Assembly (NCBI GenBank): GCA_027082775.1
Contig: JALWUI010000063.1
Span: 4,975-68,974 of the forward strand
Direction: 5' to 3'
From: Candidatus Kapaibacterium sp.
GTDB lineage: Bacteria; Bacteroidota; Ignavibacteria; Kapaibacteriales; WFXC01
Length of the DNA: 64,000 nucleotides
Shown: positions 1-64,000 of the stretch, piece after piece
Layout of the letters: the number at the start of each line of letters is the position of its first letter
Position numbering within the stretch: the stretch's first letter is position 1
Made by a program: the position numbers and the translations under genes
Notes under the pieces: generated by a model
The model's input: the letters and a program-made list of their open reading frames with translations, nothing else
Databases searched by the model: none
Told to the model about the DNA's origin: nothing

Positions 1-1
1 T

Positions 2-1105
2 CAGCGAACGCGGGAGCGAGCGCCGCTGCTGTGGGCAAAGCAGAACGGCAAAGCTGTGGATGAGCAGGCGTGGGAGGCGGTCGAGGCGAAGCATCTGGTC
101 AGCGATTACATCCCCTCCGAGGCATTGTGGCAGTGCACCACCTGCGGTGCGTGTATGCAGGAATGCCCCGTTGCAATCGAACACGTGCCGGCGATTGTGG
201 AATTGCGCCGCGGGCAGGTGATGATGGAGGCGAACTTTCCGTACGAAGCGCAGACGGCACTCAATAATCTGGAGAACAACTTCACTCCGTGGAATTTCTC
301 ACCCGAAGAGCGAGCTGATTGGGCAGAAGGGCTGGGCGTGAAGACAGTAGCCGAAGATCCGCAAATGGAAGTGCTCTTCTGGGTCGGATGCGCCGGGAGC
401 TATGATGCTCGGGCAAAGAAGGTATCCCAGGCTTTTGCAAAGTTGCTTCAGCGGGCAGGGGTGGAATTTCGCATTCTGGGAACGGAAGAGCGATGTACCG
501 GCGATCCAGCTCGCCGCATTGGTAACGAATACCTGGCAGATATGCTCATCAAAATGAACGTCGAAACGCTGAATCAGTACAATGTCAAAAAAATTGTGAC
601 CATTTGCCCGCACTGCTACAACACCCTGAAAAACGAATATCCCGCTTTCGGGGGCACCTATGAAGTGCTGCACCATACGCAACTGCTTCAGCAGTTAGTA
701 GCGCAGGGACGATTACCGGTATCGGCTGCGCAATTGGACGAAACCATAGCGTATCACGATTCCTGCTATCTTGGGCGATACGGTCAGGAATATGAAGCGC
801 CGCGGCAGGTGCTGCAATCGGTGGCTGGGTCAGCAGTAGCAGAGCCGCAGCGCACCCGGGATCGCAGCTTCTGCTGTGGCGCTGGTGGCGGACGAATGTT
901 TATGGAAGAGACGGAAGGGAAACGGGTAAACATTGAACGGACGGAAGAGTTGCTGGCATTGAATCCTTCCGCAATTGCCGTTAATTGCCCGTTCTGTATG
1001 ACAATGCTGACCGATGGCGTCAAAGCCAAAGAAAAGGCAGAAACTGTGAAGGTGCAGGATGTAGCAGAGATTCTGCTCACCGCTATTGAGCAGTCGGACC
1101 AATAG
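2..1105 (+). CDS. Fe-S oxidoreductase subunit with two cysteine-rich CCG domains (HdrD/GlcF-like), 5' partial
   Basis: The reading frame is open back to the window edge with no stop. There are CxxCxxC-type 4Fe-4S motifs (CTTCGACMQECP) and two CCG-like motifs (ICPHCYNTL...DSCY; CCGAGGG...NCPFCMTML). Confidence 0.7.
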   Translation, partial: QRTRERAPLLWAKQNGKAVDEQAWEAVEAKHLVSDYIPSEALWQCTTCGACMQECPVAIEHVPAIVELRRGQVMMEANFPYEAQTALNNLENNFTPWNFSPEERADWAEGLGVKTVAEDPQMEVLFWVGCAGSYDARAKKVSQAFAKLLQRAGVEFRILGTEERCTGDPARRIGNEYLADMLIKMNVETLNQYNVKKIVTICPHCYNTLKNEYPAFGGTYEVLHHTQLLQQLVAQGRLPVSAAQLDETIAYHDSCYLGRYGQEYEAPRQVLQSVAGSAVAEPQRTRDRSFCCGAGGGRMFMEETEGKRVNIERTEELLALNPSAIAVNCPFCMTMLTDGVKAKEKAETVKVQDVAEILLTAIEQSDQ

Positions 1106-1307
1106 TGCCGGTGCGTCAGAAGAGCGTGAAGAAGCATAGAGCAGCAGTGCGTTCTTACTGGCTGAAGCTGGCATTTCCAGTCGGTTGCTGGCGAAAGTCG
1201 ACGCTTGCGGAGTGTACTGGTAGAAGCTGACACTACCAGTCTAAGTGAAGATTTTCAGAATCGCCTATTTGCGCATGTGATCGGCGTGCTTCGTAAAGCC
1301 ATTCCGG

Positions 1308-1943
1308 CTAAACGCCGATCAGGAAAGGATTGTAGTGGCGTTCCTCGCCGATGGTGGTCGAAGGACCGTGTCCCGGATATACGACCACATCGTCATCGAG
1401 TGTCAAAAGTTCTTTGCGAATGGAATTGATCAGTTGCTCCATATTGCCACCGGGTAGATCCGTTCTGCCAATACTGCCAGCAAACAAAGTGTCGCCGGAG
1501 AACAGGAACTGGAGATGCGGGAAGTAGAAACACACACTGCCTTCCGTATGTCCCGGTGTGTGCTTCACAGTGCAGTCGGTGCCAGCCAGTTGAAGCTGTT
1601 GTTGATGGTCGACGTAGTTATCAGCAGGAGTAGGAGGAATGTCGACGGGCAGTGGAAAGATAGAATGGGCAGCAGGGTCAATCAGGCGGTATTCATCTGC
1701 CGGGTGAACATAAATCGGGGCGCCTGTGCGCTTTTTGAAAATGTGTAGATCGGCAATGTGATCCCAGTGGGTGTGCGTGAGAAGAATTGCTTCCAGAGAA
1801 CAGCGGTGCTGGCGAAGCACGGACAGCACGGGGTCAGCGGACTCCGGTGGTGCATCGATCAAAATAGCGGTGGCATTATCCAGGTTGAGCAACAGATAAC
1901 AGTTTGTTGCGACCAGTCCTGTCGTAAAGGTGTGTAATTCCAT
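1308..1943 (-). CDS. MBL-fold metallo-hydrolase (hydroxyacylglutathione hydrolase-like)
   Basis: LTHTHWDHI metal-binding motif, and GHTEGS/GDTLF motifs typical of the metallo-beta-lactamase fold. Confidence 0.8.
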   Translation of the reverse strand: MELHTFTTGLVATNCYLLLNLDNATAILIDAPPESADPVLSVLRQHRCSLEAILLTHTHWDHIADLHIFKKRTGAPIYVHPADEYRLIDPAAHSIFPLPVDIPPTPADNYVDHQQQLQLAGTDCTVKHTPGHTEGSVCFYFPHLQFLFSGDTLFAGSIGRTDLPGGNMEQLINSIRKELLTLDDDVVVYPGHGPSTTIGEERHYNPFLIGV

Positions 1944-1953
1944 TTTTGTCTCC

Positions 1954-3777
1954 TTATGGTTGTTCCAGCGTTCCCCGATTTAGTTCTGTATTTCGCAGAA
2001 GGCGAAATTCAACGCGCCGGTTGCGCCGGCGGTTTTCCTCCGAAGTATTGGGCACCAGCGGCTGGGATTCACCCATTGCCCGGATCGTGATCCGAGTCGG
2101 TGGAATGCCCAGGGTTTGCAGGAATGTTGCTACAGATTCCGCACGCTGCCGCGAGAGCTCCAGATTGAATTCTTCCGTGTCCAGATCATCGGTGTGCCCG
2201 ATGACAACCAGATTGTACTCCGGGTGATCCCGCAAAAACGCTGCCAGTCGGCGCAGTGCTTGCTGTGCTTCTTCCGATAGTTCCCAGCTTCCTAACTCGA
2301 ACAGCACATCGTGGATTTGATAGACAGTATCACCGACGACTACACTGATCTGTGGTTGCATTGAGGGAAGAAGCCTGATGCGAAAAATATCTTCCCGCCC
2401 CTGCGAATTTTCCACCGATACGAAATAGCCATAATCCGCCGTTGCGGGAATGGAGAAATAGCCATCCCAGTTGGGAGAGTTGATGACCGGTCCCAGATTC
2501 TGCGGCTTCGTCCAGGAGGTCCAGCTATCGTCCAGACGACGAGAAATGAAGAGGTCAGCACTCCCATATCCATTGTGCCCTTCGGAGCTGAAATAGAGCG
2601 TTTTGCCGTCCGGAGCAAGGAAGACCGTAAATTCATCCGCAGCCGTGTTGATCGTTGGACCCAGGTTCAGAGGTTTGCTCCACGTACTGTCAGGTTGCAG
2701 GAAAGAGACAAAGATGTCCATTCCGCCGTAGCCATCATCTCGCTGGATCGCCATCAGCAGCGTTCTGCCGTCGGCGGCTAAGAAATAGTTGACAAAGCGT
2801 CCACGGTTGTGGAAATCCCGGATTTGCAACGGTTTTGGGAAGCTCCAGTTCATCCCGTCAAAGCGAGTTAAGGAGGCACCCGGCGCGATCCGTCCATCTG
2901 GCAGATACTTTCCACCCACCAATGCGGTTTTGCCGTCGGGGAGGATTGAGCACAGGAAATTGATTCCACGGTTGTTCAGGGGTGGTCCCACGTTGACGGC
3001 TGGTTGCCACTGCCCATCCGGTCCACGAACCGCGTGCCAGATGTCTTCGGTTGGTCCACCGGTATTGCGAGGGTCGCCGCGACGGCAGAAAAAGAGCGTG
3101 TTCCCATCCGGGGCAATAACCGGCAGCAGTTCCGAATACCGGGTGTTGATAGCAGAACCTAAGTTCTCAGGCACTAAGCTGGCAGCGCGTTCATCGACGA
3201 TGTTGATCAGCGGTTTGACCGTGTCAGTTGTTGTTGCCAGCGCCACTGCATCGATCTCGTTCCAGCCCGGTACAGCACCGGTAAACACGATCAATTCCAC
3301 AGCAGAGACGTCAAAGGGAGGCGGATCGAAGAACAAATTCCACATCCGCCATTTAGCTTTTACCACCTGCGGACCTTCATCGTAGACTACCCATTGGCGG
3401 TGTCCGGAGCTATCCAGCAGCGTGACTTTGCCGATAGCGCCGGGATTGAGATTTTCTGCAACTGCCAGTTGCCGGGGACGCAGCGGGGGATCAAAGCCGA
3501 GAACGAGTCGGACTTTGATCGTGCTATCGTGAATTTTCAGCCCATCGTGTTGAGGATCCGCTGCCCACGAACATGGATTGGTCGTGCCCCGCAGCGAGAG
3601 GATGTTCGGTTCTCTTAAGAGTTGCTCAGCAGAATAGGGACCGAAAGGCTGATAAGAGGAAGAGGCAACAATGACTCGCGATGCCCAGTGCACCGTCGGA
3701 GGATATTGCGTAAAGACAGGGCTGACACACAGCACCGTCGCAAAGAACACGAACAATCCCAGACGCCCCTGCATCAT
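1954..3777 (-). CDS. OmpA-family protein with TolB-like PD40 beta-propeller repeats
   Basis: Signal peptide; repeated DG.TL.F....G..D.. PD40-like units; C-terminal OmpA domain (NLVVIGHTDDLDTEEFNLELSRQRAESV). Confidence 0.75.
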   Translation of the reverse strand: MMQGRLGLFVFFATVLCVSPVFTQYPPTVHWASRVIVASSSYQPFGPYSAEQLLREPNILSLRGTTNPCSWAADPQHDGLKIHDSTIKVRLVLGFDPPLRPRQLAVAENLNPGAIGKVTLLDSSGHRQWVVYDEGPQVVKAKWRMWNLFFDPPPFDVSAVELIVFTGAVPGWNEIDAVALATTTDTVKPLINIVDERAASLVPENLGSAINTRYSELLPVIAPDGNTLFFCRRGDPRNTGGPTEDIWHAVRGPDGQWQPAVNVGPPLNNRGINFLCSILPDGKTALVGGKYLPDGRIAPGASLTRFDGMNWSFPKPLQIRDFHNRGRFVNYFLAADGRTLLMAIQRDDGYGGMDIFVSFLQPDSTWSKPLNLGPTINTAADEFTVFLAPDGKTLYFSSEGHNGYGSADLFISRRLDDSWTSWTKPQNLGPVINSPNWDGYFSIPATADYGYFVSVENSQGREDIFRIRLLPSMQPQISVVVGDTVYQIHDVLFELGSWELSEEAQQALRRLAAFLRDHPEYNLVVIGHTDDLDTEEFNLELSRQRAESVATFLQTLGIPPTRITIRAMGESQPLVPNTSEENRRRNRRVEFRLLRNTELNRGTLEQP

Positions 3778-3842
3778 ACACTACAGCTCTTTTGATCCAC
3801 GTTGTAATTCTTTCGTTTTGTCAGAAATTGGAGGAAAGCCCT

Positions 3843-5129
3843 ATGTACCACCGGAAGCACAAAGGACACCTGATGGGGGTGTTTATTTTATCCCTGTTTC
3901 TGAGTGCTGGATCACTCCTTGCCCAACAAAAAATTCTCATTCCGATGGATATGACCCAGACCGATCACCTGAAAGCCTATGGCGTGACGTACTGGGCACT
4001 CAGCAAAGGATGGACTGCTGATTGGCTGCTGAATTATCGGGGTGGCTCTTTTATGCTACCGTATTCGGAAAAAATTGTTTTGAAATGTCGGCTGGAAGGC
4101 GTCGCTTTTGAAGTGGTCGATGCGGTTACAGCAGCGCAGATCTACGCAGAAGTGCAGGATCCCAACAGTAATATGGACGCAGTTCGGCTGGAGAAGGCGG
4201 CAAAAATTGCTGTTTATGCTCCACCGGGATTTCAGCCCTGGGATGATGCAGTAACTCTCGCACTGGACTATGCCGGCATTCCTTACGATCGGGTCTGGGA
4301 TGAAGAAATCCTCAATGATACGCTTTACCATTACGACTGGCTGCACCTCCATCACGAAGATTTCACCGGACAGTATGGCAAGTTCTACGCCGCCTTCCAC
4401 AATGCCCCGTGGTACATTCAGCAAGTGGAGTTGAACGAACAGATGGCGCGCAAGCTGGGATTTCGGAAAGTGTCGGAAATGAAGAAAGCGGTGGTGGAAA
4501 AAATTCGGCAGTATGTTGCCAGCGGCGGGTTTATGTTTGCAATGTGCAGCGCTACCGACACCTACGACATTGCGCAGGCAGCGATGAATGTGGACATTTG
4601 CGATGTGGTCTATGATGGCGATCCGCCCGATCCACATGCGCAGGAGAAACTGGATTTTTCCCGAACATTTGCATTTGAAAATTTCAAACTGGTGATGGAT
4701 CCTTACCAGTACGAATTTTCCAACATCGACATTGACGCCCGCACTCTTCTGGCAACAGCAGCGACCGATTACTTTACGTTGTTCGAATTTTCCGCCAAGT
4801 ATGATCCGGTACCCACGATGCTAACGCAGTGTCACGTCAACGTTATTCGCGGCTTTCTGGGACAGACAACAGCGTTTCGGGAGGAACTGATCAAAAAATC
4901 TGTGGTGATCTTGGGGAAGCGAGAAGGGACAAATCAGGTCAAGTATATCCACGGCAACTTTGGTCGTGGCACTTTTACGTGGTTGGGCGGACACGATCCC
5001 GAGGACTATCAGCACGCTGTCGGAGATCCCCCGACCGATCTCAATTTGCACAAAAATTCGCCGGGATACCGGCTGATCCTGAACAATGTGCTCTTTCCGT
5101 CGGCGAAGAAAAAGAAGCAGAAGACCTGA
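3843..5129 (+). CDS. Hypothetical secreted protein
   Basis: Long ORF. The internal start MYHRKHKGHLMGVFILSLFLSAGSLLAQQ gives a typical signal peptide. No domain was recognised with confidence. Confidence 0.5.
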   Translation: MYHRKHKGHLMGVFILSLFLSAGSLLAQQKILIPMDMTQTDHLKAYGVTYWALSKGWTADWLLNYRGGSFMLPYSEKIVLKCRLEGVAFEVVDAVTAAQIYAEVQDPNSNMDAVRLEKAAKIAVYAPPGFQPWDDAVTLALDYAGIPYDRVWDEEILNDTLYHYDWLHLHHEDFTGQYGKFYAAFHNAPWYIQQVELNEQMARKLGFRKVSEMKKAVVEKIRQYVASGGFMFAMCSATDTYDIAQAAMNVDICDVVYDGDPPDPHAQEKLDFSRTFAFENFKLVMDPYQYEFSNIDIDARTLLATAATDYFTLFEFSAKYDPVPTMLTQCHVNVIRGFLGQTTAFREELIKKSVVILGKREGTNQVKYIHGNFGRGTFTWLGGHDPEDYQHAVGDPPTDLNLHKNSPGYRLILNNVLFPSAKKKKQKT

Positions 5130-5167
5130 GATCCGCCAAAACTTCCTAAATTTGTACCTTTGCAAGG

Positions 5168-5815
5168 TTGAACAAGAGGAAAGCGCAAATGATTCGAGTC
5201 TGGAGCATTGCCATCGTCGCCGTACTGACGGGAAGTCTGTTGGCTGGATGGGCACAGCAGGCGAAAAAGAAGAAAGTGGAGCGTCCGCAGTATGTAATCG
5301 AAGTGTTTCAGAAAGGGAAAAAGCTGGGCGACATTGTGATTGAGCTGTTCCCCGACGTTGCGCCCAAACACGTGCGAAACTTCGACAGTCTGGTTTCGAT
5401 CAAATTCTACGATGGCACCGCCTTTCATCGGGTGATCCCCGGCTTTATGATTCAGGGAGGTGATCCAAATTCCAAAAATAAACCACGAAGCACGTGGGGC
5501 TATGGCGATCCTTCGCAGAAACGAGTACCGGCAGAGTTTAGCGATATTCCGCATAAACGGGGTATTGTGTCAGCAGCCCGGGGACCAGATCCGAACAGTG
5601 CAACTTCCCAGTTCTTTATCTGCGTGGCTGATGCGCCGTGGCTGGACGGAAAATACACCGTTTTCGGGCGGGTATTGAAAGGAATGGACGTGGCAGATAA
5701 AGTTGCCAACGTACCGCGGGATGCGCGGGATAATCCCATCGACAAGGTGGAGATGAAAATCCGCAAACTGAAGCCGGAAGAGTATATCCATCCGGGTAAG
5801 GGACAGGACAAATGA
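5168..5815 (+). CDS. Cyclophilin-type peptidyl-prolyl cis-trans isomerase (secreted/periplasmic)
   Basis: Motifs FHRVIPGFMIQGGDP and ...SQFFIC...WLDGKYTVFGRV; N-terminal signal peptide. Confidence 0.85.
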   Translation: MNKRKAQMIRVWSIAIVAVLTGSLLAGWAQQAKKKKVERPQYVIEVFQKGKKLGDIVIELFPDVAPKHVRNFDSLVSIKFYDGTAFHRVIPGFMIQGGDPNSKNKPRSTWGYGDPSQKRVPAEFSDIPHKRGIVSAARGPDPNSATSQFFICVADAPWLDGKYTVFGRVLKGMDVADKVANVPRDARDNPIDKVEMKIRKLKPEEYIHPGKGQDK

Positions 5816-6609
5816 GATTGATCAGCGTGCTTTTTCTTGGACTGCTCCTCTGGCTGCCGCTCAGGGCACAGGACGAAAAGATCGAAGATTTTTCCTTCGA
5901 GGATCTGCCGGAGGAAGAATTGAGCAGCTTCTATGAAATCGTTGGAGTTGGCGTCATCGGCACTGCGCAATTTCTCAACGTCGATGCCGTGCAGCAAGTG
6001 GCGGAGCAACTGTTCCCACAGTCGACTCCTGCCATCGATGCTCCACTCTACTGTGCGGGCTTTTATGTTGCTGAATCCTTTTATCCGGGCAAAAAGTTTC
6101 GATTCAGATTTTTGTATACGGCTGGCTCCCGGAAGCAGACCGGCACCGTGACCATAGGAGAGGGCATCGATACGGCGCAGGTGCAGCGGCGTCTGGAGTA
6201 TGGCATCAGTTACAATGCGCTGACGGTCGATTATGCTTTCGTGCCAGCTTCTCAGTTAGCAATCGTTGCCGGACTTCAGCTTGGATGGGGGAGCATTCGG
6301 TTTGGTGCGGCGCAGAGTCTGGAACAGCGGCGTTTTGACGAAGAATTCCAGTTCGATCGCCCCTCGATCAACAATTCGACGACGCTGGAAACCCTCCATT
6401 TCTTTACAGCGCCGCAGCTCGCGATTGAATGGTCGCCAACGGCGACAGCGCTGCTTCGCATAGCGGGAACTTACCACTTCTCCTGGACCGGGGAGTGGAA
6501 AGCAGACAATATCCAGCGTGTTGAGAACGTTCCAAAAACGCTGAATGGCGGTGGTTTCGGTGTTCAGGTTGGATTGTTCATCGGACTATTCCGAATTGGT
6601 GTGCCGTAA
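5812..6609 (+). CDS. Hypothetical outer-membrane beta-barrel-like protein
   Basis: Signal peptide (LLWLPLRAQ), alternating amphipathic segments, and an aromatic-rich C-terminus. Confidence 0.4.
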   Translation: MRLISVLFLGLLLWLPLRAQDEKIEDFSFEDLPEEELSSFYEIVGVGVIGTAQFLNVDAVQQVAEQLFPQSTPAIDAPLYCAGFYVAESFYPGKKFRFRFLYTAGSRKQTGTVTIGEGIDTAQVQRRLEYGISYNALTVDYAFVPASQLAIVAGLQLGWGSIRFGAAQSLEQRRFDEEFQFDRPSINNSTTLETLHFFTAPQLAIEWSPTATALLRIAGTYHFSWTGEWKADNIQRVENVPKTLNGGGFGVQVGLFIGLFRIGVP

Positions 6610-6616
6610 AGGAAGG

Positions 6617-6690
6617 GGGCCCTTAGCTCAAGTGGTTAGAGCAGCGGACTCATAATCCGCGGGTTGCAGGTTCGAGTCCTGCAGGGCCCA
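6617..6690 (+). tRNA. tRNA-Met (CAT anticodon); tRNA-Ile2 (lysidine) cannot be excluded
   Basis: Hand-folded cloverleaf: acceptor stem GGGCCCT/AGGGCCC, D arm GCTC..GAGC, anticodon stem GCGGA/TCCGC with loop CTCATAA, T arm GCAGG-TTCGAGT-CCTGC, discriminator A. The G1-C72 pair argues against an initiator tRNA. No CCA is encoded. Confidence 0.8.
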
Positions 6691-6744
6691 CTACCTTCCC
6701 TTTCTCCACATCCCTCATTCTCGATGACAGATGCGCTCATTTCA

Positions 6745-7135
6745 GTGTACACTTCTTGCCGGCTAAAGCCGGCGTTCCAGTTACTGGGAGCGCACACTTC
6801 AGTGTGCCTGGGAGCGCACGCTTCAGCGTGCATTCCCCTCACCCTAACCCTTTCCCAGAGGAAGAGGGGATTTCTTGCACCCGTAGGGGTGACCGGCTGG
6901 TCGTCCACCGGGCAAAGCACTGCTTCGCCCCGAGCATTGCACTGGGAGCGCACGCTTCCGTGTGCATCTTTGCCGACAAAAGTCGGTGCTCCCGGTGTTC
7001 GTACTCCCTCGCCCACAGGGAGAGAGGGAGGAGGTGGGGCCTTTGGCTGAACATCGCGCTTTCCCTTTCGCGCACTCCCATGGGGAGAGAGGCAGAAGGT
7101 GAGAGTGGGTATTTTTCATCTCTGTCACCTGGCGA
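6745..7135. repeat. Hairpin-array repeat cluster A (composite GC-rich palindromic units)
   Basis: Units such as CCGGCTAAAGCCGG, GCACGCTTCAGCGTGC, CCCCTC..GAGGGG, GCGACCGGCTGGTCGC and GGGCAAAGCACTGCTTCGCCC. It shares a ~150-nt module with cluster B. Confidence 0.7.
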
Positions 7136-7470
7136 TACAGATTTTTTTAGCACTACTTCTGTCAGTTGGGATACTTCGTTTGTCCAGTATCGGATAACTG
7201 TGAAACCTTTTGCTTCCAGAAAAGCGGTACGTTCTTCATCGTAGATTTTGTGTTGTGGCTCGGCGTGGTGACCGCCATCAATTTCGATGATGAGGCGTAA
7301 TTTCGTGGGAGTAGAAATCCACGATGTATGGACCAATTAGGATGCTGACGACGAAACTTGATTCCTAATAACTGATGGTTTCGGAGCAAATGCCATATTA
7401 AGTTTTCAGCATTACTTTGGTTCGTGCGAAGCGCACGGGCATAGGCAAGGAGCTTAGGGGGAGTTTTTCC
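7136..7470 (-). pseudogene. DUF559 (Vsr-like endonuclease domain) gene remnant, frameshifted; 3' end runs into the repeat cluster
   Basis: One frame (7162..7743) carries the N-terminal half (LLAYARALRTNQSNAENLIWHLLRNHQLLGIKFRRQHP). A second frame (6839..7336) carries the C-terminal half (LIIEIDGGHH...ERTAFLEAKGFTVIRYWTNEV). The junction lies near 7336. Confidence 0.55.
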
Positions 7471-8216
7471 CTCACCCCTAATTTCTCTCTCCAGGGGGAG
7501 CGGGAAATTTTGTCGATGGAGGTTTCGCGATAGTAGGCGGCACGCTTGGCGAACTTCTCGGGGATAGAATTGCCCGCTCGCAGGGCGTTGATCACCACGG
7601 GATCGAAGTCCACGAACCAGGACTTGAACAGTGCCTGCGCCATCGCCTCCAGCGTTTCGTTCATCCGCCGATTCAGCTCGATTTTGTCGTCCAGCGTGCC
7701 CAGAATGCGCGCAATGGCGCGTTGTTCGGGAAGGGGAGGACATCGGAACTTAAATTTTTTAATGCGATCTGGTGAAGTGTGTTTAACAGTTGTTCCAGTA
7801 GCTATTGCAAGAATTTGATGACGGTATTTTTCTGAGCACATCAAATAAAATAGAAAACGGATATCGATTATGTTTGGCTCTTTGATAACGATTTTGCCAA
7901 GCCGCTGGTTGTGAAGGTAGCGATGATTATCGCCTGAAGCTGGCACAAAAGCGGGAAGTCCCAAGATATCACCTTGTTTGCTCAAGTCCGTCATTGCGAC
8001 TATCAGGTCACCTTCTGTTAATACAAAGTCCTTTGGTACTGGCCCCTCATAATATTTCAATTTGTCATCTTTGAATCCCCCTCCAACTGCGAAGTTTCCT
8101 GGTGTAAGCAGGATATTGCCTGGTGGTTCGCTCCTGAAATATTTTCCTTTAAACGCATAGCCATGTTTGATGTCTATTACATCGCCCAGTGTTATTTCTT
8201 TCCATTCACTCCGCAT
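7398..8216 (-). CDS. hsdS: Type I restriction-modification specificity subunit HsdS (single target-recognition domain, half-size)
   Basis: One target-recognition domain followed by the conserved central HsdS helix region (LPEQRAIARILGTLDDKIELNRRMNETLEAMAQALFKSWFVDFDPV). There is no second TRD. Confidence 0.7.
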   Translation of the reverse strand: MRSEWKEITLGDVIDIKHGYAFKGKYFRSEPPGNILLTPGNFAVGGGFKDDKLKYYEGPVPKDFVLTEGDLIVAMTDLSKQGDILGLPAFVPASGDNHRYLHNQRLGKIVIKEPNIIDIRFLFYLMCSEKYRHQILAIATGTTVKHTSPDRIKKFKFRCPPLPEQRAIARILGTLDDKIELNRRMNETLEAMAQALFKSWFVDFDPVVINALRAGNSIPEKFAKRAAYYRETSIDKISRSPWREKLGVREKLPLSSLPMPVRFARTKVMLKT

Positions 8217-8264
8217 TACTCAGCACCTTCCACTTTTTAGTCAGTAACATAGCCGCGATTTTTA

Positions 8265-8753
8265 CTATCTCTCTAACACAAACCGGACCTTTTCCCGACG
8301 CAGCATTTCAAATGGAGTCATATGTCGAATTCCTAAACCGATGCAAACGTTCGGAAGTTTTACTTTCCGTCTGGTAGCTGCAGGAACTTCGTGTGTCACG
8401 AGCACGTAGTTCTGTGCCAGAGCATGTGCTACCAGGTAGTAGTCTGCTACCTGAAAGAAAGCGTTTATTGCGGCAAGATCGTAATTTTGAGTCATTACCC
8501 AACTGCTGACTTTACTGAATGCAGCGACAACCCATGTGTCAGGAGGAAGGAAAAAGTTTGCTTCACGCTGCTTTGCCCAGTCTGCCAGATCGTCATCGCC
8601 TGCGATTAACTCGTCCCTGACCTTTTCAATGCTGAAGACAAGTCCCTGAGCATTGGCAACGTCCAGCCAGTCCCAGAACGCCGGGCAAAAGTCAAAACCG
8701 TAATGGAGATTCTTTGCCTGGATGAAAACGTTCGAATCCAGTAGATACGCCAT
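8265..8753 (-). CDS. DUF4411-family PIN-like protein
   Basis: The N-terminus MAYLLDSNVFIQAKNLHYGFDFCPAFWDWL matches my recollection of the DUF4411 signature. The start ATG overlaps the stop of the upstream HTH-ImmA gene (ATGA). Confidence 0.6.
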   Translation of the reverse strand: MAYLLDSNVFIQAKNLHYGFDFCPAFWDWLDVANAQGLVFSIEKVRDELIAGDDDLADWAKQREANFFLPPDTWVVAAFSKVSSWVMTQNYDLAAINAFFQVADYYLVAHALAQNYVLVTHEVPAATRRKVKLPNVCIGLGIRHMTPFEMLRREKVRFVLER

Positions 8754-9904
8754 TATCCGATTCCCAGCTCTTGCGCGAATTTCTTGAGGGTTTGAGTCTT
8801 CAGAATGCCTAACATCGTATAAGCGTCCCGAAATAGCGTCTGTCCTTCCAGCGTACTGCTGACCAATGCCAGAGCAAAACGCTTGCTGACTTTGCGAGCG
8901 AGATTATAGTAGAAGTTCCCACCTTTGTTTCCAGCTAATGTCTGCTTATAGCTTTTTACCCGCTTTTGCTCCTCTTCATACACTTGCCGGTAGGCTTCCC
9001 GGCTCAGGAGCTCTGCGTCGAACAACCGTCTGAGAATCACCAGTGTGCTGACCTTGAATATGCGAGCCAGGCGTTGCAATTCCTGTCGTAAGTCATTTTT
9101 GGTGTTGAAATTTTCTACTAATGTAGTGATGGGCACCAGCAGCTCTGCTGCTACCTGGTTGCACCAGCGTTCCACGGTTTCTTCCGGATATCTCTCAAGA
9201 CTGGCATCCGATATTCCCGATTTGCCCAGCCAGATATGCGCCAGTTCGTGAGCCAGCGTGAAGGTTTTACCGGCAATAGTGTCAGCTCCATTGATAAAAA
9301 TCACCGGTGCTAAGGCGTCTACCAGAGCGAAACCGCGGAACTCTTCCGGATCCAGAGGGCGATGGGTATTGTTCCCCACCACACCATTCATCATTACCAG
9401 AATACCAGCCTCTTCTACCCGATCGATAAAGTAACTGAGCGCTTGCGTCCAGGTGGGAATGGCACGCCGTTTCTCAATCTCCAGATTGATCCGATCGCGG
9501 ATGGTAGCTGCGATGACACTTGCGTCGTCCGCTACGGTCGCTGACCCGACAAACGGCAGCGGTGTTGCTCCTTGAGCCAGCAGGTAATCGCGATACCACT
9601 CTTGCCGTTGCTGGCAAATATAAATGGTTTCCAGCAGCTCCGGGCTGGGGCGGGAAAGTCTTGCCTGAGGCATGGTACGAAAGTCCGGGATGGGCAATGG
9701 TTCCTCCGGTGGCGCTTCCAGGAAGAAAAAACCCAGCGGTACTCGAAAGGTTTTTGCCAGCCGCTCCAGTTGTTTCAAGGTCGGTTGACTTTTCCCGCTT
9801 TCCCATTCCTCATATCGTGGAAATGTTTTCGTGAGCGCATCTATCGTACCCTCAGCACGTTCTCTGGCCCATCGGAGGAGTTCCGGTTTAATGGTGACCC
9901 GCAT
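8753..9904 (-). CDS. XRE-family HTH fused to an ImmA/IrrE-family (COG2856) zinc metallopeptidase
   Basis: N-terminal HTH region (TLKQLERLAKTFRVPLGFFF); HEXXH motif within TLAHELAHIWLGKSGISD. Confidence 0.75.
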   Translation of the reverse strand: MRVTIKPELLRWARERAEGTIDALTKTFPRYEEWESGKSQPTLKQLERLAKTFRVPLGFFFLEAPPEEPLPIPDFRTMPQARLSRPSPELLETIYICQQRQEWYRDYLLAQGATPLPFVGSATVADDASVIAATIRDRINLEIEKRRAIPTWTQALSYFIDRVEEAGILVMMNGVVGNNTHRPLDPEEFRGFALVDALAPVIFINGADTIAGKTFTLAHELAHIWLGKSGISDASLERYPEETVERWCNQVAAELLVPITTLVENFNTKNDLRQELQRLARIFKVSTLVILRRLFDAELLSREAYRQVYEEEQKRVKSYKQTLAGNKGGNFYYNLARKVSKRFALALVSSTLEGQTLFRDAYTMLGILKTQTLKKFAQELGIG

Positions 9905-9989
9905 AGCACTTTTGCTGTTCTTTGTTTCCCATCTCCAATAGATCTGTGTCTTGATTCAGCTACACGCTTCGCCGGGAAGCTGCTGACTC

Positions 9990-10073
9990 GCTTGGCACAT
10001 AAGCGTTATTCAACGAACGTTTAATAACGCGCTGGCTTATTCAACGAAAAGGGCGTTTCGTTTAATAAGATGG
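9990..10073. promoter_or_regulatory. Direct-repeat element upstream of the HTH-ImmA gene (candidate operator)
   Basis: Two copies of TTATTCAACGAA...CGTTTAATAA lie 36 bp apart in the hsdM-ImmA intergenic region. Confidence 0.3.
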
Positions 10074-11627
10074 CTATTTCCCATACCCCAACACCTGTAG
10101 GTTCTTGCGAATTTCTGCTTCCAGCCGGCGACTTTCTTCGAACTGCTCATAGAGCTGTGCGGTCAACGCTGCCATCTTCTGCTCGAAGGGGACATCGTCG
10201 TCTTCTTTTTCCTCCACACCCACGTAACGTCCTGGCGTAAGGACGTAATCGTGTTTGCGGATGTCCTCGATGGTAGCTGACTTCCACCAGCCGGGTTTGT
10301 CTTCGTAACCCTTACCTCGCTTCCAGGCGTGGTACACGTCGGCGATCTGGCGGATTTCCTCCTGCGTGAGTTCCCGGTGCGTGCGGTCGACCAGCCGTCC
10401 CATTCGGCGGGCGTCGATGAAGAGCGTCTCGCCGGTGCGGTCGCGCCAGCCGCGCCTCGGATTGCTTTTCTTGGTGCGGGTAATGAACCAGAGGCAGGCG
10501 GGGATCGGCGTGGTGTAGAAGAGTTGCCCCGGCAGGGCAACGATACACTCTATCAAATCATCTTCGATGATTCCTTTGCAGATGGCAAATTCTGCTTTGG
10601 TGGAAGTGGATAGCGAACCATTCGCCATCACAAAGCCGGCTGTGCCGTTCGGAGCCAGGTGGTAGATGAAATGCTGGATCCAGGCGTAGTTCGCATTGCC
10701 CGCCGGTGGAACCCCGTACTTCCATCGAGGATCTTCCCGCAGCCGCTCACCGCCCCAATGACTCATATTGAACGGTGGATTGGCGAGAATGTAGTCGGCT
10801 CTGAGGTCTTTGTGCAGGTCGTTCAGGAAAGTGTCTGCCGGGTGTGGACCAAGATCTGCCTCGATGCGGCGAATTGCCAGATTCATTTTTGCCAGTCGCC
10901 AGGTGGTCGGGTTGGATTCCTGCCCATAAATAGCAATGTCACCAAGTTTGCCGCCGTGCGCTTCTACAAAGCGTTCTGACTGGATGAACATCCCGCCGGA
11001 GCCGCAACAGGGGTCATAGACTCTTCCCCGATAGGGCTCGATCATTTCGACCAGCAACTGCACCACACACTGAGGCGTATAGAACTCGCCTCCACCTTTG
11101 CCTTCAGCAGCCGCGAATCGACCTAAGAAGTACTCGTACACCCGTCCCAGTGGATCTTTGACTCCATACTCGCGGGCACGCAGGTCGATGTCCCCCACCA
11201 GCTTGACCAGCTCTCCCAGCCGGATTTTGTCCAGCGTTGGACGAGCGTAATTTTTAGGTAGCACGCCTTTGAGTGGCGGGTTTTCACGTTCGATCGCTTC
11301 CATTGCCTGATCAATTACCTGCCCAATCTCAGGTTGTGGCGCAGCCGCCTGAATTCGGTCCCAGCGTGCCTCTGGCGGTACCCAGAATACATTTGCCGCC
11401 AGATATTCGTCGCGGTCCTCTGGATCAGCATATTCCGTCTCTTGCAGTGCTTTCAGTTCCTCGTATTTCTTCTGAAACGCATCGGAGATGTACTTCAGAA
11501 AGATCAGCCCCAGCACCGTATGTTTGTACTCGGCTGCGTCCATATGGCCCCGCAATCGGTCAGCCATTTCCCAGAGTTTCTTTTCAAACCCCAAAGTTGC
11601 TCCGTTGGTCTGGATATCACTCATCAT
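10074..11627 (-). CDS. hsdM: Type I restriction-modification N6-adenine DNA methyltransferase subunit HsdM
   Basis: HsdM N-terminal domain, AdoMet motif DPCCGSGGM, and catalytic motif NPPFN. Confidence 0.9.
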
Positions 11628-11794
11628 CGATCCTCCGATGGGTTTTGTTCAGATTCAGTGTTCCCCAATTCGATTGCGTAAACAGTAAATCCACGATGCA
11701 GTGAGAAAAGCATTGCTTGTATGCTGAAAAGCTGCTGGGGTGAGCGTTCATCTGAAGAAAGGAAGACTTCCAGCAGGGAAGTTGCCCGTTTGCC

Positions 11795-12035
11795 GGGGGC
11801 GCACGCTTCAGCGTACATTCCCCTCACCCTAACCCTTTCCCAGAGGAAGAGGGGATTTCTTGCACCCGTAGGGGCGACCGGCTGGTCGCTCACCGGGCGA
11901 AGCACCACTTCGCCCCTACCATTGCACCGGGAGCGCACACTTCAGTGTGCACTTCCGATCCTTCTGCCGGCGAAAGCCGGCGCTTCCAGTTGTTGCCAGC
12001 AAGAGCTGGCGCTTTTCGCGCTTTTTCGTTGTAGA
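11795..12035. repeat. Hairpin-array repeat cluster B
   Basis: Positions 11796-11945 are about 93% identical to 6810-6960 of cluster A in the same orientation. Additional hairpins: GCACACTTCAGTGTGC, CCGGCGAAAGCCGG. Confidence 0.7.
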
Positions 12036-12094
12036 GGAGAGCACGGGCTGGGTGCGGGGGAGTTCGCCGCTGGTGATTCGGGCGGTTACCTGCC

Positions 12095-12811
12095 TTACTC
12101 TGACTGTTCCTGCTGGAACCGGAGATAATCGATGGTTGCTCGGACGTGGGCGAAGATGCTGCGCCACATTGCGTCGGTGAGGCGTCCGGTGAGGGTGTTC
12201 TGCTGGCTCGGATGGTAGGAGCCGATGAGGTAGTACGTGTCGAGTTGTACCGTTGCCCCGTGGTGGAACCGGGGTTTCGGTCTGGGAATGGGAACGTCGA
12301 AGGAGCGGAGCAGCTGCAGGCTGGTTTCCCACGCTATGCCGCCTAAGGCAAGAAGAACGCGGACGTTGGGTAGCAGTGAGAACTCTGCCCGGAGATACTC
12401 GAAACAGTTCTGGCGTTCTTCGCGCGTCGGCAGGTTGTTGGGGGGTACACACCGGACCGCGGCAGTGATGTAGCAATTGCTGAGCGTCAGCCCATCGTCG
12501 CGGGAAATGGATTCCGGCTGGGAGGCAAAGCCGTATTCGAAGAGGGCGCGGTAGAGCCACTCTCCACTTCGGTCGCCGGTGAACATTCTGCCTGTCCGGT
12601 TTGCACCGTGGGCGCCGGGCGCTAAGCCGACAATGAGGAGCATTGCATTGGGATCACCAAAGCCGGGAACAGGCTTGCCCCAGTACTCCCAGTCCTGATA
12701 CTTGCGCCGCTTGACCGTTGCAACCTGCTGCCGCCATTGTACTAAGCGTGGGCATTTTGTGCACGCTACCAGTGAGGCATTGAGCGCTTCGAGCGAAATG
12801 AATTTTTTCAT
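12095..12811 (-). CDS. Uracil-DNA glycosylase superfamily protein (family 4/5-like, Fe-S type)
   Basis: CTKCPRL Fe-S cysteine motif and GLAPGAHGANRTGRMFTGD active-site region. Confidence 0.8.
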   Translation of the reverse strand: MKKFISLEALNASLVACTKCPRLVQWRQQVATVKRRKYQDWEYWGKPVPGFGDPNAMLLIVGLAPGAHGANRTGRMFTGDRSGEWLYRALFEYGFASQPESISRDDGLTLSNCYITAAVRCVPPNNLPTREERQNCFEYLRAEFSLLPNVRVLLALGGIAWETSLQLLRSFDVPIPRPKPRFHHGATVQLDTYYLIGSYHPSQQNTLTGRLTDAMWRSIFAHVRATIDYLRFQQEQSE

Positions 12812-13887
12812 TGTTGTCCCTTTGCGTTGCGGATGATGGCAATGATTGCTTCGATGAGCACACCTTCAGCATTTTCCCCCGACCGCTTAATGCGGGCATC
12901 AGCCTGATACAGGATGTCCAGTGCCTGTACAATTGCTTTCAGAGGGAATTGCTGGAGAGCGGCAAGGTATTCGGGGATGAAAAATGCGTTGATCCCGGTG
13001 ATTTTGCTCAATTCCTGCGTGTTCCGTTTCCGAAGCTGCGCAAGTTTCAGAAGAACAGTAAAGTAGCGGGTGAGCATTGTCAGGATGATTAGTGACTGAC
13101 GCTGAACGGTTAAAAGGTGCTTGAGTATCCGGAGCGCTCGCGGCAAATCCGCCTTACCGATTGCTGTCTGAAGATCAAAGATAGTATGCTCACGTGCAAA
13201 TCCTGCCAGCGCGGCAACATCCTCAGCGGTGATCTTCGGACGATCGCCCACGTAGAGAACGAGCTTTTCAATTTCGTTGTGGACTGCATAGAGCGAATCG
13301 CCGGCATACTGGATCAGCAATTCCAGAGCGTCGGGGTCGATGGATTTGCCGTGCTGCCGGATGCGCTCCCCTGCCCACGACGGGATTTCCCGGTCATACA
13401 GTTTCGGATGCTCGATCCACAAATGGCGTTCTAACAACAACGGGAAGGGAAACGGTGCTTTCCGCAGTTTCTTCTCCACCGTTGCCTGATGCCGCGGTTT
13501 GTTGAGCTGCCGGCTGATGCCGTCCAGGGTGGGGAGAGAAGCAACGAAGACCAGCGTGTTTTCCGGGATCGGGCGTTCTAAGAGTTGACGCAACAGGGTT
13601 CCCTCTTTGCGCTTCTCCAGCTTTGCCAGCCGTTCGGCGCGACGTAAAATAAGCAGCCGCCGGCTGCCCAAAAGAGGATAAGCCATCATCCGGCTGAGCA
13701 GTTGCTCCGGCGGAAGCTCTTCACAGTTCAGGAATTCCACCTGCTGCGACGTAACACCCCGTCGGTAGGCTTCCTGCAGCAATTGCTGGAGCGTTTCTTC
13801 CACCAGCAACCGTTCTTCGCCAAAGATGAGCAGCACAGGCGGCAACTGCTTTGCCTTTCGTAAAGCCGCGATCGTGACTGGTTTCAT
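12808..13887 (-). CDS. holA: DNA polymerase III subunit delta
   Basis: HolA-like overall architecture and length. Its stop overlaps the udg start by 4 bp. Confidence 0.7.
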   Translation of the reverse strand: MKPVTIAALRKAKQLPPVLLIFGEERLLVEETLQQLLQEAYRRGVTSQQVEFLNCEELPPEQLLSRMMAYPLLGSRRLLILRRAERLAKLEKRKEGTLLRQLLERPIPENTLVFVASLPTLDGISRQLNKPRHQATVEKKLRKAPFPFPLLLERHLWIEHPKLYDREIPSWAGERIRQHGKSIDPDALELLIQYAGDSLYAVHNEIEKLVLYVGDRPKITAEDVAALAGFAREHTIFDLQTAIGKADLPRALRILKHLLTVQRQSLIILTMLTRYFTVLLKLAQLRKRNTQELSKITGINAFFIPEYLAALQQFPLKAIVQALDILYQADARIKRSGENAEGVLIEAIIAIIRNAKGQQ

Positions 13888-13936
13888 TCCTGTTGCTTCA
13901 AATACTTGCGCTGTACCCTTAAAAACGAACGTTTCA

Positions 13937-15001
13937 TTACTCCCGCCGCATTAAGGTTCGAGGATCGAGCGCATCGCGCAAGCCATCGCCGAGCAGATTA
14001 AAGGCAATGACCGCCAGCGCGATGGCAATGCTGGGGAAGACGGTCAGTTCCCAGTTCACCCCAGCAGCGATGTACCCATACCCATCCCGGATCATCTGTC
14101 CCCACGACGGCGTGGGCGGCTGCACCCCTAAGCCGAGGAAGCTCAATCCTGCTTCCGCGATAATCGCATTGGCAAAGCCGGCGGTCATAATGACCGTCAG
14201 CGGACCCAGGGTATTGGGCAGAATGTGGCGCAGGATGATCCGCCGCGTGGGATAGCCCAGCGCGCGGGTTGCTTCCACAAATTCCGCTTCGCGCAGAGAA
14301 AGGAACTGCCCCCGAACAATGCGGGCAATGTCGACCCACGTGGAAATCCCAATAGCAACAAAGGTTTGCCAGAATCCCTGTCCTAAGACAACAGAGAAGG
14401 CGATAACCAACAGAATGGTTGGAAACGACCACACGACATTGATCAGCCACATAATGAGGTCATCGATCCAGCTCAGGAAGTATCCTGCCAGCGCTCCCAG
14501 AAGGATTCCGATGCTCAGCGCAATGCCCTGAGAAATCAAGCCCACTGAGAGACTGATGCGAGCGCCGTAGACCAGGCGACTGAAAACATCCCGTCCATAC
14601 CGGTCTGTCCCCAGCAGAAAGAGCGGTTGCCGATGCCAGTCGGAAGGATCATCACCCCACAGTTGCTGAATTGCAATGCGGTGGCGTCTGCCGTCGATGT
14701 CCGTGTAAACAACGGTGTCGCCACGTACTTCGTAGTGCTGGATAGGAATCAGCAACGGCTCATCTGGATGGGCAGGATTGCGTTTTAGCAGGAGATTGCC
14801 GCGAAAGAAAGCCGGTTTGATCGCATATTCCAGGATTTGCACGTGCGGCGGAAATGGGGCGATAAAGTCTGCGAAAATTGCCGTCAGGGTCAGCAGACTG
14901 ATAATGCTCAGTCCCACCATTGCAGCAATACTCTGCCGCAACCGCCGCCACGTTTGCTGCCACAATCCTCCGTGTCGATCGCTATATGCTTCGCGATTCA
15001 T
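13937..15001 (-). CDS. ABC transporter permease (OppC/DppC-like)
   Basis: Multiple transmembrane segments and the binding-protein-dependent transport EAA-like motif. Confidence 0.8.
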   Translation of the reverse strand: MNREAYSDRHGGLWQQTWRRLRQSIAAMVGLSIISLLTLTAIFADFIAPFPPHVQILEYAIKPAFFRGNLLLKRNPAHPDEPLLIPIQHYEVRGDTVVYTDIDGRRHRIAIQQLWGDDPSDWHRQPLFLLGTDRYGRDVFSRLVYGARISLSVGLISQGIALSIGILLGALAGYFLSWIDDLIMWLINVVWSFPTILLVIAFSVVLGQGFWQTFVAIGISTWVDIARIVRGQFLSLREAEFVEATRALGYPTRRIILRHILPNTLGPLTVIMTAGFANAIIAEAGLSFLGLGVQPPTPSWGQMIRDGYGYIAAGVNWELTVFPSIAIALAVIAFNLLGDGLRDALDPRTLMRRE

Positions 15002-15013
15002 CTCAATGCACCG

Positions 15014-15940
15014 CTATGACAGTTTGATTTTCGGATCCAGGAAAGCATAGATAATGTCGACCAGTAAGTTGATAATCACGAACACGACAGCGGTAAAGAG
15101 CACAACTCCTTGAATCACGGGATAATCCAGCTTTTCAATGGCGTTAATGGCGACCGTGCCAATGCCGGGCCAATTGAAGATGTACTCGATAAAGAAGGTT
15201 CCGGCAAGCAGGGCAGCGAACCAGGCACTGACGGTGGTGACCACCGGATTGAGGGCATTGCGCAGAGCGTGCTTGAAGAGCACCGCTGATTGGGGTAAGC
15301 CCTTTGCTTTCGCCGTACGAATGTACTCCTGATGGAGGACTTCCAGCATACTACTTCGGGTAAGGCGGGCGATGATGGACAGCGGGCGAACACCCAGGGT
15401 GATCATCGGCAAAAGTAAATACTCCCATCCCCGGTTGATGTAGCCAGAAATGGGTAACCACTGGAGCAGAACGCCGAACAGTAAGGCGAACAGCAATCCG
15501 GTGACAAAGGAAGGTAATGAAATGCCCAGTAGGGCAGTAGTCATAATGGTGGTGTCAAACCAGGTATTTGCCCGCAGGGCAGAGAAGATGCCCAGAAGAA
15601 TACCCAGAATGGATGCAAGAGTAATAGCGCTGACTGCCAGCAGTGCCGTTGCCGGAATCCGTTCCGCGATTGTTTCAACGACGTCACGATTGGTCGCAAA
15701 CGAGCGTCCCAGATCGCCGTGTAGCACTCGCCAGAGATAGTTCACGTACTGTTCGTACAGCGGGCGATCCAGTCCTAACTGTTTGCGGAGTGCTTCAACC
15801 GATGCAATATCAGCGCGCTGTCCCAGCAATAGCCGGGCAGGATCGCCAGGAAGAACGTAGTTGATGAAGAAAGTAATGGTCAGAACACCGTAGAGCACCA
15901 GCACTGAATACAGCAATTTTCGGATAATGTACGCTGCCAT
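15014..15940 (-). CDS. ABC transporter permease (OppB/DppB-like)
   Basis: Typical OppB N-terminus (MAAYIIRKLLYSVLVLYGVLTITF) and transmembrane profile. Confidence 0.8.
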   Translation of the reverse strand: MAAYIIRKLLYSVLVLYGVLTITFFINYVLPGDPARLLLGQRADIASVEALRKQLGLDRPLYEQYVNYLWRVLHGDLGRSFATNRDVVETIAERIPATALLAVSAITLASILGILLGIFSALRANTWFDTTIMTTALLGISLPSFVTGLLFALLFGVLLQWLPISGYINRGWEYLLLPMITLGVRPLSIIARLTRSSMLEVLHQEYIRTAKAKGLPQSAVLFKHALRNALNPVVTTVSAWFAALLAGTFFIEYIFNWPGIGTVAINAIEKLDYPVIQGVVLFTAVVFVIINLLVDIIYAFLDPKIKLS

Positions 15941-15943
15941 TGG

Positions 15944-16870
15944 CTACACAATCACCAGCAATTTCATTGGAATTTCCCCAGCTTCTGCAAAAGCCTTAAG
16001 ACGTTCAATCATCGATGGTGTTAGCGGTTCATTGCTGCCGACAATGAGCAAACCGTAAGAAGTATAGCAATTCTCTGCCAGTTGCATTCCGGGTTGCAGT
16101 TGTGCCACGCTCAGCCGCCGGATGACCTTTTGTCCCAGTTTCCGGCGCTCTTCTTCAATGAGAGCAATGAATGTATCAACGACTTTTTCGCTGAAGATGC
16201 TGCCCGCCTTCGATTGCAGGTACTGCAATGCCTGCTCCGATCGCTGGCGGGTATAGTCCAGCAGAGATTGCGTTGAAAAGTATGGAGTCGACGATTTGGC
16301 AACTTCGGTCCGATCTCTCGATTGTTTGTACACCGCATTGTGATAGACGTCGACAACCCCAATGATCAGTGCTGCTGGGTGAATGAGCCTGCCGGACAAC
16401 CCCTGAGGAAAGCCACTGCCGTCCAGCCGTTCGTGATGGTGTAAGACCGCCGTGGCAATTTCGGCAAATCCCTTGTGGCGCGAAAGAATCCGATGTCCCA
16501 GCACCGGATGGGATCGATAGAGCGCTAACTCCTGATCCGTCATCGATCGGGTTGATTTGCCAATGATTCGGTCTGGTAAGCCGATCTTTCCAATGTCGTG
16601 GAGATAGCCAGCGATGCGGGTGATAAAAACCTCCTCTGCATTAAGCCCCAGACGTTCCGCTACCTGCGCGGATTTTTCGCCGACAAAAACGGAGTGGCTG
16701 GTGGTGTAAAAACGTTCGTGCGCCCCAACGATCGATTGCAGCATCTCAATGGTTTGCTGGAAAGCTTCGACCAACTGTCTTTCAAGGCTGGAGGACATTG
16801 GACAGTGCTGTTTGAAGGTTGGACTCAACTCGCAAAGAATCGATGGAGTGTCCCAAAAAGCGTTCGGCAA
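15944..16870 (-). CDS. HD-GYP domain protein (putative c-di-GMP phosphodiesterase)
   Basis: Motifs GYLHDIGK and HHERLDGSGFP. The 5' end overlaps the murI 3' end, so the true start is probably the internal Met near 16798. Confidence 0.7.
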   Translation of the reverse strand: MPNAFWDTPSILCELSPTFKQHCPMSSSLERQLVEAFQQTIEMLQSIVGAHERFYTTSHSVFVGEKSAQVAERLGLNAEEVFITRIAGYLHDIGKIGLPDRIIGKSTRSMTDQELALYRSHPVLGHRILSRHKGFAEIATAVLHHHERLDGSGFPQGLSGRLIHPAALIIGVVDVYHNAVYKQSRDRTEVAKSSTPYFSTQSLLDYTRQRSEQALQYLQSKAGSIFSEKVVDTFIALIEEERRKLGQKVIRRLSVAQLQPGMQLAENCYTSYGLLIVGSNEPLTPSMIERLKAFAEAGEIPMKLLVIV

Positions 16871-17615
16871 TGGCAGGAAATTGACGGGGAAGATCAGTCA
16901 CGATGACGTGGAGCTCTCCGGAGCGCTGCGGTTGCGGAGGTTGCGAAGCAACGGTGCGAGCCAGGGCAGAGGCAGCCGCCGCTCCGGAATTGATGATATG
17001 CATTCCCGGCAGAACACGCCGGATCACCGCTGTGAGCAAGGGGAAGTGGGTACAACCTAAGATCACTGTGTCAGCATCGGAAGAAACAAAACGTTCCAAA
17101 TACAGACGCGCTGCCTGGTAGGCGATCGGATGCTCTGCCAGTCCTTCTTCGGCTAAGGGAACAAAAAGGGGGCACGGCACGCTGAGCGTGCGAATGGTGG
17201 GATCGTATTCCACCAGACTATGCTCATACGCCCGGTTTTCAACCGTTGCATACGTCCCGGTAATAAGTACCGTCTTTGTCTGCGTTTGCTGCGCTGCTTG
17301 CTGCGCTGCTGGATCGATCACATCGAATACCGGGATGGAGAGATGCTGCCGAAGAAAGGGAGCAGCGACGGCGGAAGCGGTATTGCAAGCGATCAGCAGG
17401 GCTGTTACGTCGTAGTGTTCCAGCAGGTACGTTACACCCTCGATGGTGTAGCGGAGGATGGTGTCGTTCGACTTGGTACCGTACGGCAATCGGGCGGTAT
17501 CGCCCAGGTAGATAATGGTAGCGGTGGGCAGCAGCCGCTCCAGTTCCCGGACAGCAGTCAGTCCGCCAATACCAGAATCGAAGACGCCAATTGTGATTGC
17601 TGAGCCTTGGTTCAT
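16782..17615 (-). CDS. murI: Glutamate racemase
   Basis: Motifs VFDSGIGGLTV and ...ACNTAS...; start assigned to MNQGSAITIGVFDSGIGG. Confidence 0.85.
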   Translation of the reverse strand: MNQGSAITIGVFDSGIGGLTAVRELERLLPTATIIYLGDTARLPYGTKSNDTILRYTIEGVTYLLEHYDVTALLIACNTASAVAAPFLRQHLSIPVFDVIDPAAQQAAQQTQTKTVLITGTYATVENRAYEHSLVEYDPTIRTLSVPCPLFVPLAEEGLAEHPIAYQAARLYLERFVSSDADTVILGCTHFPLLTAVIRRVLPGMHIINSGAAAASALARTVASQPPQPQRSGELHVIVTDLPRQFPAIAERFLGHSIDSLRVESNLQTALSNVLQP

Positions 17616-17681
17616 TGTCGAAAGTATGCTAAATTTGCTGAAATCAAAAGTCAAATATACAGTGAAACAGCCAGCTATCCA

Positions 17682-19046
17682 ATGATGACGCAGCAACGCC
17701 GGGATGGAGGAAATTTTTTTGTCGCTATCGCTCTTGCTTTATTGCCAGTGCTGATCGCTCCTGTATGGGCGCAGCCGGACGATACGGTGTATGTGCAGAC
17801 CAACAAGCCGCAGCCTACCTTTTCACGGTACTATCACTGGAAGCAGGCTGCGTATTTGTGGACGGTCAGTGGGAGCGGCGTTTTTGGTACGATCGTTGGA
17901 GGTATTGAACTCACCGCCGATGCCCGGTTCTCGCTGGTCAGTTTCGCAGGCTTACCGCAATATCCGAAATTGCCACTGGAGGATAACGGATGGCAGGGAC
18001 AGGCTTTTTGTAGTATTACTCCTGCTGCCTGTCGGATCTTTTTTGCAACCAACGCGCGAGTTGACCGGAACTTTACCCTCGAAGATATGCAACTGGACGT
18101 TGCAGATTCGATGAAAAAGTATCGATTTATTCCGGAAAATGACACGTACAATCCCCAGCATGTGTACACGCGCACTGTCTATGGGAACGACGTCAAAGCG
18201 CAATTTCTGTACATCGATCGGTATGGCGAGGCAAATAACCAGTACTACTTTGACAATACGGCTGTATTTCGAGTGGTAATTCAGCGCAAGTCGCCTGAAC
18301 TGCTGGTAATCCAGCCCAATCCCTATCGCATTTTGAACGATGGTCCACCAAATACGATTCCCAACACCGTTTTTCGAGAAGAAGTACTCAACTTTGGCCA
18401 GGCGCCCGTTGGGGGCGGAGCAACGATTCAATTTCGCCGGATTTTGAAAAATCGAGGATTGGAATCATTGCGGATTCGTCAGATTGTGGTAGCCGGGACA
18501 AACATCGCCGACTTTGCGGTGCAGCGAACCGATGGTGCGCCGCTGACGCAAACCACTGATTTGCAACAGTGGCAGGATTCGGTAGAGTTGGTGTTCCAAT
18601 TTCAACCAACCAGCGTGGGAGCAAAACAGGCAGAGGTGCTGGTTTTCTGTAATGATCCCACGCAAAATCCCGGCGCTGGAGAAACCTACTTCCGCTTTCT
18701 GTTGCAGGGTGAAGGGGTCCAGGCGCAATTGTCGGTGCTGCCGGAAATCGACTTTGGAGATGTGTGGGTTGGACAGCAAAAAGACACGACGCTGGTCATT
18801 ACCAATATTGGTAACACGGCAGCGACCCTATTGCAGTATACCGGTGTTGCTGATCCATTCTTTCTGACCGACCCGGTGGATACGAATCAACCGCCGCAGC
18901 CGCCGGCAGCGCTGGATCCGGGACGGTCGGATTCCCTGCGCATCGTTTCCGCCCAGCGCAGAAAGGACGAGTGCGGGATACGCTGCGAATTGCTGCAACC
19001 AATACCTCGCCGTATTCGGTGGTGCTGCGAGGACGGGGATTGCTGA
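17682..19046 (+). CDS. Secreted protein with repeated Ig-like (DUF1573/choice-of-anchor-like) units; probably the N-terminal portion of a larger gene that continues in the next ORF
   Basis: Signal peptide MMTQQRRDGGNFFVAIALALLPVLIAPVWAQ and repeated DFGxV..G...tl.I.N.G motifs. It overlaps the next ORF by 76 nt in a different frame. Confidence 0.5.
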   Translation: MMTQQRRDGGNFFVAIALALLPVLIAPVWAQPDDTVYVQTNKPQPTFSRYYHWKQAAYLWTVSGSGVFGTIVGGIELTADARFSLVSFAGLPQYPKLPLEDNGWQGQAFCSITPAACRIFFATNARVDRNFTLEDMQLDVADSMKKYRFIPENDTYNPQHVYTRTVYGNDVKAQFLYIDRYGEANNQYYFDNTAVFRVVIQRKSPELLVIQPNPYRILNDGPPNTIPNTVFREEVLNFGQAPVGGGATIQFRRILKNRGLESLRIRQIVVAGTNIADFAVQRTDGAPLTQTTDLQQWQDSVELVFQFQPTSVGAKQAEVLVFCNDPTQNPGAGETYFRFLLQGEGVQAQLSVLPEIDFGDVWVGQQKDTTLVITNIGNTAATLLQYTGVADPFFLTDPVDTNQPPQPPAALDPGRSDSLRIVSAQRRKDECGIRCELLQPIPRRIRWCCEDGDC

Positions 19047-21277
19047 GTGCTGCGAAAATCTGGTATCGCTGGCAGTTTGCAGATTCCCTGCGGGATACGA
19101 TCGATTTTGGTCAGGTATCGGAAGGAGAGCAACGAATCCGGGCTTTTACCATTCGGAATCTGGGGAATGTCCGCCTGACGATCCCGGAAAAAGTGGTGCC
19201 GTATTACGAAGTGGTGGACATTATCCCCGGCTCCAAAGATGAGTTTGTGGAATTGTTTCAGTTAGGCTGCGATACCTGTTTTATCGATACCCTGACGCCG
19301 TATTACGATAAGCAGTTCGCTTTTCTGTACGACGGAACGCTGACGTTCCCGATTGGCAAAAAGGCGGTGCGATTACGCCTGAGCGTGCGACAGCAGGATG
19401 ATATTAGTAAGATAGTCGCCCAAAAAGAGTTTGTGCTGATCGCCGAAAAAATTCCCGTGCGGCTCAGCGTTGCTCCAGCGGAGCAGGATTTTGACTCCGT
19501 ATACATCCATCGAACCTCGCCACCGAAGCTGCTGCGGTTGATGAATATTTCGAAGCAGCACGCCATCTGGATTGATACGATTCTGTTTATCGGTGGAAGT
19601 GTTGCCGGCGAGTTTCGGATTGCCAGTGGCGATTATCAAATTCAACTGGCACCGGAGGATTCGCTCGGATTGCCCGTGGTCTACCAGCCAGCAGATCGAG
19701 GGTGGGACACAGTGCGGTTGATTGTCCGCTACCATTCGGTGATCAACGGAAACCGCCGGGATGATTCGGTAACGGCGATCCTGCGAGGAATTGGGGTGGA
19801 ACAGCGGTTGCTGCTGGAAGCAGCCGTTAGCGGCGGCATTCCCCCGGAACCCTTCGAGGTACGGCGAGGGTTAGCCGTTGATACGATTGACGTAGGAGCG
19901 GTGCGGGTTGGCAGAAGTCAGAGTATTCTGGCATTTGTTCGCAATCTGGGCAATCTTGTCGTCCATCCTGCTCAGACCTTTTTCTATGTGCTGGAAGAGC
20001 TGACACCCAATGCCCTGCTTCACTATCAGGTGGTCTCGCCGCACGATTCGAGCCTGGCGATTGGGCAGCGCGATACAGTGCATTTGCTGTTTCAACCGAA
20101 AAGTCCAGGGCAGCACGCTGTACGCTATGTGCTTTCCAGCAATGTTCCTGATCGCATTGGAACAGCACCCGATTCAATTCGCCAGTGGAGTTTTGTAGTG
20201 GTAGGGCGGGGAATTCGCCCTGAAGTTATGTGGAGTCAGCAGGCAGTGGATTTCGGTGATGTTGTTGTTCTGCAAAACTGTCCTGATGGGATTGTGGAGC
20301 GCTCGGTCCGGCTGACCAACGCTGGAGATGCTCCGGTTCTCATTGTTGCTGCAGTCATTGTGCCCAATTCAGGCGTCTTCACTTTGCAGGGAATGTACGT
20401 TGGAAAGACGGTCGAACCGGGAGAGTACCTTGATTTCCCGATCCGGTTTGCGCCTCCGTCGGTTGGAACGTTTACCGCAGAGCTGGTGGTACATACCGAC
20501 GAAGCGTTTCCGTACAAAGAATACCGCATTCAACTGGAAGGGCGGGGCATTGCACCGCCTGTTGTCCCAATGCAGTTGCCAGCATTGATCCGCGTTCGCC
20601 CCGGACGACCCATAGCGCTGCCCATACGGTGGGCGACGCAGTCCTATGGCGACTTGCTGCTGCAAATTGATACGGTCGAATTTGCTTTGCGCTACAATAA
20701 AACCCTGCTGGAGTATCAGCGGTTTGAAGTTTTAGGCACCGCAGCAGAAAATGCAACGGTCGATGCACAGCAGACCCGGCTTCCCGGTGATCCCCAGGCA
20801 GTACTTGCTGTCCGGATTGCACAGCCAGATCCGCTGTTGTTGCGAGACACCCTGATCGTGCTGTGGTTCGATACCTTTTTGGGAACGCAGGCGTCGACAG
20901 AAGTGACACTCAATGACACGCGGGTTGTCGTGGATGAATGTGAAGGGGTTGTGGAGTTGCTGGCAGAAGGAGGCGCGGTGACCTTGGACTCACTCTGTGG
21001 ACTGGAGCAAAAGCTGGCACCGGTCGGGGCTTACCGTTTTCGGCTGCAAGCGGGACAGCATAATGGCACGTGGTCGGTCGAGTATGAAATTCCGTTCGAT
21101 ATTACGGTACAACTCGAACTCTTTACGCTCAATGGCATCAGGGTGTGGGAGTATCGCCAGTGGCATTCGTGGGCAGGACGGTATGTGGTTCCACTGCCAT
21201 CGGTGCCGCCGGGTGTGTACCTGTGTCAAATGAAAGCGGGAATTTTTTCTAAGACAGTGCTGCTGTGGAGGAGATAG
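18971..21277 (+). CDS. Large secreted protein with T9SS C-terminal sorting-domain-like tail
   Basis: Repeated DFGxV...I.N.G motifs and a C-terminus (VPPGVYLCQMKAGIFSKTVLLWRR) resembling the T9SS C-terminal domain (CTD). The start is GTG. Confidence 0.5.
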   Translation: MRDTLRIAATNTSPYSVVLRGRGLLSAAKIWYRWQFADSLRDTIDFGQVSEGEQRIRAFTIRNLGNVRLTIPEKVVPYYEVVDIIPGSKDEFVELFQLGCDTCFIDTLTPYYDKQFAFLYDGTLTFPIGKKAVRLRLSVRQQDDISKIVAQKEFVLIAEKIPVRLSVAPAEQDFDSVYIHRTSPPKLLRLMNISKQHAIWIDTILFIGGSVAGEFRIASGDYQIQLAPEDSLGLPVVYQPADRGWDTVRLIVRYHSVINGNRRDDSVTAILRGIGVEQRLLLEAAVSGGIPPEPFEVRRGLAVDTIDVGAVRVGRSQSILAFVRNLGNLVVHPAQTFFYVLEELTPNALLHYQVVSPHDSSLAIGQRDTVHLLFQPKSPGQHAVRYVLSSNVPDRIGTAPDSIRQWSFVVVGRGIRPEVMWSQQAVDFGDVVVLQNCPDGIVERSVRLTNAGDAPVLIVAAVIVPNSGVFTLQGMYVGKTVEPGEYLDFPIRFAPPSVGTFTAELVVHTDEAFPYKEYRIQLEGRGIAPPVVPMQLPALIRVRPGRPIALPIRWATQSYGDLLLQIDTVEFALRYNKTLLEYQRFEVLGTAAENATVDAQQTRLPGDPQAVLAVRIAQPDPLLLRDTLIVLWFDTFLGTQASTEVTLNDTRVVVDECEGVVELLAEGGAVTLDSLCGLEQKLAPVGAYRFRLQAGQHNGTWSVEYEIPFDITVQLELFTLNGIRVWEYRQWHSWAGRYVVPLPSVPPGVYLCQMKAGIFSKTVLLWRR

Positions 21278-21285
21278 GAGCGGTG

Positions 21286-22053
21286 ATGCGCATTGTTGGA
21301 GTAGTCTTTTTGCTGCTGGCTGCTATGAGCATCGCTCGTGCACAGGGATTTCAATGGACGCCTTCGGTGCGCCTGCCCTTTGAACATCCTCGGCTGTACG
21401 TGGGAATAGAGGGAGGAGCAGCTTTCGAATATCACTGGGGAGAGCTCCGAAATATGGAGGGATGGACATTGTGCGGCGTCTACCGGTCGGCGTATGGACA
21501 GCGGTGGAGTGTGGGAGCAGGCGCAGAGTACTGGGTTCGCCCTGATCGTACCATTGGCGGCATCTTCCGCTGGGTCCGTCGCCAGATTCGATTTACCCAT
21601 CGAACCGATCCAATTCCGCAGAAAGATTCCCTGGGTAATACGTTGCCGCCATTGGTCACAGAGTATGAGTTTGTCCCGATCGTGCAGCAACTGCAAATAG
21701 GGGCGCGAGTGAAACAGCGGCTGTTGATGCCCTATGCTTTTGTCACAGCAGAAGTGATGACCAGTGTGTTGCTGTCGTACGAAGCCACCCAAACAGAGCG
21801 TATCGTCAGCCCACCGGAGCGCCGCTTTGCCGATGGTTCCTTTGAACGAACGGTTGTCGCAACACCCGTTGCCCAACTTGCCACTTTGAACGTCGAGGCT
21901 GCCATTGGCGTCGGTGCCGACATTCCACTGATCTACGGCGTTTACGCCAGCCCTTCCGTACGACTTGCGATGCCATTCTTTCCAATAGAGCGGCAAAGTC
22001 TGTGGCGAGCTCTCAGCGTAAGCGCTACGATCGCAGTGTATGTTGGATTGTAG
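21286..22053 (+). CDS. Hypothetical outer-membrane beta-barrel-like protein
   Basis: Signal peptide MRIVGVVFLLLAAMSIARAQ; aromatic-rich C-terminal strand. Confidence 0.4.
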   Translation: MRIVGVVFLLLAAMSIARAQGFQWTPSVRLPFEHPRLYVGIEGGAAFEYHWGELRNMEGWTLCGVYRSAYGQRWSVGAGAEYWVRPDRTIGGIFRWVRRQIRFTHRTDPIPQKDSLGNTLPPLVTEYEFVPIVQQLQIGARVKQRLLMPYAFVTAEVMTSVLLSYEATQTERIVSPPERRFADGSFERTVVATPVAQLATLNVEAAIGVGADIPLIYGVYASPSVRLAMPFFPIERQSLWRALSVSATIAVYVGL

Positions 22054-22132
22054 CGCAATGCAGCAAAGAGCCGTTCGTCAATGCAAAACCTGTTGTGGTT
22101 TTTTGTTCACAAAAAATGGAGGGGTGAGTCCA

Positions 22133-22858
22133 ATGCAACGGAGTTTTCTCAGCCTGTTCGTTGCTTTCCTGACCGTTGCCAGCGCATTCGCACAGCCGAA
22201 ACTGGAAATCGTTGGCGGACCCGTAGTGAACTGGGGCACTGTGAACTCAAAGCAGTCGCCATTGAAAGCTAAAGTGAAAATTGTGAACACCGGCAACGAA
22301 GAACTGAAGATTTCCAAAGTTCGTCCCTCGTGTGGCTGTACCGCGACGTTGCTGGACAAAGACCTGCTCAAACCGGGAGATACGGCAACGATTGACGTGT
22401 CGTTGAATATCCGGGGACGTTCTGGCAGTGTGACCAAGACGGTGACGATTAGCAGCAATGATCCGAAACAACCACGGAAGGTGCTGTATCTGAAGGCAGT
22501 GGTGCGGGATCCTGTGACCATTTCTCCGCGATATTTTGCCTTCGGCAGTATGGAGGTGGGTAAACCGGCACGGGCACAGGTGAAAGTGCAGAACAACACG
22601 AAGGAAGACATTACTCTTTCCGATTTTAAAGCCAGCAACGGTTTGCAACTCAATGTCAAGGATCCAATGACCCTGAAAGCAGGGGCTTCTGCAATTCTGG
22701 TCGTCAAAGTGACGCCAACGAAGCCGGGACCCTTTACAGGGGTGGTAACATTCAAGACCTCCCATCCGGATTTTTCCAGCTTCCAGGTGATGGCGTATGG
22801 CAATGTGAAAAAGCCAGAGCAGTCGAAAGTCTTTGAAAAACCCAGCAGCAAGAAATAG
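22133..22858 (+). CDS. DUF1573 domain protein (two Ig-like domains), secreted
   Basis: Signal peptide; PSCGCT motif plus a second beta-sandwich unit. Confidence 0.75.
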   Translation: MQRSFLSLFVAFLTVASAFAQPKLEIVGGPVVNWGTVNSKQSPLKAKVKIVNTGNEELKISKVRPSCGCTATLLDKDLLKPGDTATIDVSLNIRGRSGSVTKTVTISSNDPKQPRKVLYLKAVVRDPVTISPRYFAFGSMEVGKPARAQVKVQNNTKEDITLSDFKASNGLQLNVKDPMTLKAGASAILVVKVTPTKPGPFTGVVTFKTSHPDFSSFQVMAYGNVKKPEQSKVFEKPSSKK

Positions 22859-22892
22859 CCACTTCAATAAAAATTTTTTGAGCTGGCTTGGA

Positions 22893-22921
22893 ACCCGCCC
22901 TTGTGGCGGGTTTTGTGTTTT
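22893..22921 (+). terminator. Rho-independent terminator
   Basis: CCCGCCC-TTGT-GGCGGG hairpin followed by TTTTGTGTTTTT, between two convergent genes. Confidence 0.5.
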
Positions 22922-23154
22922 TGCAGGGAAGTGTTGCAGCAAACAGGTGTGGAAACAGGAACTTCCATTGGTAAGCTGACCGGTTCCGCAGTAGTACCGT
23001 GCTCTTAGGTTGCCCTTTCCGCAGATGGACGCAGCGGCGGGCAGCTCTGAAACCAACAGCAAGAAACGAGAGGGAGTACCACAATGTCCTGAGCGATAGC
23101 GCTGGGAGATGCCGCTCAAAACTGACAATCCGATCGTTATCCGAAGAAGGCGGC

Positions 23155-24366
23155 TCATTCAGCGGGAGACTGGAGGCAGCGGAAGAGGAAAAATTTCAGA
23201 TATTTTGTCTGGGGCATTGCTGGCAAAATGGGATGATCAGGTGATTGCTGTCCCCGGTAGAGAAGTTGCAAAAAGCGACCTGCCCGAAGCGCTTCTTCCT
23301 GAACGATGCGGAGAAAGCGCTCTTCATCAATGTGGTACGAACAACTGCTGGTTGCCAGAATGCCATCCGGAGCCAGTACCCGGAAAGCTAAGCGATGCAG
23401 GCGAGCATAACCGCGGATTGCTGCAGGAATTTGTTCCTTGCTTTTGGTAAAAGCTGGAGGATCTAAGATGATCAGGTCCCACTGTCGCCCTGCTCGTTTC
23501 GCTTCCAGGAGGAAATCAAAAACGTCATCGCAAACAAACTCGACCGCCTGCTTTGAAAATCCGTTGAGTTCGAAATTGCGCTGCGCAATAGCTAACGCCG
23601 GAGCAGAGCTATCAACTGCCGTAATACTCCGGGCACCGGCTGCTGCCGCATTGAGAGCAAATCCTCCTTGATTGCTAAAGCAATCCAGAACCGCACGATC
23701 CCGTGCGAATTTCTGTATCCACCGCCGATTGGTTTTCTGATCCAGAAAAAATCCCGTTTTTTGACCGGATGCGATATTGATGCAAAAGCGGAGATTGTTT
23801 TCCAGACATATGATTTCTTCGGGAATGCTGCCCCAGAGCGTTTCTTCGTACTGGGGAAGTCCTTCCTTTTGCCGCAGGACTGAATCATTTTTTGCATAGA
23901 TTCCCCGCAAATCTGGCAGAACCTGCAGCAATGCTTCTTGAATTTCGGCAGATAACCGCTCCAGACCGTAAGCTAACATCTGGATCGCTGCGTAGCGGTC
24001 GAAAATATCAACGACCAGTCCGGGGAGGAAATCAGATTCGCTGAAAACCAATCGATACATCGTGTTCTGCTGGAAATCGATCAACTGCTGCCGCAGCAGA
24101 TAGGCATTGCGGATACGGTCGGCGAAAAAATCAGCAGTGATTGGTGCAGTGTGGGTGAGCAAAAGCCGGATGCGGATTTTGCTGTGGGGATTGTAGAAAG
24201 CAAGCCCTAAGTCTTTGCCCGCATAATTCCGGACTCGTACAATATCGCCGGGCTGCGGATCTCCTTCGACTGCTTCGACTTCATTGTCGTATGCCCACAG
24301 TTGCCCTTTTCGGATGAAGCGCTCAAAGTGTGGCTTGAGCGTCACGACTGCATAGTCCAGCGCCAT
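23155..24366 (-). CDS. Class I SAM-dependent rRNA methyltransferase (RlmI/RlmK-like, PUA + methyltransferase)
   Basis: PUA-like N-terminus; AdoMet motif VLDCFSNQGGFAL; motif ILDPPAF. Confidence 0.8.
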   Translation of the reverse strand: MALDYAVVTLKPHFERFIRKGQLWAYDNEVEAVEGDPQPGDIVRVRNYAGKDLGLAFYNPHSKIRIRLLLTHTAPITADFFADRIRNAYLLRQQLIDFQQNTMYRLVFSESDFLPGLVVDIFDRYAAIQMLAYGLERLSAEIQEALLQVLPDLRGIYAKNDSVLRQKEGLPQYEETLWGSIPEEIICLENNLRFCINIASGQKTGFFLDQKTNRRWIQKFARDRAVLDCFSNQGGFALNAAAAGARSITAVDSSAPALAIAQRNFELNGFSKQAVEFVCDDVFDFLLEAKRAGRQWDLIILDPPAFTKSKEQIPAAIRGYARLHRLAFRVLAPDGILATSSCSYHIDEERFLRIVQEEALRAGRFLQLLYRGQQSPDHPILPAMPQTKYLKFFLFRCLQSPAE

Positions 24367-24543
24367 CGATGACAGCTTTTTCACCGCTTTGTTATGTCCT
24401 AATTGCCCTACAAACCGCAAATTTGCAAATTCTGAAGCGACTGGCGATCAGCTTACGGCAAACAGCGGGAGAATAACGGCAAAATGATGGGCGATCCACA
24501 GCCGCAGACGATGCAGGATATGGGACCGGGAGCAACGCAAAAG

Positions 24544-26247
24544 ATGCGATCGGTGAAAGTAAGAGTGCTTCTGCTGGCGCTTGCGCTGGCACTGGGAGCA
24601 TGCCAATCGGAAGCGCCGAAGGCAATTCGGGAAGGAGGATTTTTTTACAATGAACCGGATGGATTGAATACGCTGGATCCGGCTCGGATGGGATATCGAG
24701 CAGCGATCTGGGTGGGGACCCAGCTTTTCAACGGATTGGTGGAACTGGATACCTCTGGCGCCATTGTGCCTTCTCTTGCTCGCCGGTGGACGGTGGATTC
24801 GACTGGAACGCGATGGACCTTTGTACTTCGAGACGATGTCTGGTTTCACGAAGATTCCTGCTTTGGAGCCCGGCGAACCCGGCGGGTCGTGGCTTCGGAT
24901 GTAAAGTTCTCCTTTGAACGTATTTGCGATGCCCGGACAAAGTCCACGGGAGTATGGGTGCTGCGGGATAAGATTGCTGGCGCTGCGGCATTTTTCGAAG
25001 CAACGGCGGCGGGGAAAGAAACACCGAAAGGAATCTCCGGCATTCGAGTGCTCAATGATTCTACCGTTGAGATTCAACTGGTCAAGCCGTTTGCTCCGTT
25101 TCTGGCGCTGCTGACTATGCCCTATTGCTTCATTGTTCCACGGGAAGCGGTGGAATTCTATGGCGAACGTTTTTTTCAGCATCCTGTGGGAACGGGACCG
25201 TTTCGATTCGGAAGATGGCGTGAAGATGTGGAACTGGTGCTCTATCGGAACGATCGGTATTTTGAGCGAGATGGGCAGGGACGCCAGTTGCCCTACCTGG
25301 ATTCCATCGTGGTCACTTTCTTGAAGGATACCAAATCAGAGTTTCTGTTGTTCCAGCAGGGAAAATTGGATTTTCTGAGTGCGATTGATCCGGCATTTCA
25401 GCCGCAGTTGTTTGATGAAAATGGGCATCTTCGGGCGGAATATCGACACTGGCAATTGTATCAGGCGCCAGCATACTCGATTGAGTACTACGGTTTTTTG
25501 CTGGATACGACGTTCGCTGCTGCCCGACGTCTTTCCTTTGCTCGTTCTCGCGCCCTGCGGCAGGCGCTGAACTATGCCGTGGACCGCGAAGCGCTGGTTC
25601 GCTATGTACTGCGGGGCAAAGGTATACCGGCACACTTCGGCATTCTACCACCGGGTTTCCCCGGCTTTGATTCGACCGTGCAGGGGTACCGATACAATCC
25701 GCAACGAGTACGACAGTTGTTAGCCGAAGCTGGATTCCCGGATGGCAAAGGCTTGCCGGAATTTACCCTGCAGTTAGGGCAGAGTGAGCGGACGATGGCA
25801 GTAGCGGAAGCGGTGCAGGAACAGTGGCGAAAATTTGGCATCCGGGTCAAACTCCGGCAGGTAGATTTTCCACAGCATCTGGAAATGGTGCGAACCGGTA
25901 AGTTAGCCTTCTGGCGGACCAGTTGGATCGCCGACTACCCGGATCCGGAAAATTTCTTAGCGCTTTTCTATTCGCCATTCTTTGCCCCGTACGGACCGAA
26001 CACCACTCATTTTGCTCATCCGGTGGTTGATTCGCTGTACGAGCGGGCACTGTCGCCGTTGTTGTCGCCCCAGCAGCGATTCCAGATATACCATCAGATG
26101 GAGAAAATCGTCTTAGCGGAAGCACCGTGGGTATTTTTGTACTATAACGTGATTCAGCGGCTGGCACAGCCGTGGATTCGGGGCTTTTTTGTTGATGGCA
26201 GCGATCGGTTGCTGCTGAAGTACGTGTGGAAACAGCAGGGGCAATAA
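24544..26247 (+). CDS. ABC transporter substrate-binding lipoprotein (family 5, peptide/nickel, OppA/DppA-like)
   Basis: Lipoprotein signal LLLALALALGAC; SBP-family-5 length and conserved blocks. Confidence 0.8.
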   Translation: MRSVKVRVLLLALALALGACQSEAPKAIREGGFFYNEPDGLNTLDPARMGYRAAIWVGTQLFNGLVELDTSGAIVPSLARRWTVDSTGTRWTFVLRDDVWFHEDSCFGARRTRRVVASDVKFSFERICDARTKSTGVWVLRDKIAGAAAFFEATAAGKETPKGISGIRVLNDSTVEIQLVKPFAPFLALLTMPYCFIVPREAVEFYGERFFQHPVGTGPFRFGRWREDVELVLYRNDRYFERDGQGRQLPYLDSIVVTFLKDTKSEFLLFQQGKLDFLSAIDPAFQPQLFDENGHLRAEYRHWQLYQAPAYSIEYYGFLLDTTFAAARRLSFARSRALRQALNYAVDREALVRYVLRGKGIPAHFGILPPGFPGFDSTVQGYRYNPQRVRQLLAEAGFPDGKGLPEFTLQLGQSERTMAVAEAVQEQWRKFGIRVKLRQVDFPQHLEMVRTGKLAFWRTSWIADYPDPENFLALFYSPFFAPYGPNTTHFAHPVVDSLYERALSPLLSPQQRFQIYHQMEKIVLAEAPWVFLYYNVIQRLAQPWIRGFFVDGSDRLLLKYVWKQQGQ

Positions 26248-26260
26248 AAGAGGGCATGGG

Positions 26261-27115
26261 ATGCGGCTTGTGGGTACGGCGTTTTTACTGCTTTCCTTGA
26301 TCGCTTTTTTTCCTCCTTCCGGATGGAGCGTGCCGCCGGTCAAGCACAAGGCGGTATCGAAGCAGAAAAAGAAGCATAAACATCAATTGCGGCGGTACCG
26401 GCGGCGATCGAATACCCGGAAAGGGAAGCAGCAGGCAATGATGTTTTTGCAGGCTTACGAAGATCTGGCAAAGCTGGCAGGATTGCCGTATAAGCCGCCG
26501 GCAGATCAGCAGCAACTGCAACAAATGGTGAATGAAGATGGCGAGGTGCTGACCGATACCGAAGCAGTGGCAATGCTGCCAGAAACCGATACGCTTTCCT
26601 GGAATCCGGCTGATTACGATATCACCGCTTTTCGAGAACAATGGGATGCGTACATTGCCCAATTTGAGGACGAAGAAGTGACCGAAGCCGGAGTTGAGAA
26701 AAAAGCTATTCTGCATTCGATTCTGGAATGGATTGGAACTCCCTATCGGTACGGCGGTACCACGCGTCGCGGGATCGATTGCTCCGCTCTGGTACAACAC
26801 GTTTATCGGCAGGCAGCCGATGTCCAGTTACCCAGAACTGCGCGGTATCAGTATTTGCTGGGACAACCGATTGAGGATATCGATGATCTTCGCTTTGGGG
26901 ACTTAGTCTTCTTCCACACCCGCCGCTCCGTCTATGTTTCACACGTTGGGATCTATTTAGGACACAGGCTGTTCGCCCACGCCAGCTCTCGCTACGGAGT
27001 GACCGTCTCTTCGCTGGAAAGTCCCTACTACCGCAAGCGGTTCATTGGAGGGCGGCGATTGCGCGTCGACGATCTGTTTAATTTGCAGGCAGTAACCGCC
27101 GGACAAACCCAGTAA
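26261..27115 (+). CDS. NlpC/P60 (C40) family peptidase
   Basis: Catalytic Cys context GIDCSALV, conserved His in HVGIYLG, signal peptide. Confidence 0.8.
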   Translation: MRLVGTAFLLLSLIAFFPPSGWSVPPVKHKAVSKQKKKHKHQLRRYRRRSNTRKGKQQAMMFLQAYEDLAKLAGLPYKPPADQQQLQQMVNEDGEVLTDTEAVAMLPETDTLSWNPADYDITAFREQWDAYIAQFEDEEVTEAGVEKKAILHSILEWIGTPYRYGGTTRRGIDCSALVQHVYRQAADVQLPRTARYQYLLGQPIEDIDDLRFGDLVFFHTRRSVYVSHVGIYLGHRLFAHASSRYGVTVSSLESPYYRKRFIGGRRLRVDDLFNLQAVTAGQTQ

Positions 27116-27254
27116 CGCCCGCTCTTTAGATTGCGATATCCGAACACTTCACTCCCCAATATACGGTAAAAAAAGCATAGTTGCAAACGGTGAGCATCTT
27201 GGTCTTGCTGTATATTTGCAAATCGGGAAGTTTCGTAGGGTAACGTGCTCGAAA

Positions 27255-28418
27255 ATGCTGAAGTCGAAGAAAGAAGAAAACGTGTTTTTGACGGTTGGTA
27301 TTCTGGGTGGTGGGCAACTGGCAAAAATGCTGGCAGCGGCAGCGCAGAAACTGGGGTTCCGAGTCCATATCTTTGAGCGTTTTTCCGATTCGCCTGCATC
27401 GCGCAGTTGCGATCGGGAATTTGTCGGATCGTGGCGGTCGTGGGAAGTGTTACGGAATTTTGCCCATAGCTGCGATGTGATCACGATTGAAAGTGAATTT
27501 GTGCCAGCCAGTACCCTCCATTGGCTCCATTCCATTACGCCGGTGTATCCAGATCCTGTGTCGCTCCAGCGATTGCAGGATAAGTATGAGCAAAAAAGCG
27601 TTGCGCAGCAGGCGGGCTTTGCCGTTGCCCCATACCGTGCCGTTGAAAGTGAAGCTGACGTTCAGGCATTTGCTGAGCAGTATGGTTATCCGGTAGTGCT
27701 CAAAACCCGATCCCTCGGGTACGATGGTTACGGGAACCGGGTGGTGCATCAGTCGTCGGACATCAAAAGTGCTTTGCGAGCATTGCAGCAGCGGGAGGAA
27801 AATGCTGGCATTTTTGTCGAAGCTTTCGTGAATTTTCAGAAGGAGCTGGCGCTGGTCTATACTCGCGATGCTGCGGGGCACGTCCGCTTTTATCCGCTGG
27901 TGGAAACTGTTCAGCAGGATGGAATTTGTCACAAAGTCTTTGCGCCAGCAGTAGTGGATGCTGACGTGGAGGAACAGGTACAACAACGGGCGGCACGATT
28001 AGCTGATGCTTTGCGAGTTGTTGGAACGATGGCAATTGAATTGTTTCTGGTCGATGAAACAACAGTGTTGTTCAACGAAATAGCCCCGCGAGTTCATAAT
28101 TCCGGCCATTTTACGATCGAAGCGTGTTTCACCAGTCAGTTTGAAAATCACATTCGAGCAATTACCGGATTGCCGCTGGGTGCAACGGAAATGATCGTGC
28201 CGGCAGCAGCAATGATCAACATCCTGGGTACCCGGGAAGGCGAGCCTTTTCTTCAGAATCCAGCCGCTTTGCTGGAGCTGGACAAAATTTCTGTGCATTT
28301 TTATAGCAAGGAACAGGTGCGTCCACGGCGGAAAATGGGCCATGTAACAACTGTTGGTGAAACCCGTCAAGAAGTCATCGATCGAATTGAGCAGGTAGCA
28401 AAGGTGTTGCAATGGTAA
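27255..28418 (+). CDS. purK: N5-carboxyaminoimidazole ribonucleotide synthase
   Basis: ATP-grasp enzyme with GILGGGQLAKM N-terminus and a PurK-like C-terminus (RKMGHV). Confidence 0.8.
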   Translation: MLKSKKEENVFLTVGILGGGQLAKMLAAAAQKLGFRVHIFERFSDSPASRSCDREFVGSWRSWEVLRNFAHSCDVITIESEFVPASTLHWLHSITPVYPDPVSLQRLQDKYEQKSVAQQAGFAVAPYRAVESEADVQAFAEQYGYPVVLKTRSLGYDGYGNRVVHQSSDIKSALRALQQREENAGIFVEAFVNFQKELALVYTRDAAGHVRFYPLVETVQQDGICHKVFAPAVVDADVEEQVQQRAARLADALRVVGTMAIELFLVDETTVLFNEIAPRVHNSGHFTIEACFTSQFENHIRAITGLPLGATEMIVPAAAMINILGTREGEPFLQNPAALLELDKISVHFYSKEQVRPRRKMGHVTTVGETRQEVIDRIEQVAKVLQW

Positions 28419-29008
28419 AAGATCCCTTGCAGTGGGTGATGGAGGCGTTGCAGCCGCAGCGGCTTCTGGAGGGAGACTGGATACAACGTCAGGTGTACGA
28501 AGCGCTGGAACGGATGCAATTGCTTTCCGTGCTGGCACCATTCGAACCCATAGTGACGGGAACATATCCGCTGGGCATCCACATTGCCGGGAGCGATCTG
28601 GACGTGAGCTGCTACCTGCCACTCAGTGGTGAGCTGGAGCAGGTGCTCCTGCGCCATTTTTCAGGTTATCCGCAGTTTCGGATGCTGCATCAGGAACGGG
28701 AAGGCATTCCAACCCTTATTGCCCGGTGGTACTGGGGAATGCTGCCGGTAGAGGTTTTTGCTCAGCCGATCCCGCCGCTGGAGCAAAGGGCAGTCCGCCA
28801 TTTGTTGATCGAACAATTTTTGCTGGAGCAATTTCCGGCGCTGCGGCCAGAAGTCCGAAAACTCAAGCAGCAGGGGCTCAACACGGAAGCTGCATTCGTG
28901 CACGCCCTGGGTATCGAAGCTGAGCCTTTTTCTTTCCTCTACGACCTTTCTTTTCAGCCAGTGGAACGGATTCTGGAAATCGTTGCAGCCCGGCAAAGAG
29001 CTGAATGA
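28412..29008 (+). CDS. Nucleotidyltransferase-fold/DUF4269-like protein
   Basis: Motif GS..DLDV consistent with a minimal nucleotidyltransferase fold. Translationally coupled to purK (ATGGTAA overlap). Confidence 0.4.
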   Translation: MVKDPLQWVMEALQPQRLLEGDWIQRQVYEALERMQLLSVLAPFEPIVTGTYPLGIHIAGSDLDVSCYLPLSGELEQVLLRHFSGYPQFRMLHQEREGIPTLIARWYWGMLPVEVFAQPIPPLEQRAVRHLLIEQFLLEQFPALRPEVRKLKQQGLNTEAAFVHALGIEAEPFSFLYDLSFQPVERILEIVAARQRAE

Positions 29009-29014
29009 CGGCTG

Positions 29015-29815
29015 ATGATCGTTGCTAAGAACATTTTTAAATCGTTTGGGGACAAAGCAGTTTTGCGGGGAATTTCCTTAGAAATTCCAGATCGTCACAC
29101 CACGTGCATCATTGGGCGATCTGGCTGTGGTAAAAGCGTTTTGATGAAAATCATTGTTGGTTTACTGCCGCCAGACCGGGGCGAGGTCTGGATTGATGGG
29201 AAGCCGCTGGCGCAGCTCAGTGCAGCAGAGCGGTATCAGTTGCGGAAGGATATCGGCTTTGTATTCCAGGGAGCAGCCTTGTTTGATTCTCTGACAGTGC
29301 TGGAAAATGTCGTTTTAGCGCCGTATCAACACGGAGTGCGGGATCCAGAGTATCTGGAGCGCGAAGCACAGCGCGTGCTGGAAGCAGTTGGATTGCTCCC
29401 GAATCGGGAAGAGGTGGGGGAAGAAGTTTTTCTTCGGGAATATGCAGCATTGAAGGACAAAAAACCGGCAGAATTATCGGGAGGGATGCGCAAGCGCGTT
29501 GGCATTGCCCGCGCGCTGGTCGGCAATCCCCGGTATGTTTTCTATGATGAACCAACCACCGGACTGGATCCGGTTACCTCGGAGCAAATTGACCGCCTCA
29601 TCCGGCACCTGGCGCAGCAGCTTTCCGTCACTTCCGTTGTGATCACCCACGATCTATTTTCGGTAACCAACGTCGGCGATACCGTTGTGCTCCTCCACAA
29701 TGGTAAAGTGCAGTTCGCTGGCACACCGCTGGAGCTCCTGCAATCCTCCGATCCGATCGTCCAGGAATTCATCGAACGGTACGAAGAAGGAGCGCAGTAC
29801 CTGTCGCAGGTGTGA
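29015..29815 (+). CDS. ABC transporter ATP-binding protein (MlaF/Ttg2A-like)
   Basis: Walker A GRSGCGKS, signature LSGGMRKRVGIARAL, Walker B VFYDEPTTGLD. Confidence 0.85.
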   Translation: MIVAKNIFKSFGDKAVLRGISLEIPDRHTTCIIGRSGCGKSVLMKIIVGLLPPDRGEVWIDGKPLAQLSAAERYQLRKDIGFVFQGAALFDSLTVLENVVLAPYQHGVRDPEYLEREAQRVLEAVGLLPNREEVGEEVFLREYAALKDKKPAELSGGMRKRVGIARALVGNPRYVFYDEPTTGLDPVTSEQIDRLIRHLAQQLSVTSVVITHDLFSVTNVGDTVVLLHNGKVQFAGTPLELLQSSDPIVQEFIERYEEGAQYLSQV

Positions 29816-29842
29816 GGAAATTTCGCCTCTCATCACGACCGG

Positions 29843-30090
29843 GCGCGTACACTTCAGTGTCCATTCTTTGCCGGCTGAAGCCGGCGCTCCCAGTGTGCGT
29901 ATTCAACCATCCTCACAACATCCCATCCGTAGGGGCAACCCGGCTGGTCGTCCGTAGGGGCGAGCGCCGCTTCGCCTCTACACATCGGCCGGGAGTACGC
30001 GTCTCAGTGTGCATTCCTCTCACCCTAACCTTCTCCCAGAGGGAGAGGGGATTTCTTGCCGGCTAAAGCTGGCGCTCCCGATTGTGCGTT
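29843..30090. repeat. Hairpin-array repeat cluster C
   Basis: Hairpins GTACACTTCAGTGTCC, CCGGCTGAAGCCGG, GGGCGAGCGCCGCTTCGCC and CTCACCCTAACC..GAGGGG. It shares a ~80-nt module (29868-29950) with cluster D (34293-34385). Confidence 0.7.
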
Positions 30091-30287
30091 GCTAATGCCA
30101 CTTCTTGGTTATATGGCGGAAATTTGCTATATTGAAAATGTTGAAAATGGCAGGAATGGAGGAGGGGCGAAGCGGAGAGCGTTGGAGACGGATAGGAACG
30201 GAAGGAGTGAATCGGTAACGTTCTGGACATTTGACGCAGCGAACGGAGATTCAAACTGTTGTGGGATAAATCAAAGGAGTTTCGCTG

Positions 30288-33200
30288 ATGCAACGATTCA
30301 CTCTGTCGCTGATCGTTCTGTTCCTGACAACCGCTTCGCTGTCGAGCCGCACGATTTCCGAAATCTACAACGTGATCGCATCGCCGTATAGTTACGTTCC
30401 CGTGTCGCAATCGAATTCTTCAACCCTGGTGGATCTCAAGCAATATACCTCAACCTATCCAAGCAGTCCGCTGTATGGCAATTATGACGACGGCATTATT
30501 CTGCTGGGAAATTTTGGTAATTCTCAGGTCATCAATTTTGCGTTCCCGTTCAATTTGAATGAGGAAAACCAGAATGTTTTAGCACACGCTGTAAGTACGA
30601 ATGGAATGTTTCAACCCATTCGGACGCGTTCCAGCGGGGGAGGTGTGGTCACCGTGAACTCTTTTCCGTATCCATCCAGCGCCGGATACTGGGGGAATTC
30701 CCAGACCTGGAATGCAATCTTTGGCTTCGGAGGCGATCTGGATCTCTCGAACGACACGACGTCGAAATGGTACTATGCGGTTCAGGGGAGTGCACCGAAT
30801 CGGCGAATTGTCTTTGAATGGCGAAATGCGAAGATTTATGGTACCAGCACGCGGGTGACTTTCCAGATCATTTTGAACGAGTCCGATAAGTCGATCGACT
30901 TTGTCTTTGGTGGCGTCAACGGTCCGATGCCATCAAATATGACCTTTTACACCGGTGTAAACGAAGGAACGGCAGCGTTGTCCAATTACAACATTCCTGA
31001 AAAAGACAGCCACGGCGATCCGGGAAATTACATTGCGTGTAAATTTGAGAATGGATCGTGGACGTACTCCAGTTCGGTGTCGAATCCATACGGAACGATC
31101 GGAACGTTCCCGACAGAAAATATCCGCTTCTGCATTGCCCCGATTCTGAACGTATCTGCGCCGCCAACAACATTGTTCAATGCAGCGACAAATACAAATG
31201 ATCGGATCAGCGTGGGAACAACCCTGACAAAGACGTACACCATTACCAATCAGAATTCTTCCAATGCGCCGCTGAAGATCACTACCGAAATTTCCGGTCC
31301 GGGTGCCGGTTCGTATTCGGTGACCCCCGCGCAGGTGGCAGCCTTGCAACCGGGCAGTTCGCAGCAGTTTCAGGTAACGTTTTCCGGCAATGCGTTCGGT
31401 CCACGGAACGCTCAGTTGATTTTCCGCCTTTCGTCCATTGATGGTGCCAGTTGTCCTGAATTTCTGGATCCGGTCTCTGTTGGACTTCAGGGGCGCGTTC
31501 TGGGATTGGATGCTGTGATCGATCCGCTGGAGCTGGATTTTGGACAGGTTGCGGTGAATGCAACGACGGATCGAGAGTTTGCCCTGTTCTGGAATGAATC
31601 TTCGCAGACGTTGCGCTACCGCTTCTATGACCTGCAGGGGGGAGAGTTCCAGTTGCTGGGAGCGACCGGCGTTCCGCCAGAAATCGTCGGTACCGTGGCG
31701 CCGGGTGATACGGTGAAACTTCCCATCCGGTTTCATCCCAGCAGCATTGGACAGCAGCAGGCAACGGTGCGATTTCAGTATTCAAATGTGCAGCAAACGG
31801 TGTTTTCCGATGAGTACCTGGTCACGGTGCGCGGCGAGGGGACACCCACACGGTTGAAGTTTGCCATCGGCGATAACGATGAGCACGCTCCATCCGGTTC
31901 CGTGCTGGGACAGCAGCGGGAGGCAGTGGTTGGTGAACAGCCGGCAGACTTTCCCTTTACCATTTCCAATACCGGGATCGGCGGGAACGTGCGGCTGTGG
32001 AATTTCCACTTCGTTGCGCTGGATGTGGATAATCCCGTCGGTGGGCGGTTCCGCGTGCTCTGGACCCACGGCTTTGGCCAGGGAGAACCGGTGTCGCTGA
32101 ATCGCCACTTCCGGTTGCAGGCGTGGAATGGAACGGCGTGGGAAATGGTAGATCCGGCAGTTGGGGTGACGGTGAAACCGGGAGAATCGCTGCAAATGCG
32201 GGTGCTCTTTGCTCCCCATCGACGGGGCGTGTATTTTGCCCGGATGTTCTTCCAGACCGATGCAACTGCCGACCACAACTACAATGCAATTGAGGCGTTG
32301 AATGAAGCCGATCAACTCACTGCTGGATTGCAGTCCTATGATCTATACGGGTTGCGGGCACGAAATTCCCGGCTGGAACGGTTGAAGAGAGTGGAATTTC
32401 CGCCGACGAAGATTGGGCACTCAGCAGAAGTGGCGGTGCCGATTGTGAACACTGGCGATGCCCGGTTGCTCATCGACCAGTCAAGGGTGCGGCTGTTGCC
32501 CGGTGATCCTGATTTTGAAATTGTCTCGGCGTTTCCCCAGAAACCGATTGACAATGGCAACTACGTGATCGCTGTGGGCGACACCGGATACATCTACATT
32601 CGGTTCACGCCGCAGGCGATTGGTGCGCGCTACTCCCGATTGGAACTGTACTGCAATGATTCAACCAATGCAGAAAGCACTCGTGGACGGCGTTCCGCTT
32701 TTATCTTTGGAGAAGCGGTGGGAGTGCCAGTGCTGGATGTGCAACTGGCAGGATCCGACACGGTCCTTTTCGCTCAGGATACCGTTGTGGTCGGGGATCC
32801 AACCACGTACAAGACAGCGAGTGTTCAGCTTGTGAATACGGGAAGCGAGACCTTAGAAATCACCGACATTCTGCTCAGCGGTGCCAATGCTGACGACTAT
32901 CAGCTTGCCTACCGAACGTGGCGGAAAGATCCAGAACCACAGGGAGATTTGCCCTGGCTGCTGGAGCCCGGTGATCAGCGCACGGTGACGGTGAGTTTTA
33001 TGCCGCAGACGCCGGGACATAAATCTGCTGCAGTGCAAATTCGGAGTAATGCAGAGAATGGCGCAGTGCTGGAAATTCCACTGGGTGGCTTTGCTGGCGT
33101 TCGCACAATCGCTGCCGCTGTTGATACCCTCTTCCTCACCGATAGCGTGGTGATCCAGGAAACGATCACGCGCACCGTTGCCATCCTGAATACCGGCACT

Positions 33201-34022
33201 GTGCCGGTACAGATTCTCAACGCAACGATTCAGGATGATGCAAATCGGAGCTATGCAGTCAACTTCTCCGATCCGGTCACCATTCCACCGTCGGAAAGCT
33301 ATGATCTGGAAGTGCGGTTTACGGGGAAGGAACTGGGACCGCAGCCAGCGACCTTGGTGGTAGAAAGCAATGCGACCGATGCGGCACAGTTGCACATCGC
33401 GCTGGCAGGCTATGTGGGATATCGCCTCCTGCGGTCGATTAGCCCGTTGATCAAAGTGACCCGGCACATCACCCCCGGTGGATTGCAGGGCAGCGAAGGG
33501 TGTGTCGATTTGCAAAATCTGGGCGACATCTCCCTGCGGATCCTCAGCGTTGCGATTTACGGTGATCAACTGGGTGAGTTTGAAATCCTCGAGTACCCGG
33601 AAGTGCTGATGCCGAATCAAAAAGCACCGTTGTGCATTCGGTATACTCCGAAATCTGAGCAGTTCCCCACCGCCTTTGTGGAAATCGAAGACAACGATCC
33701 ACGGTCGGTCAATCTGACCATTCCGATCAACATCATCGTTACGGGAATTGCCAAACAGCCGCACCAGAATCGAGGGATTACCGCAACGCTCTACGACGAG
33801 AACCGGGTGCTATCCATCGACCTGGCACTCACCCATCCGCAGCCAGTGCAAATTCGGATAACGGATCTTGCGGGCAAAGTGCTCTTTCAGGCGAAGGAAA
33901 CCAATCCGGTAACCCGGCTGCGGTTGCAGGTGCCGGCAGAGCGATGGAGTAGTGGTTTATACGTATTGCACGTTCAGGGCGTCGATGGTCAGTTAACACA
34001 ACTCTTTTCCATCGTGCGCTGA
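30288..34022 (+). CDS. 1244-aa secreted multi-Ig-like-domain protein with T9SS C-terminal sorting domain
   Basis: Signal peptide; many DFGQV..N.t repeats; C-terminal T9SS CTD-like beta-sandwich (...LYVLHVQGVDGQLTQLFSIVR). Confidence 0.6.
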   Translation: MQRFTLSLIVLFLTTASLSSRTISEIYNVIASPYSYVPVSQSNSSTLVDLKQYTSTYPSSPLYGNYDDGIILLGNFGNSQVINFAFPFNLNEENQNVLAHAVSTNGMFQPIRTRSSGGGVVTVNSFPYPSSAGYWGNSQTWNAIFGFGGDLDLSNDTTSKWYYAVQGSAPNRRIVFEWRNAKIYGTSTRVTFQIILNESDKSIDFVFGGVNGPMPSNMTFYTGVNEGTAALSNYNIPEKDSHGDPGNYIACKFENGSWTYSSSVSNPYGTIGTFPTENIRFCIAPILNVSAPPTTLFNAATNTNDRISVGTTLTKTYTITNQNSSNAPLKITTEISGPGAGSYSVTPAQVAALQPGSSQQFQVTFSGNAFGPRNAQLIFRLSSIDGASCPEFLDPVSVGLQGRVLGLDAVIDPLELDFGQVAVNATTDREFALFWNESSQTLRYRFYDLQGGEFQLLGATGVPPEIVGTVAPGDTVKLPIRFHPSSIGQQQATVRFQYSNVQQTVFSDEYLVTVRGEGTPTRLKFAIGDNDEHAPSGSVLGQQREAVVGEQPADFPFTISNTGIGGNVRLWNFHFVALDVDNPVGGRFRVLWTHGFGQGEPVSLNRHFRLQAWNGTAWEMVDPAVGVTVKPGESLQMRVLFAPHRRGVYFARMFFQTDATADHNYNAIEALNEADQLTAGLQSYDLYGLRARNSRLERLKRVEFPPTKIGHSAEVAVPIVNTGDARLLIDQSRVRLLPGDPDFEIVSAFPQKPIDNGNYVIAVGDTGYIYIRFTPQAIGARYSRLELYCNDSTNAESTRGRRSAFIFGEAVGVPVLDVQLAGSDTVLFAQDTVVVGDPTTYKTASVQLVNTGSETLEITDILLSGANADDYQLAYRTWRKDPEPQGDLPWLLEPGDQRTVTVSFMPQTPGHKSAAVQIRSNAENGAVLEIPLGGFAGVRTIAAAVDTLFLTDSVVIQETITRTVAILNTGTVPVQILNATIQDDANRSYAVNFSDPVTIPPSESYDLEVRFTGKELGPQPATLVVESNATDAAQLHIALAGYVGYRLLRSISPLIKVTRHITPGGLQGSEGCVDLQNLGDISLRILSVAIYGDQLGEFEILEYPEVLMPNQKAPLCIRYTPKSEQFPTAFVEIEDNDPRSVNLTIPINIIVTGIAKQPHQNRGITATLYDENRVLSIDLALTHPQPVQIRITDLAGKVLFQAKETNPVTRLRLQVPAERWSSGLYVLHVQGVDGQLTQLFSIVR

Positions 34023-34162
34023 AAACGCTTCCATAGCACCCGACAACGTCGCAAGCGTGCAACGGGTCGCAGACGGAGAACGCTATGGCGCGCTCTTACT
34101 CTCAAGCGGCGCTACAAGCGTGCAACGCCTCGCAGAGCAGAAGATTTTGAGCGGTAGCGCTG

Positions 34163-34455
34163 CCGGCGGGTTTTCGTTGGTAGAAAAGTTTCGCACGTCA
34201 CTCACGGGAAACACGCATTGCAGCCCGCATTTAGCGGGAGCGCACGCTTCAGTGTGCATTCACTGGGAACGTACCCTTTAGGGTGCAAAGATGCCGGCTA
34301 AAGCCGGTGCTCCCAGTGTGTGTGTATTCAACCATCCTCACAACATCCCATCCGTAGGGGCGACCCGGCTGGTCGCCCACTTTCTACATCCGCAGGAACT
34401 CTCGATAGCTCATCGGGCGAAGCACCGCTTCGCCCCTACCATTGCGCGCAACTAC
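34163..34455. repeat. Hairpin-array repeat cluster D
   Basis: Positions 34163-34292 are about 95% identical to 37396-37525 of cluster E in the same orientation. Also contains a 22-nt direct repeat CAAGCGTGCAACG..TCGCAGA, two copies between 34050 and 34145. Confidence 0.7.
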
Positions 34456-34490
34456 ACCCAATGGTTCGAGGAGGTACACCGCAAGTTGGA

Positions 34491-37265
34491 TTACCGCACC
34501 AGCACCATTCTTTTTACCTCAACAACTCCACCAGCCCTGAGCTGGTAGATGTATACTCCGTCCGGTAACTTGCTGGCATCGAAGACTACCGAATGCCTGC
34601 CTGCTTCAAGCACTGCATCGATCACCGTCGCTACCTCTCTGCCGAACAGATCAAAGACCTTCAGCGTCACAGCGGTTCGCTGTGGCAGGAAAAAAGGAAT
34701 AGTCGTTGTGGAATGGAATGGTTCCGGTTGATTCTGCTCAAGAATTGGTCGGTGAGGAAAGAGCGGATTTTCCGATACACTGGTTGCCTCTACCGTGATT
34801 GTTCGCCACTGGCTCCAGTATCCCAGTGCCGTTTTCCAGTCCATTGCCCGGACGCGGAATTCCCACGTCCCACCGGCTAATGCCAGCGAATCAGGCAGGG
34901 TAAATGATGCGGCTATACCGGGATCAGCAAAGGCAGTTTGCCAGTGGATAGTCACAGTATCCCGTTTGAGCTCGATGCGATATGCCAGCGAATCTCCCTG
35001 GGGATCATCGGCTTTCAGAACAAACGTTGGTGTGGGTGATACCATTGCGCCTGCTGCTGGTTCTGTGATCTCCACCGCCGATGGTGAATCGTTCAGGGAG
35101 TCCAGTTGCTTGTAGATCTCAGGGGTCATCTCGTGGAGTGTGTCGCCCTGTTGCCAGAGGCGATTACCGTCTGCTCCTGCTACTTTCCGGGGTGTTGCGG
35201 GCGGCGTCAGTTCACGTTGTATTCTGGAAGGCGGGATGTGCACCCGATCTTGCCAGTTGATCCCGTGGCGCAGATCGATGTTTGCCCAGTCATCATAACT
35301 GGTCAACACGCTTCTTCTCCAATCTCTGTTAATATCCCGCTGCACGTTGACATCGTGGGTATCGCCATCTTGATTCCAATCAACGGGACCGCGTTCACGA
35401 ACAAAGGTGGTGTCCATAGGAAGCACATGCCCTGCGTGTCCCCCGATCCCTGCTGGTTCAGAAAGGGAATCTTCGTTTAAGATGTTGAATGCCTGGCGGG
35501 AATAATCCAGGATCCAGCTTCCCGCATAGCTCCTGAGAGGAAGCTGCCAGAGGTAGTTCATAACGCTATGGAAGTTCGGTTTATAGTTTGTGTGGTCGCT
35601 GCCGCCGTGGCGAAGTCCAAGGGTATGCCCCAGCTCGTGCATAAAGGTTCCTGCTACGACGTTATCCCACGTTAGCGGTGGATTGGGATGTTTGGTAAGC
35701 GCCAAGCGGTATGCTTGCCAGTCAAAGCTTCCCAGGGAAACGATAAAATCATCGCCGGGGAGTTCTGCCAGGCCAGAGGATCCATCGGCATCATACTGAA
35801 CGGCAAAAAGGCAGTAGCGAAAAACCATCCGCCTGGCTTTGCGAATGTTCTCCCAGTTGTCGCTGGCCCGCTCTGCTGGAGTACCGAAATATATGGCTTT
35901 CAGTGAATCAAATTCCTGCCAGATGGTCAGCAGCGGATCTGGATCGATGGATAGATCTCCACCATTCTGCACGTGCAGTGCAAATGGTGGCTTGTCAGGC
36001 GCGCGCCGAAAGGCAGCAACGACTGCATCAATCGCTGCTTTAGATGGAGCCATCCCCTGCATTGCATCATATTCCACGAAGATATCCCGCTGTCCCACCT
36101 TAGCACCTAACGCTGGCAGGTCAAGATCAACAGTGCCGTCGTTGTTGATGTCGATTCCGTCGCGTTCCCAGTCATCGCAGATGTAATCCTGATCGGTATC
36201 CCCGCCGGGGCAGGTATTCAGCAAAAAGCCCCTGGAATACCCGACTGTAGCGTTGAAACCGTTTCCTACGATGTAGCGGCCGTCAGAAGAAATGGCTTCT
36301 GCGGAAATGAGTTGCGAGCCATCAGCTAACAGGGTAGCAAAAGTAGAATCCAAATTTTCTACTCTGAACATCTGAATATCCCACACCGCAGCGTGATAGT
36401 TACCACGTTCATCCTTGGCCTTACCTACCACGAAACGCCCATCGGCGGAGATACCGTGCGCCTCACTGGACGTCCCCCCGAAGGTGCCGAGCCCGAGCAT
36501 AAGCTTTGATGCTATGTCCCATAAAACGGCTTGCCTGAAATCTCCGCCTGTTTGCCCTGCAACGAAGCGCCCATCAAGAGATACATCATAGGGCCGGCTA
36601 TCATAGTCGTCAAGAAATTCGAGATCTAACAGCTTCCCTGTTTTTACACTCCAGCGCACGGCGTGCCGATTATTGGCTGAATCCGTTGTCATACCAACCA
36701 CAAAACGACCATCGGGAGAAACAGCATTGGCGACACCCCAGTAGCCCCCTAAGTCCCCAAGATCCTGAATCCGTCCAGTTCGTGCATCCCAAAGGAAGGC
36801 ACGACGTATTCCTAAATTTCCTTCCTCAGCCCAGCCAACCACGTAACGACCATCGGCAGAAATGTCCGTGGCTCTGCTGCGTGCTCCTCCCAGTGTGCCA
36901 AGATCCTGGATCCGTCCAGTTCGTGCATCCCATAAAAAAGCACGTTCGTATCCTTCGGCATTGCGGGAACTCCCAACCACAAAATGACCATCGGCAGAAA
37001 TACCCCAGGCGAAGCTTTCGTCCCCTCCCAGTGTCCCGAGATCCTGCACTTTCCCTGTGACTATATCCCATCGAACAGCGTGTCTTGTGCCACTGGTGGT
37101 GCTTGCCCAGCCGACTGCGTAGCGGCCATCAGCAGAAATGTCGTATGCTGCACTGAAATCACCCCCTAACGTGCCCAGCCAGATAAGCTGTTGTGCCTGC
37201 GAGATGGGAGTCCAGAGGATCATCACTACCAGCGAGATGGAACAAACAGAACGCCACTTCATCAC
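34491..37265 (-). CDS. T9SS-sorted protein with N-terminal HAF repeats and a metzincin-type zinc metalloprotease domain
   Basis: Signal peptide; about 8 HAF repeats (RAFLWDARTGRIQDLGTLGG..S.A.gISADGRyVVG); metzincin motif HELGHTLGLRHG (HExxHxxGxxH); FN3-like module; T9SS CTD (GVYIYQLRAGGVVEVKRMVLVR). Confidence 0.65.
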   Translation of the reverse strand: MMKWRSVCSISLVVMILWTPISQAQQLIWLGTLGGDFSAAYDISADGRYAVGWASTTSGTRHAVRWDIVTGKVQDLGTLGGDESFAWGISADGHFVVGSSRNAEGYERAFLWDARTGRIQDLGTLGGARSRATDISADGRYVVGWAEEGNLGIRRAFLWDARTGRIQDLGDLGGYWGVANAVSPDGRFVVGMTTDSANNRHAVRWSVKTGKLLDLEFLDDYDSRPYDVSLDGRFVAGQTGGDFRQAVLWDIASKLMLGLGTFGGTSSEAHGISADGRFVVGKAKDERGNYHAAVWDIQMFRVENLDSTFATLLADGSQLISAEAISSDGRYIVGNGFNATVGYSRGFLLNTCPGGDTDQDYICDDWERDGIDINNDGTVDLDLPALGAKVGQRDIFVEYDAMQGMAPSKAAIDAVVAAFRRAPDKPPFALHVQNGGDLSIDPDPLLTIWQEFDSLKAIYFGTPAERASDNWENIRKARRMVFRYCLFAVQYDADGSSGLAELPGDDFIVSLGSFDWQAYRLALTKHPNPPLTWDNVVAGTFMHELGHTLGLRHGGSDHTNYKPNFHSVMNYLWQLPLRSYAGSWILDYSRQAFNILNEDSLSEPAGIGGHAGHVLPMDTTFVRERGPVDWNQDGDTHDVNVQRDINRDWRRSVLTSYDDWANIDLRHGINWQDRVHIPPSRIQRELTPPATPRKVAGADGNRLWQQGDTLHEMTPEIYKQLDSLNDSPSAVEITEPAAGAMVSPTPTFVLKADDPQGDSLAYRIELKRDTVTIHWQTAFADPGIAASFTLPDSLALAGGTWEFRVRAMDWKTALGYWSQWRTITVEATSVSENPLFPHRPILEQNQPEPFHSTTTIPFFLPQRTAVTLKVFDLFGREVATVIDAVLEAGRHSVVFDASKLPDGVYIYQLRAGGVVEVKRMVLVR

Positions 37266-37308
37266 CGATGATCTCCTTTGTTGTGCTCACAAACAAATCT
37301 TGCAGTAC

Positions 37309-37372
37309 TACAAATTTACGCCGCCCGTTGCTTCAATGCAATAGCATTTTTTCCAAAATGTCACTGGAAGAA
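37309..37372 (-). promoter_or_regulatory. Conserved upstream motif plus Bacteroidetes-type -33/-7 promoter (copy 1) for the HAF-metzincin gene
   Basis: Gene-sense sequence ...CCAGTGACATTTTGGAAAAAATGCTATTGCATTGAAGCAACGGGCGGCGTAAATTTG. TTG and TAAATTTG (TAnnTTTG) are spaced 20 nt apart; the upstream block recurs at 58760 and 51710. Confidence 0.5.
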
Positions 37373-37395
37373 GTTCCTTTTAGCGACATATGCCG

Positions 37396-37925
37396 CCAAT
37401 CGCTACTGGGTCTCCATCGGTGAAAGAATCTTTCGGCACGTCACTCGCGGGAAACACGCATTTCAGCCCGCATTTAGCGGGAGCGCACGCTTCAGCGTGC
37501 ATTCACTGGGAACGTACCTTTAGGGTGCATTTACTGGGAACGCACCCTTTAGGGTGCATTCTTGCCGGCTAAAGCCGGCGCTCCCGGTAAGGCACTCCCT
37601 GTTACTGGGAGCGCACCCTTTAGGGTGCATTCTTGCCGGCTGAAGCCGGTGCTCCCAGTGGGGTTTACTGGGGGCATACGCTTCAGCGTACGTTGCCCTC
37701 ACCCTACCCCTTTCCCAGAGGAAGAGGAAATTTCCTGTATCTGTAGGGGCGACCGGCTGGTCGCCCATCGGGCGAAACATTGCTTCGCCCCTACATATCA
37801 CGCTGGGAGCGCACCCTTTAGGGTGCATGCCGACTGAAGTCGGCGCTCCTGGGTGGGTTGCGACAGGGGAGCGCACGCTTCAGCGTACACCATCTGTGGT
37901 AGGACAACCCTCCGGGTTGTGCAAG
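37396..37925. repeat. Hairpin-array repeat cluster E (largest)
   Basis: Units GCACGCTTCAGCGTGC, GCACCCTTTAGGGTGC (several copies), CCGGCTAAAGCCGG, CCGACTGAAGTCGG, GCGACCGGCTGGTCGC, GGGCGAAACATTGCTTCGCCC and GGACAACCCTCCGGGTTGT. Confidence 0.75.
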
Positions 37926-38014
37926 CTAAGCCAGCGGTTTGCTCTACTATTTATATCCTGTCGTCGAAAGCTGGTGCTCCGGTTTACTCTTCTTCCTGAG
38001 CACAGAAACTCCGA

Positions 38015-39613
38015 CTACTCTGCCACCAGCTCGTGCCATTGCAGAAATGTCAGCGCTGGCATTCGCCCGCTACCTTCTTCCCACTCCTGCTGCCGTTTCT
38101 GCTGGTAGTATTCCGTGATCGACATACCTGCTGCTTTCGCTTCCAGCCAGGTGAGAATATCGAATTCGATCGATTCCTGCTCCAGAGCTTCTGAAAGGAT
38201 GCGATGGATGCGCTGGTAAAACGGCAGCGTTGCCGAAAGGTGCGATGCGGCAACAGTGCTGGATATTCGCTGCAGGATGCGTCGCATCACCCCTACCACG
38301 GGGACAAATGAAGGGTACTGCTGCACAAAGCGGTAGAGGCGTCCTAAAGCACGCTCTGTTGCTTCAAAGTCGCGCTGTTCCCAGGCGATGATGCTGAGAA
38401 GGAGTCGCACGAGAAAACCGATTTGTTGCAACAGCCGTTGTGAGGTGCGATCGTATGCGGCTTCCAGGTACTGACGGGCAAGGTCATACTCTTGCAGCCA
38501 GAAAGCAATGCAGCCAAGGTGGTACAAAGCCGCTTTGTAAAAGTAGGGATATCGCTGGCAATACTGTTGCAGAATCTGTTCGATTATCTGCCGATGGGCA
38601 AAGATTTCTTCAAACTGTCCTAATTCCAGCGCCAGATACAACACCACGTTCAGATACAGCATCTCCACCTCGTCCCTGATGATGTCGTTTTCTTGAGCAG
38701 CACCGTTTTCCTGTTGCCAAAGCTGTTTGATGGTTTCAAATCGTCGCTCGATGGTGTGGGCATCGCGGGCGGCGGCAGCACTGATAATCTGGTTATGCAG
38801 CGCATTGAAATAGGCTAACGGGTACCACTGCGGTCGCTGGGAATCGTACTGAAAATACTGGATCAACTGTTCATAGCATTCTACTGCCCGTGCTGGCTGA
38901 CCACTAATAGCCCATAGCAGTGCCTCGGTGTTCCAGCGCAAAAAGGGGATGGGGAAAGGATCGGTCATATAAGCAGGAATGCACTGAAGCTGATCGATCA
39001 CTGGCTGAATAAGCATCTTGCCCTTAGCACTGGAAGCTCGAACGTTGCCCTCAACGTAGCGGGTGTTCCACCGGGAGTGAATATCCAGTAATTGCACGAA
39101 CCGCTGGGTCTGGTCCAGCGCTTCCTGCAACTGTTTCAGGTGCTGAGAAAGCTCCTCCTGGCTGAACAACTGAAAATTCCGATGACTGTGATACTCAAGT
39201 TGCAACACCGCTGCCGCCAGTTTTTGCACAGGATCACCAGCGATGTCGGCAGTGCGGTAGGTTTTTTGTGCGGCTTTTATAGCATCGCTATCCTGTCCTC
39301 CTACAAAAGCGAAGCGGGAGAGAACCAGGTTGAACAGTCCAGCACTCTGCTTGTCCTGTTTCATTAAAACGTACGTTCCAATCTGCAACACTCTGGTATA
39401 CACCTTGTGCCGCAGCGCTCGAAGATCTGTCTGAATTCCCTGCTGCTGGAGGGCAGAGCGCAACTGTTGATCGCCCCATTCTGGATGCTGTTCCAGAAGC
39501 TCCAGAAAGACCTGCTCTGCTTCCGTGAGTTGAATCCGTATCCCTTGCTTGATTTGCTGCCACAGGTCTGAAGGAAGTGTGCGCAATAATTGATTCAGTT
39601 TGTAATGTGCCAT
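38015..39613 (-). CDS. Hypothetical all-alpha (TPR-like) cytoplasmic protein, paralog 1 of a two-member family in this window
   Basis: No signal peptide; helical composition. It is roughly 65-70% identical across its full length to the ORF at 51807..53387 (MAHYKLNQLLRTLP... vs MADHKLDQLLRALP...). Confidence 0.6.
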   Translation of the reverse strand: MAHYKLNQLLRTLPSDLWQQIKQGIRIQLTEAEQVFLELLEQHPEWGDQQLRSALQQQGIQTDLRALRHKVYTRVLQIGTYVLMKQDKQSAGLFNLVLSRFAFVGGQDSDAIKAAQKTYRTADIAGDPVQKLAAAVLQLEYHSHRNFQLFSQEELSQHLKQLQEALDQTQRFVQLLDIHSRWNTRYVEGNVRASSAKGKMLIQPVIDQLQCIPAYMTDPFPIPFLRWNTEALLWAISGQPARAVECYEQLIQYFQYDSQRPQWYPLAYFNALHNQIISAAAARDAHTIERRFETIKQLWQQENGAAQENDIIRDEVEMLYLNVVLYLALELGQFEEIFAHRQIIEQILQQYCQRYPYFYKAALYHLGCIAFWLQEYDLARQYLEAAYDRTSQRLLQQIGFLVRLLLSIIAWEQRDFEATERALGRLYRFVQQYPSFVPVVGVMRRILQRISSTVAASHLSATLPFYQRIHRILSEALEQESIEFDILTWLEAKAAGMSITEYYQQKRQQEWEEGSGRMPALTFLQWHELVAE

Positions 39614-39875
39614 CGTGCGTTCAGCTTGCTTGAACGTCCCGGCATAAATTTAGCAAATTGGATGCAAAGCGCTGTTGCCTTTGCCACTTTGCGAGAGTCT
39701 CAGGCTTCAATCTTTTGGGGACACTATTCAACGCAAAGACAGCCCCTTTCCTGACTGCTAGCACTTCTGCAAACATTGTTCAGTGTGGAGGGAACGAGCA
39801 GCGCACGGCACCGAGTCAATGGGCGTGTTCTCGCAGTGGTATACATGCCCGATCTTCGCGTACCAATGTTTGTTG

Positions 39876-40571
39876 TCAATCGTTATGCTGGCGCAGTGCT
39901 TCCAGTACCTGCTGGATGTGGCGACAAACGGTTGTCGCAGAGCAGCGATGGAGGCGAGCAATTTCTTCTAAGGTCCATCCCTGAGCCCTGCGGTACACCA
40001 TATCCCAGACGTCCGGACCGAACCGCCGGCGTATCCACTGCTCAAGACGCTCCAGTTGCAGTCGGGCATCCACTGTCATTTCGGGAGAATGCAAGTCGAC
40101 CGGTTCCTGAGAGAGTGCAGACACTTTCTGCGCCCGTCTGCGATTCTCCGAGGTGAGAGAGCGAACGGCGACTTTTTCCGCATAGCGCCAGAGCGCTCCG
40201 GGAATATGCCGAATCTTCCGGGGTGATTTCTCCAGAAGGACTGCAAGCGCTTCTTGTACCGCATCCTCTCGATCCTCTGGAGGAAAAGCAGCAAAGTGGT
40301 GGTCCAGAAAGTGCTGGAGCGTGTGCTGCAAGATGCGAAGCGCAACCGGGAACTGTAAGAGGTCAGGCGGGTGATAACTCGACACCTGGCATTGCTCTGC
40401 AACTTTCGGGAGGAGGGCATCAAAGTGGAAGAACGCATCTACCACCTCCGTTATGGACTCTTCCTCCAGTAGTTGACCCAGGACCTGCGTTATTTGATGC
40501 GGTGCGATATCTGGCAGGGCATACTGGAACAGTGGTAAGAGTTGCTGGACAATGGTCGTCTCCTCACTCAT
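39876..40571 (-). CDS. Sigma-70 family (ECF-like) RNA polymerase sigma factor
   Basis: Region-2-like EDAVQEALAVLLEK..ALWRYAEKVAVRSL and region-4 HTH GWTLEEIARLHRCSATTVCRHIQQVLEAL. Start assigned to MSEETT, with a TTTG-N15-TTAAATTAG promoter-like element just upstream. Confidence 0.6.
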   Translation of the reverse strand: MSEETTIVQQLLPLFQYALPDIAPHQITQVLGQLLEEESITEVVDAFFHFDALLPKVAEQCQVSSYHPPDLLQFPVALRILQHTLQHFLDHHFAAFPPEDREDAVQEALAVLLEKSPRKIRHIPGALWRYAEKVAVRSLTSENRRRAQKVSALSQEPVDLHSPEMTVDARLQLERLEQWIRRRFGPDVWDMVYRRAQGWTLEEIARLHRCSATTVCRHIQQVLEALRQHND

Positions 40572-40823
40572 AGCGATATACCCCCATCTCAGCGACTCTT
40601 TGATCGGTTCTAATTTAAGCATTTCCCTGCAAAATCGGCATCGATGCCCATTATGCGATGCCTCAGCCACTGAGGAACCGGTTTTTTTTCTCTTTGCAGA
40701 TTTCTCGATCACCGTCAGCACTTTCACTGCTGGCTCCAGCGATTGGACGTGAAAAATTTTGCGCCGAAAATCCTCTATAGAGTTTGGGAAGGTAATCAGT
40801 CGCAAAACTACGATAGATAGGCT

Positions 40824-41285
40824 ATGAGAAGAAAGGCAACAGTGATTTTCATCTTGATGGGATTGTTTGTCAGTGTGTATTATACCAATGCAGCAACTAA
40901 AGATTGGGTGCCTTCTTTAAAATGCGGACCTGGAATTGTTTTTACTCGAGTGGGACCTGCTATCGAATGGCTATGCTTCGAATATGTGGCAGGTTGCTAT
41001 GTAACCTGCAAATATGTGTGTACCTATGAATCGGAAGGTCACCGTTATACTTTCGTCTTTAGATGTAGAGAAGGACTGTGGCAGTTTCCATCTTTAGTAT
41101 GTCTGCGACGTCCTTATGGTGTTCGGAGTTGCAATGATCCTCAAGATCTCTTCTTATTATGCAATCAACAATTCTCAGTTTTACAGCAGATTTATTGCGA
41201 GAGCTGCGAAGACTTTGACAGTGGAGATATTTTCTGTGCTCAGGTTTTGACCATAGAGCCGCGAATTCTGGCGCCCGGACAATAA
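40824..41285 (+). CDS. Small secreted cysteine-rich protein with Sushi/CCP-like spacing; lies in an AT-rich islet
   Basis: Signal peptide; about 13 Cys residues; the segment C-GPG...C...G-Y..C...G..Y....C..G-W..P...C resembles the Sushi/CCP consensus. Local GC is about 42% against about 57% elsewhere. Confidence 0.45.
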   Translation: MRRKATVIFILMGLFVSVYYTNAATKDWVPSLKCGPGIVFTRVGPAIEWLCFEYVAGCYVTCKYVCTYESEGHRYTFVFRCREGLWQFPSLVCLRRPYGVRSCNDPQDLFLLCNQQFSVLQQIYCESCEDFDSGDIFCAQVLTIEPRILAPGQ

Positions 41286-41318
41286 GAGCCGTTTCACAGA
41301 TAAAGGAAGCTCGAAAAG

Positions 41319-42659
41319 ATGCGTTGGAGATTAATAGGATTGTTCGTTATTTGCGCTTGTTGTAATTCTTTGTTTGCCCAGCGATGGATTGACCAATTTT
41401 ACCCGCATCCTCTCTTCCTTCTCTCAATGAGGGATGAGGGTAAGCTTTCATACTACGAATTTGATGATCACTTTGACTCCGTTGGGATTAGTTGTACCAT
41501 TGGTGAATTCCGCCTCCTGCTGGACAGCATAACGGAACGGGTAATTCCCATCCAGTACGAGTCCATTCCTTCTGAAGGGATCAAAGGGATTCCAGATCGT
41601 GGACTGGACACCTTTCTCCTCAACTTCACGCGCACGGATACCTTTACCATTCCCAGCAATGCAACACTCTTTTTCTTTCGATTACTTCGTCGCGGTTTCC
41701 CATTTCTGCCGATACCACTGGACTCGTCGCTGTCGCCACCGCATTGGACCGATGCGTACTGGGTAACGCCACCGGGATGGATTCAGGATACGGTAATTTT
41801 CGTCACGGAGCTCCGCCGCGCCAGTGACAACACAGTACTGGCAGTACTCGACAGCGTCGGCGTATATCCGAATCGGCAGTCGTGGTTTCCTGTTCGCTTT
41901 GGCACTGAGCCCAATCGAACGCGGCATTTCCGATCGCTTCCTTCAGAACTTGCAGGAACGACTGCATACGTGCAGATCAAAGCCTATCGGTATGGTCCCA
42001 CGCCGTATGGCCTCCATCTGTTCCGCTCCTTAGAATGGTGCTCCCTCTCTACTATGATGGAGTATGACAGTAGTGCAATAGCCGAAGGGCGGGGTATATG
42101 GGCTATTTCAGAGGCGGAAATGGACTCCCTAAGCCACGCATATTATGCTACTTTGCGCGCCTACCTGGACTTTGGCTTGGCAGCAACAGGCAAGTTGCCG
42201 CCGCACATTCCTCCCTTTGCCTTTGTACTGGACTCTGCAATTCGGGCGGATTACGAAGCACGCTACGGGGGGTATCCCAGGGAATTTGATCCAGAATTTG
42301 TATTTGTGCTGGACACGATTTGGGGCGATACCAGTGCACGGATGATTCGAGGAAAGTTGACCGGCATTACATCGACTGCTATCTCTTCCATCTCGTTCAT
42401 AAGCGTAACTGTCGATGGCAATGCTTCGCCACCAGTACTGCACCTGAAGATCGTCACATCGCAACCATTGCCCGGTAGTACCATTTCAATCATCGATGTC
42501 TTAGGACGAGACCTTGGTCTCATCTGGAACAGCAATCTTCAGTCTGGCAGCAATGAGCTCCAGATCCCGCTCCCGCAATCGCTCTCGACAGGACAATACT
42601 TCCTGATACTCCGCGATCAACACAATCAGATCCTCGCCATCCAGGACTTCACGTTATAG
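41319..42659 (+). CDS. Hypothetical secreted protein with T9SS C-terminal sorting-domain-like tail
   Basis: Signal peptide MRWRLIGLFVICACCNSLFAQ. The C-terminal 80 aa have a CTD-like beta pattern (...QYFLILRDQHNQILAIQDFTL). The 5' portion is AT-rich. Confidence 0.5.
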   Translation: MRWRLIGLFVICACCNSLFAQRWIDQFYPHPLFLLSMRDEGKLSYYEFDDHFDSVGISCTIGEFRLLLDSITERVIPIQYESIPSEGIKGIPDRGLDTFLLNFTRTDTFTIPSNATLFFFRLLRRGFPFLPIPLDSSLSPPHWTDAYWVTPPGWIQDTVIFVTELRRASDNTVLAVLDSVGVYPNRQSWFPVRFGTEPNRTRHFRSLPSELAGTTAYVQIKAYRYGPTPYGLHLFRSLEWCSLSTMMEYDSSAIAEGRGIWAISEAEMDSLSHAYYATLRAYLDFGLAATGKLPPHIPPFAFVLDSAIRADYEARYGGYPREFDPEFVFVLDTIWGDTSARMIRGKLTGITSTAISSISFISVTVDGNASPPVLHLKIVTSQPLPGSTISIIDVLGRDLGLIWNSNLQSGSNELQIPLPQSLSTGQYFLILRDQHNQILAIQDFTL

Positions 42660-42819
42660 CAGTGCCGCCGGGGGCACAATACCCCCGGTGGTGGAATTCA
42701 GTCCCCGGCGTTTCCGGACATTTCGCGCAGGCTTGCACCACAGATAAGGAATAAGCGCCTACGCCAGTCGGCATCACCTCCGGCTCCACGCGCATACTTA
42801 CCAAAAACCGGCTATGTTC

Positions 42820-43310
42820 CATCGACCGGGAGCGCACACTCTTAGGTGTGTATCGTTGATCCTTATGCCGACTGAAGTCGGCGCTCCCAGTCGGCGCTCC
42901 CGGTAAGCGATCCCAACTGCTGGGAGCGCACGCTCTTAGGCGTGCATTGCCCTCACCCTAACCCTCTCCCAGCGGGAGCGGGAATTTTTGCATCTGTAGG
43001 GAGCGACTCGGCTGGTCGCCATCACCCGCACCCGTAGGGGCGACCGGCCGGTCGCCCCTACTACACATTTACGCCAGTGCCTCCTTTATCATCTGCCGGC
43101 TGAACCCGGCGCTCCCAGTTCAGTGCTTCCACCTACTGGGAGCGCACACTCTTAGGTGTGCATCTACTGGGGAGCGCACCCTTCAGCGTGCATTCACTGG
43201 GAGCGCACCCTTTAGGGTGCATCTTTGCCGGCTAAAGCCGGCGCTCCCAGAGGAGCGCACGCTTCAGCGTGCACCATCTCTGTGGTAGGACAACCCTCCG
43301 GGTTGTCCAA
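42820..43310. repeat. Hairpin-array repeat cluster F
   Basis: Units GCACACTCTTAGGTGTGT/C (3 copies), CCGACTGAAGTCGG, CTCACCCTAACCC..GGGAGCGGG, GGCGACCGGCCGGTCGCC, GCACCCTTTAGGGTGC and GGACAACCCTCCGGGTTGTCC. Confidence 0.75.
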
Positions 43311-43548
43311 AGCAATGCTTTGCTATCCACTGCTGGCGAAAGTCGACGCTCTCAGCCCTGAGGAAGGAAATAGAGCAGATGGCTTTTTCCATATGGAGGA
43401 AATCTTCGAGGCTTCGGGAAGAACCGTGCCCAGGTTCAGCGAAGGACGTATCCTAAGAGTGCCGATAGCGTGCCTTCCTTGCTTATGTCAGATTTCGATA
43501 GCTACACATCACGGAAACCCACGCGATGGCTGCTGCCCGTGAAAATCC

Positions 43549-44937
43549 TCAACGCACCACAATCACCTTCACTGTTTTGTTCAATTCCCCAGCACGGATG
43601 TGGCACAGGTAGATGCCTTCAGGTATCCCCAGCAACGCCCATCGCACCTGATGTTCGCCGGGTGGCAGCATCCTATCGACCAGCGTTGCTACGTGGTATC
43701 CCAGCAGGTTGTAGATTTCCAGCGCTACGGGTGCAGGCTTCGGCAGCGAAAAACCGATGTGGATGTCAAGGCTGGCGGGAGGGTGCACAACGTTGACCTT
43801 CCACGGAATATCTCCATCATCGCTCAGGTCCGTGGACGATTGCGCATCCAGCCAGAAGGCTTCTCTCCAGCGACCTGCTATGGCATTGAATCCTACGCCC
43901 ACGATGTAGCGGCCATCTGGCAGGATGGCGCGTGCTTCCTTGAGAAAGGAATCGCCGGCGAGCAGGGTGCTGTAGGTCTGGCTGAGGTTTTCCGCTATGC
44001 CTGCCACGGCATCCCACCGAACAGCGCGGACCTCGCCACTATCATTCTCTGCCCAGCCGACGACATACCGTCCGTCCGACGAAACGCCCACAGCCCAACT
44101 CGAACCGCCGCCCAGCGTACCGAGGTCCTGGGTCAGACCAGTTTCCATATCCCACCGAACAGCGTGGACGTCACCGCTGTCATTCTCTGCCCAGCCAACC
44201 ACAAATCGCCCGTCGGCTGAGATGCCAAACGCATAGCTTTCGTTCCCTCCTAAGGCTCCAAGCTCCTGAATTTCCCCGCTCTGCATATCCCATCGCACAG
44301 CGCGCCATTGCCCAGCAGCATTTTCTGCCCAGCCGACAACAAATCGTCCATCGGCGGAGATCCCGTAGGCAATGCTCTCACTGCCGCCCGGCGTTCCCAG
44401 TTCTTCCATCTGTCCAGACTGCATATCCCACCGTACGGCACGCCATTGCCCAGCAGCATTTTCCGCCCAGCCGACGATGAAGCGTCCATCGGCGGCAATG
44501 CTATACGCCCGACTCCAGCCACCACCCAGATGCCCCAGATCCTGCACCTGGCCGGTTAGCGCATCCCACCACGCAGCGCGCCGCCAATTGCTGTCGTTTT
44601 CTGCCCAGCCGACGACATATCGACCATCGGCGGAAATCCCGAACGCGACACTCTCCTTTCCTCCAAGGGTTCCCAGATCCTGCACATGTCCAGTCAGCAC
44701 ATCCCACCGCACAGCTCGCCGCCAGCTACTATCGTTTTCCGCCCAGCCGACAACGAAACGCCCATCGGCAGAGATCCCATACGCCCAGCTTTTACTTCCG
44801 CCCAGCGTCCCCAGCCAGCGCAGATGCTGCCCGTTGCCGGTGCTAACAGCAAGGAGCAGAACGAAGCCTGCTGAATACACCCATCGACGCATTGCTTCTC
44901 TCCTGATCGTTCCTGAAAGTACGAGGGAAATTAACAC
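43549..44937 (-). CDS. HAF-repeat protein (seven repeats) with T9SS C-terminal sorting domain
   Basis: Seven tandem units (RRAVRWDvlTG.vQDLGTLGG..S.A.GISADGRfVVGWAEN) followed by a CTD (GIYLCHIRAGELNKTVKVIVVR). The start may be the internal MRRWVYS (44892). Confidence 0.7.
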   Translation of the reverse strand: MLISLVLSGTIRREAMRRWVYSAGFVLLLAVSTGNGQHLRWLGTLGGSKSWAYGISADGRFVVGWAENDSSWRRAVRWDVLTGHVQDLGTLGGKESVAFGISADGRYVVGWAENDSNWRRAAWWDALTGQVQDLGHLGGGWSRAYSIAADGRFIVGWAENAAGQWRAVRWDMQSGQMEELGTPGGSESIAYGISADGRFVVGWAENAAGQWRAVRWDMQSGEIQELGALGGNESYAFGISADGRFVVGWAENDSGDVHAVRWDMETGLTQDLGTLGGGSSWAVGVSSDGRYVVGWAENDSGEVRAVRWDAVAGIAENLSQTYSTLLAGDSFLKEARAILPDGRYIVGVGFNAIAGRWREAFWLDAQSSTDLSDDGDIPWKVNVVHPPASLDIHIGFSLPKPAPVALEIYNLLGYHVATLVDRMLPPGEHQVRWALLGIPEGIYLCHIRAGELNKTVKVIVVR

Positions 44938-45433
44938 TGAAGTGAGAAGATCCTGAGGTTCTATGGATCATCGTTTTTCTGCTTCCACCCGGTAAACCCA
45001 AAAACAATAGCCACGTATTTTGTGGTTCTGTCATTATCATTCCTGCTTTACCAGAAGCCCATAGTGCGATAGGCGAAAATACGAAAAAAATGCTAACTAT
45101 CGAGCCGAATGAGAAAATTGTTTCCCTTACACGATGCTAGCTATGGTTTCCCTTACACAATCCTGGCTATGCTCAGCGCACCACTGGAAGAGAGGACAAT
45201 GCTGACACGGTGCGATCACAGTGGGTCTTCCATCAGCGCATCACTGGTACAGAAAGGGAGCACCTCCTTGCACAATCCCGGCAATACCCAACACTCCCCC
45301 GAAATCCCGGCGGTACGGGGGAACCGTTACTGAAACGCTGCTGCACAGTGCAGCATCGGTGGGGGCCTTCTTCGCAGTCTCGCTACGCTCTGAGTGTCTC
45401 CATAAACTCAGCACAGTAACGGCTTTCTCGCTC

Positions 45434-47956
45434 CTACTTCACCACAACGATACGTTTCACATCAACGGCGCCGCCAGCGTTGAGGTGATACACATAGACT
45501 CCCGCCGGCAATGCCGTTGCATCGAGGACTACCGACTGCTTCCCTGCTGCCATTGCACCTTCCACGATGATTGCTACCGTTCTGCCCAGCATATCGGTAA
45601 CCGTCAGCCGCACGTACGCTGGTTGGGGTAGTACGAATTCGATGCGCGCTGTCTTCATCAGGGGATTGGGATGCACGGTCGAAAGAAACCATTGTGACTG
45701 GCGGTTCCTCCGGGTTCCTCGAACGGCAGTAACGAACGCATCATCGGTGCGCCACAGCCCGCCGCCCAGCGTGCCGACATAGAGCTGACTCGGACGGGTG
45801 GGGTTGAGTGTGATGAACGTGATGAGCGTGTGCTGGAGGTTGTTTGTGATATCTGTCCAGGTCTGTCCGCCATCGGTGGTGACGTGAATCCCTTTCTTCA
45901 TCGACGGGAGATACTGGTACCACCCCTGCACAGCAACGGCGATGTTGCGGGGATTCGCTGGATCGATCGCAACATCGAAGGTTCTGGGTGCGTCGAAGAT
46001 TTTCGTCCACGTAGCTCCGCCGTCCGTTGAGCGATATAACCCGCCATCGGTGCTCCAGTCGTAGAAATCTGTCGCACACACGTAGATCGTTCCTTCACTG
46101 TCGAATTTGATGTTGAAAACGCTGGAAGCAGGAAAGTGCTCCAGTCTGCGCCACGTAGCACCGCCGTCTGTGGATGCGTACAGTCCACCCGGACCGCCAC
46201 GACTTCCTTTGTAGAGTCCTACGAAAATTTCATTGGCGTTCGCCGGATTGATGGAAAGTGTCCAGATATACCGGAAGTTAGTATCCACTCCGAGTTGTAT
46301 CCAGTTGTTTCCACTATCCGTGGATTTGTAAAGCCCGTTCCAGAAGCTGGCGTAGTACAGCGTCCGTGTCTGCGGCGTTCCAGAAGCTGTGTCCATTGCC
46401 AGGAAGGGTTTTCCTTTCGGCAGATTGGCAACACGCTGCCACGTGTTCCCCCGATCCCGGCTGATCCATAAGCCGCCATCAGCATAGCCAATTGTCTCCG
46501 TTGCTCCTATGCCTTCGTATCGGGTCATATAGATGATGTTGCTGTTCGCCGGGTCAACAATGATATTTCTGGCAGCATCGTACCCTTCATACGGATCTTG
46601 ATACGGATCCAGCGGGTAGAATGAATATCCACCGTCATCGGATCGAAACGGTCCAAAGTCATCGTAGGCGACATACAGCACGCCCGGATCGGAGGGATCA
46701 AAAGCAATTCCTTCAACCGCCATACACTCCATTCCTCGCGTGGTCCATCCATTTGCCGTTTTCGTGGCATATATTTGCTCCCACGTTTCACCTGCATCCG
46801 TGGTTTTGTATACATCCACCGTTCCCATTACCAGAATCGACGGATCGCTGGGTGCTATTTCCAGATAGTGGGTGTTGTACTCTGAAAAAAACGGTGCTTC
46901 CAGCCAGCCTGTTGAGGTGCGATAGCCTTGCTGTATCCGCCGCCAGGTCTGTCCTCCGTCGGTAGTTTTGAAAATTCCCGCACCAGACCACGCAGCGTAG
47001 TTCCGAAAAGTTGCGATATAGATAATCTCCGGATTGGAGGGATGGACAGCGAAACTTACGTAGGTATAAGCAGCCTCATCTTCGACGCTCCACTTTGGAA
47101 GATTTCCGGTAATATCCATCCAGGTTTCTCCAAGGTTGGTGCTTCTGAATATGCCTCCCGTGTAGCGGGTTGTATCCTGCGGATTGACATCCAGTTCGAC
47201 AGTGACAAACAACAGCAGTTGTCCGTTGTGCGCAACGCCCCGGAGTTGCCGGCAGATTTTATCCGTCAGCCCGTTGTTCACTGCCTCCCACGTCTGTCCT
47301 CCGTCATCGCTTCTGTATATCCCGGAATCTGTTGCGACAAAAATTCGTCTGTTGCCAACCGGAGAGATCGGGTCGATCACGATGCCAGTGATATTCGAAG
47401 GGTCGCCGGGCAGATAGAGTGTATCCCACGTCTGCCCGCCGTCACTGGTTCTGTATAATCTTCCCGTCCCTTCACCGAGTTCGTGCCGATTTCCCGAACC
47501 GACGAGAATGAAATTCGTATCGGCAGGATCAATTTCGATCACGGCAGCAGCGATTTCGTCGAGCCGTTCGGTGTACTCGATCGTATCCGGAAAAAAGAGT
47601 TGCCAGTTATCGCCGGCTGCGGTGCTTTTGAAAACTGCTCCGGCGGCAATGAATACCGAGTGATAATTGAGTGGGTTGATCGCTATGTCCTGAACGTAAT
47701 AAGCGTTTGCAGCGAAGGTTCTACTGAGCGTGTTATTGATCATCCGCCACGTTCTGCCACCATCGGTTGTTTTGAAAATTCCCTCGATGTCTCCAGCAAC
47801 ATAGATCACGTCCGGGTTATCCGGTTGAAAAGCGGCTGTCAACAGATCGCTGCCAGCGCCCGGTCCAACGGGCGTCCATTGCTGTTGCTGCGCCATTGTG
47901 AAAGATCGAAGCACAAAGAGCGCGGAGAGAGTAAACAGCCAGAGTCTGGAATCCAT
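45434..47956 (-). CDS. BNR/Asp-box repeat (sortilin/VPS10- or GH74-like beta-propeller) protein with T9SS C-terminal sorting domain
   Basis: At least ten S/T-x-D-G-G-x-T-W Asp-box motifs (TTDGGRTW, TSDGGQTW, SDDGGQTW, STDGGATW...), signal peptide, CTD (GVYVYHLNAGGAVDVKRIVVVK). Confidence 0.7.
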   Translation of the reverse strand: MDSRLWLFTLSALFVLRSFTMAQQQQWTPVGPGAGSDLLTAAFQPDNPDVIYVAGDIEGIFKTTDGGRTWRMINNTLSRTFAANAYYVQDIAINPLNYHSVFIAAGAVFKSTAAGDNWQLFFPDTIEYTERLDEIAAAVIEIDPADTNFILVGSGNRHELGEGTGRLYRTSDGGQTWDTLYLPGDPSNITGIVIDPISPVGNRRIFVATDSGIYRSDDGGQTWEAVNNGLTDKICRQLRGVAHNGQLLLFVTVELDVNPQDTTRYTGGIFRSTNLGETWMDITGNLPKWSVEDEAAYTYVSFAVHPSNPEIIYIATFRNYAAWSGAGIFKTTDGGQTWRRIQQGYRTSTGWLEAPFFSEYNTHYLEIAPSDPSILVMGTVDVYKTTDAGETWEQIYATKTANGWTTRGMECMAVEGIAFDPSDPGVLYVAYDDFGPFRSDDGGYSFYPLDPYQDPYEGYDAARNIIVDPANSNIIYMTRYEGIGATETIGYADGGLWISRDRGNTWQRVANLPKGKPFLAMDTASGTPQTRTLYYASFWNGLYKSTDSGNNWIQLGVDTNFRYIWTLSINPANANEIFVGLYKGSRGGPGGLYASTDGGATWRRLEHFPASSVFNIKFDSEGTIYVCATDFYDWSTDGGLYRSTDGGATWTKIFDAPRTFDVAIDPANPRNIAVAVQGWYQYLPSMKKGIHVTTDGGQTWTDITNNLQHTLITFITLNPTRPSQLYVGTLGGGLWRTDDAFVTAVRGTRRNRQSQWFLSTVHPNPLMKTARIEFVLPQPAYVRLTVTDMLGRTVAIIVEGAMAAGKQSVVLDATALPAGVYVYHLNAGGAVDVKRIVVVK

Positions 47957-48017
47957 CGTACAGCTCCTTTTATTTTTTCCAACACTGTTTTCAGACAGGA
48001 TATTGAAGACTGCCGGG

Positions 48018-48340
48018 AGCGTTGACCCTGAGAGCGCCGGCTTTAGCCGGCACGTTCATGCACCCTAAAGGGTGCGTTCCCAGTGAATGCACGCTGAAGC
48101 GTGCGCTCCCAGTGACTGGAGCGCCGACTTCAGTCGGCAACAACTTCCCTCCTTCTCTGGGAGAGGGTGAGGGTGGTGCACACCTCAGAGTGTGCGCTCC
48201 CAGGCGATGGAAACACCGACACTGAGAGTGCCCCACTGGGAGCGCCGACTTCAGTCGGCAATAACTAAACAGCAGGACAAGCCGCTGGCTTGCCCTGGAC
48301 ACCCCGGAGGGGTGTCCTACCACCGTAAATGCGCACTGAA
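48018..48340. repeat. Hairpin-array repeat cluster G (inverted orientation relative to D/E)
   Basis: GCACCCTAAAGGGTGCGTTCCCAGTGAATGCACGCTGAAGCGTGCGCTCCCAG is the reverse complement of the D/E module. Also CCGACTTCAGTCGG (2 copies), CCCTCCTTCTCTGGGAGAGGGTGAGGGTGG and GGACACCCCGGAGGGGTGTCC. Confidence 0.75.
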
Positions 48341-48447
48341 GGGTATGCTCCCGATAGATGCGCCCCAAGGGCGTGCTCTCATCTGAATTCACCCTGGAAT
48401 GTCCACTGTTCATCATAAGGGATCCTATCGCTATTGAGCCCAGTACA

Positions 48448-51375
48448 CTACCGGCGCACGAAAAACGGCTGGACTACCGTTGTGGTTCCATACCGGAACT
48501 GGCACACATACATCCCATTGCTCAGCATCGGGAGTACTGGCTGGAAGCAGCGCTGTCTTATGTCCACGTGCTGTTTCCAGAGCAATCGCATTTGTGCATC
48601 GTAGATCGATACGGTCGCTGTGCCGCTGCTTTGCGGTAGCACACTCCAGCAGATGGTAAAGCGCCCATCGTTGACTGAAGGATTGATAGAAAGGTCAAAA
48701 GCTGGGTAATCTCGATGCTCTGCCACTTCTGCTGGCGTCTCTGCGCGCTGAAGCGGAACATACCACAGCCCCGGATGGTACGTTGTGGCGGGATCATCCC
48801 ACTGCGCCTTTGCTGGGAAAAGTTCTACGACACAGGAAGAATCAGTAACAGGCACCAGCACATCATTTGCTTTGCCATCCAATCCGATCAGATGAATCTG
48901 ATCATCATTCGGTGTCCAGCCAGCAATCGCCGCTCGACGGCGTATGCGCCTATCCCAGGACAACTGGTAGATCCGGGTTTGGTAGCTCCGATCGTTGTTT
49001 TCCATTGTATCGATACGGATCAGACACCAGAGTCCCGAAGCAGTCAGCGCCTGCGGCACAATCCACCACTCTGCTTCTACTGGTTCAGGAAAACTCCATT
49101 GCCGGATGACACGCCGGGTTGTGAGATCATAAGCCGTTATGGTGTGGATCTTTTCATTTGGAGCCAGACCGACAATTTCCGTCCAGACCAGGGTGTTGCC
49201 GAAAAGGCGAGCGCGGTGAATCGCCGCCGAAGGAGCTTGACTAACAATTCGCTGCTCTGTCCGGGATCGGTAATCAAAGACAACCAGCGTGTCCGGCTTG
49301 TCAACTCGCCCCGTATCCGGTAAGCGCCATACTACCCGACCTTTTTGATGGTCGAGAATATCGTAGAACCGGGCATCAGCGATGGGATGGTTCCATTCTG
49401 CTAACACGGTATAGGGATGATTGGGTCCCCATACAACTATTTGCACCGAATCACTGCCCCGGTAACTTCGTCGCCACGCCATCACGCTGCCATCCAGATG
49501 GAAATCCTCATTGGTCCAGAGCGTAAAGGTGGGGCGAAGGGCAAGGGATTGAATCGATCGGGTATCGACATCGCCGACATAGAGCGTATCTCTATACTCA
49601 TCGGTCCACCAGATTCGCCGGTTGGCAACGCCGAGCAAGTGGAGGCGGGAGGGGAAGGCGGTATGCGGTTCCCACTGCCACCCATACCGGAGCCGGTCAT
49701 CTTCATAGTTGATGAAAGCAGCAGTCGAATCCTGTACCCATCCTGGCAGTTGCTTCACCTGGTGGTCGCTGACAACCCACGCGATACCGGTGTTACCAGC
49801 AACGACATCGCCAAGTGTCAGCGCTCGTTGCGGTGGGTTGATACTGTAAGCATTGACCGTATCATAGAGCACGCCGGCAAACAACAGCGATTGCACCTTC
49901 CAGTTCCGAAGGTCCGCTCGGTAAAGCAGACAGAAAATGTCATCACCCCGCGTTGGAACAACGCTGGCGAACCGTGCATTCCCCCACAAAAGAGCTACAT
50001 TCTGTGCATTGCTGCCGAACAATGCGCCATTCCCCAGAAAATGTGCTGAATCCAGACTTCGGCTCTGGAGTTTACAATCGTACAGTTTCTTTGTGCCAAG
50101 ATTGACCACAACATAGCTACACATCACATCCGATGGAGTCAGTGAGGGTTCGGTCAACGCAATGCCAATGACTTTTTTCGGTACGGTGTGCAACACCTGC
50201 TTTACCACCACCGAATCCTGGCGTTCCAGAAAACGGAGAATTCGGGCAGCAGCACTGAAGTCCACGTATGCAGCTTCGTATTCTGACAAAAGCGCGATGT
50301 CCGTTGAGTCAAACTCAGTTTCGTAAGCCGAAAATGATTTGTCAGCAAACGGTCGGCGCTTGAGCTGATACTGAAATCCCCATCGGGGATCCACATTCCG
50401 ATCTTGTACCCAGAGGGCGATCCAGAAATCCCGGACCAGCTCAACGAACGAGCGATCGGCACCCACCTGCCGGAGTGCAGAATCAATCCCGGCTCTGCCG
50501 GATAGCGGATTCTGCACAAGGTATCGTAAGAGTGTATCGCCGTACTGTTCCAGACAGTACTTGTAGAACAGCGCTGCTCGCCCGTAGGTTATTTCCGCAT
50601 CTTCTCTTGAAAAATCGGCAAACTGGAGAATTCCTCTTCGCTTGTAAGCTGGAAGCGCTGTCACGAAAGAGTTCACAAACTCATCCCACTGAAAGCCACA
50701 AATATATTCTCCCATCTGCGCCCGTCCTTCTAAGCTGAAGCGTTCTTCTTGCGGATCATATCGATGTTCGATCAGGTGAACCAGTTCGTGGGCAGCCGTG
50801 CCTGCGATTTCAGCAACGGTTCCGGTGCCAAAATTTCGCCAGTTCAGGTAGAGAATATTGCCCTTATTGCTTTTGTCAGTGTCCTTTTGATCCATCGGGC
50901 TGAACCATCCACGCGCAGCGTAGTTGACGTCTGTAACAAGATAGTGGACTGTATCAGCATTGCCCTGTGGGAATTGATTGGGTACAGTCCCAACCCATTG
51001 GTGCAGGAGCGTTCCAATTCCCAGATTGGGATTTTTTGATCCGTCAGGAGTTTGATTCGCCAGGAAATTGAGCAACGTGTCGACTTTCGGTTGAACAGCC
51101 GCATTGCCGGAGAGTGCTGTGTCGATCCATAGCTTGAAAGGGAAGCCACTGTACCCTGTCCGGAAAAGCTGAAAAGTGCGCCGCTGACGGAAGGATTGGG
51201 TAGTATCCACAGGATCCTGAACATCCACGTAGAAATTCCTCAGGGGACCATCCAAAACTTCCTGAATAAACTCAACCGGTTGCTGATATGCCTTCGAAAA
51301 GAAGGCAGGTTCTTGAGCAAAGCTGCTGATCGCGATCAGCAGTGCCAGTGTAATAACACCTTTAGGGATTCCCAT
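48448..51375 (-). CDS. 975-aa secreted putative zinc metalloprotease (HExxH) with T9SS C-terminal sorting domain
   Basis: Signal peptide MGIPKGVITLALLIAISSFAQEP; motif TAAHELVHLIEH; C-terminal CTD (MYVCQFRYGTTTVVQPFFVRR). Confidence 0.55.
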   Translation of the reverse strand: MGIPKGVITLALLIAISSFAQEPAFFSKAYQQPVEFIQEVLDGPLRNFYVDVQDPVDTTQSFRQRRTFQLFRTGYSGFPFKLWIDTALSGNAAVQPKVDTLLNFLANQTPDGSKNPNLGIGTLLHQWVGTVPNQFPQGNADTVHYLVTDVNYAARGWFSPMDQKDTDKSNKGNILYLNWRNFGTGTVAEIAGTAAHELVHLIEHRYDPQEERFSLEGRAQMGEYICGFQWDEFVNSFVTALPAYKRRGILQFADFSREDAEITYGRAALFYKYCLEQYGDTLLRYLVQNPLSGRAGIDSALRQVGADRSFVELVRDFWIALWVQDRNVDPRWGFQYQLKRRPFADKSFSAYETEFDSTDIALLSEYEAAYVDFSAAARILRFLERQDSVVVKQVLHTVPKKVIGIALTEPSLTPSDVMCSYVVVNLGTKKLYDCKLQSRSLDSAHFLGNGALFGSNAQNVALLWGNARFASVVPTRGDDIFCLLYRADLRNWKVQSLLFAGVLYDTVNAYSINPPQRALTLGDVVAGNTGIAWVVSDHQVKQLPGWVQDSTAAFINYEDDRLRYGWQWEPHTAFPSRLHLLGVANRRIWWTDEYRDTLYVGDVDTRSIQSLALRPTFTLWTNEDFHLDGSVMAWRRSYRGSDSVQIVVWGPNHPYTVLAEWNHPIADARFYDILDHQKGRVVWRLPDTGRVDKPDTLVVFDYRSRTEQRIVSQAPSAAIHRARLFGNTLVWTEIVGLAPNEKIHTITAYDLTTRRVIRQWSFPEPVEAEWWIVPQALTASGLWCLIRIDTMENNDRSYQTRIYQLSWDRRIRRRAAIAGWTPNDDQIHLIGLDGKANDVLVPVTDSSCVVELFPAKAQWDDPATTYHPGLWYVPLQRAETPAEVAEHRDYPAFDLSINPSVNDGRFTICWSVLPQSSGTATVSIYDAQMRLLWKQHVDIRQRCFQPVLPMLSNGMYVCQFRYGTTTVVQPFFVRR

Positions 51376-51694
51376 CTTTCATCCCTCCTGTTCTGTTGCA
51401 TTGCCCCATATTCAGTGCCCGGACTCGAAGGGCTCTTTTTTATCGTTTGTTCATTCCCCGAATTCTCTTTCAGGTCTTGACGCCTAACTCTTCCAGCATC
51501 AGAAATGCTGACCGGTGAATCTACCGCATTTTCGGATCCGAGCAAATTTACGTCGAAATTCCTTCCCAGCAAGGGAAAATTTTTGCAAATGTCCCGCAGG
51601 GGACAGGTGTTGATGATGATTCCTGCCGGGAAGCAAAGGAACGCTGGGTTTGAGGGTTCCCATAATTGACATTCCCCAAGTGTGGACACAATAC

Positions 51695-51762
51695 TGCAAA
51701 TTCACGCTACTTGCTGCCCGAATGCAATAGTGCTTTTCCCAACAAATGTTATTGTTTCAGCA
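51695..51762 (-). promoter_or_regulatory. Conserved upstream motif plus -33/-7-like promoter (copy 3), about 320 nt upstream of the HExxH protein gene
   Basis: Gene-sense sequence ...AACATTTGTTGGGAAAAGCACTATTGCATTCGGGCAGCAAGTAGCGTGAATTTG. A weaker related block lies at about 51545-51600. Confidence 0.4.
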
Positions 51763-51806
51763 ACACAGTTTCCCATCTTCTCATTCTCCGGAATAGGAGG
51801 AAATGA

Positions 51807-53387
51807 CTACTGCGGCACCAGCTCGTGCCATTGAAGGAATTTCAATGCTGGCATTCGTCCGCTGCTTTCTTTCCACTGCTGCTGCCGCTTCTGTTGATAA
51901 TACTCCGTGATTGATATCCCCTGCACCTTGGCTTCCAGCCAGGTAACCAGGTCAAACTCGATCGATTCTCGTGCCAAAGCCTCTGAAAAGATGCGATAGA
52001 TGCGCTGGTAGAACGGCTGCTCCTCCGGCAGTCGATGTGCTGCAAAGGTGCTCGGCATCCGCTCTACTATACGTCGCACTGCACGTACCACCGGAACAAA
52101 AGCTGGATACTGCCGGACGAACCGGCGAAGACGCTCCAGTAACCGTTCCAACGCCTCAATGTCCTGCTGCTCCCAGGCAATGATGCATAAAAGGAGTCGG
52201 ACCACAAAGCCAATTTGCTGCAACAGTCGTTGCGAGGTATGATCGTAAGCGGCTTCCAGATACTGGCGGGCAAGGTCGTATTCCTGTAACCAGAAAGCGA
52301 TGCAGCCCAGGTGGTATAAAGCCACTTTGTAAAAATATGGATACTGTCGGCGATAGTGCTGCAGTATCTTTTCAACGTGCGACCGGTCATTGAAAATGTT
52401 GTCGAAGCTCCCTAATTCCAGAGCTAAATACAGGACGATGTTCAGATACAACATATCCATTTCGTTTTTGATTGCAGCATCCGATTGCTGCCGGAGCCGT
52501 ATAATTTCCGCAAAGCACCGCTCGACGATCGCTGCGTTTCGGGCTGCTGTTGCAGCAACGACCTGATTATGCAATGCACTGAAATATGCCGGTAAATAAA
52601 GGTGTTTTCGACTTTCGGCGATCTGGAAATACCGAAGAAGCTGTTCATAGCATTGCACTGCTTTGTCCGGTTGTCCCTGTATGTTCCACAGCAGCGCTTC
52701 GGTGTTCCACCGCAGAAATGGGATGGGAAACGGGTCTGCTTCATAAGCAGGAATCTTCTGGAGTTGCTCGATAACCATAGGAGCAACTGTTGCAGCTTCG
52801 GAACTGGAAATCCGAATTTCTCCTTCAACGTACCACGAATACCATCGAGCATTTAACAGAAGCAATTGCACATATCGTTGAGTCTGGTCCAGGGCAGTCT
52901 GCAAGTGCTCGAAACTCTTACGTAATTCCTCGTGATCCAGCAGTTGGAGGTTTCGATGCAGATGGTACTCAAGCTGTAGCGCCATTGCTGCCAGCTTTTG
53001 AATAGGATCACCAGCGGTATCGGCTGAGCGATAGGTTTTTGCCACAGCCTTTAAAGCATCGCTATCCTGCCTCCACTCAAAAGCAAAGCGAGAAAGAACC
53101 AGATCAAACAATATAGTACTTTGTTTGTCCTGTTGCATTAGCACGTATGCTCCGATCTGCAATACCTTGGTGTACACTTTATGCCGCAGTGCTCGAAGAT
53201 CTGTCTGAATTCCTTGCTGCTGGAGCGCAGAGCGCAACTGTTGATCGTCCCATTCTGGGTACTGCTCCAGAAGACTCAGAAAAGACTTTTCCACCTCCGT
53301 CAGTTGAATCCGTATTCCCTGCTTGATCCGCCTCCGCCACACTGGCGGCAAGGCGCGCAGGAGCTGATCCAGTTTGTGATCTGCCAT
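51807..53387 (-). CDS. Hypothetical all-alpha cytoplasmic protein, paralog 2
   Basis: Full-length similarity to 38015..39613. Start assigned to MADHKLDQLL by alignment with its paralog. A conserved element, CATAAA(T)TTAGCRAATTG, lies 35-45 nt upstream of both paralogs. Confidence 0.6.
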   Translation of the reverse strand: MADHKLDQLLRALPPVWRRRIKQGIRIQLTEVEKSFLSLLEQYPEWDDQQLRSALQQQGIQTDLRALRHKVYTKVLQIGAYVLMQQDKQSTILFDLVLSRFAFEWRQDSDALKAVAKTYRSADTAGDPIQKLAAMALQLEYHLHRNLQLLDHEELRKSFEHLQTALDQTQRYVQLLLLNARWYSWYVEGEIRISSSEAATVAPMVIEQLQKIPAYEADPFPIPFLRWNTEALLWNIQGQPDKAVQCYEQLLRYFQIAESRKHLYLPAYFSALHNQVVAATAARNAAIVERCFAEIIRLRQQSDAAIKNEMDMLYLNIVLYLALELGSFDNIFNDRSHVEKILQHYRRQYPYFYKVALYHLGCIAFWLQEYDLARQYLEAAYDHTSQRLLQQIGFVVRLLLCIIAWEQQDIEALERLLERLRRFVRQYPAFVPVVRAVRRIVERMPSTFAAHRLPEEQPFYQRIYRIFSEALARESIEFDLVTWLEAKVQGISITEYYQQKRQQQWKESSGRMPALKFLQWHELVPQ

Positions 53388-54012
53388 CACTTTTCTGTTG
53401 CTATCTGTCACAGACCCACCAGACATAAAATTAGCGAATTGAGTCCGAATAGTTGCTGCATTTTTCACGTGCTGAAAAGATGCACTCCTTTTTCTGCCAC
53501 ACTTTATTCAAACGGGAAGAAAACGGCAGAGGCTTTGTGCTCATTCCACCGCCCAGCGCAGAGAGCAGAGCAATGTCGAATCCTTCGAGGATAACACAAA
53601 AGGGACAAAGAATAAAAAGAAGCGAGCGTTGCTCGAAAGCGCGTCTTTGGTCTTCGGGTCTCAGAAACAAAGGACCCAGTATGTACGAGAGCGATCTACA
53701 ACGGTAGCTGGTGCAACCAGTAGCTCAGGCTCCATAAAGAACCAATCCTCTGGCAGTAGCACCACCGGGCTTGTTCCTCGACGGGAAAACACCTGCCGAT
53801 TTCGCAGGATCAGCGTGATCAGATCTTTTCATTTTTCGACCCAACTACCCGTGACCACCCCATCGCTGTATGTGCTGGAATGCGGAGTCGGGGAATACTG
53901 AGGCGATGCTGCTGGCGTTCCTCAGACATCAATGGAATCCCATTGCAAATGCCCTGCTGTATTGGAAGTCAGGAGCTTTGGAGGTTTGATTCAACCAGCA
54001 CCCGTACTGGAG

Positions 54013-56823
54013 TTATCGAGCGACCACAAACGGGTATGTTACAACATCGCGTTCCAGATGTACCACCACCATATAGATTCCCGATGGTAGTGCCGGGATA
54101 CTGAGCGTGTAGCCCCCTGCTTTGTGGAATCCTTCAGCAAGAGCGGCAACAGTGCGGCCCATCAGATCGACGATGGCTATCCGGATCGGCTGTGATGCCG
54201 GTAAGTGGTAATGGAGTCGAGCACCTTCAACAACGGGAAGCGGTTCTATCCAGAGTTTCAGGGGCACCGAGCGCCTGGGCTGCATTCCCGTTGTTTCTTT
54301 GATGGATTCCGAAAGTGCAAACCGAATTTCCCGACTATTGGTACCAAGGTTGGGAATACTGTCGCCATCGGTATCAAGGACATATACCCGAACTTTTTCC
54401 AGCCCAGCAGTATCGTTGCTTTGTTCCCGATCGTGGAGATATCCTATCCACGGAATGCCTAAGGTCTGACCACATTCGAAGACACGCACAGCGTGCCCGC
54501 CTCGGGGATGTCCGGCCGAATCATACGAAAACACGATCTCTACGTCTTCGCCTCGCCGGATTTCATCGCAAATCCATTGCCAGCTTACCACGGCTCCGCT
54601 ATCATAAGAGGTAATGCCGCTACTGGTGAAGTTTCCTGGCGGCAGCGCCTGTCCCTGCGTTGAGTCTCCATATCCTCTTCCCTGATGCTTGTGAACTAAT
54701 GCATCCCGCAACCCACTCCGTGCTAAGTAGGCAAACTTCCCACGGAGCATAGGCTGGAACCATACCCCATAACCTGAATCTCGTCGAGGCGCGATACGGC
54801 GGGCCAAACTATCCAGCCATCCAACGATACTGACTGTGTCACCTCGTAGCCCGGGCCGATGAGCGTGTGGAATATTGAGTTCGTATCGGTTCTTTAGATA
54901 CTGCAAGCTGTTAGCAACCGCCATTGGAAAGCACTGATTCTTTGCTGCTTGAACATTTGTGTCGTTCGGTTGCGTAACTTTCCAGGAAAGTCCCGATGGA
55001 TCGAAGATGATCATATTCGGAGACGGTGGGACACCAATATGCGAGACCGTTCCTTCCCCCGCTCCTTCTGCATTCCAGACAACCCGATCCACAGGAAATG
55101 CCAATCGAGGTCCATCACCAAACGATGGTACAGGCTTGGGAGTAAAAATCAAGTAGCCTGACAGCGTGTCTACTTTTTGTCCATCCTCAGCTGCCAGAGC
55201 AAAGTACGTCACTACCTCCGTATCCGTGGAATCAACCCAGAGGTTTTGGACCACCCACCCAAGGTCCGTGAAAAGGTTGAGATATCCTCCCGAAAGATCA
55301 GCCGCTCCCGTCAGGGTAGGTCGATCAACACTGAGTCGTCCCCACGCCGAGAAAGGTTCCTCAATGCCGGAGAAGGAGAAATGCACCTGCTGGATCTCAA
55401 CGCCCTGTCCCGGTTCAACACGGTTCGGCGACGTGACGCTGAAGGACAGCGAGTCACTCCAGGATCCCCATGCGCCCGCTTTGTCTTCTGCCCGCACACG
55501 CCACCACCATTGTCCCGATGAGAGAGAAGCGATCCGAGGCACAGTAATGCTGTCAGGTTCACCACTGGCTACCCAGTCGGTCTGATACGTTCGCACATCC
55601 GTACCCTGCCACACTGCTATTTCGTAGCGTACGGAGTCACCGTTGGGATCTTCTCCGCGTACCACAAAGGTTGGCGTTGGTCCTTGCTGTGCAGCACTAT
55701 CGGGAGACAGCATCGCTGGAATCGACGGAGGAAAATTGCTGATGCTAAGCCGATACGCCTCTATTCTCTGCGATGTGCCATTGTATCCCTGTCCCACAAT
55801 CACGGTGCCGTCGGGGGTAATGGCAGTTGGAGTGCCAAGTAGCGAACTATCTTGTAGCAGCGCTGCATAGGTGTAGGAAAGATCCTCAAATCCTGTTTGT
55901 GCCGTCCAGCGGAATATTCTCTCTTCGCCGGAAGAAGCTATCCATCGCCCAAGGATTGTGGGATCGGAAGATCCCATCGAGGCAGTAGTGTTCGAAACAA
56001 CGAGAGCTTCGCTGGGTTTGATGTCATCGGGGAGAGGAAGCACATATACCTCTGCTGGTGAGTGCCGGAGATCCCATACTGCTGCTAAGGGGGTCAGGGA
56101 AGTGTCAGCCACAGCCCCAACGACGAACGTTCCATCTGGCGAAATTGCTCGCGCAAATGCATAGAGATAGTTTGCAGGAACAGGAAGTTGTTCCACAACA
56201 TAGCTATCTCCTTTCCGGCGCCATAAGAGAACGATGAACGCTCCTTTGTCTGTTCGGAGAATGCCGAGAATTTCATCACCATTTGCTGAAACATCTACAG
56301 CCTCAGCTTCACCATCTTTCGGTAAAGGTAGTTCCGAGAACTCTCCCATAGAATTCCACCAGCAAGCATGAGAGATACCGACAGAATCTACCCAGCTACC
56401 GACTATGACGCGCCCGTTTTGCGAGATGCTTCGGGCAATGGCATACCACGTTCCTTCTGGAACAGAAAGGGCAATGATTGTGTCAGCGCGGCGGAGAAAT
56501 GGTTGAAGATCATCGCCTTCCTCCGGAACGCCAATGCCTACCACCGTTTCACCATCTCCCGCGATATCGTACCCTTGAAGCTGGATCCACGAAGTGTTAA
56601 TTGGAGTATGTGACTGAGTACTGCTTTCCCACAGCGTTGTGAGAACCTGCATCAGTGTTGTATCGTGTGACTGCACCAGCACTTTGCTGCCGTCAGGAGT
56701 CAGAGCCAGAGCTCGGCTGGAAGCATATCCGGAAGAGGTTCCCAGCCAATCCAGATTTTGCGCGGCGAGAGAAGTTGTTGTCAAAAGTATCAATAGCCAT
56801 TTGGGGACAAGGTGCTGTTTCAT
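54013..56823 (-). CDS. 936-aa secreted protein with HAF-like and FN3-like modules and T9SS C-terminal sorting domain
   Basis: Signal peptide; degenerate ..S..G..vVG repeats; an FN3-like module similar to one in the HAF-metzincin protein (PNGDSVRYEIAVW...WWWRVRAEDKAGAWGSWSD); CTD (GIYMVVVHLERDVVTYPFVVAR). Confidence 0.55.
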   Translation of the reverse strand: MKQHLVPKWLLILLTTTSLAAQNLDWLGTSSGYASSRALALTPDGSKVLVQSHDTTLMQVLTTLWESSTQSHTPINTSWIQLQGYDIAGDGETVVGIGVPEEGDDLQPFLRRADTIIALSVPEGTWYAIARSISQNGRVIVGSWVDSVGISHACWWNSMGEFSELPLPKDGEAEAVDVSANGDEILGILRTDKGAFIVLLWRRKGDSYVVEQLPVPANYLYAFARAISPDGTFVVGAVADTSLTPLAAVWDLRHSPAEVYVLPLPDDIKPSEALVVSNTTASMGSSDPTILGRWIASSGEERIFRWTAQTGFEDLSYTYAALLQDSSLLGTPTAITPDGTVIVGQGYNGTSQRIEAYRLSISNFPPSIPAMLSPDSAAQQGPTPTFVVRGEDPNGDSVRYEIAVWQGTDVRTYQTDWVASGEPDSITVPRIASLSSGQWWWRVRAEDKAGAWGSWSDSLSFSVTSPNRVEPGQGVEIQQVHFSFSGIEEPFSAWGRLSVDRPTLTGAADLSGGYLNLFTDLGWVVQNLWVDSTDTEVVTYFALAAEDGQKVDTLSGYLIFTPKPVPSFGDGPRLAFPVDRVVWNAEGAGEGTVSHIGVPPSPNMIIFDPSGLSWKVTQPNDTNVQAAKNQCFPMAVANSLQYLKNRYELNIPHAHRPGLRGDTVSIVGWLDSLARRIAPRRDSGYGVWFQPMLRGKFAYLARSGLRDALVHKHQGRGYGDSTQGQALPPGNFTSSGITSYDSGAVVSWQWICDEIRRGEDVEIVFSYDSAGHPRGGHAVRVFECGQTLGIPWIGYLHDREQSNDTAGLEKVRVYVLDTDGDSIPNLGTNSREIRFALSESIKETTGMQPRRSVPLKLWIEPLPVVEGARLHYHLPASQPIRIAIVDLMGRTVAALAEGFHKAGGYTLSIPALPSGIYMVVVHLERDVVTYPFVVAR

Positions 56824-57021
56824 CGCTTGCTCCTTCCGAATGGTTTCACATCAGGAATAAACAAATTTCCACTGGTGATCGGACAATTCTTCTGGTCATC
56901 GCTAACTTTGCTGCTGATTGAAGACGACCAATTGTCAGCACTTTTTCCCATCGGGTGAGAGTCCTGCCGTTTCTTCGTTCTTTCCATTGGAAGTTCGCAC
57001 ACGGATAGCACGAGCGTTTCT

Positions 57022-58668
57022 TCAGCACGGCTGTCCATCCAGTCCCTGTTGTCCCTGTTGAACATTGACTGCGTTTCCCGGATTGCCACCCTGACCGAGA
57101 CGACCATTGGGTGGAGGTGCGCCCCATCCACCATTTCCTCCATTACCGGATAGCCCATCAGTATTGCCTGCATTGCCAATTCCGTCGCCATTGCCAGGCA
57201 GACCGGGATATGCTTCTGCATCTCCTCCTTTACCACCATCACCACCCTGAAACGGTGGCTGGCAACACCATCCACCATCGCCACCATCACCACCATAGGC
57301 GGTTGCATTTCCGCCGTTCCCCCCGGTACTGTTTCCAACACGCTTTAGAGGAGCCGGGACGGCGACGACGAAATCTCCGCCCTTGCCTCCTCTGGCTATA
57401 GCCTTTCCGCCGTCGCCACCGTGGCAGGGACCGGAACTACAATTATCATCTTTTCCCTTCCCGCCGTCACCGCCGAACGCTATAGCATTTCCTCCCTGTC
57501 CCCCAACTGCATTCACACCTATGGTGATTTTGTCGAGCCCAATGATATTTCCCCAGTACCTTACTTGCCAATTGACGGATCCACCATTACCGCCAATAGC
57601 CGTGGCATTACATCCGTTCTCCCCAGGACATCCTGCCTTACCGTCCAATGCCTCTGCGTGGGCATTTCCTCCCTTGCCTCCATTGCCAAGATTGAATCTT
57701 AAGTTGTCGTGGACGACAATTGCTTGGTTTAAGCCAAAGAAATCAACTTCGACTCTGAATAAGCCAGGTTTCCCTCCTTTGCCGCCTCTTGCTCGCGCAG
57801 GACAGCAGTCAACAGCAGTTGCATTTCCTCCGGGACCTCCAGATCCCAGATTGAAGGTTACATCACCGTAAAACTCAATGCGGTTGGTGGCGCGGAGAAC
57901 TACAGATCCACCTCTTCCCCCTCTACCTCCAATAGCATTGCATTTACTTTTATCTTTTCCGCGTTTGCCGTGAGGGAGATCATAAGTCGTTGATTTTCTT
58001 GCTCGACTGCCAACATTGAGCTGGCCCCAGATATATACCCATATGCTCCGCCCACTGCTGTCTTTACGAAACTTAATAGGGGGTAGCCAGACAGGTGGTG
58101 GAAAAACAAAAACTTTGTGTGCCTTGATAGGGGTACTCATTACAGGATTTCGGCGGGAGTCTCCAAACGGGCTTTTCCCCACGCCAATTCCCGGACCATA
58201 GTGCTCTATTTGCTGGATGTCCATTTCCAACTGCTCCGGCGTTGGTACCAATTCGGGAGAACTTACCAGGATGAAATTTCCTCCCGGCTCCACCATCGCC
58301 TCTGGTCCACATTCCAGTCCTCCCGGTACGATTAGCACTAAATCTCCGCCACTACGGATCCGACCGTTCAGGGTCAGTTTCCCCGTGCAGTGAATGGTCA
58401 GGGGACCTGTAGCCGTTACCATTGCCCCTTCCGCTATCGTTAAGTTTCCTGCCCGGTACACTTCTGCTGCCTGGACTGTTTCCGTAATAATGCGGTCGGG
58501 AAATTCCTTGCTTTTCCGGATTTCAGACCCTTCCTGCTGCCCACCAGAGCGTGTGATTGTCCCGTCAGGTTCAGTGAGGAGCGTCGAGGGTTTCTCCTGA
58601 CAGCCGGATACCATCCAGACCAGAAGAAAGCTCAAGAAGATCATTCCTGCTGTGATAAATTTTCTCAT
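57022..58668 (-). CDS. Glycine-rich repeat lipoprotein (GGxGGxAxA/GGDGG units, beta-roll-like periodicity)
   Basis: Lipobox LVWMVSGC. The C-terminal ~300 aa are dominated by GGNGGNATAYGGDGGDGG, GGDGGKGGDAEAY and GGQGGNAIAFGGDGGKGKDD repeats. Confidence 0.55.
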   Translation of the reverse strand: MRKFITAGMIFLSFLLVWMVSGCQEKPSTLLTEPDGTITRSGGQQEGSEIRKSKEFPDRIITETVQAAEVYRAGNLTIAEGAMVTATGPLTIHCTGKLTLNGRIRSGGDLVLIVPGGLECGPEAMVEPGGNFILVSSPELVPTPEQLEMDIQQIEHYGPGIGVGKSPFGDSRRNPVMSTPIKAHKVFVFPPPVWLPPIKFRKDSSGRSIWVYIWGQLNVGSRARKSTTYDLPHGKRGKDKSKCNAIGGRGGRGGSVVLRATNRIEFYGDVTFNLGSGGPGGNATAVDCCPARARGGKGGKPGLFRVEVDFFGLNQAIVVHDNLRFNLGNGGKGGNAHAEALDGKAGCPGENGCNATAIGGNGGSVNWQVRYWGNIIGLDKITIGVNAVGGQGGNAIAFGGDGGKGKDDNCSSGPCHGGDGGKAIARGGKGGDFVVAVPAPLKRVGNSTGGNGGNATAYGGDGGDGGWCCQPPFQGGDGGKGGDAEAYPGLPGNGDGIGNAGNTDGLSGNGGNGGWGAPPPNGRLGQGGNPGNAVNVQQGQQGLDGQPC

Positions 58669-58737
58669 TGCTCAGCTCCTTTTGATTGAACACCTTAACT
58701 GAACAACAGTCTCTCCTTATTGCTGAATTCAACTTAC

Positions 58738-58800
58738 TGCAAATTTAAGCTGCTCGCTACCCGAATGCAAGAGCATTTTTTCCAAAATGTCACTGGAGAA
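58738..58800 (-). promoter_or_regulatory. Conserved upstream motif plus Bacteroidetes-type -33/-7 promoter (copy 2) for the Gly-rich lipoprotein gene
   Basis: Gene-sense sequence TTCTCCAGTGACATTTTGGAAAAAATGCTCTTGCATTCGGGTAGCGAGCAGCTTAAATTTG, with TTG-N20-TAAATTTG. Confidence 0.5.
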
Positions 58801-58957
58801 TGCTGGATACTCGTCGCTCGCGGCAGAAGAAATGGAGCGGCTGTGCCTACAGAATCGGGGGATGCTCAGTGGCAGCGGGATTTTCGTCCGCTCAAAATGT
58901 CACCAAAGGGGTTTTGAAAATTTCAGGAATTTTTGAAAATTTTTTGTAAGAGGCTGC

Positions 58958-59056
58958 CGTGGGAAGTGCACTGTTGCGGAAAACACGAGTGTAATTAGGC
59001 TCGAACCCGACATCGTTTTTGATGCGTGGGAAGTGCACTGTTGCGGAAAACACGAG
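58958..59056. repeat. Perfect 32-nt direct repeat pair (CGTGGGAAGTGCACTGTTGCGGAAAACACGAG) separated by 35 nt
   Basis: Copies at 58958-58989 and 59025-59056. Further degenerate direct repeats (CCCTTTGTG..GTGTAGRGGAGTCGGCGC) lie at 59156-59259. Confidence 0.6.
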
Positions 59057-59467
59057 GGGGAATCTGCAATTGAGATGGTCCACTTCCATTGCTGCTGGCT
59101 GCTTTGTGCTGGCGAAGTGTTAGCCGGATGAGCGGAAACGCTGCGTCGTATTGGCACTGCCGCTCCCTTTGTGGCAGTGTAGAGGAGTCGGCGCGTAATC
59201 TGCTCCTTTTTCTGCGCAATATTTGCCTGCCCTTTGTGCTGGTGTAGGGGAGTCGGCGCCGGGATAGGCACTGCTTGGGGAAACTGTCAGAGATACAGCA
59301 CGGGTGTGCTGTGGCTGCTGGACAGCGGGCGGTGTATGGTGTCGGCGCGTGGGTGGAGCAAAAATTGCGATTCTACACATTGATGACGGTGGCGCGTCTT
59401 CTGAATGTGCTCCGTTGCTTTCCGATTGGCAGGAGTTTTTGCCCGGTGTCAGCGCATCCTGGCGGTC

Positions 59468-61399
59468 TTAGAATTCCTGGAGTAAGAAGGTACGGTATCC
59501 TCGGGGAGAACGGTAGAGGATAACCGTGTAGGCACGCCCGCGGAGTGCGAAGAGATTTTCCAGCCGGGTGTAACGCTCTTCCGTTTCGGGATGCCAGAAT
59601 ACCAGAGTGGTTCGCCGCTCTCGCGGTAGCTGGATGAATTCGCTGTGTTCGCCAAAGGGAAGTGCTGTCAGCAGGAGATCCCCGTGCAGGGAATCGAGCG
59701 ACACATTGACCTCAGCAATGCCGTCTGCTAAGTGAAACAGACGGATTGCTGGATGCTCTACGCTTTTCGGTAGCTGGTAGAAAAGTGCGGTGACGAAGGA
59801 GGAGTCGTTGACGGGAGCAATCAATACTGCCGCTCGCTGCTCCGGTGTTCCCTGAAATGTAACAGGACGTTGATCAACTTCCACTGTTCCTGCATCCAGT
59901 GGCAACACAGTGGAAAGCTCGCTTTCAGCCGGCATTGTGAGCTGAGTAAACACGGGCGCTGCGGACAGCACGATGGGCTGGTTTTGCAAATTGACAACCC
60001 GGAGAAATCGACCGGTGGGCAATGGAGTGAGCTCAGTTTGCTCCTGACCCTGCGGCAACAGTACCATCTGAAGCTGCGCATTGCGATGCAGGACGACACC
60101 CAGATAGGAACGCTGCTGGAGGGTGGCGATGACGCCCTGGACAAAACGGTTTGCAGAATCCGGATGAAAGAAGGCAAGGGGAAAAACACCGGGAGACACG
60201 GGGACGGGCGATGATACAGTGCCAGTATGCCAGTTGTCTGCTAACACTTCACCACCTGCCAGCCGCCCGTCGGCAAGCTGTCGGGTGCCAGAAGCGGCAA
60301 GCAGGGAAGCATCGGATGTTGCATTGTACAACTGAATCACCGCCTGTCCAGCCGGTGGAGAGAGGGGATAGCTGTGCAGGAGCAATCGGATGCCACCGGT
60401 ATCCGCCGTTGCAACCAGCACATATTCCTTCTGCACTTCAAATTGTGCCGGGATTTTCCACACGCCCGAACCAGCGGTAACGGTCAGCGTGTCCTGCTCC
60501 ACACTTCGACAGGCTTCGATCGATACGGGCAATGATCGCTGCCACGGTGCTACGGCAGAGGCAATGGGCGTTTCGTTCAACTGGACGGCGATCGGATCTG
60601 TTGTTAAATTGGCAATGGTAAGTGTTGCTGTGAGCTCTGTTGTGGGCTCTGCAAGCTGCCACGCTGCAGCAGACTGCTGCTCGTTCAGAACTCCCAACTG
60701 CCACTGTCCCTGCGGATTCCGGAAGAGAATGAGGGTAAAGCTGAACGGTGCAGCAGTAGTGATGCGGACAAATTGCAAAACGGAATCCTGCTGCTGACGT
60801 CGACGCAGGACGCTCAGCACAAGATCGCCTGGCGGACGCTCCACAAAATTGGAAATTCGGGCATAGGGGACAAAGCCAAAAGTTGGATGTGCAGAAGGGC
60901 ATCCAACTGCGATGCCATACAGAGCGGAATCGGGAATAGCGTTCAGCAGGCGAATACCAACCTTAGAAACCGTTACCTCTGAAGGTGTGGGGAGCGCAAC
61001 CAGCGGTACGACTGTATCCCGTACTTTGCCGCCTTGCTCTATCTGGAGAACGACGAAGGTTGTGTACGTCCCTTTCCGCAGCACGACCGAATCCTGCCAG
61101 GTGGTATCCGTATCCGATCGGTGGATGCTTACAATCAGAGAATCAGCCGGTATTGCCCGGAGCGGTGAAAGTTGCGCATAGCCAACGTCGGCAATTGTGA
61201 GCAGATTGCCAATGGTGACACTCCGTACCTGGCGATCGGCGGCTAAATTCAGCACCCGGACAAATGCTGTGTCCGCTTGTAGCGGCTGGAGCAATGTGGG
61301 ATCTTCCTGAATCCAGCAGCCAGAGTTTCCAAGCAGTATTCCCAGCAATATCGCTATTCCGACCAGTAAGCCACTTCGCATCCTCTGCTCTCTTTTCAT
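59468..61399 (-). CDS. DUF4397-like repeat lipoprotein
   Basis: Lipobox LLGNSGC and repeated ..VR.vN...d...v.v modules (FVRVLNLAADRQV, IRLLNAIPDS, FLRVVNLQNQPIV). Confidence 0.5.
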   Translation of the reverse strand: MKREQRMRSGLLVGIAILLGILLGNSGCWIQEDPTLLQPLQADTAFVRVLNLAADRQVRSVTIGNLLTIADVGYAQLSPLRAIPADSLIVSIHRSDTDTTWQDSVVLRKGTYTTFVVLQIEQGGKVRDTVVPLVALPTPSEVTVSKVGIRLLNAIPDSALYGIAVGCPSAHPTFGFVPYARISNFVERPPGDLVLSVLRRRQQQDSVLQFVRITTAAPFSFTLILFRNPQGQWQLGVLNEQQSAAAWQLAEPTTELTATLTIANLTTDPIAVQLNETPIASAVAPWQRSLPVSIEACRSVEQDTLTVTAGSGVWKIPAQFEVQKEYVLVATADTGGIRLLLHSYPLSPPAGQAVIQLYNATSDASLLAASGTRQLADGRLAGGEVLADNWHTGTVSSPVPVSPGVFPLAFFHPDSANRFVQGVIATLQQRSYLGVVLHRNAQLQMVLLPQGQEQTELTPLPTGRFLRVVNLQNQPIVLSAAPVFTQLTMPAESELSTVLPLDAGTVEVDQRPVTFQGTPEQRAAVLIAPVNDSSFVTALFYQLPKSVEHPAIRLFHLADGIAEVNVSLDSLHGDLLLTALPFGEHSEFIQLPRERRTTLVFWHPETEERYTRLENLFALRGRAYTVILYRSPRGYRTFLLQEF

Positions 61400-61483
61400 C
61401 CGCAATACCCGTGTTGACGAATAACTCCGGGTTTGTATCCACTCTTTGCGGTAAAGGACACAGATAAAGCAAACCACTGGCTT

Positions 61484-61822
61484 GCCCGGACAACCCGGAG
61501 GGTTGTTCTACCAACGATGAAGCTCCACTGAAGCACGCATTTCCAGTAAACCGTAGGGGCGAATGCTGAGAGCGCCGACTTCCGCCGGCAAAGGTTAAAA
61601 CACCGTGTAGGGGCGAAGCGATGCTTCGCCCGGCGGGCGACCAGCCGGGTCGTCCCTACGCGTATGTGGCGACCAGCCGGGTCGCTGCTGCTGGGAGCGC
61701 TGGCTTTCGCCGGCAAAAATGCACCCTAAAGGGTGCGCTCCCAGTAAACGCACGCTGAAGCGTGCGCTCCCAGTAAATCCTACCCGAAGTGCCGACTGGA
61801 AGCGCCGACTTTAGCCGGGCAA
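61484..61822. repeat. Hairpin-array repeat cluster H (inverted orientation)
   Basis: Units GGACAACCCGGAGGGTTGTTC, GGGGCGAAGCGATGCTTCGCCC, GCGACCAGCCGGGTCG (2 copies), GCACCCTAAAGGGTGC, GCACGCTGAAGCGTGC, CCGACTGGAAGCGCCGACTTTAGCCGG. Confidence 0.75.
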
Positions 61823-61848
61823 AGGAGCGTTTACAAGGAAATTCTTTT

Positions 61849-62283
61849 TTACTCCGATACTTTTGGAACTCCCGCTGGTGGGTGTGCTGCCAGGTGCTGC
61901 GCTTCCCGGAGAAGCTGGTCGATCCGGTCCTGTGGCAACACGATCTGTGTCTGGAATCCTTCGGCAATTTTCCGGGATCGGGATACCGCTTCGATGCGGC
62001 ATTTGATGACTGGCAGCCGGACTTCGGTGACCGTGGCGGTGATCGTTACCTGATCTCCGACGGCTGCCATTGCCAGATGCTTCAGATACAGCTCGCCTCC
62101 AACAGCATTCTCGCCCGGATCGAAGAAGGATTCAATTGCGCGTCGGGCAGCAACTTCGCTATGATACGCCAGCCAGTACGTGGAGTAGACCGGGTGGATC
62201 AGGCGTCCATCCAGTACCGCTGTCATTTCCTCTGTGACCCGCACCGTAACGGTAGCACGGGAATGTGCAACTTCCGGTTTCAT
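61849..62283 (-). CDS. Hotdog-fold thioesterase family protein
   Basis: About 140 aa with a hotdog-like pattern (central helix region GGELYLKHLAMAAVGDQV). Family-level call only. Confidence 0.5.
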   Translation of the reverse strand: MKPEVAHSRATVTVRVTEEMTAVLDGRLIHPVYSTYWLAYHSEVAARRAIESFFDPGENAVGGELYLKHLAMAAVGDQVTITATVTEVRLPVIKCRIEAVSRSRKIAEGFQTQIVLPQDRIDQLLREAQHLAAHPPAGVPKVSE

Positions 62284-62348
62284 AGACTACACCCCATTTT
62301 GTGTTCGTTTATCCGTGCAATTGGGTGAAAAAGAAAGTTTGCAAATTT

Positions 62349-63701
62349 ATGAAAAGGGCTACAAGTAGCGGGACGGTACAATTGATCAGCTTTGGCTGCA
62401 AGTTGAACTACGCTGAAACCTCTGCCATCCGGCATCAACTGGAGGAAGCAGGGTTTGCGGTTGCTGCCTCGGACCAGATTCCCGATTACGTCATCATCAA
62501 CACGTGTGCTGTTACCTCACAGGCGGAAAGAGATGCGCGCAAAGCGATTCGCCGGGTCCACCGACTATTCCCGTCAGCGAAGATCGTGGTGACCGGCTGT
62601 TATGCACAACTCCGTCCCGAAGAATTAGCAGAGCAGCCCGGCGTTATTGCGGTATTCGGCAATGCCGCCAAGGGACAGATCGCTTCGTTCTTATCCTCGC
62701 ATCCGGAGGATTGTACGACGCATCTGTTTGTCTCCGATCCCGACGGTTTCTATCAGGCAGCGACGGCGCCGGAGGACAGTCGAACGCGGGCATTTTTGAA
62801 GGTGCAGGATGGCTGCGATTACAGGTGCAGTTACTGCACGATCCCGAAAGCGCGGGGCAAAAGTCGGGGAATGGCAATAGAGGAAGTGTTGCAGCACATT
62901 GAGGCACTGGAGCAGGCAGGCTATCCGGAAGTGGTGTTGACCGGGATCAATCTTGGGGATTATCGAGATCCACAGAATCGTAAATTTTTCCAGTTGCTTC
63001 AGGCGATTGAGGCGATGCGTCCTGGGCTTCGAGTGCGTATTTCCTCCATTGAACCGAATCTGGTCACCGAATCGATCGTGTCTTTGATCGCCCAATCTTC
63101 CGTTTTTTGCCCCCATTTCCATCTGCCGTTGCAAAGTGGGTCGCCAGCCATCCTGCGTCGGATGCGCCGGCGGTACACGGTGGAAACGTACCGTCAGAAG
63201 GTATCGATGATTCTGGAAGCTATGCCCAATTGCGCTATTGGCGTCGATGTCATTGTCGGATTTCCGGGGGAAACGGAAGAACACTTCCAGCAAACGTACG
63301 AGTTTCTGGAAAGTCTCCCAGTGGCGTATCTGCACGTCTTCAGCTACTCCGAACGTTCCGGAACGGATGCTGCGCTGTTCTCGAACAAAGTGCCGGCAGA
63401 AGAGAAAAAGCGGCGATCGCAGCTATTACGGCGACTGTCGGAGCAGAAGCGGCAGGCGTTTGCACAACGATTCGTTGGGCAGACGCTGGAATGGATTCCG
63501 GAGCAGTATGATCCACAGCACGGTGGATGGGTTGGATGGACGGAAAATTACATCCGGCTGTTTGTGCCTGCGCCGGCAACGCTGGCACATCGGCGATATA
63601 CCGTGCATATCCATCGCCGTAAAGCGGCGCAACTGGTTGGTGACATTGCCGAGCCGTTGACCGCCCCAGCAGCCGTGGTACAATTACCGGTGGTGTCGTA
63701 G
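62349..63701 (+). CDS. mtaB: Radical-SAM methylthiotransferase (MtaB-like; MiaB family)
   Basis: MTTase N-domain (LISFGCKLN..NTCAVT), radical-SAM CDYRCSYC cluster motif, C-terminal TRAM-like region. Confidence 0.75.
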   Translation: MKRATSSGTVQLISFGCKLNYAETSAIRHQLEEAGFAVAASDQIPDYVIINTCAVTSQAERDARKAIRRVHRLFPSAKIVVTGCYAQLRPEELAEQPGVIAVFGNAAKGQIASFLSSHPEDCTTHLFVSDPDGFYQAATAPEDSRTRAFLKVQDGCDYRCSYCTIPKARGKSRGMAIEEVLQHIEALEQAGYPEVVLTGINLGDYRDPQNRKFFQLLQAIEAMRPGLRVRISSIEPNLVTESIVSLIAQSSVFCPHFHLPLQSGSPAILRRMRRRYTVETYRQKVSMILEAMPNCAIGVDVIVGFPGETEEHFQQTYEFLESLPVAYLHVFSYSERSGTDAALFSNKVPAEEKKRRSQLLRRLSEQKRQAFAQRFVGQTLEWIPEQYDPQHGGWVGWTENYIRLFVPAPATLAHRRYTVHIHRRKAAQLVGDIAEPLTAPAAVVQLPVVS

Positions 63702-63703
63702 CG

Positions 63704-64000
63704 ATGGCAGGACCGATCCACACACATCGGCGCGTTGCGCTGTTGCTGGAATACGATGGTACGCAGTACTCCGGATGGCAGCGGCAATTGAATGCGCCGT
63801 CGATCCAGGAAGTGCTGGAAAATACGTTCCGCCGAATGCTGGGACGGTACATCAACGTCATTGCAGCAGGCAGAACCGATGCTGGTGTCCACGCCCTGGG
63901 ACAGGTTGCGCACGTGGATTTGCCGTCGACTGTGACGTTGCCCCCGCTGAATCTGGCGAAGGCATTGAACACAATGTTGCCACCGGATATCCGCATTTTG
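63704..64000 (+). CDS. truA: tRNA pseudouridine(38-40) synthase TruA, 3' partial (runs off the window)
   Basis: Translation MAGPIHTHRRVALLLEYDGTQYSGWQRQ...AAGRTDAGVHALGQVAHVDLP contains the TruA catalytic motif GRTDAGVHA. It is absent from the ORF track because no stop lies within the window. Confidence 0.8.
   Translation, partial: MAGPIHTHRRVALLLEYDGTQYSGWQRQLNAPSIQEVLENTFRRMLGRYINVIAAGRTDAGVHALGQVAHVDLPSTVTLPPLNLAKALNTMLPPDIRIL

Follow-up and report, generated by a model that had tools for sequence, protein, structure and literature searches.

The window, a 64,000-nucleotide stretch of a Candidatus Kapaibacterium genome, carries a small block of genes between a tRNA-Met gene and udg, set among short hairpin repeats (Table 1). 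Pfam recovered the gene content given in the initial annotation, namely a DUF559 remnant, hsdS, a DUF4411 gene, an HTH-ImmA gene and hsdM beside tRNA-Met. The HsdM product carries HsdM_N and N6_Mtase domains (PF12161 and PF02384; E = 1e-106), matches the PADLOC model MTase_I at E = 2e-223 and is 97% identical in amino acids to HsdM of a relative with a complete type I restriction-modification (RM) cassette, L014. At the nucleotide level, BLAST aligns L014 9856-13360 with window 11771-8270 at 96.7% identity. The authentic part of hsdS is confined to residues 1-231 (nt 7524-8216), comprising the first target-recognition domain and the central conserved region, and its last 41 codons are read-through of repeat and DUF559-upstream DNA. 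Against the 468-aa HsdS of L096, a second relative with the complete cassette, the window protein shows 96% identity over residues 1-231, and the match then stops at nt 7524, which places the truncation junction at about 7523/7524; nucleotide similarity to L014 extends to 7496 on this side. Similarly, the window protein spans only the first half of the PADLOC Specificity_I profiles, whereas full-length hsdS with two target-recognition domains occurs in L014 and L096. In the DUF559 pseudogene, which is missing from the full-cassette alleles, PF04480 positions 3-40 and 51-103 fall in two separate open reading frames (ORFs) (Pfam and three-frame translation).

Table 1. Features of the tRNA-Met to udg region, in window coordinates.
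Feature	Position	Strand	Evidence or remark
tRNA-Met (CAT)	6617-6691	+	ARAGORN; Rfam tRNA 71.9 bits; left anchor of variable spacer
tRNA trailer	6692-6750	+	Common to all alleles
Left hairpin array	6757-6995	+	E 6757-6780, A" 6786-6808, left repeat, E 6971-6995
Left 157-nt composite repeat	6810-6966	+	Modules A 6810-6832, B 6836-6873, C 6881-6906, D 6909-6940, A 6944-6966
Two B-type modules	about 7004-7040, 7073-7110	-	Opposite orientation; just downstream of DUF559 pseudogene
DUF559 (Vsr-like endonuclease domain) pseudogene	about 7142-7452	-	At least 2 frameshifts
hsdS, truncated	7398-8216	-	Pfam Methylase_S, one domain; single target-recognition domain
B-type module	7458-7500	+	About 25 nt past hsdS truncation junction
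DUF4411 gene	8265-8753	-	PF14367, E = 4e-55; putative toxin partner of ImmA-like protein
HTH_3 + Peptidase_M78 (ImmA/IrrE-type), RmrA-like	8753-9904	-	Pfam; PADLOC RmrA E = 5e-19
hsdM, type I N6-adenine methyltransferase subunit	10074-11627	-	Frame intact
hsdM upstream region	11628-11771	-	Homologous to full-cassette lineage; right edge of shared cassette DNA
Right 157-nt composite repeat	11795-11951	+	Modules A-B-C-D-A
E module (11965-11989) and E-like hairpin, then T-run	11965-12030	+	
udg + holA 3' end tract	12004-13100	-	Nearer full-cassette than empty-site lineages (also in sliding profile)
udg	12095-12811	-	Right-side neighbour of islet

In the full-cassette alleles the order is hsdM, ImmA-like gene, DUF4411 gene, hsdS, a 212-aa ORF and hsdR, with Pfam and PADLOC in agreement on the hsdR (L014 15455-18685) and full-length hsdS of L014. 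The domains of the window HsdM and HsdS, and those of HsdR in the relatives, are canonical for type I RM, and an ImmA/IrrE-type HTH-peptidase with its partner stands between hsdM and hsdS in metagenome-assembled genomes (MAGs) of other phyla as well. The window copy differs in lacking hsdR and in having an hsdS that breaks off behind the central conserved region, which makes restriction impossible; R and M genes both lie inside the insert in the full-cassette alleles, but the window has M only. No protein with HSDR_N, ResIII or T1RH-like_C was found among 29 scanned window ORFs, a set that takes in every islet ORF and all ORFs above about 900 aa but leaves several known flank genes and smaller ORFs outside, and an hsdR elsewhere in the genome is possible. 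Judged by its sequence, the block is an R-minus, truncated and decaying remnant of a complete type I RM cassette: without hsdR, the 212-aa ORF and the latter half of hsdS, restriction has been lost, and the genes left are hsdM and the ImmA-DUF4411 pair, all intact, beside one for a half-HsdS. At most, this half-HsdS could form a dimer and so direct methylation, and some methylase activity may persist.

The retained pair recalls RosmerTA, in which a Zn-peptidase antitoxin, RmrA, is paired with a toxin whose function is unknown (Millman et al., preprint 10.1101/2022.05.11.491447). The 383-aa window protein, which matches PADLOC RmrA models (the best at E = 5e-19), combines an HTH with an M78 domain, and its gene has a one-base overlap with the small downstream gene, in the manner of a two-gene operon. 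The window pair differs, on a comparison confined to sequence, in that the partner is a DUF4411 protein, which matched none of the PADLOC models, toxin models included, and in that the pair is nested in an RM operon. The ImmA-like and DUF4411 proteins are thus described here as a putative RosmerTA-like toxin-antitoxin pair, whose presumed addictive or defensive activity may be the reason for its retention.

Both flanks of the islet are arrays of short, G+C-rich hairpins of 23-38 nt, named modules A, A', A", B, C, D, E and F, and the hairpin-array clusters described there at the outset are borne out by the module map and by the fold of 6750-7000 (-62.8 kcal/mol, z = -5.7). The B-type modules at 7004-7110 were read by eye and lie under the automatic module thresholds. 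On the right, the E module and E-like hairpin, which include a terminator-like site at 12008-12022, are also present in window-like and empty alleles. The 64-kb window holds 50 module hits in 8 intergenic clusters, with arrays about every 8 kb; module arrays occur on 10 more contigs of a JGI metagenome, and modules are absent from 1.2 Mb of other-lineage loci, among them loci with the same cassette in other phyla. On this distribution, the hairpin repeats are a dispersed, clade-specific family that is probably genome-wide. Its recurrence across the window had been anticipated and holds, but the further proposal, that it also encloses accessory genes elsewhere in the window, does not hold for the case open to examination: two arrays, near 43.0 kb and 48.1 kb, flank a 4.8-kb block that is conserved in the full-cassette lineage, colinear and about 89-90% identical. 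Given that two other arrays bracket a conserved block, bracketing alone is no mark of an islet.

The direct repeats at the two ends, initially given as about 93% identical over about 150 nt (6810-6960 and 11796-11945), proved to be 157-nt composites that align in direct orientation, ungapped, at 92% identity with 13 mismatches. Identity is uneven along them, at 97% in the A-B half (2 differences in 68 nt) and 88% in the C-D-A half (11 in 89); the A-B halves are at most 88% identical to any other copy, and comparison of the full composite draws on three full A-B-C-D-A copies only. From 11863 on, the C-D-A part of the right copy is orthologous, at 92% identity, to the one copy that the empty allele L009 has. 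No empty allele contains the whole 157-nt unit, L009 having C-D-A only and L104 neither half. Reading by eye shows another composite, A'-E-E-A-B (about 190 nt), on both sides of the cassette in the full-cassette lineage, and the cassette lies on opposite sides of the C-D-A-E modules in the window and in that lineage. The unit and its modules recur at other loci, and the two 157-nt repeats are evidently local copies of one composite array unit, not att sites. The segment 6967-7523, made up of an E module, two inverted B' modules, the DUF559 pseudogene and a B" module, has no counterpart in any sampled relative.

Comparison of the syntenic loci was the check proposed for an inserted or exchangeable islet, and it revealed variation in presence, absence and size. 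The relatives compared are Candidatus Kapaibacterium MAGs with flanks 92-96% identical to the window. The tRNA-Met sequence is 100% identical across all alleles, and a 265-aa gene adjoins it even in distant relatives. Between tRNA-Met and udg, the relatives and the window together show four spacer states: two empty ones, in which the spacer is a hairpin array alone of 494 nt (L009/L010) or 342 nt (L104-L107), the window type of 5,403 nt, and the complete type I RM cassette at the same site, with 9,689-9,900 nt (L014 and L094-L096). The block beside tRNA-Met is therefore a genuine presence/absence islet, of which close relatives have the complete cassette or none, and presence, absence and size polymorphism is shown to be segregating at this spacer in the Candidatus Kapaibacterium population. 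As such, the islet is an ordinary sort of defence-gene polymorphism. Against the L009 empty allele, homology on the left ends at 6750 (BLAST, L009 11153-17902 against window 6750-1) and the indel covers 6751-11862, starting 60 nt ahead of the left repeat and ending in the middle of the right one. Empty-site alleles were thus found, as had been suggested, but none with a single whole copy of the repeat. The two empty states, L009 and L104, are one 152-nt E-F-C-D-A" unit apart, which indicates that arrays change module by module.

Evidence for exchange comes from the contrast between the flank tree and the DNA beside the islet. With outgroups included, the flanks give ((window,(L009,L104)),(L014,L094,L096)), placing the window with the empty lineages. 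At four-fold sites, the window and L014 differ by 17.5% in the distal flanks (255/1457), but by only 5.4% over DUF4411, ImmA and the conserved region of hsdS (16/296, p = 1e-8; DUF4411 itself, 1/72) and by 8.8% over udg and holA (27/308, p = 8e-5), a tract in which 14.6% and 17.0% separate the window from the empty lineages. Likewise, across the 1,097 nt of 12004-13100 the window has 26-27 differences from L014/L096 as against 72 from L009 and 61 from L104, and over 15000-21000 the order of the lineages is the opposite. This local phylogenetic discordance beside the islet points to exchange by homologous recombination and, together with the empty and full alleles, upholds the view of the block as an inserted or exchangeable islet. 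In hsdM, 15.5% of four-fold sites differ between the window and the full-cassette lineage, not significantly off the genome average; given that its neighbours are less diverged, the cassette tract is a mosaic. Acquisition of the entire block in one recent event, from a donor like L014/L096, was considered and rejected, hsdM being as diverged as the genome average.

The locus is probably best understood as a decayed RM remnant in a hypervariable spacer of REP/BIME-like arrays, with the cassette moving by homologous recombination. Under this model, the cassette would be gained, exchanged, trimmed and lost through crossovers in the flanking core genes, of which the udg/holA side is the one observed, and in array units, which would serve as portable homology; transfer would have run from the full-cassette lineage to the window lineage. 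Of the four rearrangement junctions, three (6750, 7496-7523 and 11863) coincide with array units or are close to them, the exception being the right edge of the cassette at 11771, about 24 nt from the closest module. No sampled allele is an exact recombination product of the two 157-nt repeats, and any role of theirs as crossover substrates is hypothetical. A more active part for the modules is conceivable but rather unlikely: REP/RAYT-like or other machinery would cut and join at module boundaries, and arrays would act as landing pads that capture defence cassettes, duplicate around them, trim them and release them. If true, it would explain why two lineages have the same cassette at different module boundaries, which are 140 nt apart, why rearrangement junctions mostly fall at or next to a module, and why relatives at 95% identity differ by whole modules in their arrays.

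Several other histories compete with homologous exchange in the array spacer. Insertion with long target duplication, as described for RM mobility by the Kobayashi group, involves direct repeats of more than 30 bp around an insert of less than 20 kb with no other mobility gene (PMC2853133). The window resembles the cases described there, in that a site flanked by conserved genes is occupied by a full system, by a partial one or not at all, and 157-nt repeats enclose about 5 kb without a mobility gene (the insert in relatives being 9.7 kb); the full-cassette lineage, too, has its long flanking repeats, and recombination in the flanks is the accepted route of exchange. A pre-existing A-B-C-D-A unit would on this account have been duplicated on either side, and the alignment of the right C-D-A with the single L009 copy favours it. 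It is nonetheless improbable for this locus. That class calls for an empty site with the repeat once and a unique repeat, whereas A-B is missing from all empty alleles, no clean single-copy target site exists among those sampled, and the window repeats are dispersed and lineage-specific, nearer to the third class of the same work, 'insertion between repeated sequences' (PMC2853133). Further, the C-D-A halves resemble each other less than the right copy resembles its L009 orthologue and were therefore not duplicated recently, and about 560 nt of unrelated material separates the left copy from cassette DNA. A purely vertical history, in which an ancestral cassette suffered one deletion in the ancestor of the empty lineages and a truncation in the window, with the repeats as bystanders, is about as hard to sustain. 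It is parsimonious in losses, since the two cassette-bearing lineages are the two deepest branches of the flank tree, and it suits the average divergence of hsdM, the commonness of arrays and the conserved block between two of them. It leaves unexplained why divergence between the window and the full-cassette lineage is two- to threefold lower in udg, holA and ImmA-DUF4411 than in the distal flanks, why the window at udg is nearer to that lineage than to its own sisters, and why the flanking A-B halves are so much closer to each other than to other copies; the opposite placements of the cassette would need additional rearrangements.

An assembly mis-join in the repeat-rich stretch where the tRNA side meets the RM side is very unlikely. 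No independent contig spans window 6886-7076, and short-read contigs of the same strain break inside arrays: L003 ends at 6885 and L001 at 7077, with the left C-D-A, an E module and the first B' module between them, and left-copy positions 6886-6966 are read in the window's own assembly alone. On the other hand, independent contigs confirm the order of 265-aa gene, tRNA and array, with the tRNA side reading into the left copy (L003 is 100% identical to it and 95% to the right one), contigs L001 and L002 confirm continuity from udg through the array and hsdM to hsdS and DUF559, and four sister-lineage contigs run unbroken through tRNA-Met, cassette and udg. The classical alternative, a tRNA-targeting genomic island that a tyrosine recombinase would have integrated, leaving the direct repeats as its attL and attR, is the least credible of all. 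The window block shares with tRNA-linked islands its place beside a tRNA gene, direct repeats at both ends and lower G+C in part of the block (42-49% over hsdS-DUF4411 against about 53-60% in the flanks). It differs from them in other respects, and the att-like duplication that the initial annotation had suggested is not upheld: Pfam detects no tyrosine or serine recombinase, integrase or transposase in any ORF of the islet or in the full cassette, the repeats have no sequence in common with the tRNA, whose 23-nt 3' end has no second copy in the window at up to 3 mismatches, they are dispersed and change from lineage to lineage, and the edges of the indel are off those of the repeats.

The empty, full and decayed alleles, all from the same chromosomal site of an uncultured lineage, thus form a natural series, which shows the life cycle of a defence cassette and the decay of a restriction system to a methylase and toxin-antitoxin remnant. 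For genome scans it carries a caution: in genomes rich in REP-like arrays, bracketing by repeats beside a tRNA gene is no proof of site-specific integration, and the deciding evidence for islets is comparison with relatives. More broadly, horizontal spread is suggested by the lower G+C over hsdS-DUF4411 and by relatives of hsdM, with 75-89% amino-acid identity, in Verrucomicrobia, Nitrospirae, Delta- and Gammaproteobacteria and others, two of which also have the ImmA-DUF4411 insert.

To our knowledge, the hairpin-module family is undescribed for this phylum. REP, BIME and REPIN elements are GTAG-tagged extragenic palindromes that form mosaic arrays and inverted REP doublets (PMC3733652, PMC3116915), and the window modules are likewise short, extragenic and clustered in arrays of variable composition. 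Compared with the GTAG/CGTC tags of REPs, module C, a palindrome with an 8-bp stem, has GTAG followed by GGGCGACC-GGCT-GGTCGCCC in every copy seen, and A and E, whose tag is a different one (GGGAGCGC), are one hairpin in opposite orientations, the A-E pair folding into a single long hairpin as in a REPIN. They differ from REP/BIME in that B, D and F are not simple tagged palindromes and fall outside the definition and in that all named modules point one way within a window array; no RAYT transposase was found among the scanned ORFs of these 64 kb of the genome. The family is a candidate for the study of REP-type elements outside Proteobacteria, and its arrays, hypervariable between relatives at 93-96% identity, are a possible strain marker.

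Comparison with relatives confirms both the arrangement beside tRNA-Met and its reading as a variable islet. The gene order proposed in the initial annotation was recovered by Pfam on the minus strand, and the presence/absence comparison that it had set beforehand as a test came out in its favor. A scan for HsdM relatives returned L014, a Candidatus Kapaibacterium sp. contig with a 97% identical HsdM at the corresponding position, and UDG variants of the same 90% cluster, used as queries, yielded 20 further loci. From the 3' end of tRNA-Met to the udg stop the distance is 342 nt in relatives L104-L107, 494 nt in L009 and L010, 5,403 nt in the window, and 9,689-9,900 nt in L014 and L094-L096. 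The short alleles hold hairpin modules only; the long ones carry hsdM, an ImmA-like gene, DUF4411, a full hsdS (468 or 485 aa), a 212-aa ORF, and an HsdR of 1,069-1,076 aa with the complete set of expected domains. Given these four spacer lengths and the gene content of the alleles, the islet represents a real polymorphism of presence, absence and size.

Annotated features of the islet and its udg-side flank (window positions)
Feature	Position	Strand	Basis
tRNA-Met(CAT)	6617-6691		ARAGORN + Rfam
DUF559, two frames	~7142-7452	-	Pfam; at least 2 frameshifts by three-frame translation
hsdS, single target-recognition domain	7398-8216	-	Pfam
DUF4411	8265-8753	-	Pfam
HTH_3 + Peptidase_M78 (ImmA-like)	8753-9904	-	Pfam
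hsdM	10074-11627	-	Pfam
udg	12095-12811	-	Pfam
holA	12808-13887	-	Pfam

The alignments indicate that the window allele derives from the complete cassette by truncation and is restriction-minus. Its HsdS follows that of L096 (468 aa) at 96% identity over residues 1-231 and then continues into unrelated sequence, and the full cassette matches the window at 96.7% over 8270-11771 and at 95% over 7496-7724. The place of the second half of hsdS, the 212-aa ORF and hsdR is taken by a B-type hairpin module (7458-7500), the DUF559 pseudogene and two inverted B-type modules; no relative examined has any of these at this place. No HsdR-type protein was found among 29 ORFs scanned across the window. None of the sampled alleles is an immediate ancestor or descendant of the window allele, and the module maps do not recover the order of events; nor do more distant relatives (GCA_054037375.1 and DRR461309 contigs) polarize the indel, as udg lies elsewhere in them and tRNA-Met keeps its left neighbor. 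By eye, the pseudogene sits between inverted B-type modules (window 7004-7500, with 7458-7500 on the plus strand and ~7004-7040 and 7073-7110 on the minus strand), an arrangement that recalls a small element with terminal inverted repeats; part of DUF559 has a 69% nucleotide match beside hsdM in a Desulfobulbaceae MAG (L022 2832-3107). In L014, the first target-recognition domain of hsdS (13387-13908) is unrelated to that of the window (7725-8216) and of the L096 hsdS (14551-15957), despite which the central conserved region is 96% identical, a recognition-domain swap inside one lineage. In PADLOC the ImmA-like protein hits models of RmrA, which is the Zn-peptidase antitoxin in the RosmerTA defence pair; its DUF4411 partner hits no model there. 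Some full-cassette alleles join the two in a single ORF of 547-558 aa (L014 11692-13368; L094 12863-14506), which may be genuinely fused or may reflect differing assembly; the window and L096 have two distinct ORFs with a 1-base overlap. Across 6000-13000 the tRNA was the sole Rfam match; a Plastid-ycf2 5'UTR hit antisense to it (6617-6691, minus strand; 41.3 bits vs a gathering score of 65.7) is almost certainly spurious. Promoter and terminator scans did not outperform shuffles.

The history of the islet departs from that of the surrounding DNA. Trees of the flanks (8 kb on the right, 2.3 kb on the left), outgroups included, give ((window,(L009,L104)),(L014,L094,L096)), placing the window with the lineages that have an empty spacer. 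Between the window and L014, four-fold sites differ at 17.5% (255/1457) in the distal flanks, at 5.4% (16/296, p = 1e-8) in DUF4411, ImmA and the conserved region of hsdS, and at 8.8% (27/308, p = 8e-5) in udg and holA, for which the two empty lineages stand at 14.6% and 17.0%. Likewise, 12004-13100 shows 26-27 nucleotide differences to the full-cassette lineage vs 72 and 61 to the empty lineages, and over 15000-21000 the order is reversed (462 vs 318 and 305). Both measures argue that the islet, together with ~1 kb of flank on the udg side, shares a more recent common history with the full-cassette lineage than does the rest of the window. Exchange of these parts through homologous recombination within flanking core sequence would be expected to leave discordance of this kind. 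In its simple form, the idea that the block arrived whole, recently and in one step from a donor like L014/L096 is rejected by hsdM, whose divergence (15.5%, no significant difference from the distal flanks) is the genome average and shows the putatively exchanged tract to be itself a mosaic. On the left, the flank is of empty-lineage type up to the tRNA (four-fold differences in a 265-aa gene, 28.5% vs L014 and 8.4% vs L009), which confines the presumed junction on this side, whether from a crossover or a deletion, to the stretch of array and DUF559. More widely, HsdM relatives at 75-89% amino acid identity are encoded by MAGs from Verrucomicrobia, Nitrospirae, Delta- and Gammaproteobacteria, Deinococcota and other groups, and at two of these loci an ImmA-DUF4411 insert also separates hsdM from hsdS. 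G+C falls to 42-49% across hsdS-DUF4411. Sample and MAG names suggest deep-sea hydrothermal vent deposits as the source. In the empty allele L009 (8953-10004; GCA_026996895.1), holA is split into ORFs of 142 and 223 aa, with a drop in identity to 83% at window 13370-13670; the cause is local disruption or misassembly of that MAG.

Short hairpins run through both flanks of the islet (fold z = -5.7 for 6750-7000). Modules A, A' and A" consist of a GGGAGCGC tag and a hairpin with varying stem, B of CCCTCACCCTAACCC...GAGGGG, and C of GTAG with a palindrome of 8-bp stem; E is an A-type hairpin in reverse orientation, and D and F are recurring modules named by letter alone. In the window, 8 intergenic clusters hold 50 module hits. 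Modules A, A', A" and E seem to be a single kind of hairpin whose tag is constant (6757-6995 and all arrays, e.g. 34236-34445 and 37479-37886), its stems varying by paired changes (GCACGC/GCGTGC, GCACCC/GGGTGC, GCCGGC/GCCGGC; covariation by inspection), and A and E, when paired, fold together as a single long hairpin that resembles a REPIN doublet. Similar GTAG-tagged REPs, BIME-like mosaics and REPIN doublets have been described (PMC3733652, PMC3116915). Short metagenome contigs of the window strain, identified by exact-protein matches, end inside arrays. With ~125 nt of unique DNA as u and an E-like hairpin with a T-run as E*, the empty allele L104 reads u-A'-E-E* and L009 reads u-A"-E-F-C-D-A"-E-E*. 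The L009 spacer (10821-11026) has one extra 152-nt block (E-F-C-D-A"), set between a duplicated A-E pair, and from this difference arrays appear to gain or lose whole composite units between ~96.6%-identical genomes.

The direct repeats claimed at the islet edges are real: 6810-6966 and 11795-11951 form an ungapped 157-nt alignment of 92% identity (13 mismatches), each a composite A-B-C-D-A. Their reading as an att-like duplication does not survive, because neither the islet nor the full cassette has a recombinase, no second copy of the tRNA 3' end was found, the edges are mismatched, a different composite flanks the cassette in the full-cassette lineage, and the modules are dispersed. Homology to L009 ends at window 6750 and restarts at 11863; the extra DNA (6751-11862) thus starts 60 nt ahead of the left repeat and runs to the B|C boundary within the right one, and 213 nt of L009 has no window counterpart. 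In the full-cassette lineage the bracketing composite is, by eye, A'-E-E-A-B of ~190 nt, its A-B halves 90% alike, with the cassette on the opposite side of the C-D-A-E modules. The proposal that the repeat family brackets other accessory genes also failed in the case tested: between the arrays at ~43.0 and 48.1 kb lies a pair of genes that the full-cassette lineage shares in colinear order at 89-90% identity, with arrays of different module content at both positions. Bracketing by arrays is not diagnostic. The flanking pair is only partly special. In a comparison that took in three whole composites, its A-B halves are 97% identical and at most 88% identical to any other copy in the window or L014, its C-D-A halves are 88% identical, and the right-copy C-D-A matches its L009 orthologue at 92%; the difference between halves is marginal (p = 0.04), and the pair is a mosaic, not a fresh duplication.

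Movement of the arrays with the cassette between phyla is rejected, as 1.2 Mb of loci from more distant relatives and other phyla with the same cassette contained no modules. A looser A-module pattern did find arrays on 10 contigs of a JGI metagenome, on none of which the A-B-C-D-A composite occurs; the composite had no match by its B..C pattern in the genome contig collection or by its C-D pattern in the metagenome contig collection, neither of which includes the window's own genome. Furuta et al. (PMC2853133) distinguished three classes of direct repeats flanking RM genes: those due to site-specific recombination, those made when an insertion duplicates a long target, and repeated sequences between which an insertion happened by chance to fall. 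The islet does not fit the first; it has the size expected of the second but not its single-copy target, and lies closest to the third. The finding is a cassette-like RM polymorphism in a REP/BIME-type array hotspot, of known kinds, in which the repeats probably serve as recombination substrates; that module-specific machinery made the junctions instead of general recombination seems improbable.

Elsewhere in the window, a TPR gene occurs twice (38013-39452 and 51805-53226, 74-76% identical). The full-cassette lineage (L118 7838-12821) encodes a 934-aa HAF-repeat, T9SS-sorted protein between the TPR gene and a 979-aa gene; the window lacks it at this site (34475-39614) and has a 68%-identical homologue ~14 kb away, beside the second TPR copy (51398-53468). 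Further, a 462-aa ORF (43549-44937) contains tandem 138-nt (46-codon) coding repeats, and related units (families D1, D2 and D11) recur in a 924-aa HAF-like protein at 36424-37178.

Follow-up and report, generated by a model that had tools for sequence, protein, structure and literature searches.

Results

The window analyzed here, a 64-kb stretch of Candidatus Kapaibacterium DNA, contains eight intergenic clusters that combine three kinds of repeat (R1, R2/R3, and M4) and together make up about 4% of its length. The motifs listed in the original prediction were recovered in these clusters far above chance: GCACGCTTCAGCGTGC with up to two mismatches gave 17 matches in the window compared to 0.05 expected from shuffle controls, and CCGGCTAAAGCCGG with up to one mismatch gave 10 compared to 0.01. 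Seven repeat families (D2, D4, D5, and D8 to D11) are common to the clusters and join them together. The unit census comprised 25 R1A and 16 R1B units (41 R1 units, or about one per 1.6 kb), at least 10 GTAG-footed repetitive extragenic palindromes (REPs), and 6 M4 motifs, and it confirmed that both orientations are present. All units of the window census lie in the eight intergenic clusters, and no true unit was found within genes. What had been described as a shared vocabulary of hairpins is a composite, intergenic, palindromic repeat system, yet not a loose one, as it consists of 22- to 25-nt units that follow a strict orientation grammar. The hairpin units also carry a conserved 5′ foot (CTGGGAGC or GTAG) that was absent from the initial description. 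The recurring peptide reported for the open reading frames (ORFs) of the arrays is real and corresponds to a translated B-type unit; its form is LPAKAGAP, with M at the first position when TTG is read as a start.

Cluster 1 (6745 to 7110) lies between a tRNA-Met gene (6617 to 6691, +) and the 3′ end of a gene at 7162 to 7743 (−). It begins with a degenerate R1B(−) (6757 to 6779), two R1A(+) units (6786 to 6807 and 6810 to 6831), and an M4/BoxC motif (6836 to 6868), continues with a degenerate GTAG REP pair (6878 to 6929), an R1A(+) (6944 to 6965), and an R1B(−) (6972 to 6993), and ends with two more BoxC-like C/G-rich motifs (approximately 7008 to 7110); its stretch from 6805 to 7000 was folded. 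Cluster 2 (11792 to 12012), between hsdM (10074 to 11627, −) and a UDG-family gene (12095 to 12811, −), has the order R1A(+), M4, a GTAG R2a(+)/R2b(−) inverted doublet (11868 to 11919), R1A(+), R1B(−), and a degenerate B-like hairpin. Its positions 11795 to 11951 are 92% identical to 6810 to 6966 of cluster 1, and a ~157-nt composite module (family D5) occurs three times. Cluster 3 (29838 to 30081), between an ABC ATPase gene (29015 to 29815, +) and a gene at 30288 to 34022 (+), comprises an R1A(+)/R1B(−) doublet, degenerate GTAG REPs, a degenerate R1A, M4 (30017 to 30049), and R1B(−).

Cluster 4 (34190 to 34445) separates the convergent genes 30288 to 34022 (+) and 34491 to 37265 (−) and consists of a 45-nt non-REP leader, two R1A(+) units, R1B(−), and a GTAG R2a(+) followed further on by R2b(−). 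The same leader opens cluster 5 (37435 to 37925, between the genes at 34491 to 37265 [−] and 38015 to 39613 [−]), where it precedes tandem R1A units and two 71-nt A(+)/B(−) doublet repeats; then come R1A, M4 (37696 to 37728), a GTAG doublet (37743 to 37794), an A/B doublet, R1A, and an R3 unit beginning with GTAGGACAACCC (37899 to 37922). A ~150-nt direct repeat, non-REP leader sequence included, lies on either side of the gene at 34491 to 37265 and points to recombination between arrays. Cluster 6 (42752 to 43308), the largest, lies between convergent genes (41319 to 42659, +, and 43549 to 44937, −). It contains R1A variants whose loop is 6 nt long (TCTTAG), R1B(−) units, M4 (42950 to 42982), a double-foot REP, GTAGGGGCGACCGGCCGGTCGCCCCTAC (43034 to 43061), three tandem R1A units, R1B(−), R1A, and R3 (43285 to 43308). 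Polarity is reversed relative to clusters 1 to 6 in cluster 7 (48015 to 48380, between genes at 45434 to 47956 [−] and 48448 to 51375 [−]), with R1B on the plus strand and R1A on the minus strand, along with a degenerate M4(−), an R3(−) (48298 to 48320), and degenerate units up to about 48380. Finally, cluster 8 (61478 to 61821), between a gene at 59468 to 61477 (−) and a thioesterase gene (61849 to 62283, −), has the order R3(−) (61488 to 61511), R1B(+), a GTAG R2b(+)/R2a(−) inverted doublet (61607 to 61659), R1B(+), two R1A(−) units, and R1B(+).

Each cluster adjoins the 3′ end of at least one gene, and arrays are absent from 7 of the 15 large intergenic spacers tallied from the window ORF list. 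No fixed relation between array polarity and transcription direction was detected; clusters 2 and 5 share their gene arrangement with clusters 7 and 8 but differ in array polarity. No gene-class association of the arrays was seen in the window. Among the four guesses made about their nature, recombination elements came nearest, and neither a dedicated structured RNA nor a terminator was supported. A covariance-model search of the window against Rfam returned only the tRNA-Met at gathering score, the best subthreshold matches scoring 25 bits (cutoff, 60) and 19 bits (cutoff, 100). The hairpins lack the T-tracts of intrinsic terminators, and 20 terminator-like sites were found in the window compared to 19.6 expected. 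R1 and R2 units are not among these 20 sites; those located in arrays are one M4 copy (30029 to 30049) and a non-REP hairpin (48273 to 48297).

To define the R1 unit, its segments were compared across copies. The unit comprises a foot (A-C-T-GGGAGC, ACTGGGAGC), a 6-bp stem (GC-NNN-C pairing with G-NNN-GC) closed by a TTYA loop, and a 3′ A. Foot, loop, and 3′ A are highly conserved while the stem varies, with covarying pairs at positions 3 to 5 (CG/AT, GC/CG, and AT/GC/CG). In the listed Kapaibacterium DNA, a 6-bp stem with at most one mismatch follows 252 of 669 exact GGGAGC sites (chance, about 0.5%), and 175 of these 252 foot-anchored units have perfect stems; in many units, there is a single mismatch or the foot is degenerate. 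R1 has the anatomy of a REP, an imperfect palindrome of 20 to 40 nt that has an unpaired conserved 5′ foot and whose stem is maintained by compensatory changes, and like REPs it is extragenic and present in high copy number. The canonical GT[AG]G foot was not found in R1, which has [CT][CT]GG instead. Two stem types exist, A (GCAC.C) and B (GCCG.C), with 348 A/B units among the listed Kapaibacterium loci (about 540 kb). In 66 of 67 clusters from these loci, A and B types occupy strictly opposite strands; the gap within A(+)B(−) doublets is 7 nt, and runs of tandem A and of tandem B also occur. The window follows the same grammar, with inverted doublets and clusters of alternating orientation as in BIMEs and REPINs. 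The A/B doublet is predicted to fold into a three-way junction (ΔG of −21.9 kcal/mol; z score of −6.7), and the period of tandemly duplicated doublets is about 71 nt.

R2/R3 form a minor family and are the only REPs of the window with a canonical foot. These GTAG units, GTAGGGGCGACC...GGTCGCCC and GTAGGGGCGAAGC...GCTTCGCCC, have a GGG/CCC stem base and include inverted doublets as well as one double-foot (GTAG...CTAC) unit, at 43034 to 43061. A GTAG foot, three G-C pairs at the stem base, and occasional double-foot units are the features reported for REP types of REP-associated tyrosine transposase (RAYT) subclass 2.4 (PMC6006769), and all three are found in R2/R3. The third repeat, M4, is a BoxC/PIT intrastrand-triplex motif, for which the published consensus is CCCTCNCCC N3-6 GGGNGAGGG N3 GGGNGAGGG or its complement (Holder 2015, PMC4666352); some Kapaibacterium copies carry one or two mismatches to it. 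The M4 core, CCCCTCACCCTAACCCTCTCCC...GGGAGAGGGGATT, shares 90 to 95% identity with the copies carried by 5417 of 5426 E. coli genomes, and M4 resembles these elements in its type-A TTA second loop, its intergenic location, and its association with local instability. Unlike E. coli BoxC, Kapaibacterium M4 is not free-standing: it is held at fixed spacing between R1A and an R1B or GTAG unit and is a long linker within R1 doublets. In Azospirillum and Xanthomonas, the BoxC-type motif stands alone.

Orthologous arrays were then compared in two related Candidatus Kapaibacterium MAGs (Bacteroidota), WFXC01 and JALWJX01, whose flanks are 89 to 97% identical to the window. The arrays differ by whole units, and both the number and the order of units vary freely from one close strain to another. 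For instance, the spacer orthologous to cluster 3 measures 284 nt in JALWJX01 and 770 nt in WFXC01 against 472 nt in the window; whole REP units account for these differences. The WFXC01 ortholog of cluster 7 lacks about 150 nt of REP units. All comparable orthologous sites in these two genomes already had arrays, and no de novo insertion was seen. Such unit-level indels could arise by recombination or slippage alone.

No transposase-like ORF was detected in the window, and searches by regular expression, tblastn, and profile HMM found no RAYT in the window or in 87 listed loci, in which Kapaibacterium DNA makes up about 540 kb; this absence is uninformative because these listed loci represent a minority of the relatives' genomes, estimated at roughly 15%. 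RAYT genes associated with R1-class hairpins were found in other phyla. A Planctomycetota locus (L045) encodes a 216-amino-acid protein whose gene has CTGGGAGCGCAGGCTTCAGCCTGCA on either side; the protein matches Pfam Y1_Tnp, scores 83.4 bits on NCBIfam REP_Tyr_transpos (cutoff, 80), and is distantly similar to E. coli TnpA-REP 4ER8 (E = 8e-5). Proteins of this clade are extended at the N terminus by about 100 residues (GWHSRGYLPHFD...) and have the motifs NHVH, WQ, and YIENNP, which fit the subclass 2.4 signature YIxNNP; candidate subclasses are 2.1 and 2.4. The same RAYT-plus-flanking-hairpin arrangement occurs in Pyrinomonadaceae (L088), with foot variants in Thermoanaerobaculia and Gemmataceae, and in a complete Vicinamibacteria chromosome, where the RAYT is accompanied by YYGGGAGC-foot hairpins in 6 direct and 11 inverted copies. 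A foot-plus-hairpin unit lies within 400 nt of the gene at 47 of the 80 RAYT loci from metagenomes, unit density is 2.14 per kb near these genes compared to 0.10 per kb farther away, and RAYT flanks hold 126 units compared to 4 in shuffled flanks. In the listed RAYT-flanking copies, the first foot base is always C or T. The RAYT clade and R1-class REPs co-occur across genomes.

Discussion

REP and BIME elements are well-known "junk" or mobile bacterial DNA. We consider it likely that the clusters are BIME-like REP arrays and that a RAYT with its gene at another genomic location copies, excises, and rearranges the REPs in trans. Such a RAYT is presumably present in this genome and would cleave at the foot. 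In this mechanism, the REPs would be non-autonomous single-stranded DNA hairpin elements on which an HUH/Y1 RAYT acts in trans, reading the folded single strand at its conserved 5′ foot and probably also at its loop, while the stem would need pairing only. The R1 foot is CTGGGAGC and not the classical GT[AG]GGAGC, and the A/B doublet is predicted to fold with a foot helix closing its two hairpins. Doublets duplicate in tandem with the ~71-nt period, and the GTAG REP family and the BoxC/triplex motif are interleaved with R1. Arrays may build up 3′ of genes, at positions that tolerate insertion. Any influence on transcript 3′ ends or the topology of the DNA would be secondary. The original prediction was to fall if the family proved to be a well-characterized REP/BIME element with a known RAYT and no gene-class association. 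The REP/BIME anatomy, the RAYT link in other phyla, and the lack of gene-class association all agree with that identity; taken literally, the description does not apply, since the family is not well characterized in this lineage and the sampled Kapaibacterium DNA yielded no RAYT.

It is also conceivable, but rather doubtful, that the arrays are relics, seeded by a RAYT that has since disappeared from this lineage, and now persist and change only by homologous recombination, slippage during replication, and decay. The lack of a RAYT in the Kapaibacterium DNA examined, the mismatched or degenerate units, strain differences confined to gain or loss inside existing arrays, and the direct repeat around the gene at 34491 to 37265 would all be compatible with this scenario. 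However, long-term neutral decay is unlikely given the proportion of perfect stems and the high conservation of foot and loop, and the RAYT search covered a minority of the relatives' genomes. According to Bertels and colleagues, REPIN populations reportedly decay once the RAYT is lost.

A primary host function, such as mRNA 3′-end protection, termination or insulation, or binding of nucleoid or topology proteins, with mobility being incidental, seems unlikely. In E. coli, REPs stabilize the mRNA upstream of them and are bound by gyrase and IHF, and BIMEs are bound by gyrase, IHF, and Pol I. The location of every cluster just downstream of at least one gene, the stable hairpins, and the compensatory stem changes, which indicate selection on pairing, would suit such a role. 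Transposase recognition equally predicts selection on pairing, though, and the hairpins have neither T-tracts, enrichment in terminator-like sites, nor an RNA family match. Moreover, polarity differs at the same gene arrangement, copy number and order are free to vary between close strains, and 7 of the 15 large intergenic spacers have no array. MITEs derived by deletion from DDE-type insertion sequences, or another array type such as CRISPR, are highly improbable: although the arrays are intergenic and the D5 module recurs, the copies are mosaics of independent 22- to 33-nt units in variable order and both orientations, with irregular spacing, no terminal inverted repeats around a longer element, no target-site duplications, no regular unique spacers, and no cas domains or transposase-like ORF in the window.

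Returning to mobile REP arrays, a close parallel is the E. coli REP/BIME system (Y, Z1, and Z2; TnpA-REP, RAYT subclass 2.2), which shares GC-rich imperfect palindromes that are short and carry a conserved 5′ foot, strict alternation of two REP varieties in orientation, short and long linkers, tandemly amplified doublets, a mostly 3′ intergenic location, and a transposase gene flanked by its own REPs, the last seen for the R1 class in other phyla only. E. coli REPs differ in their GTAG foot, whereas R1 has CTGGGAGC and 6-bp stems with a fixed TTYA loop, and in their density, roughly one per 8 kb compared to one R1 unit per 1.6 kb in the window. The cognate RAYT is known in E. coli but was not seen in the sampled Kapaibacterium DNA, and TnpA-REP 4ER8 is only distant kin of the R1-class clade with its N-terminal extension.

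Comparison with the Pseudomonas and Xanthomonas REPs GTGGGAGC... and GTAGGAGCGCACC... (PMC2817692) places the R1 foot one base off the classical feet. These REPs and REPINs (RAYT group 3/subclass 2.5) share the GGGAGC/GGAGC part of a near-identical foot, inverted doublets, and high copy number, and the Xanthomonas unit also has GAGCGCAC in common with R1. Their foot differs at the first base only (G there, C or T in R1), a REPIN is one long hairpin whereas the R1 doublet is two different hairpins in a three-way junction, and the RAYT motifs are DH[LF]H and YI[VI]ANP rather than NHVH and YIENNP (PMC6006769). TIRYT/TIRtrons (Di Nocera 2013) and RAYT subclass 2.1 likewise involve RAYT-like genes of Acidobacteria and related phyla, with inverted G-rich flanking repeats bearing a GGG[AT][CG]-like motif and, in some cases, amplification in dimers or clusters (PMC3733652), but their TIR consensus is GGGGWSAS rather than YYGGGAGCGC plus a hairpin (PMC3733652). 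Subclass 2.1 has been reported to lack REPs (Quentin 2018). The published automated REP search targeted canonical REPs with a 5′ GT[AG]G foot (PMC6006769) and would presumably have missed an R1-type foot. The arrays are a known kind of element, seen here in an unstudied lineage, with a foot that is a one-base variant and with BoxC embedded in them.

REP units with a conserved foot make up the clusters

The motifs on which the original prediction was based occur in the window far more often than expected by chance: GCACGCTTCAGCGTGC was matched 17 times with up to 2 mismatches (0.05 expected) and CCGGCTAAAGCCGG 10 times with up to 1 mismatch (0.01 expected). De novo repeat finding recovered families of 25 to 160 nt that connect all eight clusters (6745-61821). 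The hairpins proposed to form a shared vocabulary do exist, but they resolve into units in which a conserved 5′ foot, previously unnoticed, precedes the hairpin. Units of the R1 kind consist of A-C-T-GGGAGC, a 6-bp stem of the form GC-NNN-C, a TTYA loop (occasionally replaced by TCTTAG), the complementary arm, and a trailing A. In a structure-blind test on 540 kb of lineage DNA, in which the anchor was exact GGGAGC only, 252 of the 669 sites preceded a 6-bp stem containing no more than one mismatch, compared to a chance level of about 0.5%. Foot, loop, and trailing A hardly vary in this DNA. Within the stem, pairs 1, 2, and 6 are constant and pairs 3 to 5 covary (CG/AT, GC/CG, AT/GC/CG). Two stem types are distinguished, GCAC[G/A/C]C (A) and GCCG[G/A]C (B). 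Type A lies on the plus strand and type B on the minus strand in clusters 1 to 6, with the reverse in clusters 7 and 8, and the two types were strictly on opposite strands in all but one of the 67 clusters of the lineage DNA holding both (66/67). Gaps measure 7 nt in A+B− pairs and about 21 nt in head-to-head pairs, and tandem runs of A and tandem runs of B also occur. On folding, an A/B doublet forms a foot helix closing two hairpins (dG of −21.9 kcal/mol, z of −6.7). This architecture is shared with the BIMEs of E. coli, with their Y and Z REPs of alternating orientation and their short and long linkers.

The R2 and R3 units are canonical GTAG-footed REPs, i.e., GTAGGGGCGACC-GGCT-GGTCGCCC, GTAGGGGCGAAGC-NNN-GCTTCGCCC, and GTAGGACAACCC-TCC-GGGTTGTCC, frequently arranged as inverted doublets and including a double-foot unit (GTAG...CTAC) at 43034-43061. 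Their stem base of three G-C pairs and their double foot are likewise features of the REPs of RAYT (REP-associated tyrosine transposase) subclass 2.4 (Quentin et al., PMC6006769). REPs, BIMEs, REPINs, and RAYTs have been described in detail (PMC2817692, PMC3116915, PMC3733652, PMC6006769), and the arrays are best explained as REP/BIME elements that combine BoxC linkers with two REP families, one with the variant foot and one with the canonical GTAG, previously undescribed in this lineage.

BoxC is embedded within REP doublets

The remaining module, M4 (CCCCTCACCCTAACCCTTTCCCAGAGGAAGAGGGG), is the BoxC/PIT/TM_ECO intrastrand-triplex motif described by Holder et al. in 2015 and already known to be widespread, in >260 prokaryotes (PMC4666352). 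Copies are located at 6836-6868, 11821-11853, 30017-30049, 37696-37728, 42950-42982, and, on the minus strand, 48141-48178. Of 5426 complete E. coli genomes, 5417 matched the 41-nt M4 consensus (about 90 to 95% identity; median of 18 sites each), as did replicons of Klebsiella, Aeromonas, Azospirillum, Sinorhizobium, and Xanthomonas. In the Kapaibacterium lineage, M4 was never free-standing: it follows an R1A unit by about 5 nt and precedes either an inverted R1B unit by about 8 nt or a GTAG unit by about 14 nt, and this fixed spacing therefore makes it the long linker. Such an embedding of BoxC inside REP doublets appears to be new. Among the loci that the genome and metagenome scans produced, including those with RAYT genes, none from outside Kapaibacterium had a BoxC. 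That BoxC is carried by R1-type REPs as a general rule was ruled out, since the Azospirillum and Xanthomonas copies stand alone. Among the E. coli loci (L172-L174), at phnE-phnD, similarity to the M4 of the window reaches about 16 nt upstream of the core (CATCAGCGTGCGCATTCCCCTCACCC in E. coli versus GCTTCAGCGTGCATTCCCCTCACCC in the window), so that the match enters what in the window is the 3′ arm of the R1A hairpin.

R1-type units flank transposase genes in other phyla

A scan of the genome collection with CTGGGAGCGCNNNCTTYAGNNNGCA yielded, among the matches listed, chiefly Kapaibacterium MAGs, plus several matches each to MAGs of Planctomycetota and Vicinamibacteria and single ones in other phyla that are possibly due to chance. 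One Planctomycetota locus (L045) comprises a 216-aa ORF with CTGGGAGCGCAGGCTTCAGCCTGCA units on both sides. Its product matches the Pfam Y1_Tnp domain and the NCBIfam REP-associated tyrosine transposase model (83.4 bits versus a cutoff of 80), aligns to E. coli TnpA-REP (4ER8), and has thousands of homologues, often annotated RayT by JGI. Members of this clade carry the motifs NHVH, WQ, and YIENNP and, at the N terminus, a GWHSRGYLPHFD extension roughly 100 aa long. Related arrangements surround RAYT genes elsewhere: inverted CTGGGAGCGCAGGCATCCTGCCTGCA at both sides of a Pyrinomonadaceae copy, the foot variants CCGGAGCGC and CTGGGACCGC at Gemmataceae and Thermoanaerobaculia copies, and, at a Vicinamibacteria-type metagenomic locus (L167), TTGGAACGC followed by GCCGGC-TTCA-GCCGGC and an A, with a hairpin identical to the Kapaibacterium B type. 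On a complete Vicinamibacteria chromosome, the RAYT gene has 6 direct GGGAGC-foot, TTCA-loop REPs on one side and 11 inverted ones on the other. A unit with a foot and a perfect stem was present within 400 nt of the gene at 41 of 80 metagenomic RAYT loci, or at 47 of them with one mismatch allowed. Unit density was 2.14 per kb near the gene versus 0.10 per kb farther away, and shuffled flanks gave 4 units versus 126 observed. The orientation and spacing of the REPs beside RAYT genes were variable. Because R1-type units flank RAYT genes in other phyla, R1 is the cognate REP class of the L045-type RAYT clade. By homology of the element and of its transposase partner in these phyla, a RAYT would process the single-stranded DNA of the arrays.

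This RAYT region of the complete Vicinamibacteria chromosome (OY821641; 1900-4080 of L175) is an extreme REPtron, with an 85-nt tandem repeat present six times upstream of the RAYT gene and an 80-nt tandem repeat present 11 times downstream, each repeat bearing one GGGAGC-foot, TTCA-loop REP; a called 288-aa ORF at 3115-3981, without a Pfam family, is composed of the downstream array. A 13.9-kb contig of 68% GC classed as viral (L178; IMGVR_UViG_3300009285_001952) also bears five R1-type units (ACTGGGAGCGCGGACTTCAGTCCGCA), dispersed along a single strand.

Neither the window nor the Kapaibacterium loci among the 87 genome-scan loci yielded a RAYT by HUH-motif regex, tblastn, or profile HMM, the Planctomycetota gene being the only one detected in the whole set. 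These loci cover a minority of Kapaibacterium genomes (e.g., 6 of the approximately 18 blocks of contig WFXC01000044), so that this absence says little. A weak tblastn match in one locus (L024) was ruled out as a RAYT, being a Macro-domain protein, and among the proteins retrieved with a Vicinamibacteria-type RAYT, none was named from Kapabacteria.

Genomic context and alternative functions

The window is syntenic with contigs of two Candidatus Kapaibacterium MAGs (WFXC01000044 and JALWJX01) at 88 to 97% identity. The genus belongs to the Bacteroidota, in the FCB group, and the T9SS sorting domains found in several window proteins are consistent with this placement. All true repeat units in the window are intergenic. 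The arrays, which amount to about 4% of the window and by extrapolation perhaps to some 2,000 units per genome, occupy 8 of the 15 intergenic spacers of at least 250 nt and each adjoin at least one gene 3′ end. Their flanking genes are functionally unrelated (tRNA-Met, type I R-M, UDG, ABC ATPase, Ig-like/T9SS, TPR proteins, and thioesterase).

The original prediction also entertained a role as terminators; the window held 20 terminator-like sites versus 19.6 expected, with no enrichment, and the REPs are without T-tracts. Clusters 2 and 5 have a polarity opposite to that of clusters 7 and 8 despite the same gene arrangement; the polarity of the arrays does not follow transcription. The structured-RNA candidate found no support, as no Rfam family matched the arrays in the window. 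Beside an R3 unit, at 48273-48297 on the minus strand, we noted an 11-bp hairpin, CAGGGCAAGCC-AGC-GGCTTGTCCTG, with a T-rich tail, and related GGCTTGCCC sequences adjoin R3 units at 61470-61490 and 37920-37945; the hairpin may be a genuine terminator of the gene at 48448-51375 or a further repeat module.

As proposed, spurious MPAKAGAP-type ORFs arise from the arrays. Many RAYT proteins in databases (ORFs P0046, P0063, P0070, P0098, P0114, P0118, and that of locus L159) have C- or N-terminal tails (e.g., RDAGAP, GTPALQG, AGVPPA) that look like flanking REPs translated via gene-caller read-through, the same artefact as in the window. A 1506-nt contig in an 'Aquificales' MAG (L013; JALWWX010000119.1) consists of nearly nothing other than Kapaibacterium-type R1 arrays (10 units) and is probably a mis-binned REP-array contig, an example of how such arrays may break MAG assemblies and cause mis-binning.

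Array turnover between relatives

Four orthologous spacers, those of clusters 3, 4, 7, and 8, were compared between the window and its two relatives. Although their flanks are 89 to 97% identical, the arrays differ by whole units. For cluster 3, the JALWJX01 spacer holds one A/B doublet and measures 284 nt, compared to 472 nt for the window and 770 nt for WFXC01, and similar unit-level gains and losses were seen for clusters 4, 7, and 8. None of these four comparisons revealed an insertion into an empty site, and the orthologue data thus fit RAYT action and recombination or slippage alike.

A direct repeat of about 150 nt (34187-34316 and 37430-37590) forms the left edges of clusters 4 and 5 and brackets the gene at 34491-37265. 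It comprises a 45-nt non-REP leader, no copy of which was present in any of the loci retrieved, followed by R1A/R1A/R1B. The bracketed gene encodes a 924-aa product with a T9SS sorting tail and shows 82% identity to its JALWJX01 orthologue, compared to 94% for neighbouring genes. The bracketing repeat together with this excess divergence suggests REP-mediated recombination or replacement of the gene.

Other features of the window

The region at 6617-12094 contains tRNA-Met, REP cluster 1, a DUF559 fragment, hsdS, a DUF4411/ImmA-IrrE+HTH pair, hsdM, and REP cluster 2; GC content falls to 0.495 at 8 to 10 kb, and the region is a possible genomic island. A 63-nt repeat (D19) lies directly upstream of three minus-strand gene 5′ ends (37306-37368, 51692-51754, and 58735-58797). 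On the gene strand it contains TAAATTTG, a putative promoter match that fits the Bacteroidetes −7 consensus, TAnnTTTG. The repeat families D1, D3, D6, D7, D12, and D17 correspond to coding sequence: 138-nt (46-aa) tandem repeats at 36424-37178 and 44038-44814, inside the genes at 34491-37265 and 43549-44937, and two paralogous TPR genes (38015-39613 and 51807-53468) of 71 to 76% nucleotide identity.

Relation to known REPs

Classical REP feet have the sequence GT[AG]G (PMC6006769). The foot of Pseudomonas and Xanthomonas units (GTGGGAGC... and GTAGGAGCGCACC...; PMC2817692) differs from the R1 foot, CTGGGAGC, only in the first base, which in R1 is consistently C or T, both here and at RAYT flanks. 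Using an automated search for canonical GT[AG]G-foot REPs, Quentin et al. reported that subclasses 2.1 and 2.3 yielded none and that the REPs of subclass 2.6 and of class 3 were atypical (PMC6006769). Surveys that sought this foot would therefore have missed YYGGGAGC-foot REPs. Di Nocera et al. reported that 'TIRYT' genes, an acidobacterial group included, have G-rich inverted repeats (consensus GGGGWSAS) on their flanks (PMC3733652); the supplements of that 2013 study do not contain the R1 motif. [quoted passage not shown]

We tentatively raise the possibility, which we consider rather doubtful at present, that R1 represents an unrecognised and phylogenetically broad REP superfamily with a YYGGGAGC foot, its own RAYT clade bearing the GWHSRGYLPHFD extension, and a BoxC linker captured in Kapabacteria. 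Such a superfamily may have a conserved TTYA loop in one sub-group and may extend over at least Acidobacteriota, Planctomycetota, and Kapabacteria (Bacteroidota), transposase homologues being named from Verrucomicrobiota too. To our knowledge, the origin of BoxC-like motifs has been unexplained since the 1990s. The presence of BoxC within REP doublets provides a lead on that origin, and their capture by such a superfamily would, if true, supply the first concrete means by which these motifs spread. The general picture of REPs is unchanged by these findings, which extend the REP/BIME architecture to Kapabacteria and show that the cognate REPs of a large RAYT clade, one common in Acidobacteriota and Planctomycetota from soil, have a foot one base off the canonical GT[AG]G.

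Follow-up and report, generated by a model that had tools for sequence, protein, structure and literature searches.

Two adjoining genes between hsdM and hsdS in the window, as we call the whole 64-kb stretch of DNA analysed here, probably form a toxin-antitoxin (TA) module of the VapBC52 type, similar to the RosmerTA systems, in which self-cleavage of the antitoxin would release the toxin. This conclusion is based on homology, on the catalytic and cleavage motifs, on the predicted domain layout, on the obligate pairing of the two genes and on their frequent residence in or beside restriction-modification (RM) operons. The initial annotation had considered the function of the pairing not to be established. 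That statement is outdated: the pair is a further example of an already understood module type, in which the pairing was predicted in 2017 (Matelska et al., PMC5499597) and a homologue was characterised in 2026 by structure and biochemistry (passages of Singh et al., NAR 2026, PMC13273310).

Gene arrangement in a decayed type I RM operon

On the minus strand, hsdM is followed by the gene for an M78 peptidase with a helix-turn-helix (HTH) domain, by the DUF4411 gene and by hsdS (Table 1). Between hsdM and the peptidase gene lies a spacer of 169 bp. The peptidase gene joins the DUF4411 gene at the sequence GATAATGG (minus strand), where the stop codon TAA (8755-8753) and the start codon ATG (8753-8751) have a single A in common. 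An antitoxin gene lying directly 5′ of the toxin gene and co-transcribed with it is the arrangement of VapBC52-type TA modules, and the 1-nt overlap agrees with it. The initial annotation had placed both ORFs at exactly these coordinates and had described them as translationally coupled through an ATGA overlap at 8753; the overlap was confirmed, but its sequence is TAATG (1 nt) and not ATGA.

Table 1. Coordinates of features at the hsdM-hsdS locus of the window.
Feature	Position	Strand	Evidence
hsdM, type I RM methyltransferase subunit, 517 aa, intact	10074..11627	-	N6_Mtase 357 bits + HsdM_N; PADLOC MTase_I 743 bits
Two tandem palindromes, shared half-sites TTATTCAACG / CGTTTAATAA	10003..10069	.	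Inverted-repeat search; between hsdM stop and antitoxin start
Putative antitoxin gene, VapB52-like, 383 aa	8753..9904	-	Pfam, phmmer, AF2, Foldseek
N-terminal HTH domain, residues 1-61	9722..9904	-	HTH_3 match 26-59; five predicted helices 7-61
Asp74-Phe75-Arg76 linker motif, predicted self-cleavage site	9677..9685	-	Aligned to DFR ("FR motif") of VapB52
HELAH zinc motif, His219 Glu220 His223	9236..9250	-	Read from sequence
Third zinc ligand Glu245	9170-9172	-	Aligned to Glu of VapB52
C-terminal helical domain, residues ~329-383	8756..8920	-	Four predicted helices 331-379 after disordered linker 321-328 (AF2)
Putative toxin gene, DUF4411 PIN-like nuclease, VapC52-like, 162 aa	8265..8753	-	Pfam, VapC52 match, AF2/Foldseek
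Half-size hsdS, 272 aa, TRD1 + central conserved region only	7398..8216	-	Methylase_S 63.7 bits
DUF559 (Vsr-like endonuclease fold) remnant, two further reading frames	6839..7743	-	Pfam DUF559 on ORFs 7743..7162, 7336..6839
tRNA-Met gene bordering the island	6617..6691	+	ARAGORN

The position of the pair inside an hsdM..hsdS operon, as the initial annotation had it, was borne out, but the operon is not intact: it is decayed. The hsdS gene encodes one target-recognition domain instead of two and matches positions 1-212 of the 446-position PADLOC profile, and five full-size HsdS queries (tblastn) covered only 8219-7545. A frameshifted DUF559 sequence stands in place of the rest of the gene. In the related locus L003 (10573-11625), the HsdS half and DUF559 make up a single open frame, with DUF559 in frame with hsdS. 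No match to hsdR was found within the 64-kb window by tblastn with five HsdR seeds, and the large ORFs do not encode helicases. Because the host RM operon has decayed, without hsdR and with half of hsdS, the pair would now act alone.

No sigma-70 promoter came out of a scan of 7300-12100, a result that carries no information for organisms of this sort. Two 157-nt direct repeats (6810-6966 and 11795-11951, 92% identical) were considered as boundaries of the island and rejected, since the same repeat family is present at at least six other sites of the window; the sequence is a dispersed intergenic repeat. A neighbouring gene encodes a T9SS sorting domain.

Domains of the two proteins and likeness to known systems

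Profile searches with Pfam upheld the assignment of the two proteins to the DUF4411, M78 and HTH families. The putative toxin matches the DUF4411 profile from end to end (1-159 of 159; 186 bits, E 4e-55). Its AF2 model (pLDDT 87) has a PIN fold, for which the best folds found by Foldseek were VapC/FitB PIN toxins (probability 1.0). Four residues, D6, E48, D104 and E122, are invariant among 33 homologues. None of the PADLOC v2 models, RmrT included, matched the protein; DUF4411 has no model there.

A studied homologue of the pair is VapBC52 (Rv2515c antitoxin / Rv2514c toxin) of Mycobacterium tuberculosis, whose structures are PDB entries 9VZY and 9VZZ according to the data-availability statement of PMC13273310. 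As described in passages of that paper, the three-domain antitoxin VapB52 binds a VapC52 dimer in a 1:2 complex, the four helices of its C-terminal domain (CTD) occluding the VapC52 active site; when ssDNA is present, VapB52 cleaves itself and releases the toxin, which cuts tRNAs. A cysteine switch, in which a Cys nine residues past the second His serves as fourth zinc ligand, is proposed in the same passages to keep VapB52 and CapP from acting before ssDNA is bound (PMC13273310).

The two families and the gene order of VapBC52 are those of the window pair. The antitoxin is collinear with chain A of 9VZY (residues 6-348 against 3-356; E 1.1e-25, phmmer) and the toxin matches chain D (E 1.5e-8, or 1.5e-10 with a profile), with low identity and, for the toxin, an alignment limited to residues 23-147. 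VapC52 is a DUF4411 PIN protein with the same acidic residues, and E48, D104 and E122 of the window toxin align with them. By analogy with this homologue, the pair would be a protease-regulated toxin or defence module, the reading put forward in the initial annotation.

Peptidase_M78 spans residues 164-294 of the putative antitoxin (61.6 bits, E 8e-17) and HTH_3 residues 26-59 (27 bits, cut-off 23 bits). The AF2 model (pLDDT 81.8) predicts a five-helix HTH N-terminal domain (NTD), a flexible linker, an M78/IrrE-type zinc peptidase domain and a four-helix CTD. In a Foldseek search of a PDB set (cut-off April 2026) that does not contain 9VZY, so that structural neighbours were ranked without VapBC52, the best matches were CapP, IrrE, PprI (PprI-ssDNA) and PrpR, and the NTD resembled C.Csp231I. 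CapP, IrrE and PprI-ssDNA, and C.Csp231I for the NTD, are also given as structural neighbours of VapB52 in passages of its description (PMC13273310). The NTD would be the toxin-binding domain by analogy with that of VapB52; a DNA-binding role is possible. The CTD, which falls only partly within the VapB52 alignment ending at residue 348, may plug the PIN active site as its counterpart does.

The HEXXH + Glu site, the DFR linker motif and the predicted NTD/peptidase/CTD layout are all common to VapB52 and the window antitoxin. HELAH aligns with HEFVH of VapB52, and H219, E220, H223 and E245 are kept in all 75 orthologues. The DFR motif lies in a flexible segment (residues 67-85, pLDDT < 50 in the AF2 model); D74 and R76 are present in 75/75 orthologues and F75 in 64/75. 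The cysteine switch is where the two proteins part: the Cys of VapB52 is replaced by Ser232 (GISD vs GLCD), and the same position is Ser in 72 and Cys in none of the 75 orthologues. Since the switch is absent, the trigger and auto-inhibition may differ from those of VapB52.

CapP/CapH (a CBASS regulator), IrrE/DdrO and ImmA/ImmR have the same M78 peptidase fold as the window antitoxin, the fold that gave the best structural matches. The CapP and PprI peptidases are activated by ssDNA or damage signals. In CapP/CapH, IrrE/DdrO and ImmA/ImmR, the peptidase cleaves a separate HTH repressor and thereby turns transcription on, whereas the window antitoxin unites HTH and peptidase in one protein and would act by releasing a toxin. 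One might still ask whether the HTH-peptidase is a controller (C) protein or an ImmA/IrrE-type anti-repressor that tunes hsd expression, with DUF4411 as an accessory. Such a switch would agree with the likeness of the NTD to the RM controller C.Csp231I, with the label "transcriptional regulator" of PHROG phrog_2439 and with the two tandem palindromes just 5′ of the antitoxin gene; these inverted repeats (10036-10069 and 10003-10030) lie in a region with an RNA fold z-score of -2.7 and might act as an operator or form a hairpin. We regard this role as very unlikely. Among 75 loci no conserved operator was found 5′ of the antitoxin gene, the palindromes being local to the window, and in L003 and L006 the antitoxin gene overlaps hsdM, which leaves no intergenic space for an operator. 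The list of ORFs contains no small HTH ORF between hsdM and hsdS, and the locus is thus devoid of the separate repressor that serves as substrate in switches of the ImmA/ImmR or IrrE/DdrO type. Furthermore, all partners are PIN nucleases whose catalytic tetrad is intact, and the pair often occurs away from RM genes (see below).

The TA reading has a second point of reference in RosmerTA, which reportedly goes back, as a set of phage-defence systems, to Millman et al. in 2022. RosmerTA joins an ImmA-like zinc-peptidase antitoxin, often with an N-terminal HTH, to a toxin, the same plan as in the window pair. Sixteen RmrA models of PADLOC match the window antitoxin (best 66 bits, E 5e-19), mostly over the peptidase core, some over residues 6-314. 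As RosmerTA is defined in PADLOC, the window has the RmrA component but not RmrT. RosmerTA (RmrT/RmrA) systems are also described as phage-defence systems by Ernits et al. 2023 (PMC10440598); the characterised RmrT toxins, of which that of phage Kita depolarises the membrane, are unrelated to DUF4411, and the NetFlax analysis paired ImmA-node antitoxins with PIN-like toxins (PMC10440598).

Occurrence of the pair in other genomes

Matelska et al. 2017 predicted, by computation only, "three-component" HTH-DUF955(COG2856)/DUF4411.1 TA systems in which DUF4411.1 lies 3′ of a fused HTH-DUF955 gene, exactly the architecture of the window (PMC5499597). PIN-like toxins were linked with type I RM in the same study, which did not report how frequently DUF4411 in particular is embedded in RM operons. 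The survey of the pair within hsdMS operons that the initial annotation had suggested was run. Of 80 loci, which come from more than 15 phyla, 76 have a peptidase gene directly 5′ of DUF4411 and in the same orientation; the remaining four lie at contig ends or reflect ORF-calling artefacts. Nearly all junctions show a 1-nt overlap, a 4-nt overlap or direct abutment. In a relative about 98% identical (P0393), the two proteins are a single in-frame fusion of 547 aa, which is compatible with their physical interaction. The closest loci are from Bacteroidetes and Calditrichaeota MAGs, which together with the T9SS sorting domain encoded near the pair points to a host of the FCB group.

The pair is embedded in a type I RM operon at 19 of the 76 loci and adjacent to one at 15, and no RM gene is nearby at 42; thus 34/76 (about 45%) lie inside or beside such operons. 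With the count restricted to the 40 loci flanked by 5 kb or more on either side, 13 were embedded and 5 adjacent. The usual order in RM-associated loci is hsdM-hsdS-pair-hsdR, and Pfam counts of neighbours agree with it (Methylase_S 18 and N6_Mtase 11 upstream; HSDR_N 17 downstream). Insertion of accessory genes into type I RM operons, invoked as a known pattern when the locus was first annotated, therefore holds for this family as well. No DUF4411 or M78 term occurs in the portions of supplement text covered from the preprint of Payne et al. 2024.

Since hsdR is absent from the window, DUF4411 could be imagined to replace the restriction nuclease of an M+S system, in which case its substrate would be DNA instead of RNA. 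Matelska et al. indeed noted operons that combine hsdM and hsdS with a PIN-like gene and have no evident restriction enzyme (PMC5499597). Yet hsdR is directly 3′ of the pair in most embedded loci, and L003 and L004, the relatives nearest in synteny, carry it as well. The pair is also present at loci with no RM gene, the predicted fold of the toxin matches that of VapC RNases, and VapC52 cleaves tRNAs, as stated in passages of PMC13273310. Taken together, these points make a restriction role for DUF4411 extremely improbable.

PrrC and DarTG2 are known examples of abortive-infection or TA effectors that sit within hsd operons, in most cases in the interval from hsdS to hsdR (Payne et al. 2024 preprint; PMC12255303). 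Their proteins are unrelated to the window pair, and the insertion in the window lies between hsdM and hsdS. PrrC, an anticodon nuclease, is kept latent by the RM enzyme, whereas the window toxin would have its own antitoxin. The slot between hsdS and hsdR in type I RM operons is the one used by DarTG2 (PMC12255303).

This context bears on whether the pair is a selfish addiction module, stabilising its carrier island or RM operon by post-segregational killing without a role in phage defence. The pair has remained intact in an RM operon that no longer has hsdR and retains only half of hsdS, a tRNA-Met gene borders the island, and family members with 60-80% identity are found in many phyla, a spread that mobile DNA would be expected to show. 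In Mycobacterium smegmatis, moreover, phage protection was seen only with over-expressed VapC52 alone and was lost when the antitoxin was co-expressed (passages of PMC13273310), which leaves a defence role of complete systems in this class hypothetical. Against addiction stand the enrichment of the pair in defence operons, in the slot shared with DarTG2, and its other neighbours, which include Abi_C, Abi_2, DarT and GmrSD. A CapP/IrrE-type ssDNA-sensing peptidase would also suit the sensing of infection or damage better than that of plasmid loss, and the related RosmerTA systems defend against phages (PMC10440598). On balance, we think it unlikely that addiction is all the pair does.

Proposed mechanism and significance

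From VapBC52 we infer, for the window pair, complex formation as well as the trigger, the antitoxin's self-cleavage and the choice of RNA target. In the TA module so envisaged, DUF4411 would be a PIN-fold, metal-dependent endoribonuclease, most likely directed at the anticodon or variable loop of tRNA, produced together with the 383-aa antitoxin and held inactive by it. The NTD of the antitoxin would grip the toxin dimer while the helical CTD blocks the active site. Upon a trigger, which in the mycobacterial homologue is ssDNA such as arises when DNA is damaged or phages replicate, the linker would be cut at Asp-Phe-Arg by the M78/IrrE-type zinc peptidase of the antitoxin itself. Loss of the NTD would free the toxin and stop translation, leading to growth arrest or abortive infection.

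The clade of the window is often embedded in type I RM operons, whereas the passages of the VapBC52 paper do not mention RM (PMC13273310). A more specific, and doubtful, suggestion is that the pair is coupled to type I restriction: its IrrE/CapP-like peptidase would sense ssDNA or fragments that arise as HsdR moves along invading DNA by translocation and cuts it, or when restriction is overwhelmed, and would free a tRNA-cutting toxin as a second, abortive layer. If this were true, the arrangement would be a self-contained analogue of PrrC-EcoprrI, and the Ser in place of the cysteine switch would mark a different activation mechanism in the RM-associated clade.

Outside the actinobacteria, from which VapBC52 comes, the window pair is a clear and undamaged representative of the VapBC52/RosmerTA-like class, its host apparently belonging to the FCB group. 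The clade is obligately paired, and its residence in or beside type I RM operons at about 45% of 76 loci is, among genomic arguments, the strongest yet for a link of DUF4411 modules to defence. The RM-residence argument carries weight since over-expressed toxin alone is the source of all experimental phage data. In annotation, "VapBC52-like TA module" can replace "ImmA/IrrE peptidase + DUF4411". Two questions can now be put to experiment: how the peptidase is activated without a cysteine switch, and whether restriction and toxin act in series.

Genes and junctions of the hsdM-hsdS interval

Four genes, hsdM, a peptidase gene, a DUF4411 gene and hsdS, lie in one orientation on the minus strand (see table). 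A Pfam search bore out all the domain assignments of the initial annotation for these genes (peptidase, HTH, DUF4411, hsdM and hsdS). Spacers of 169 bp and 48 bp separate hsdM from the peptidase gene and precede hsdS, respectively. The ATGA overlap originally proposed at the junction of the pair had to be corrected: the coding strand reads GATAATGG, in which stop (TAA) and start (ATG) have one base of TAATG in common. Two tandem palindromes with half-sites in common (TTATTCAACG / CGTTTAATAA) occupy window positions 10003-10069, between hsdM, whose stop they directly follow, and the antitoxin gene, whose start lies 100-165 nt further downstream. An operator or a hairpin is possible; orthologous loci do not conserve these palindromes.

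Features of the locus and segments of the antitoxin AF2 model
Feature	Position	Strand	Description
tRNA-Met	6617-6691	+	directly adjoins RM/TA block
hsdS	8216..7398	minus	272 aa; Pfam Methylase_S
DUF4411 gene	8753..8265	minus	162 aa; Pfam DUF4411, entire profile covered, 186 bits, E 4e-55
Peptidase gene	9904..8753	minus	383 aa; Pfam Peptidase_M78 61.6 bits, HTH_3 27 bits (above cut-off)
hsdM	11627..10074	minus	517 aa; Pfam N6_Mtase and HsdM_N
UDG	12811..12095		housekeeping neighbour, opposite side of block from tRNA-Met
holA	13887..12808		housekeeping neighbour, opposite side of block from tRNA-Met
Antitoxin N-terminal domain	residues 7-61		five helices
Antitoxin linker carrying DFR	residues 67-85		low confidence
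Antitoxin peptidase domain	between linker and C-terminal domain		
Antitoxin second loop	residues 232-240		low confidence
Antitoxin C-terminal domain	residues 331-379		four helices

Relationship to the VapBC52 toxin-antitoxin system

A sequence search of the PDB returned one strong match per protein, both within a single entry, 9VZY. The peptidase protein aligned collinearly with chain A (393 aa, titled "HTH cro/C1-type domain-containing protein"; residues 6-348 versus 3-356, E 1.1e-25), while the 162-aa protein matched chain D and entry 9VZZ ("DUF4411 family protein") with E 1.5e-8, or 1.5e-10 for the family profile. The published report (NAR 2026, PMC13273310) assigns these entries to the VapBC52 system (Rv2515c/Rv2514c) of M. 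tuberculosis. As described there, VapC52 is a PIN tRNase cutting at anticodon or variable loops, and VapB52 is an unusually large three-part antitoxin, the two associating at a VapB52:VapC52 stoichiometry of 1:2. The N-terminal HTH-like domain of VapB52 contacts the outside of the VapC52 dimer, the middle domain is an M78/IrrE-like zinc peptidase, and the four-helix C-terminal domain occludes the VapC52 active site. ssDNA induces VapB52 to sever its N-terminal domain at a linker bearing a conserved "FR" motif, a self-cleavage proposed to release the toxin (PMC13273310).

The window toxin resembles VapC52 in its PIN fold and in its acidic residues: D6, E48, D104 and E122 are invariant among 33 homologues (65-80% identity), and three of the four align with acidic residues of VapC52. 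Its AF2 model (pLDDT 87) gave VapC2, Shigella VapC, FitB and several M. tuberculosis VapCs as best PDB matches, with probability 1.0 each. In the antitoxin, the zinc motif H219-E-L-A-H223 plus E245 is invariant in 75 orthologues. D74-F75-R76 aligns with the VapB52 DFR motif; its Asp and Arg never vary, and its Phe occurs in 64 of the 75. Both terminal domains of the antitoxin model (pLDDT 81.8) have the helix counts given for VapB52 in the published report. The closest solved folds were CapP (7T5T), IrrE (3DTE), ssDNA-bound PprI (8SLN) and PrpR, with C.Csp231I nearest to the N-terminal domain; all five also appear among the VapB52 neighbours given there (PMC13273310). The same source describes a "cysteine switch" in VapB52, in which a cysteine provides the fourth zinc ligand. 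Here the two systems differ, as the window clade lacks this defining feature: the position is Ser232 in the window antitoxin, Ser in 72/75 orthologues and Cys in none.

We postulate that the pair is a VapBC52-type module, a reading we consider probable. In this reading the antitoxin, an HTH-peptidase able to cleave itself, would keep a PIN RNase toxin inactive until a signal from nucleic acid or damage set the toxin free. That the pair instead regulates RM expression appears quite improbable.

Pairing of the genes and residence in type I RM operons

The DUF4411 family is large: no fewer than 7,982 clusters defined at 90% identity were scored, and 3,781 of the 50%-identity clusters reached E 1e-3. 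A one-genome-per-species scan yielded at least 591 close relatives, and 80 loci, spanning over 15 phyla, were studied. A peptidase-gene homologue lay directly upstream on the same strand in 76 of them, the other four being contig ends or ORF-calling artefacts. Almost without exception, the junction was a 1-nt overlap, a 4-nt overlap or a direct abutment. In P0393, a 547-aa protein ("...QELGIRIMAYLLDSN...") of a ~98% identical relative, antitoxin and toxin are fused in frame; it derives from a ~141 kb contig of a near-identical strain in which the stop codon of the TAATG junction is lost. This may be a genuine Rosetta-stone fusion or an assembly error, and is compatible with a physical antitoxin-toxin complex. 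DUF4411.1 downstream of fused HTH-DUF955 genes was predicted to be a toxin-antitoxin system by Matelska et al. (2017, PMC5499597), who also noted PIN-like toxins within type I RM operons, and NetFlax paired ImmA-type antitoxins with PIN-like toxins (PMC10440598). Among PADLOC models, those for RmrA (the RosmerTA antitoxin) match the window antitoxin, and none exists for DUF4411.

The 76 loci were annotated by local phmmer with HsdM, HsdS and HsdR seeds, "embedded" denoting same-strand RM genes on both sides. The known pattern of accessory defence genes inserted in type I RM operons, cited in the initial annotation, was upheld for this pair: 19 pairs were embedded, 15 adjacent and 42 had no RM gene nearby (13, 5 and 22 among the 40 loci with at least 5 kb on each side). 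About 45% of the pairs lay in or beside type I RM operons, a share well above that generally expected of a random gene. Independent Pfam counts over the two nearest neighbours agreed (upstream, 18 Methylase_S and 11 N6_Mtase; downstream, 17 HSDR_N). Abi_C, Abi_2, DarT and GmrSD were occasional neighbours. The most frequent order was hsdM-hsdS-pair-hsdR, placing the pair in the hsdS-hsdR slot that DarTG2 holds in EPEC (PMC12255303). The window order, hsdM-pair-hsdS, recurs in the closest relatives (L001, L003, L004), with hsdR upstream in L003 and downstream in L004. In two loci devoid of RM genes, a very large same-strand gene (~1,600 aa) lies directly upstream of the pair (L018:3924-8717, L030:3741-8648).

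PHROG families exist for both proteins. Nonetheless, 2.9 million viral contigs contained only five close relatives, four of them within hsdM-hsdS-pair-hsdR; therefore, the pair is not primarily a phage lysogeny switch. From its genomic context and the RosmerTA precedent, an abortive-infection role appears plausible, if unproven. In the VapBC52 study, phage protection was seen on toxin over-expression only and was abolished by antitoxin co-expression (PMC13273310). The idea that the peptidase detects DNA intermediates arising during type I restriction and serves as a second defence layer seems doubtful.

A decayed host operon

The RM system in the window is a remnant. No HsdR homologue was found in the 64 kb, whose large ORFs are surface proteins. 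The notion that the pair supplies a substitute restriction nuclease is barely credible. Of a full hsdS, the window gene retains one recognition domain, the first, plus the central conserved region. Downstream of this half-gene, DUF559 homology (Vsr-like endonuclease fold) continues through two further reading frames and two frameshifts (6839-8216 block, minus strand). In L003, whose hsdM is 85% identical, one open reading frame (L003:10573-11625) encompasses the same half-hsdS together with an entire DUF559 domain. The protein database also holds full-size HsdS with an internal DUF559 domain (~580 aa, e.g. P0397) and HsdS with N-terminal nucleotidyltransferase domains (~525-540 aa); such in-frame accessory domains may merit separate study. 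The hsdM and one-TRD hsdS locus is either a system in decay or an orphan methyltransferase that may use a dimer of S halves; the identical arrangement occurs on two independent metagenome contigs.

With tRNA-Met on one side and housekeeping genes on the other, the RM/TA block fits a small genomic island inserted beside a tRNA gene. GC content drops to 0.43-0.47 at 7800-8800. Dispersed intergenic repeats of ~160 nt, with 25-nt sub-repeats such as ACTGGGAGCGCACACTTCAGTGTGC, occur at 6810-6966 and 11795-11951 and near 29.9k, 34.2k, 37.6k, 42.9k, 48.1k and 61.7k. The first two copies, 92% identical, flank the hsdM-to-DUF559 block. Translated, the repeats give a "PLxLWERVRVRG"-like peptide frequent beside DUF559 genes.

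That the TA pair is intact in a decayed operon is in keeping with selection acting on it independently or with an addictive nature. That the pair is purely an addiction module is unlikely. This architecture had been foreseen computationally in 2017, and the structure and biochemistry of a homologue followed in 2026. New here are a measured RM-embedding frequency for the window clade and the loss of the cysteine switch across it. Because the switch position is nearly always Ser and never Cys, auto-inhibition, and possibly the trigger too, may differ from VapB52 in this clade.
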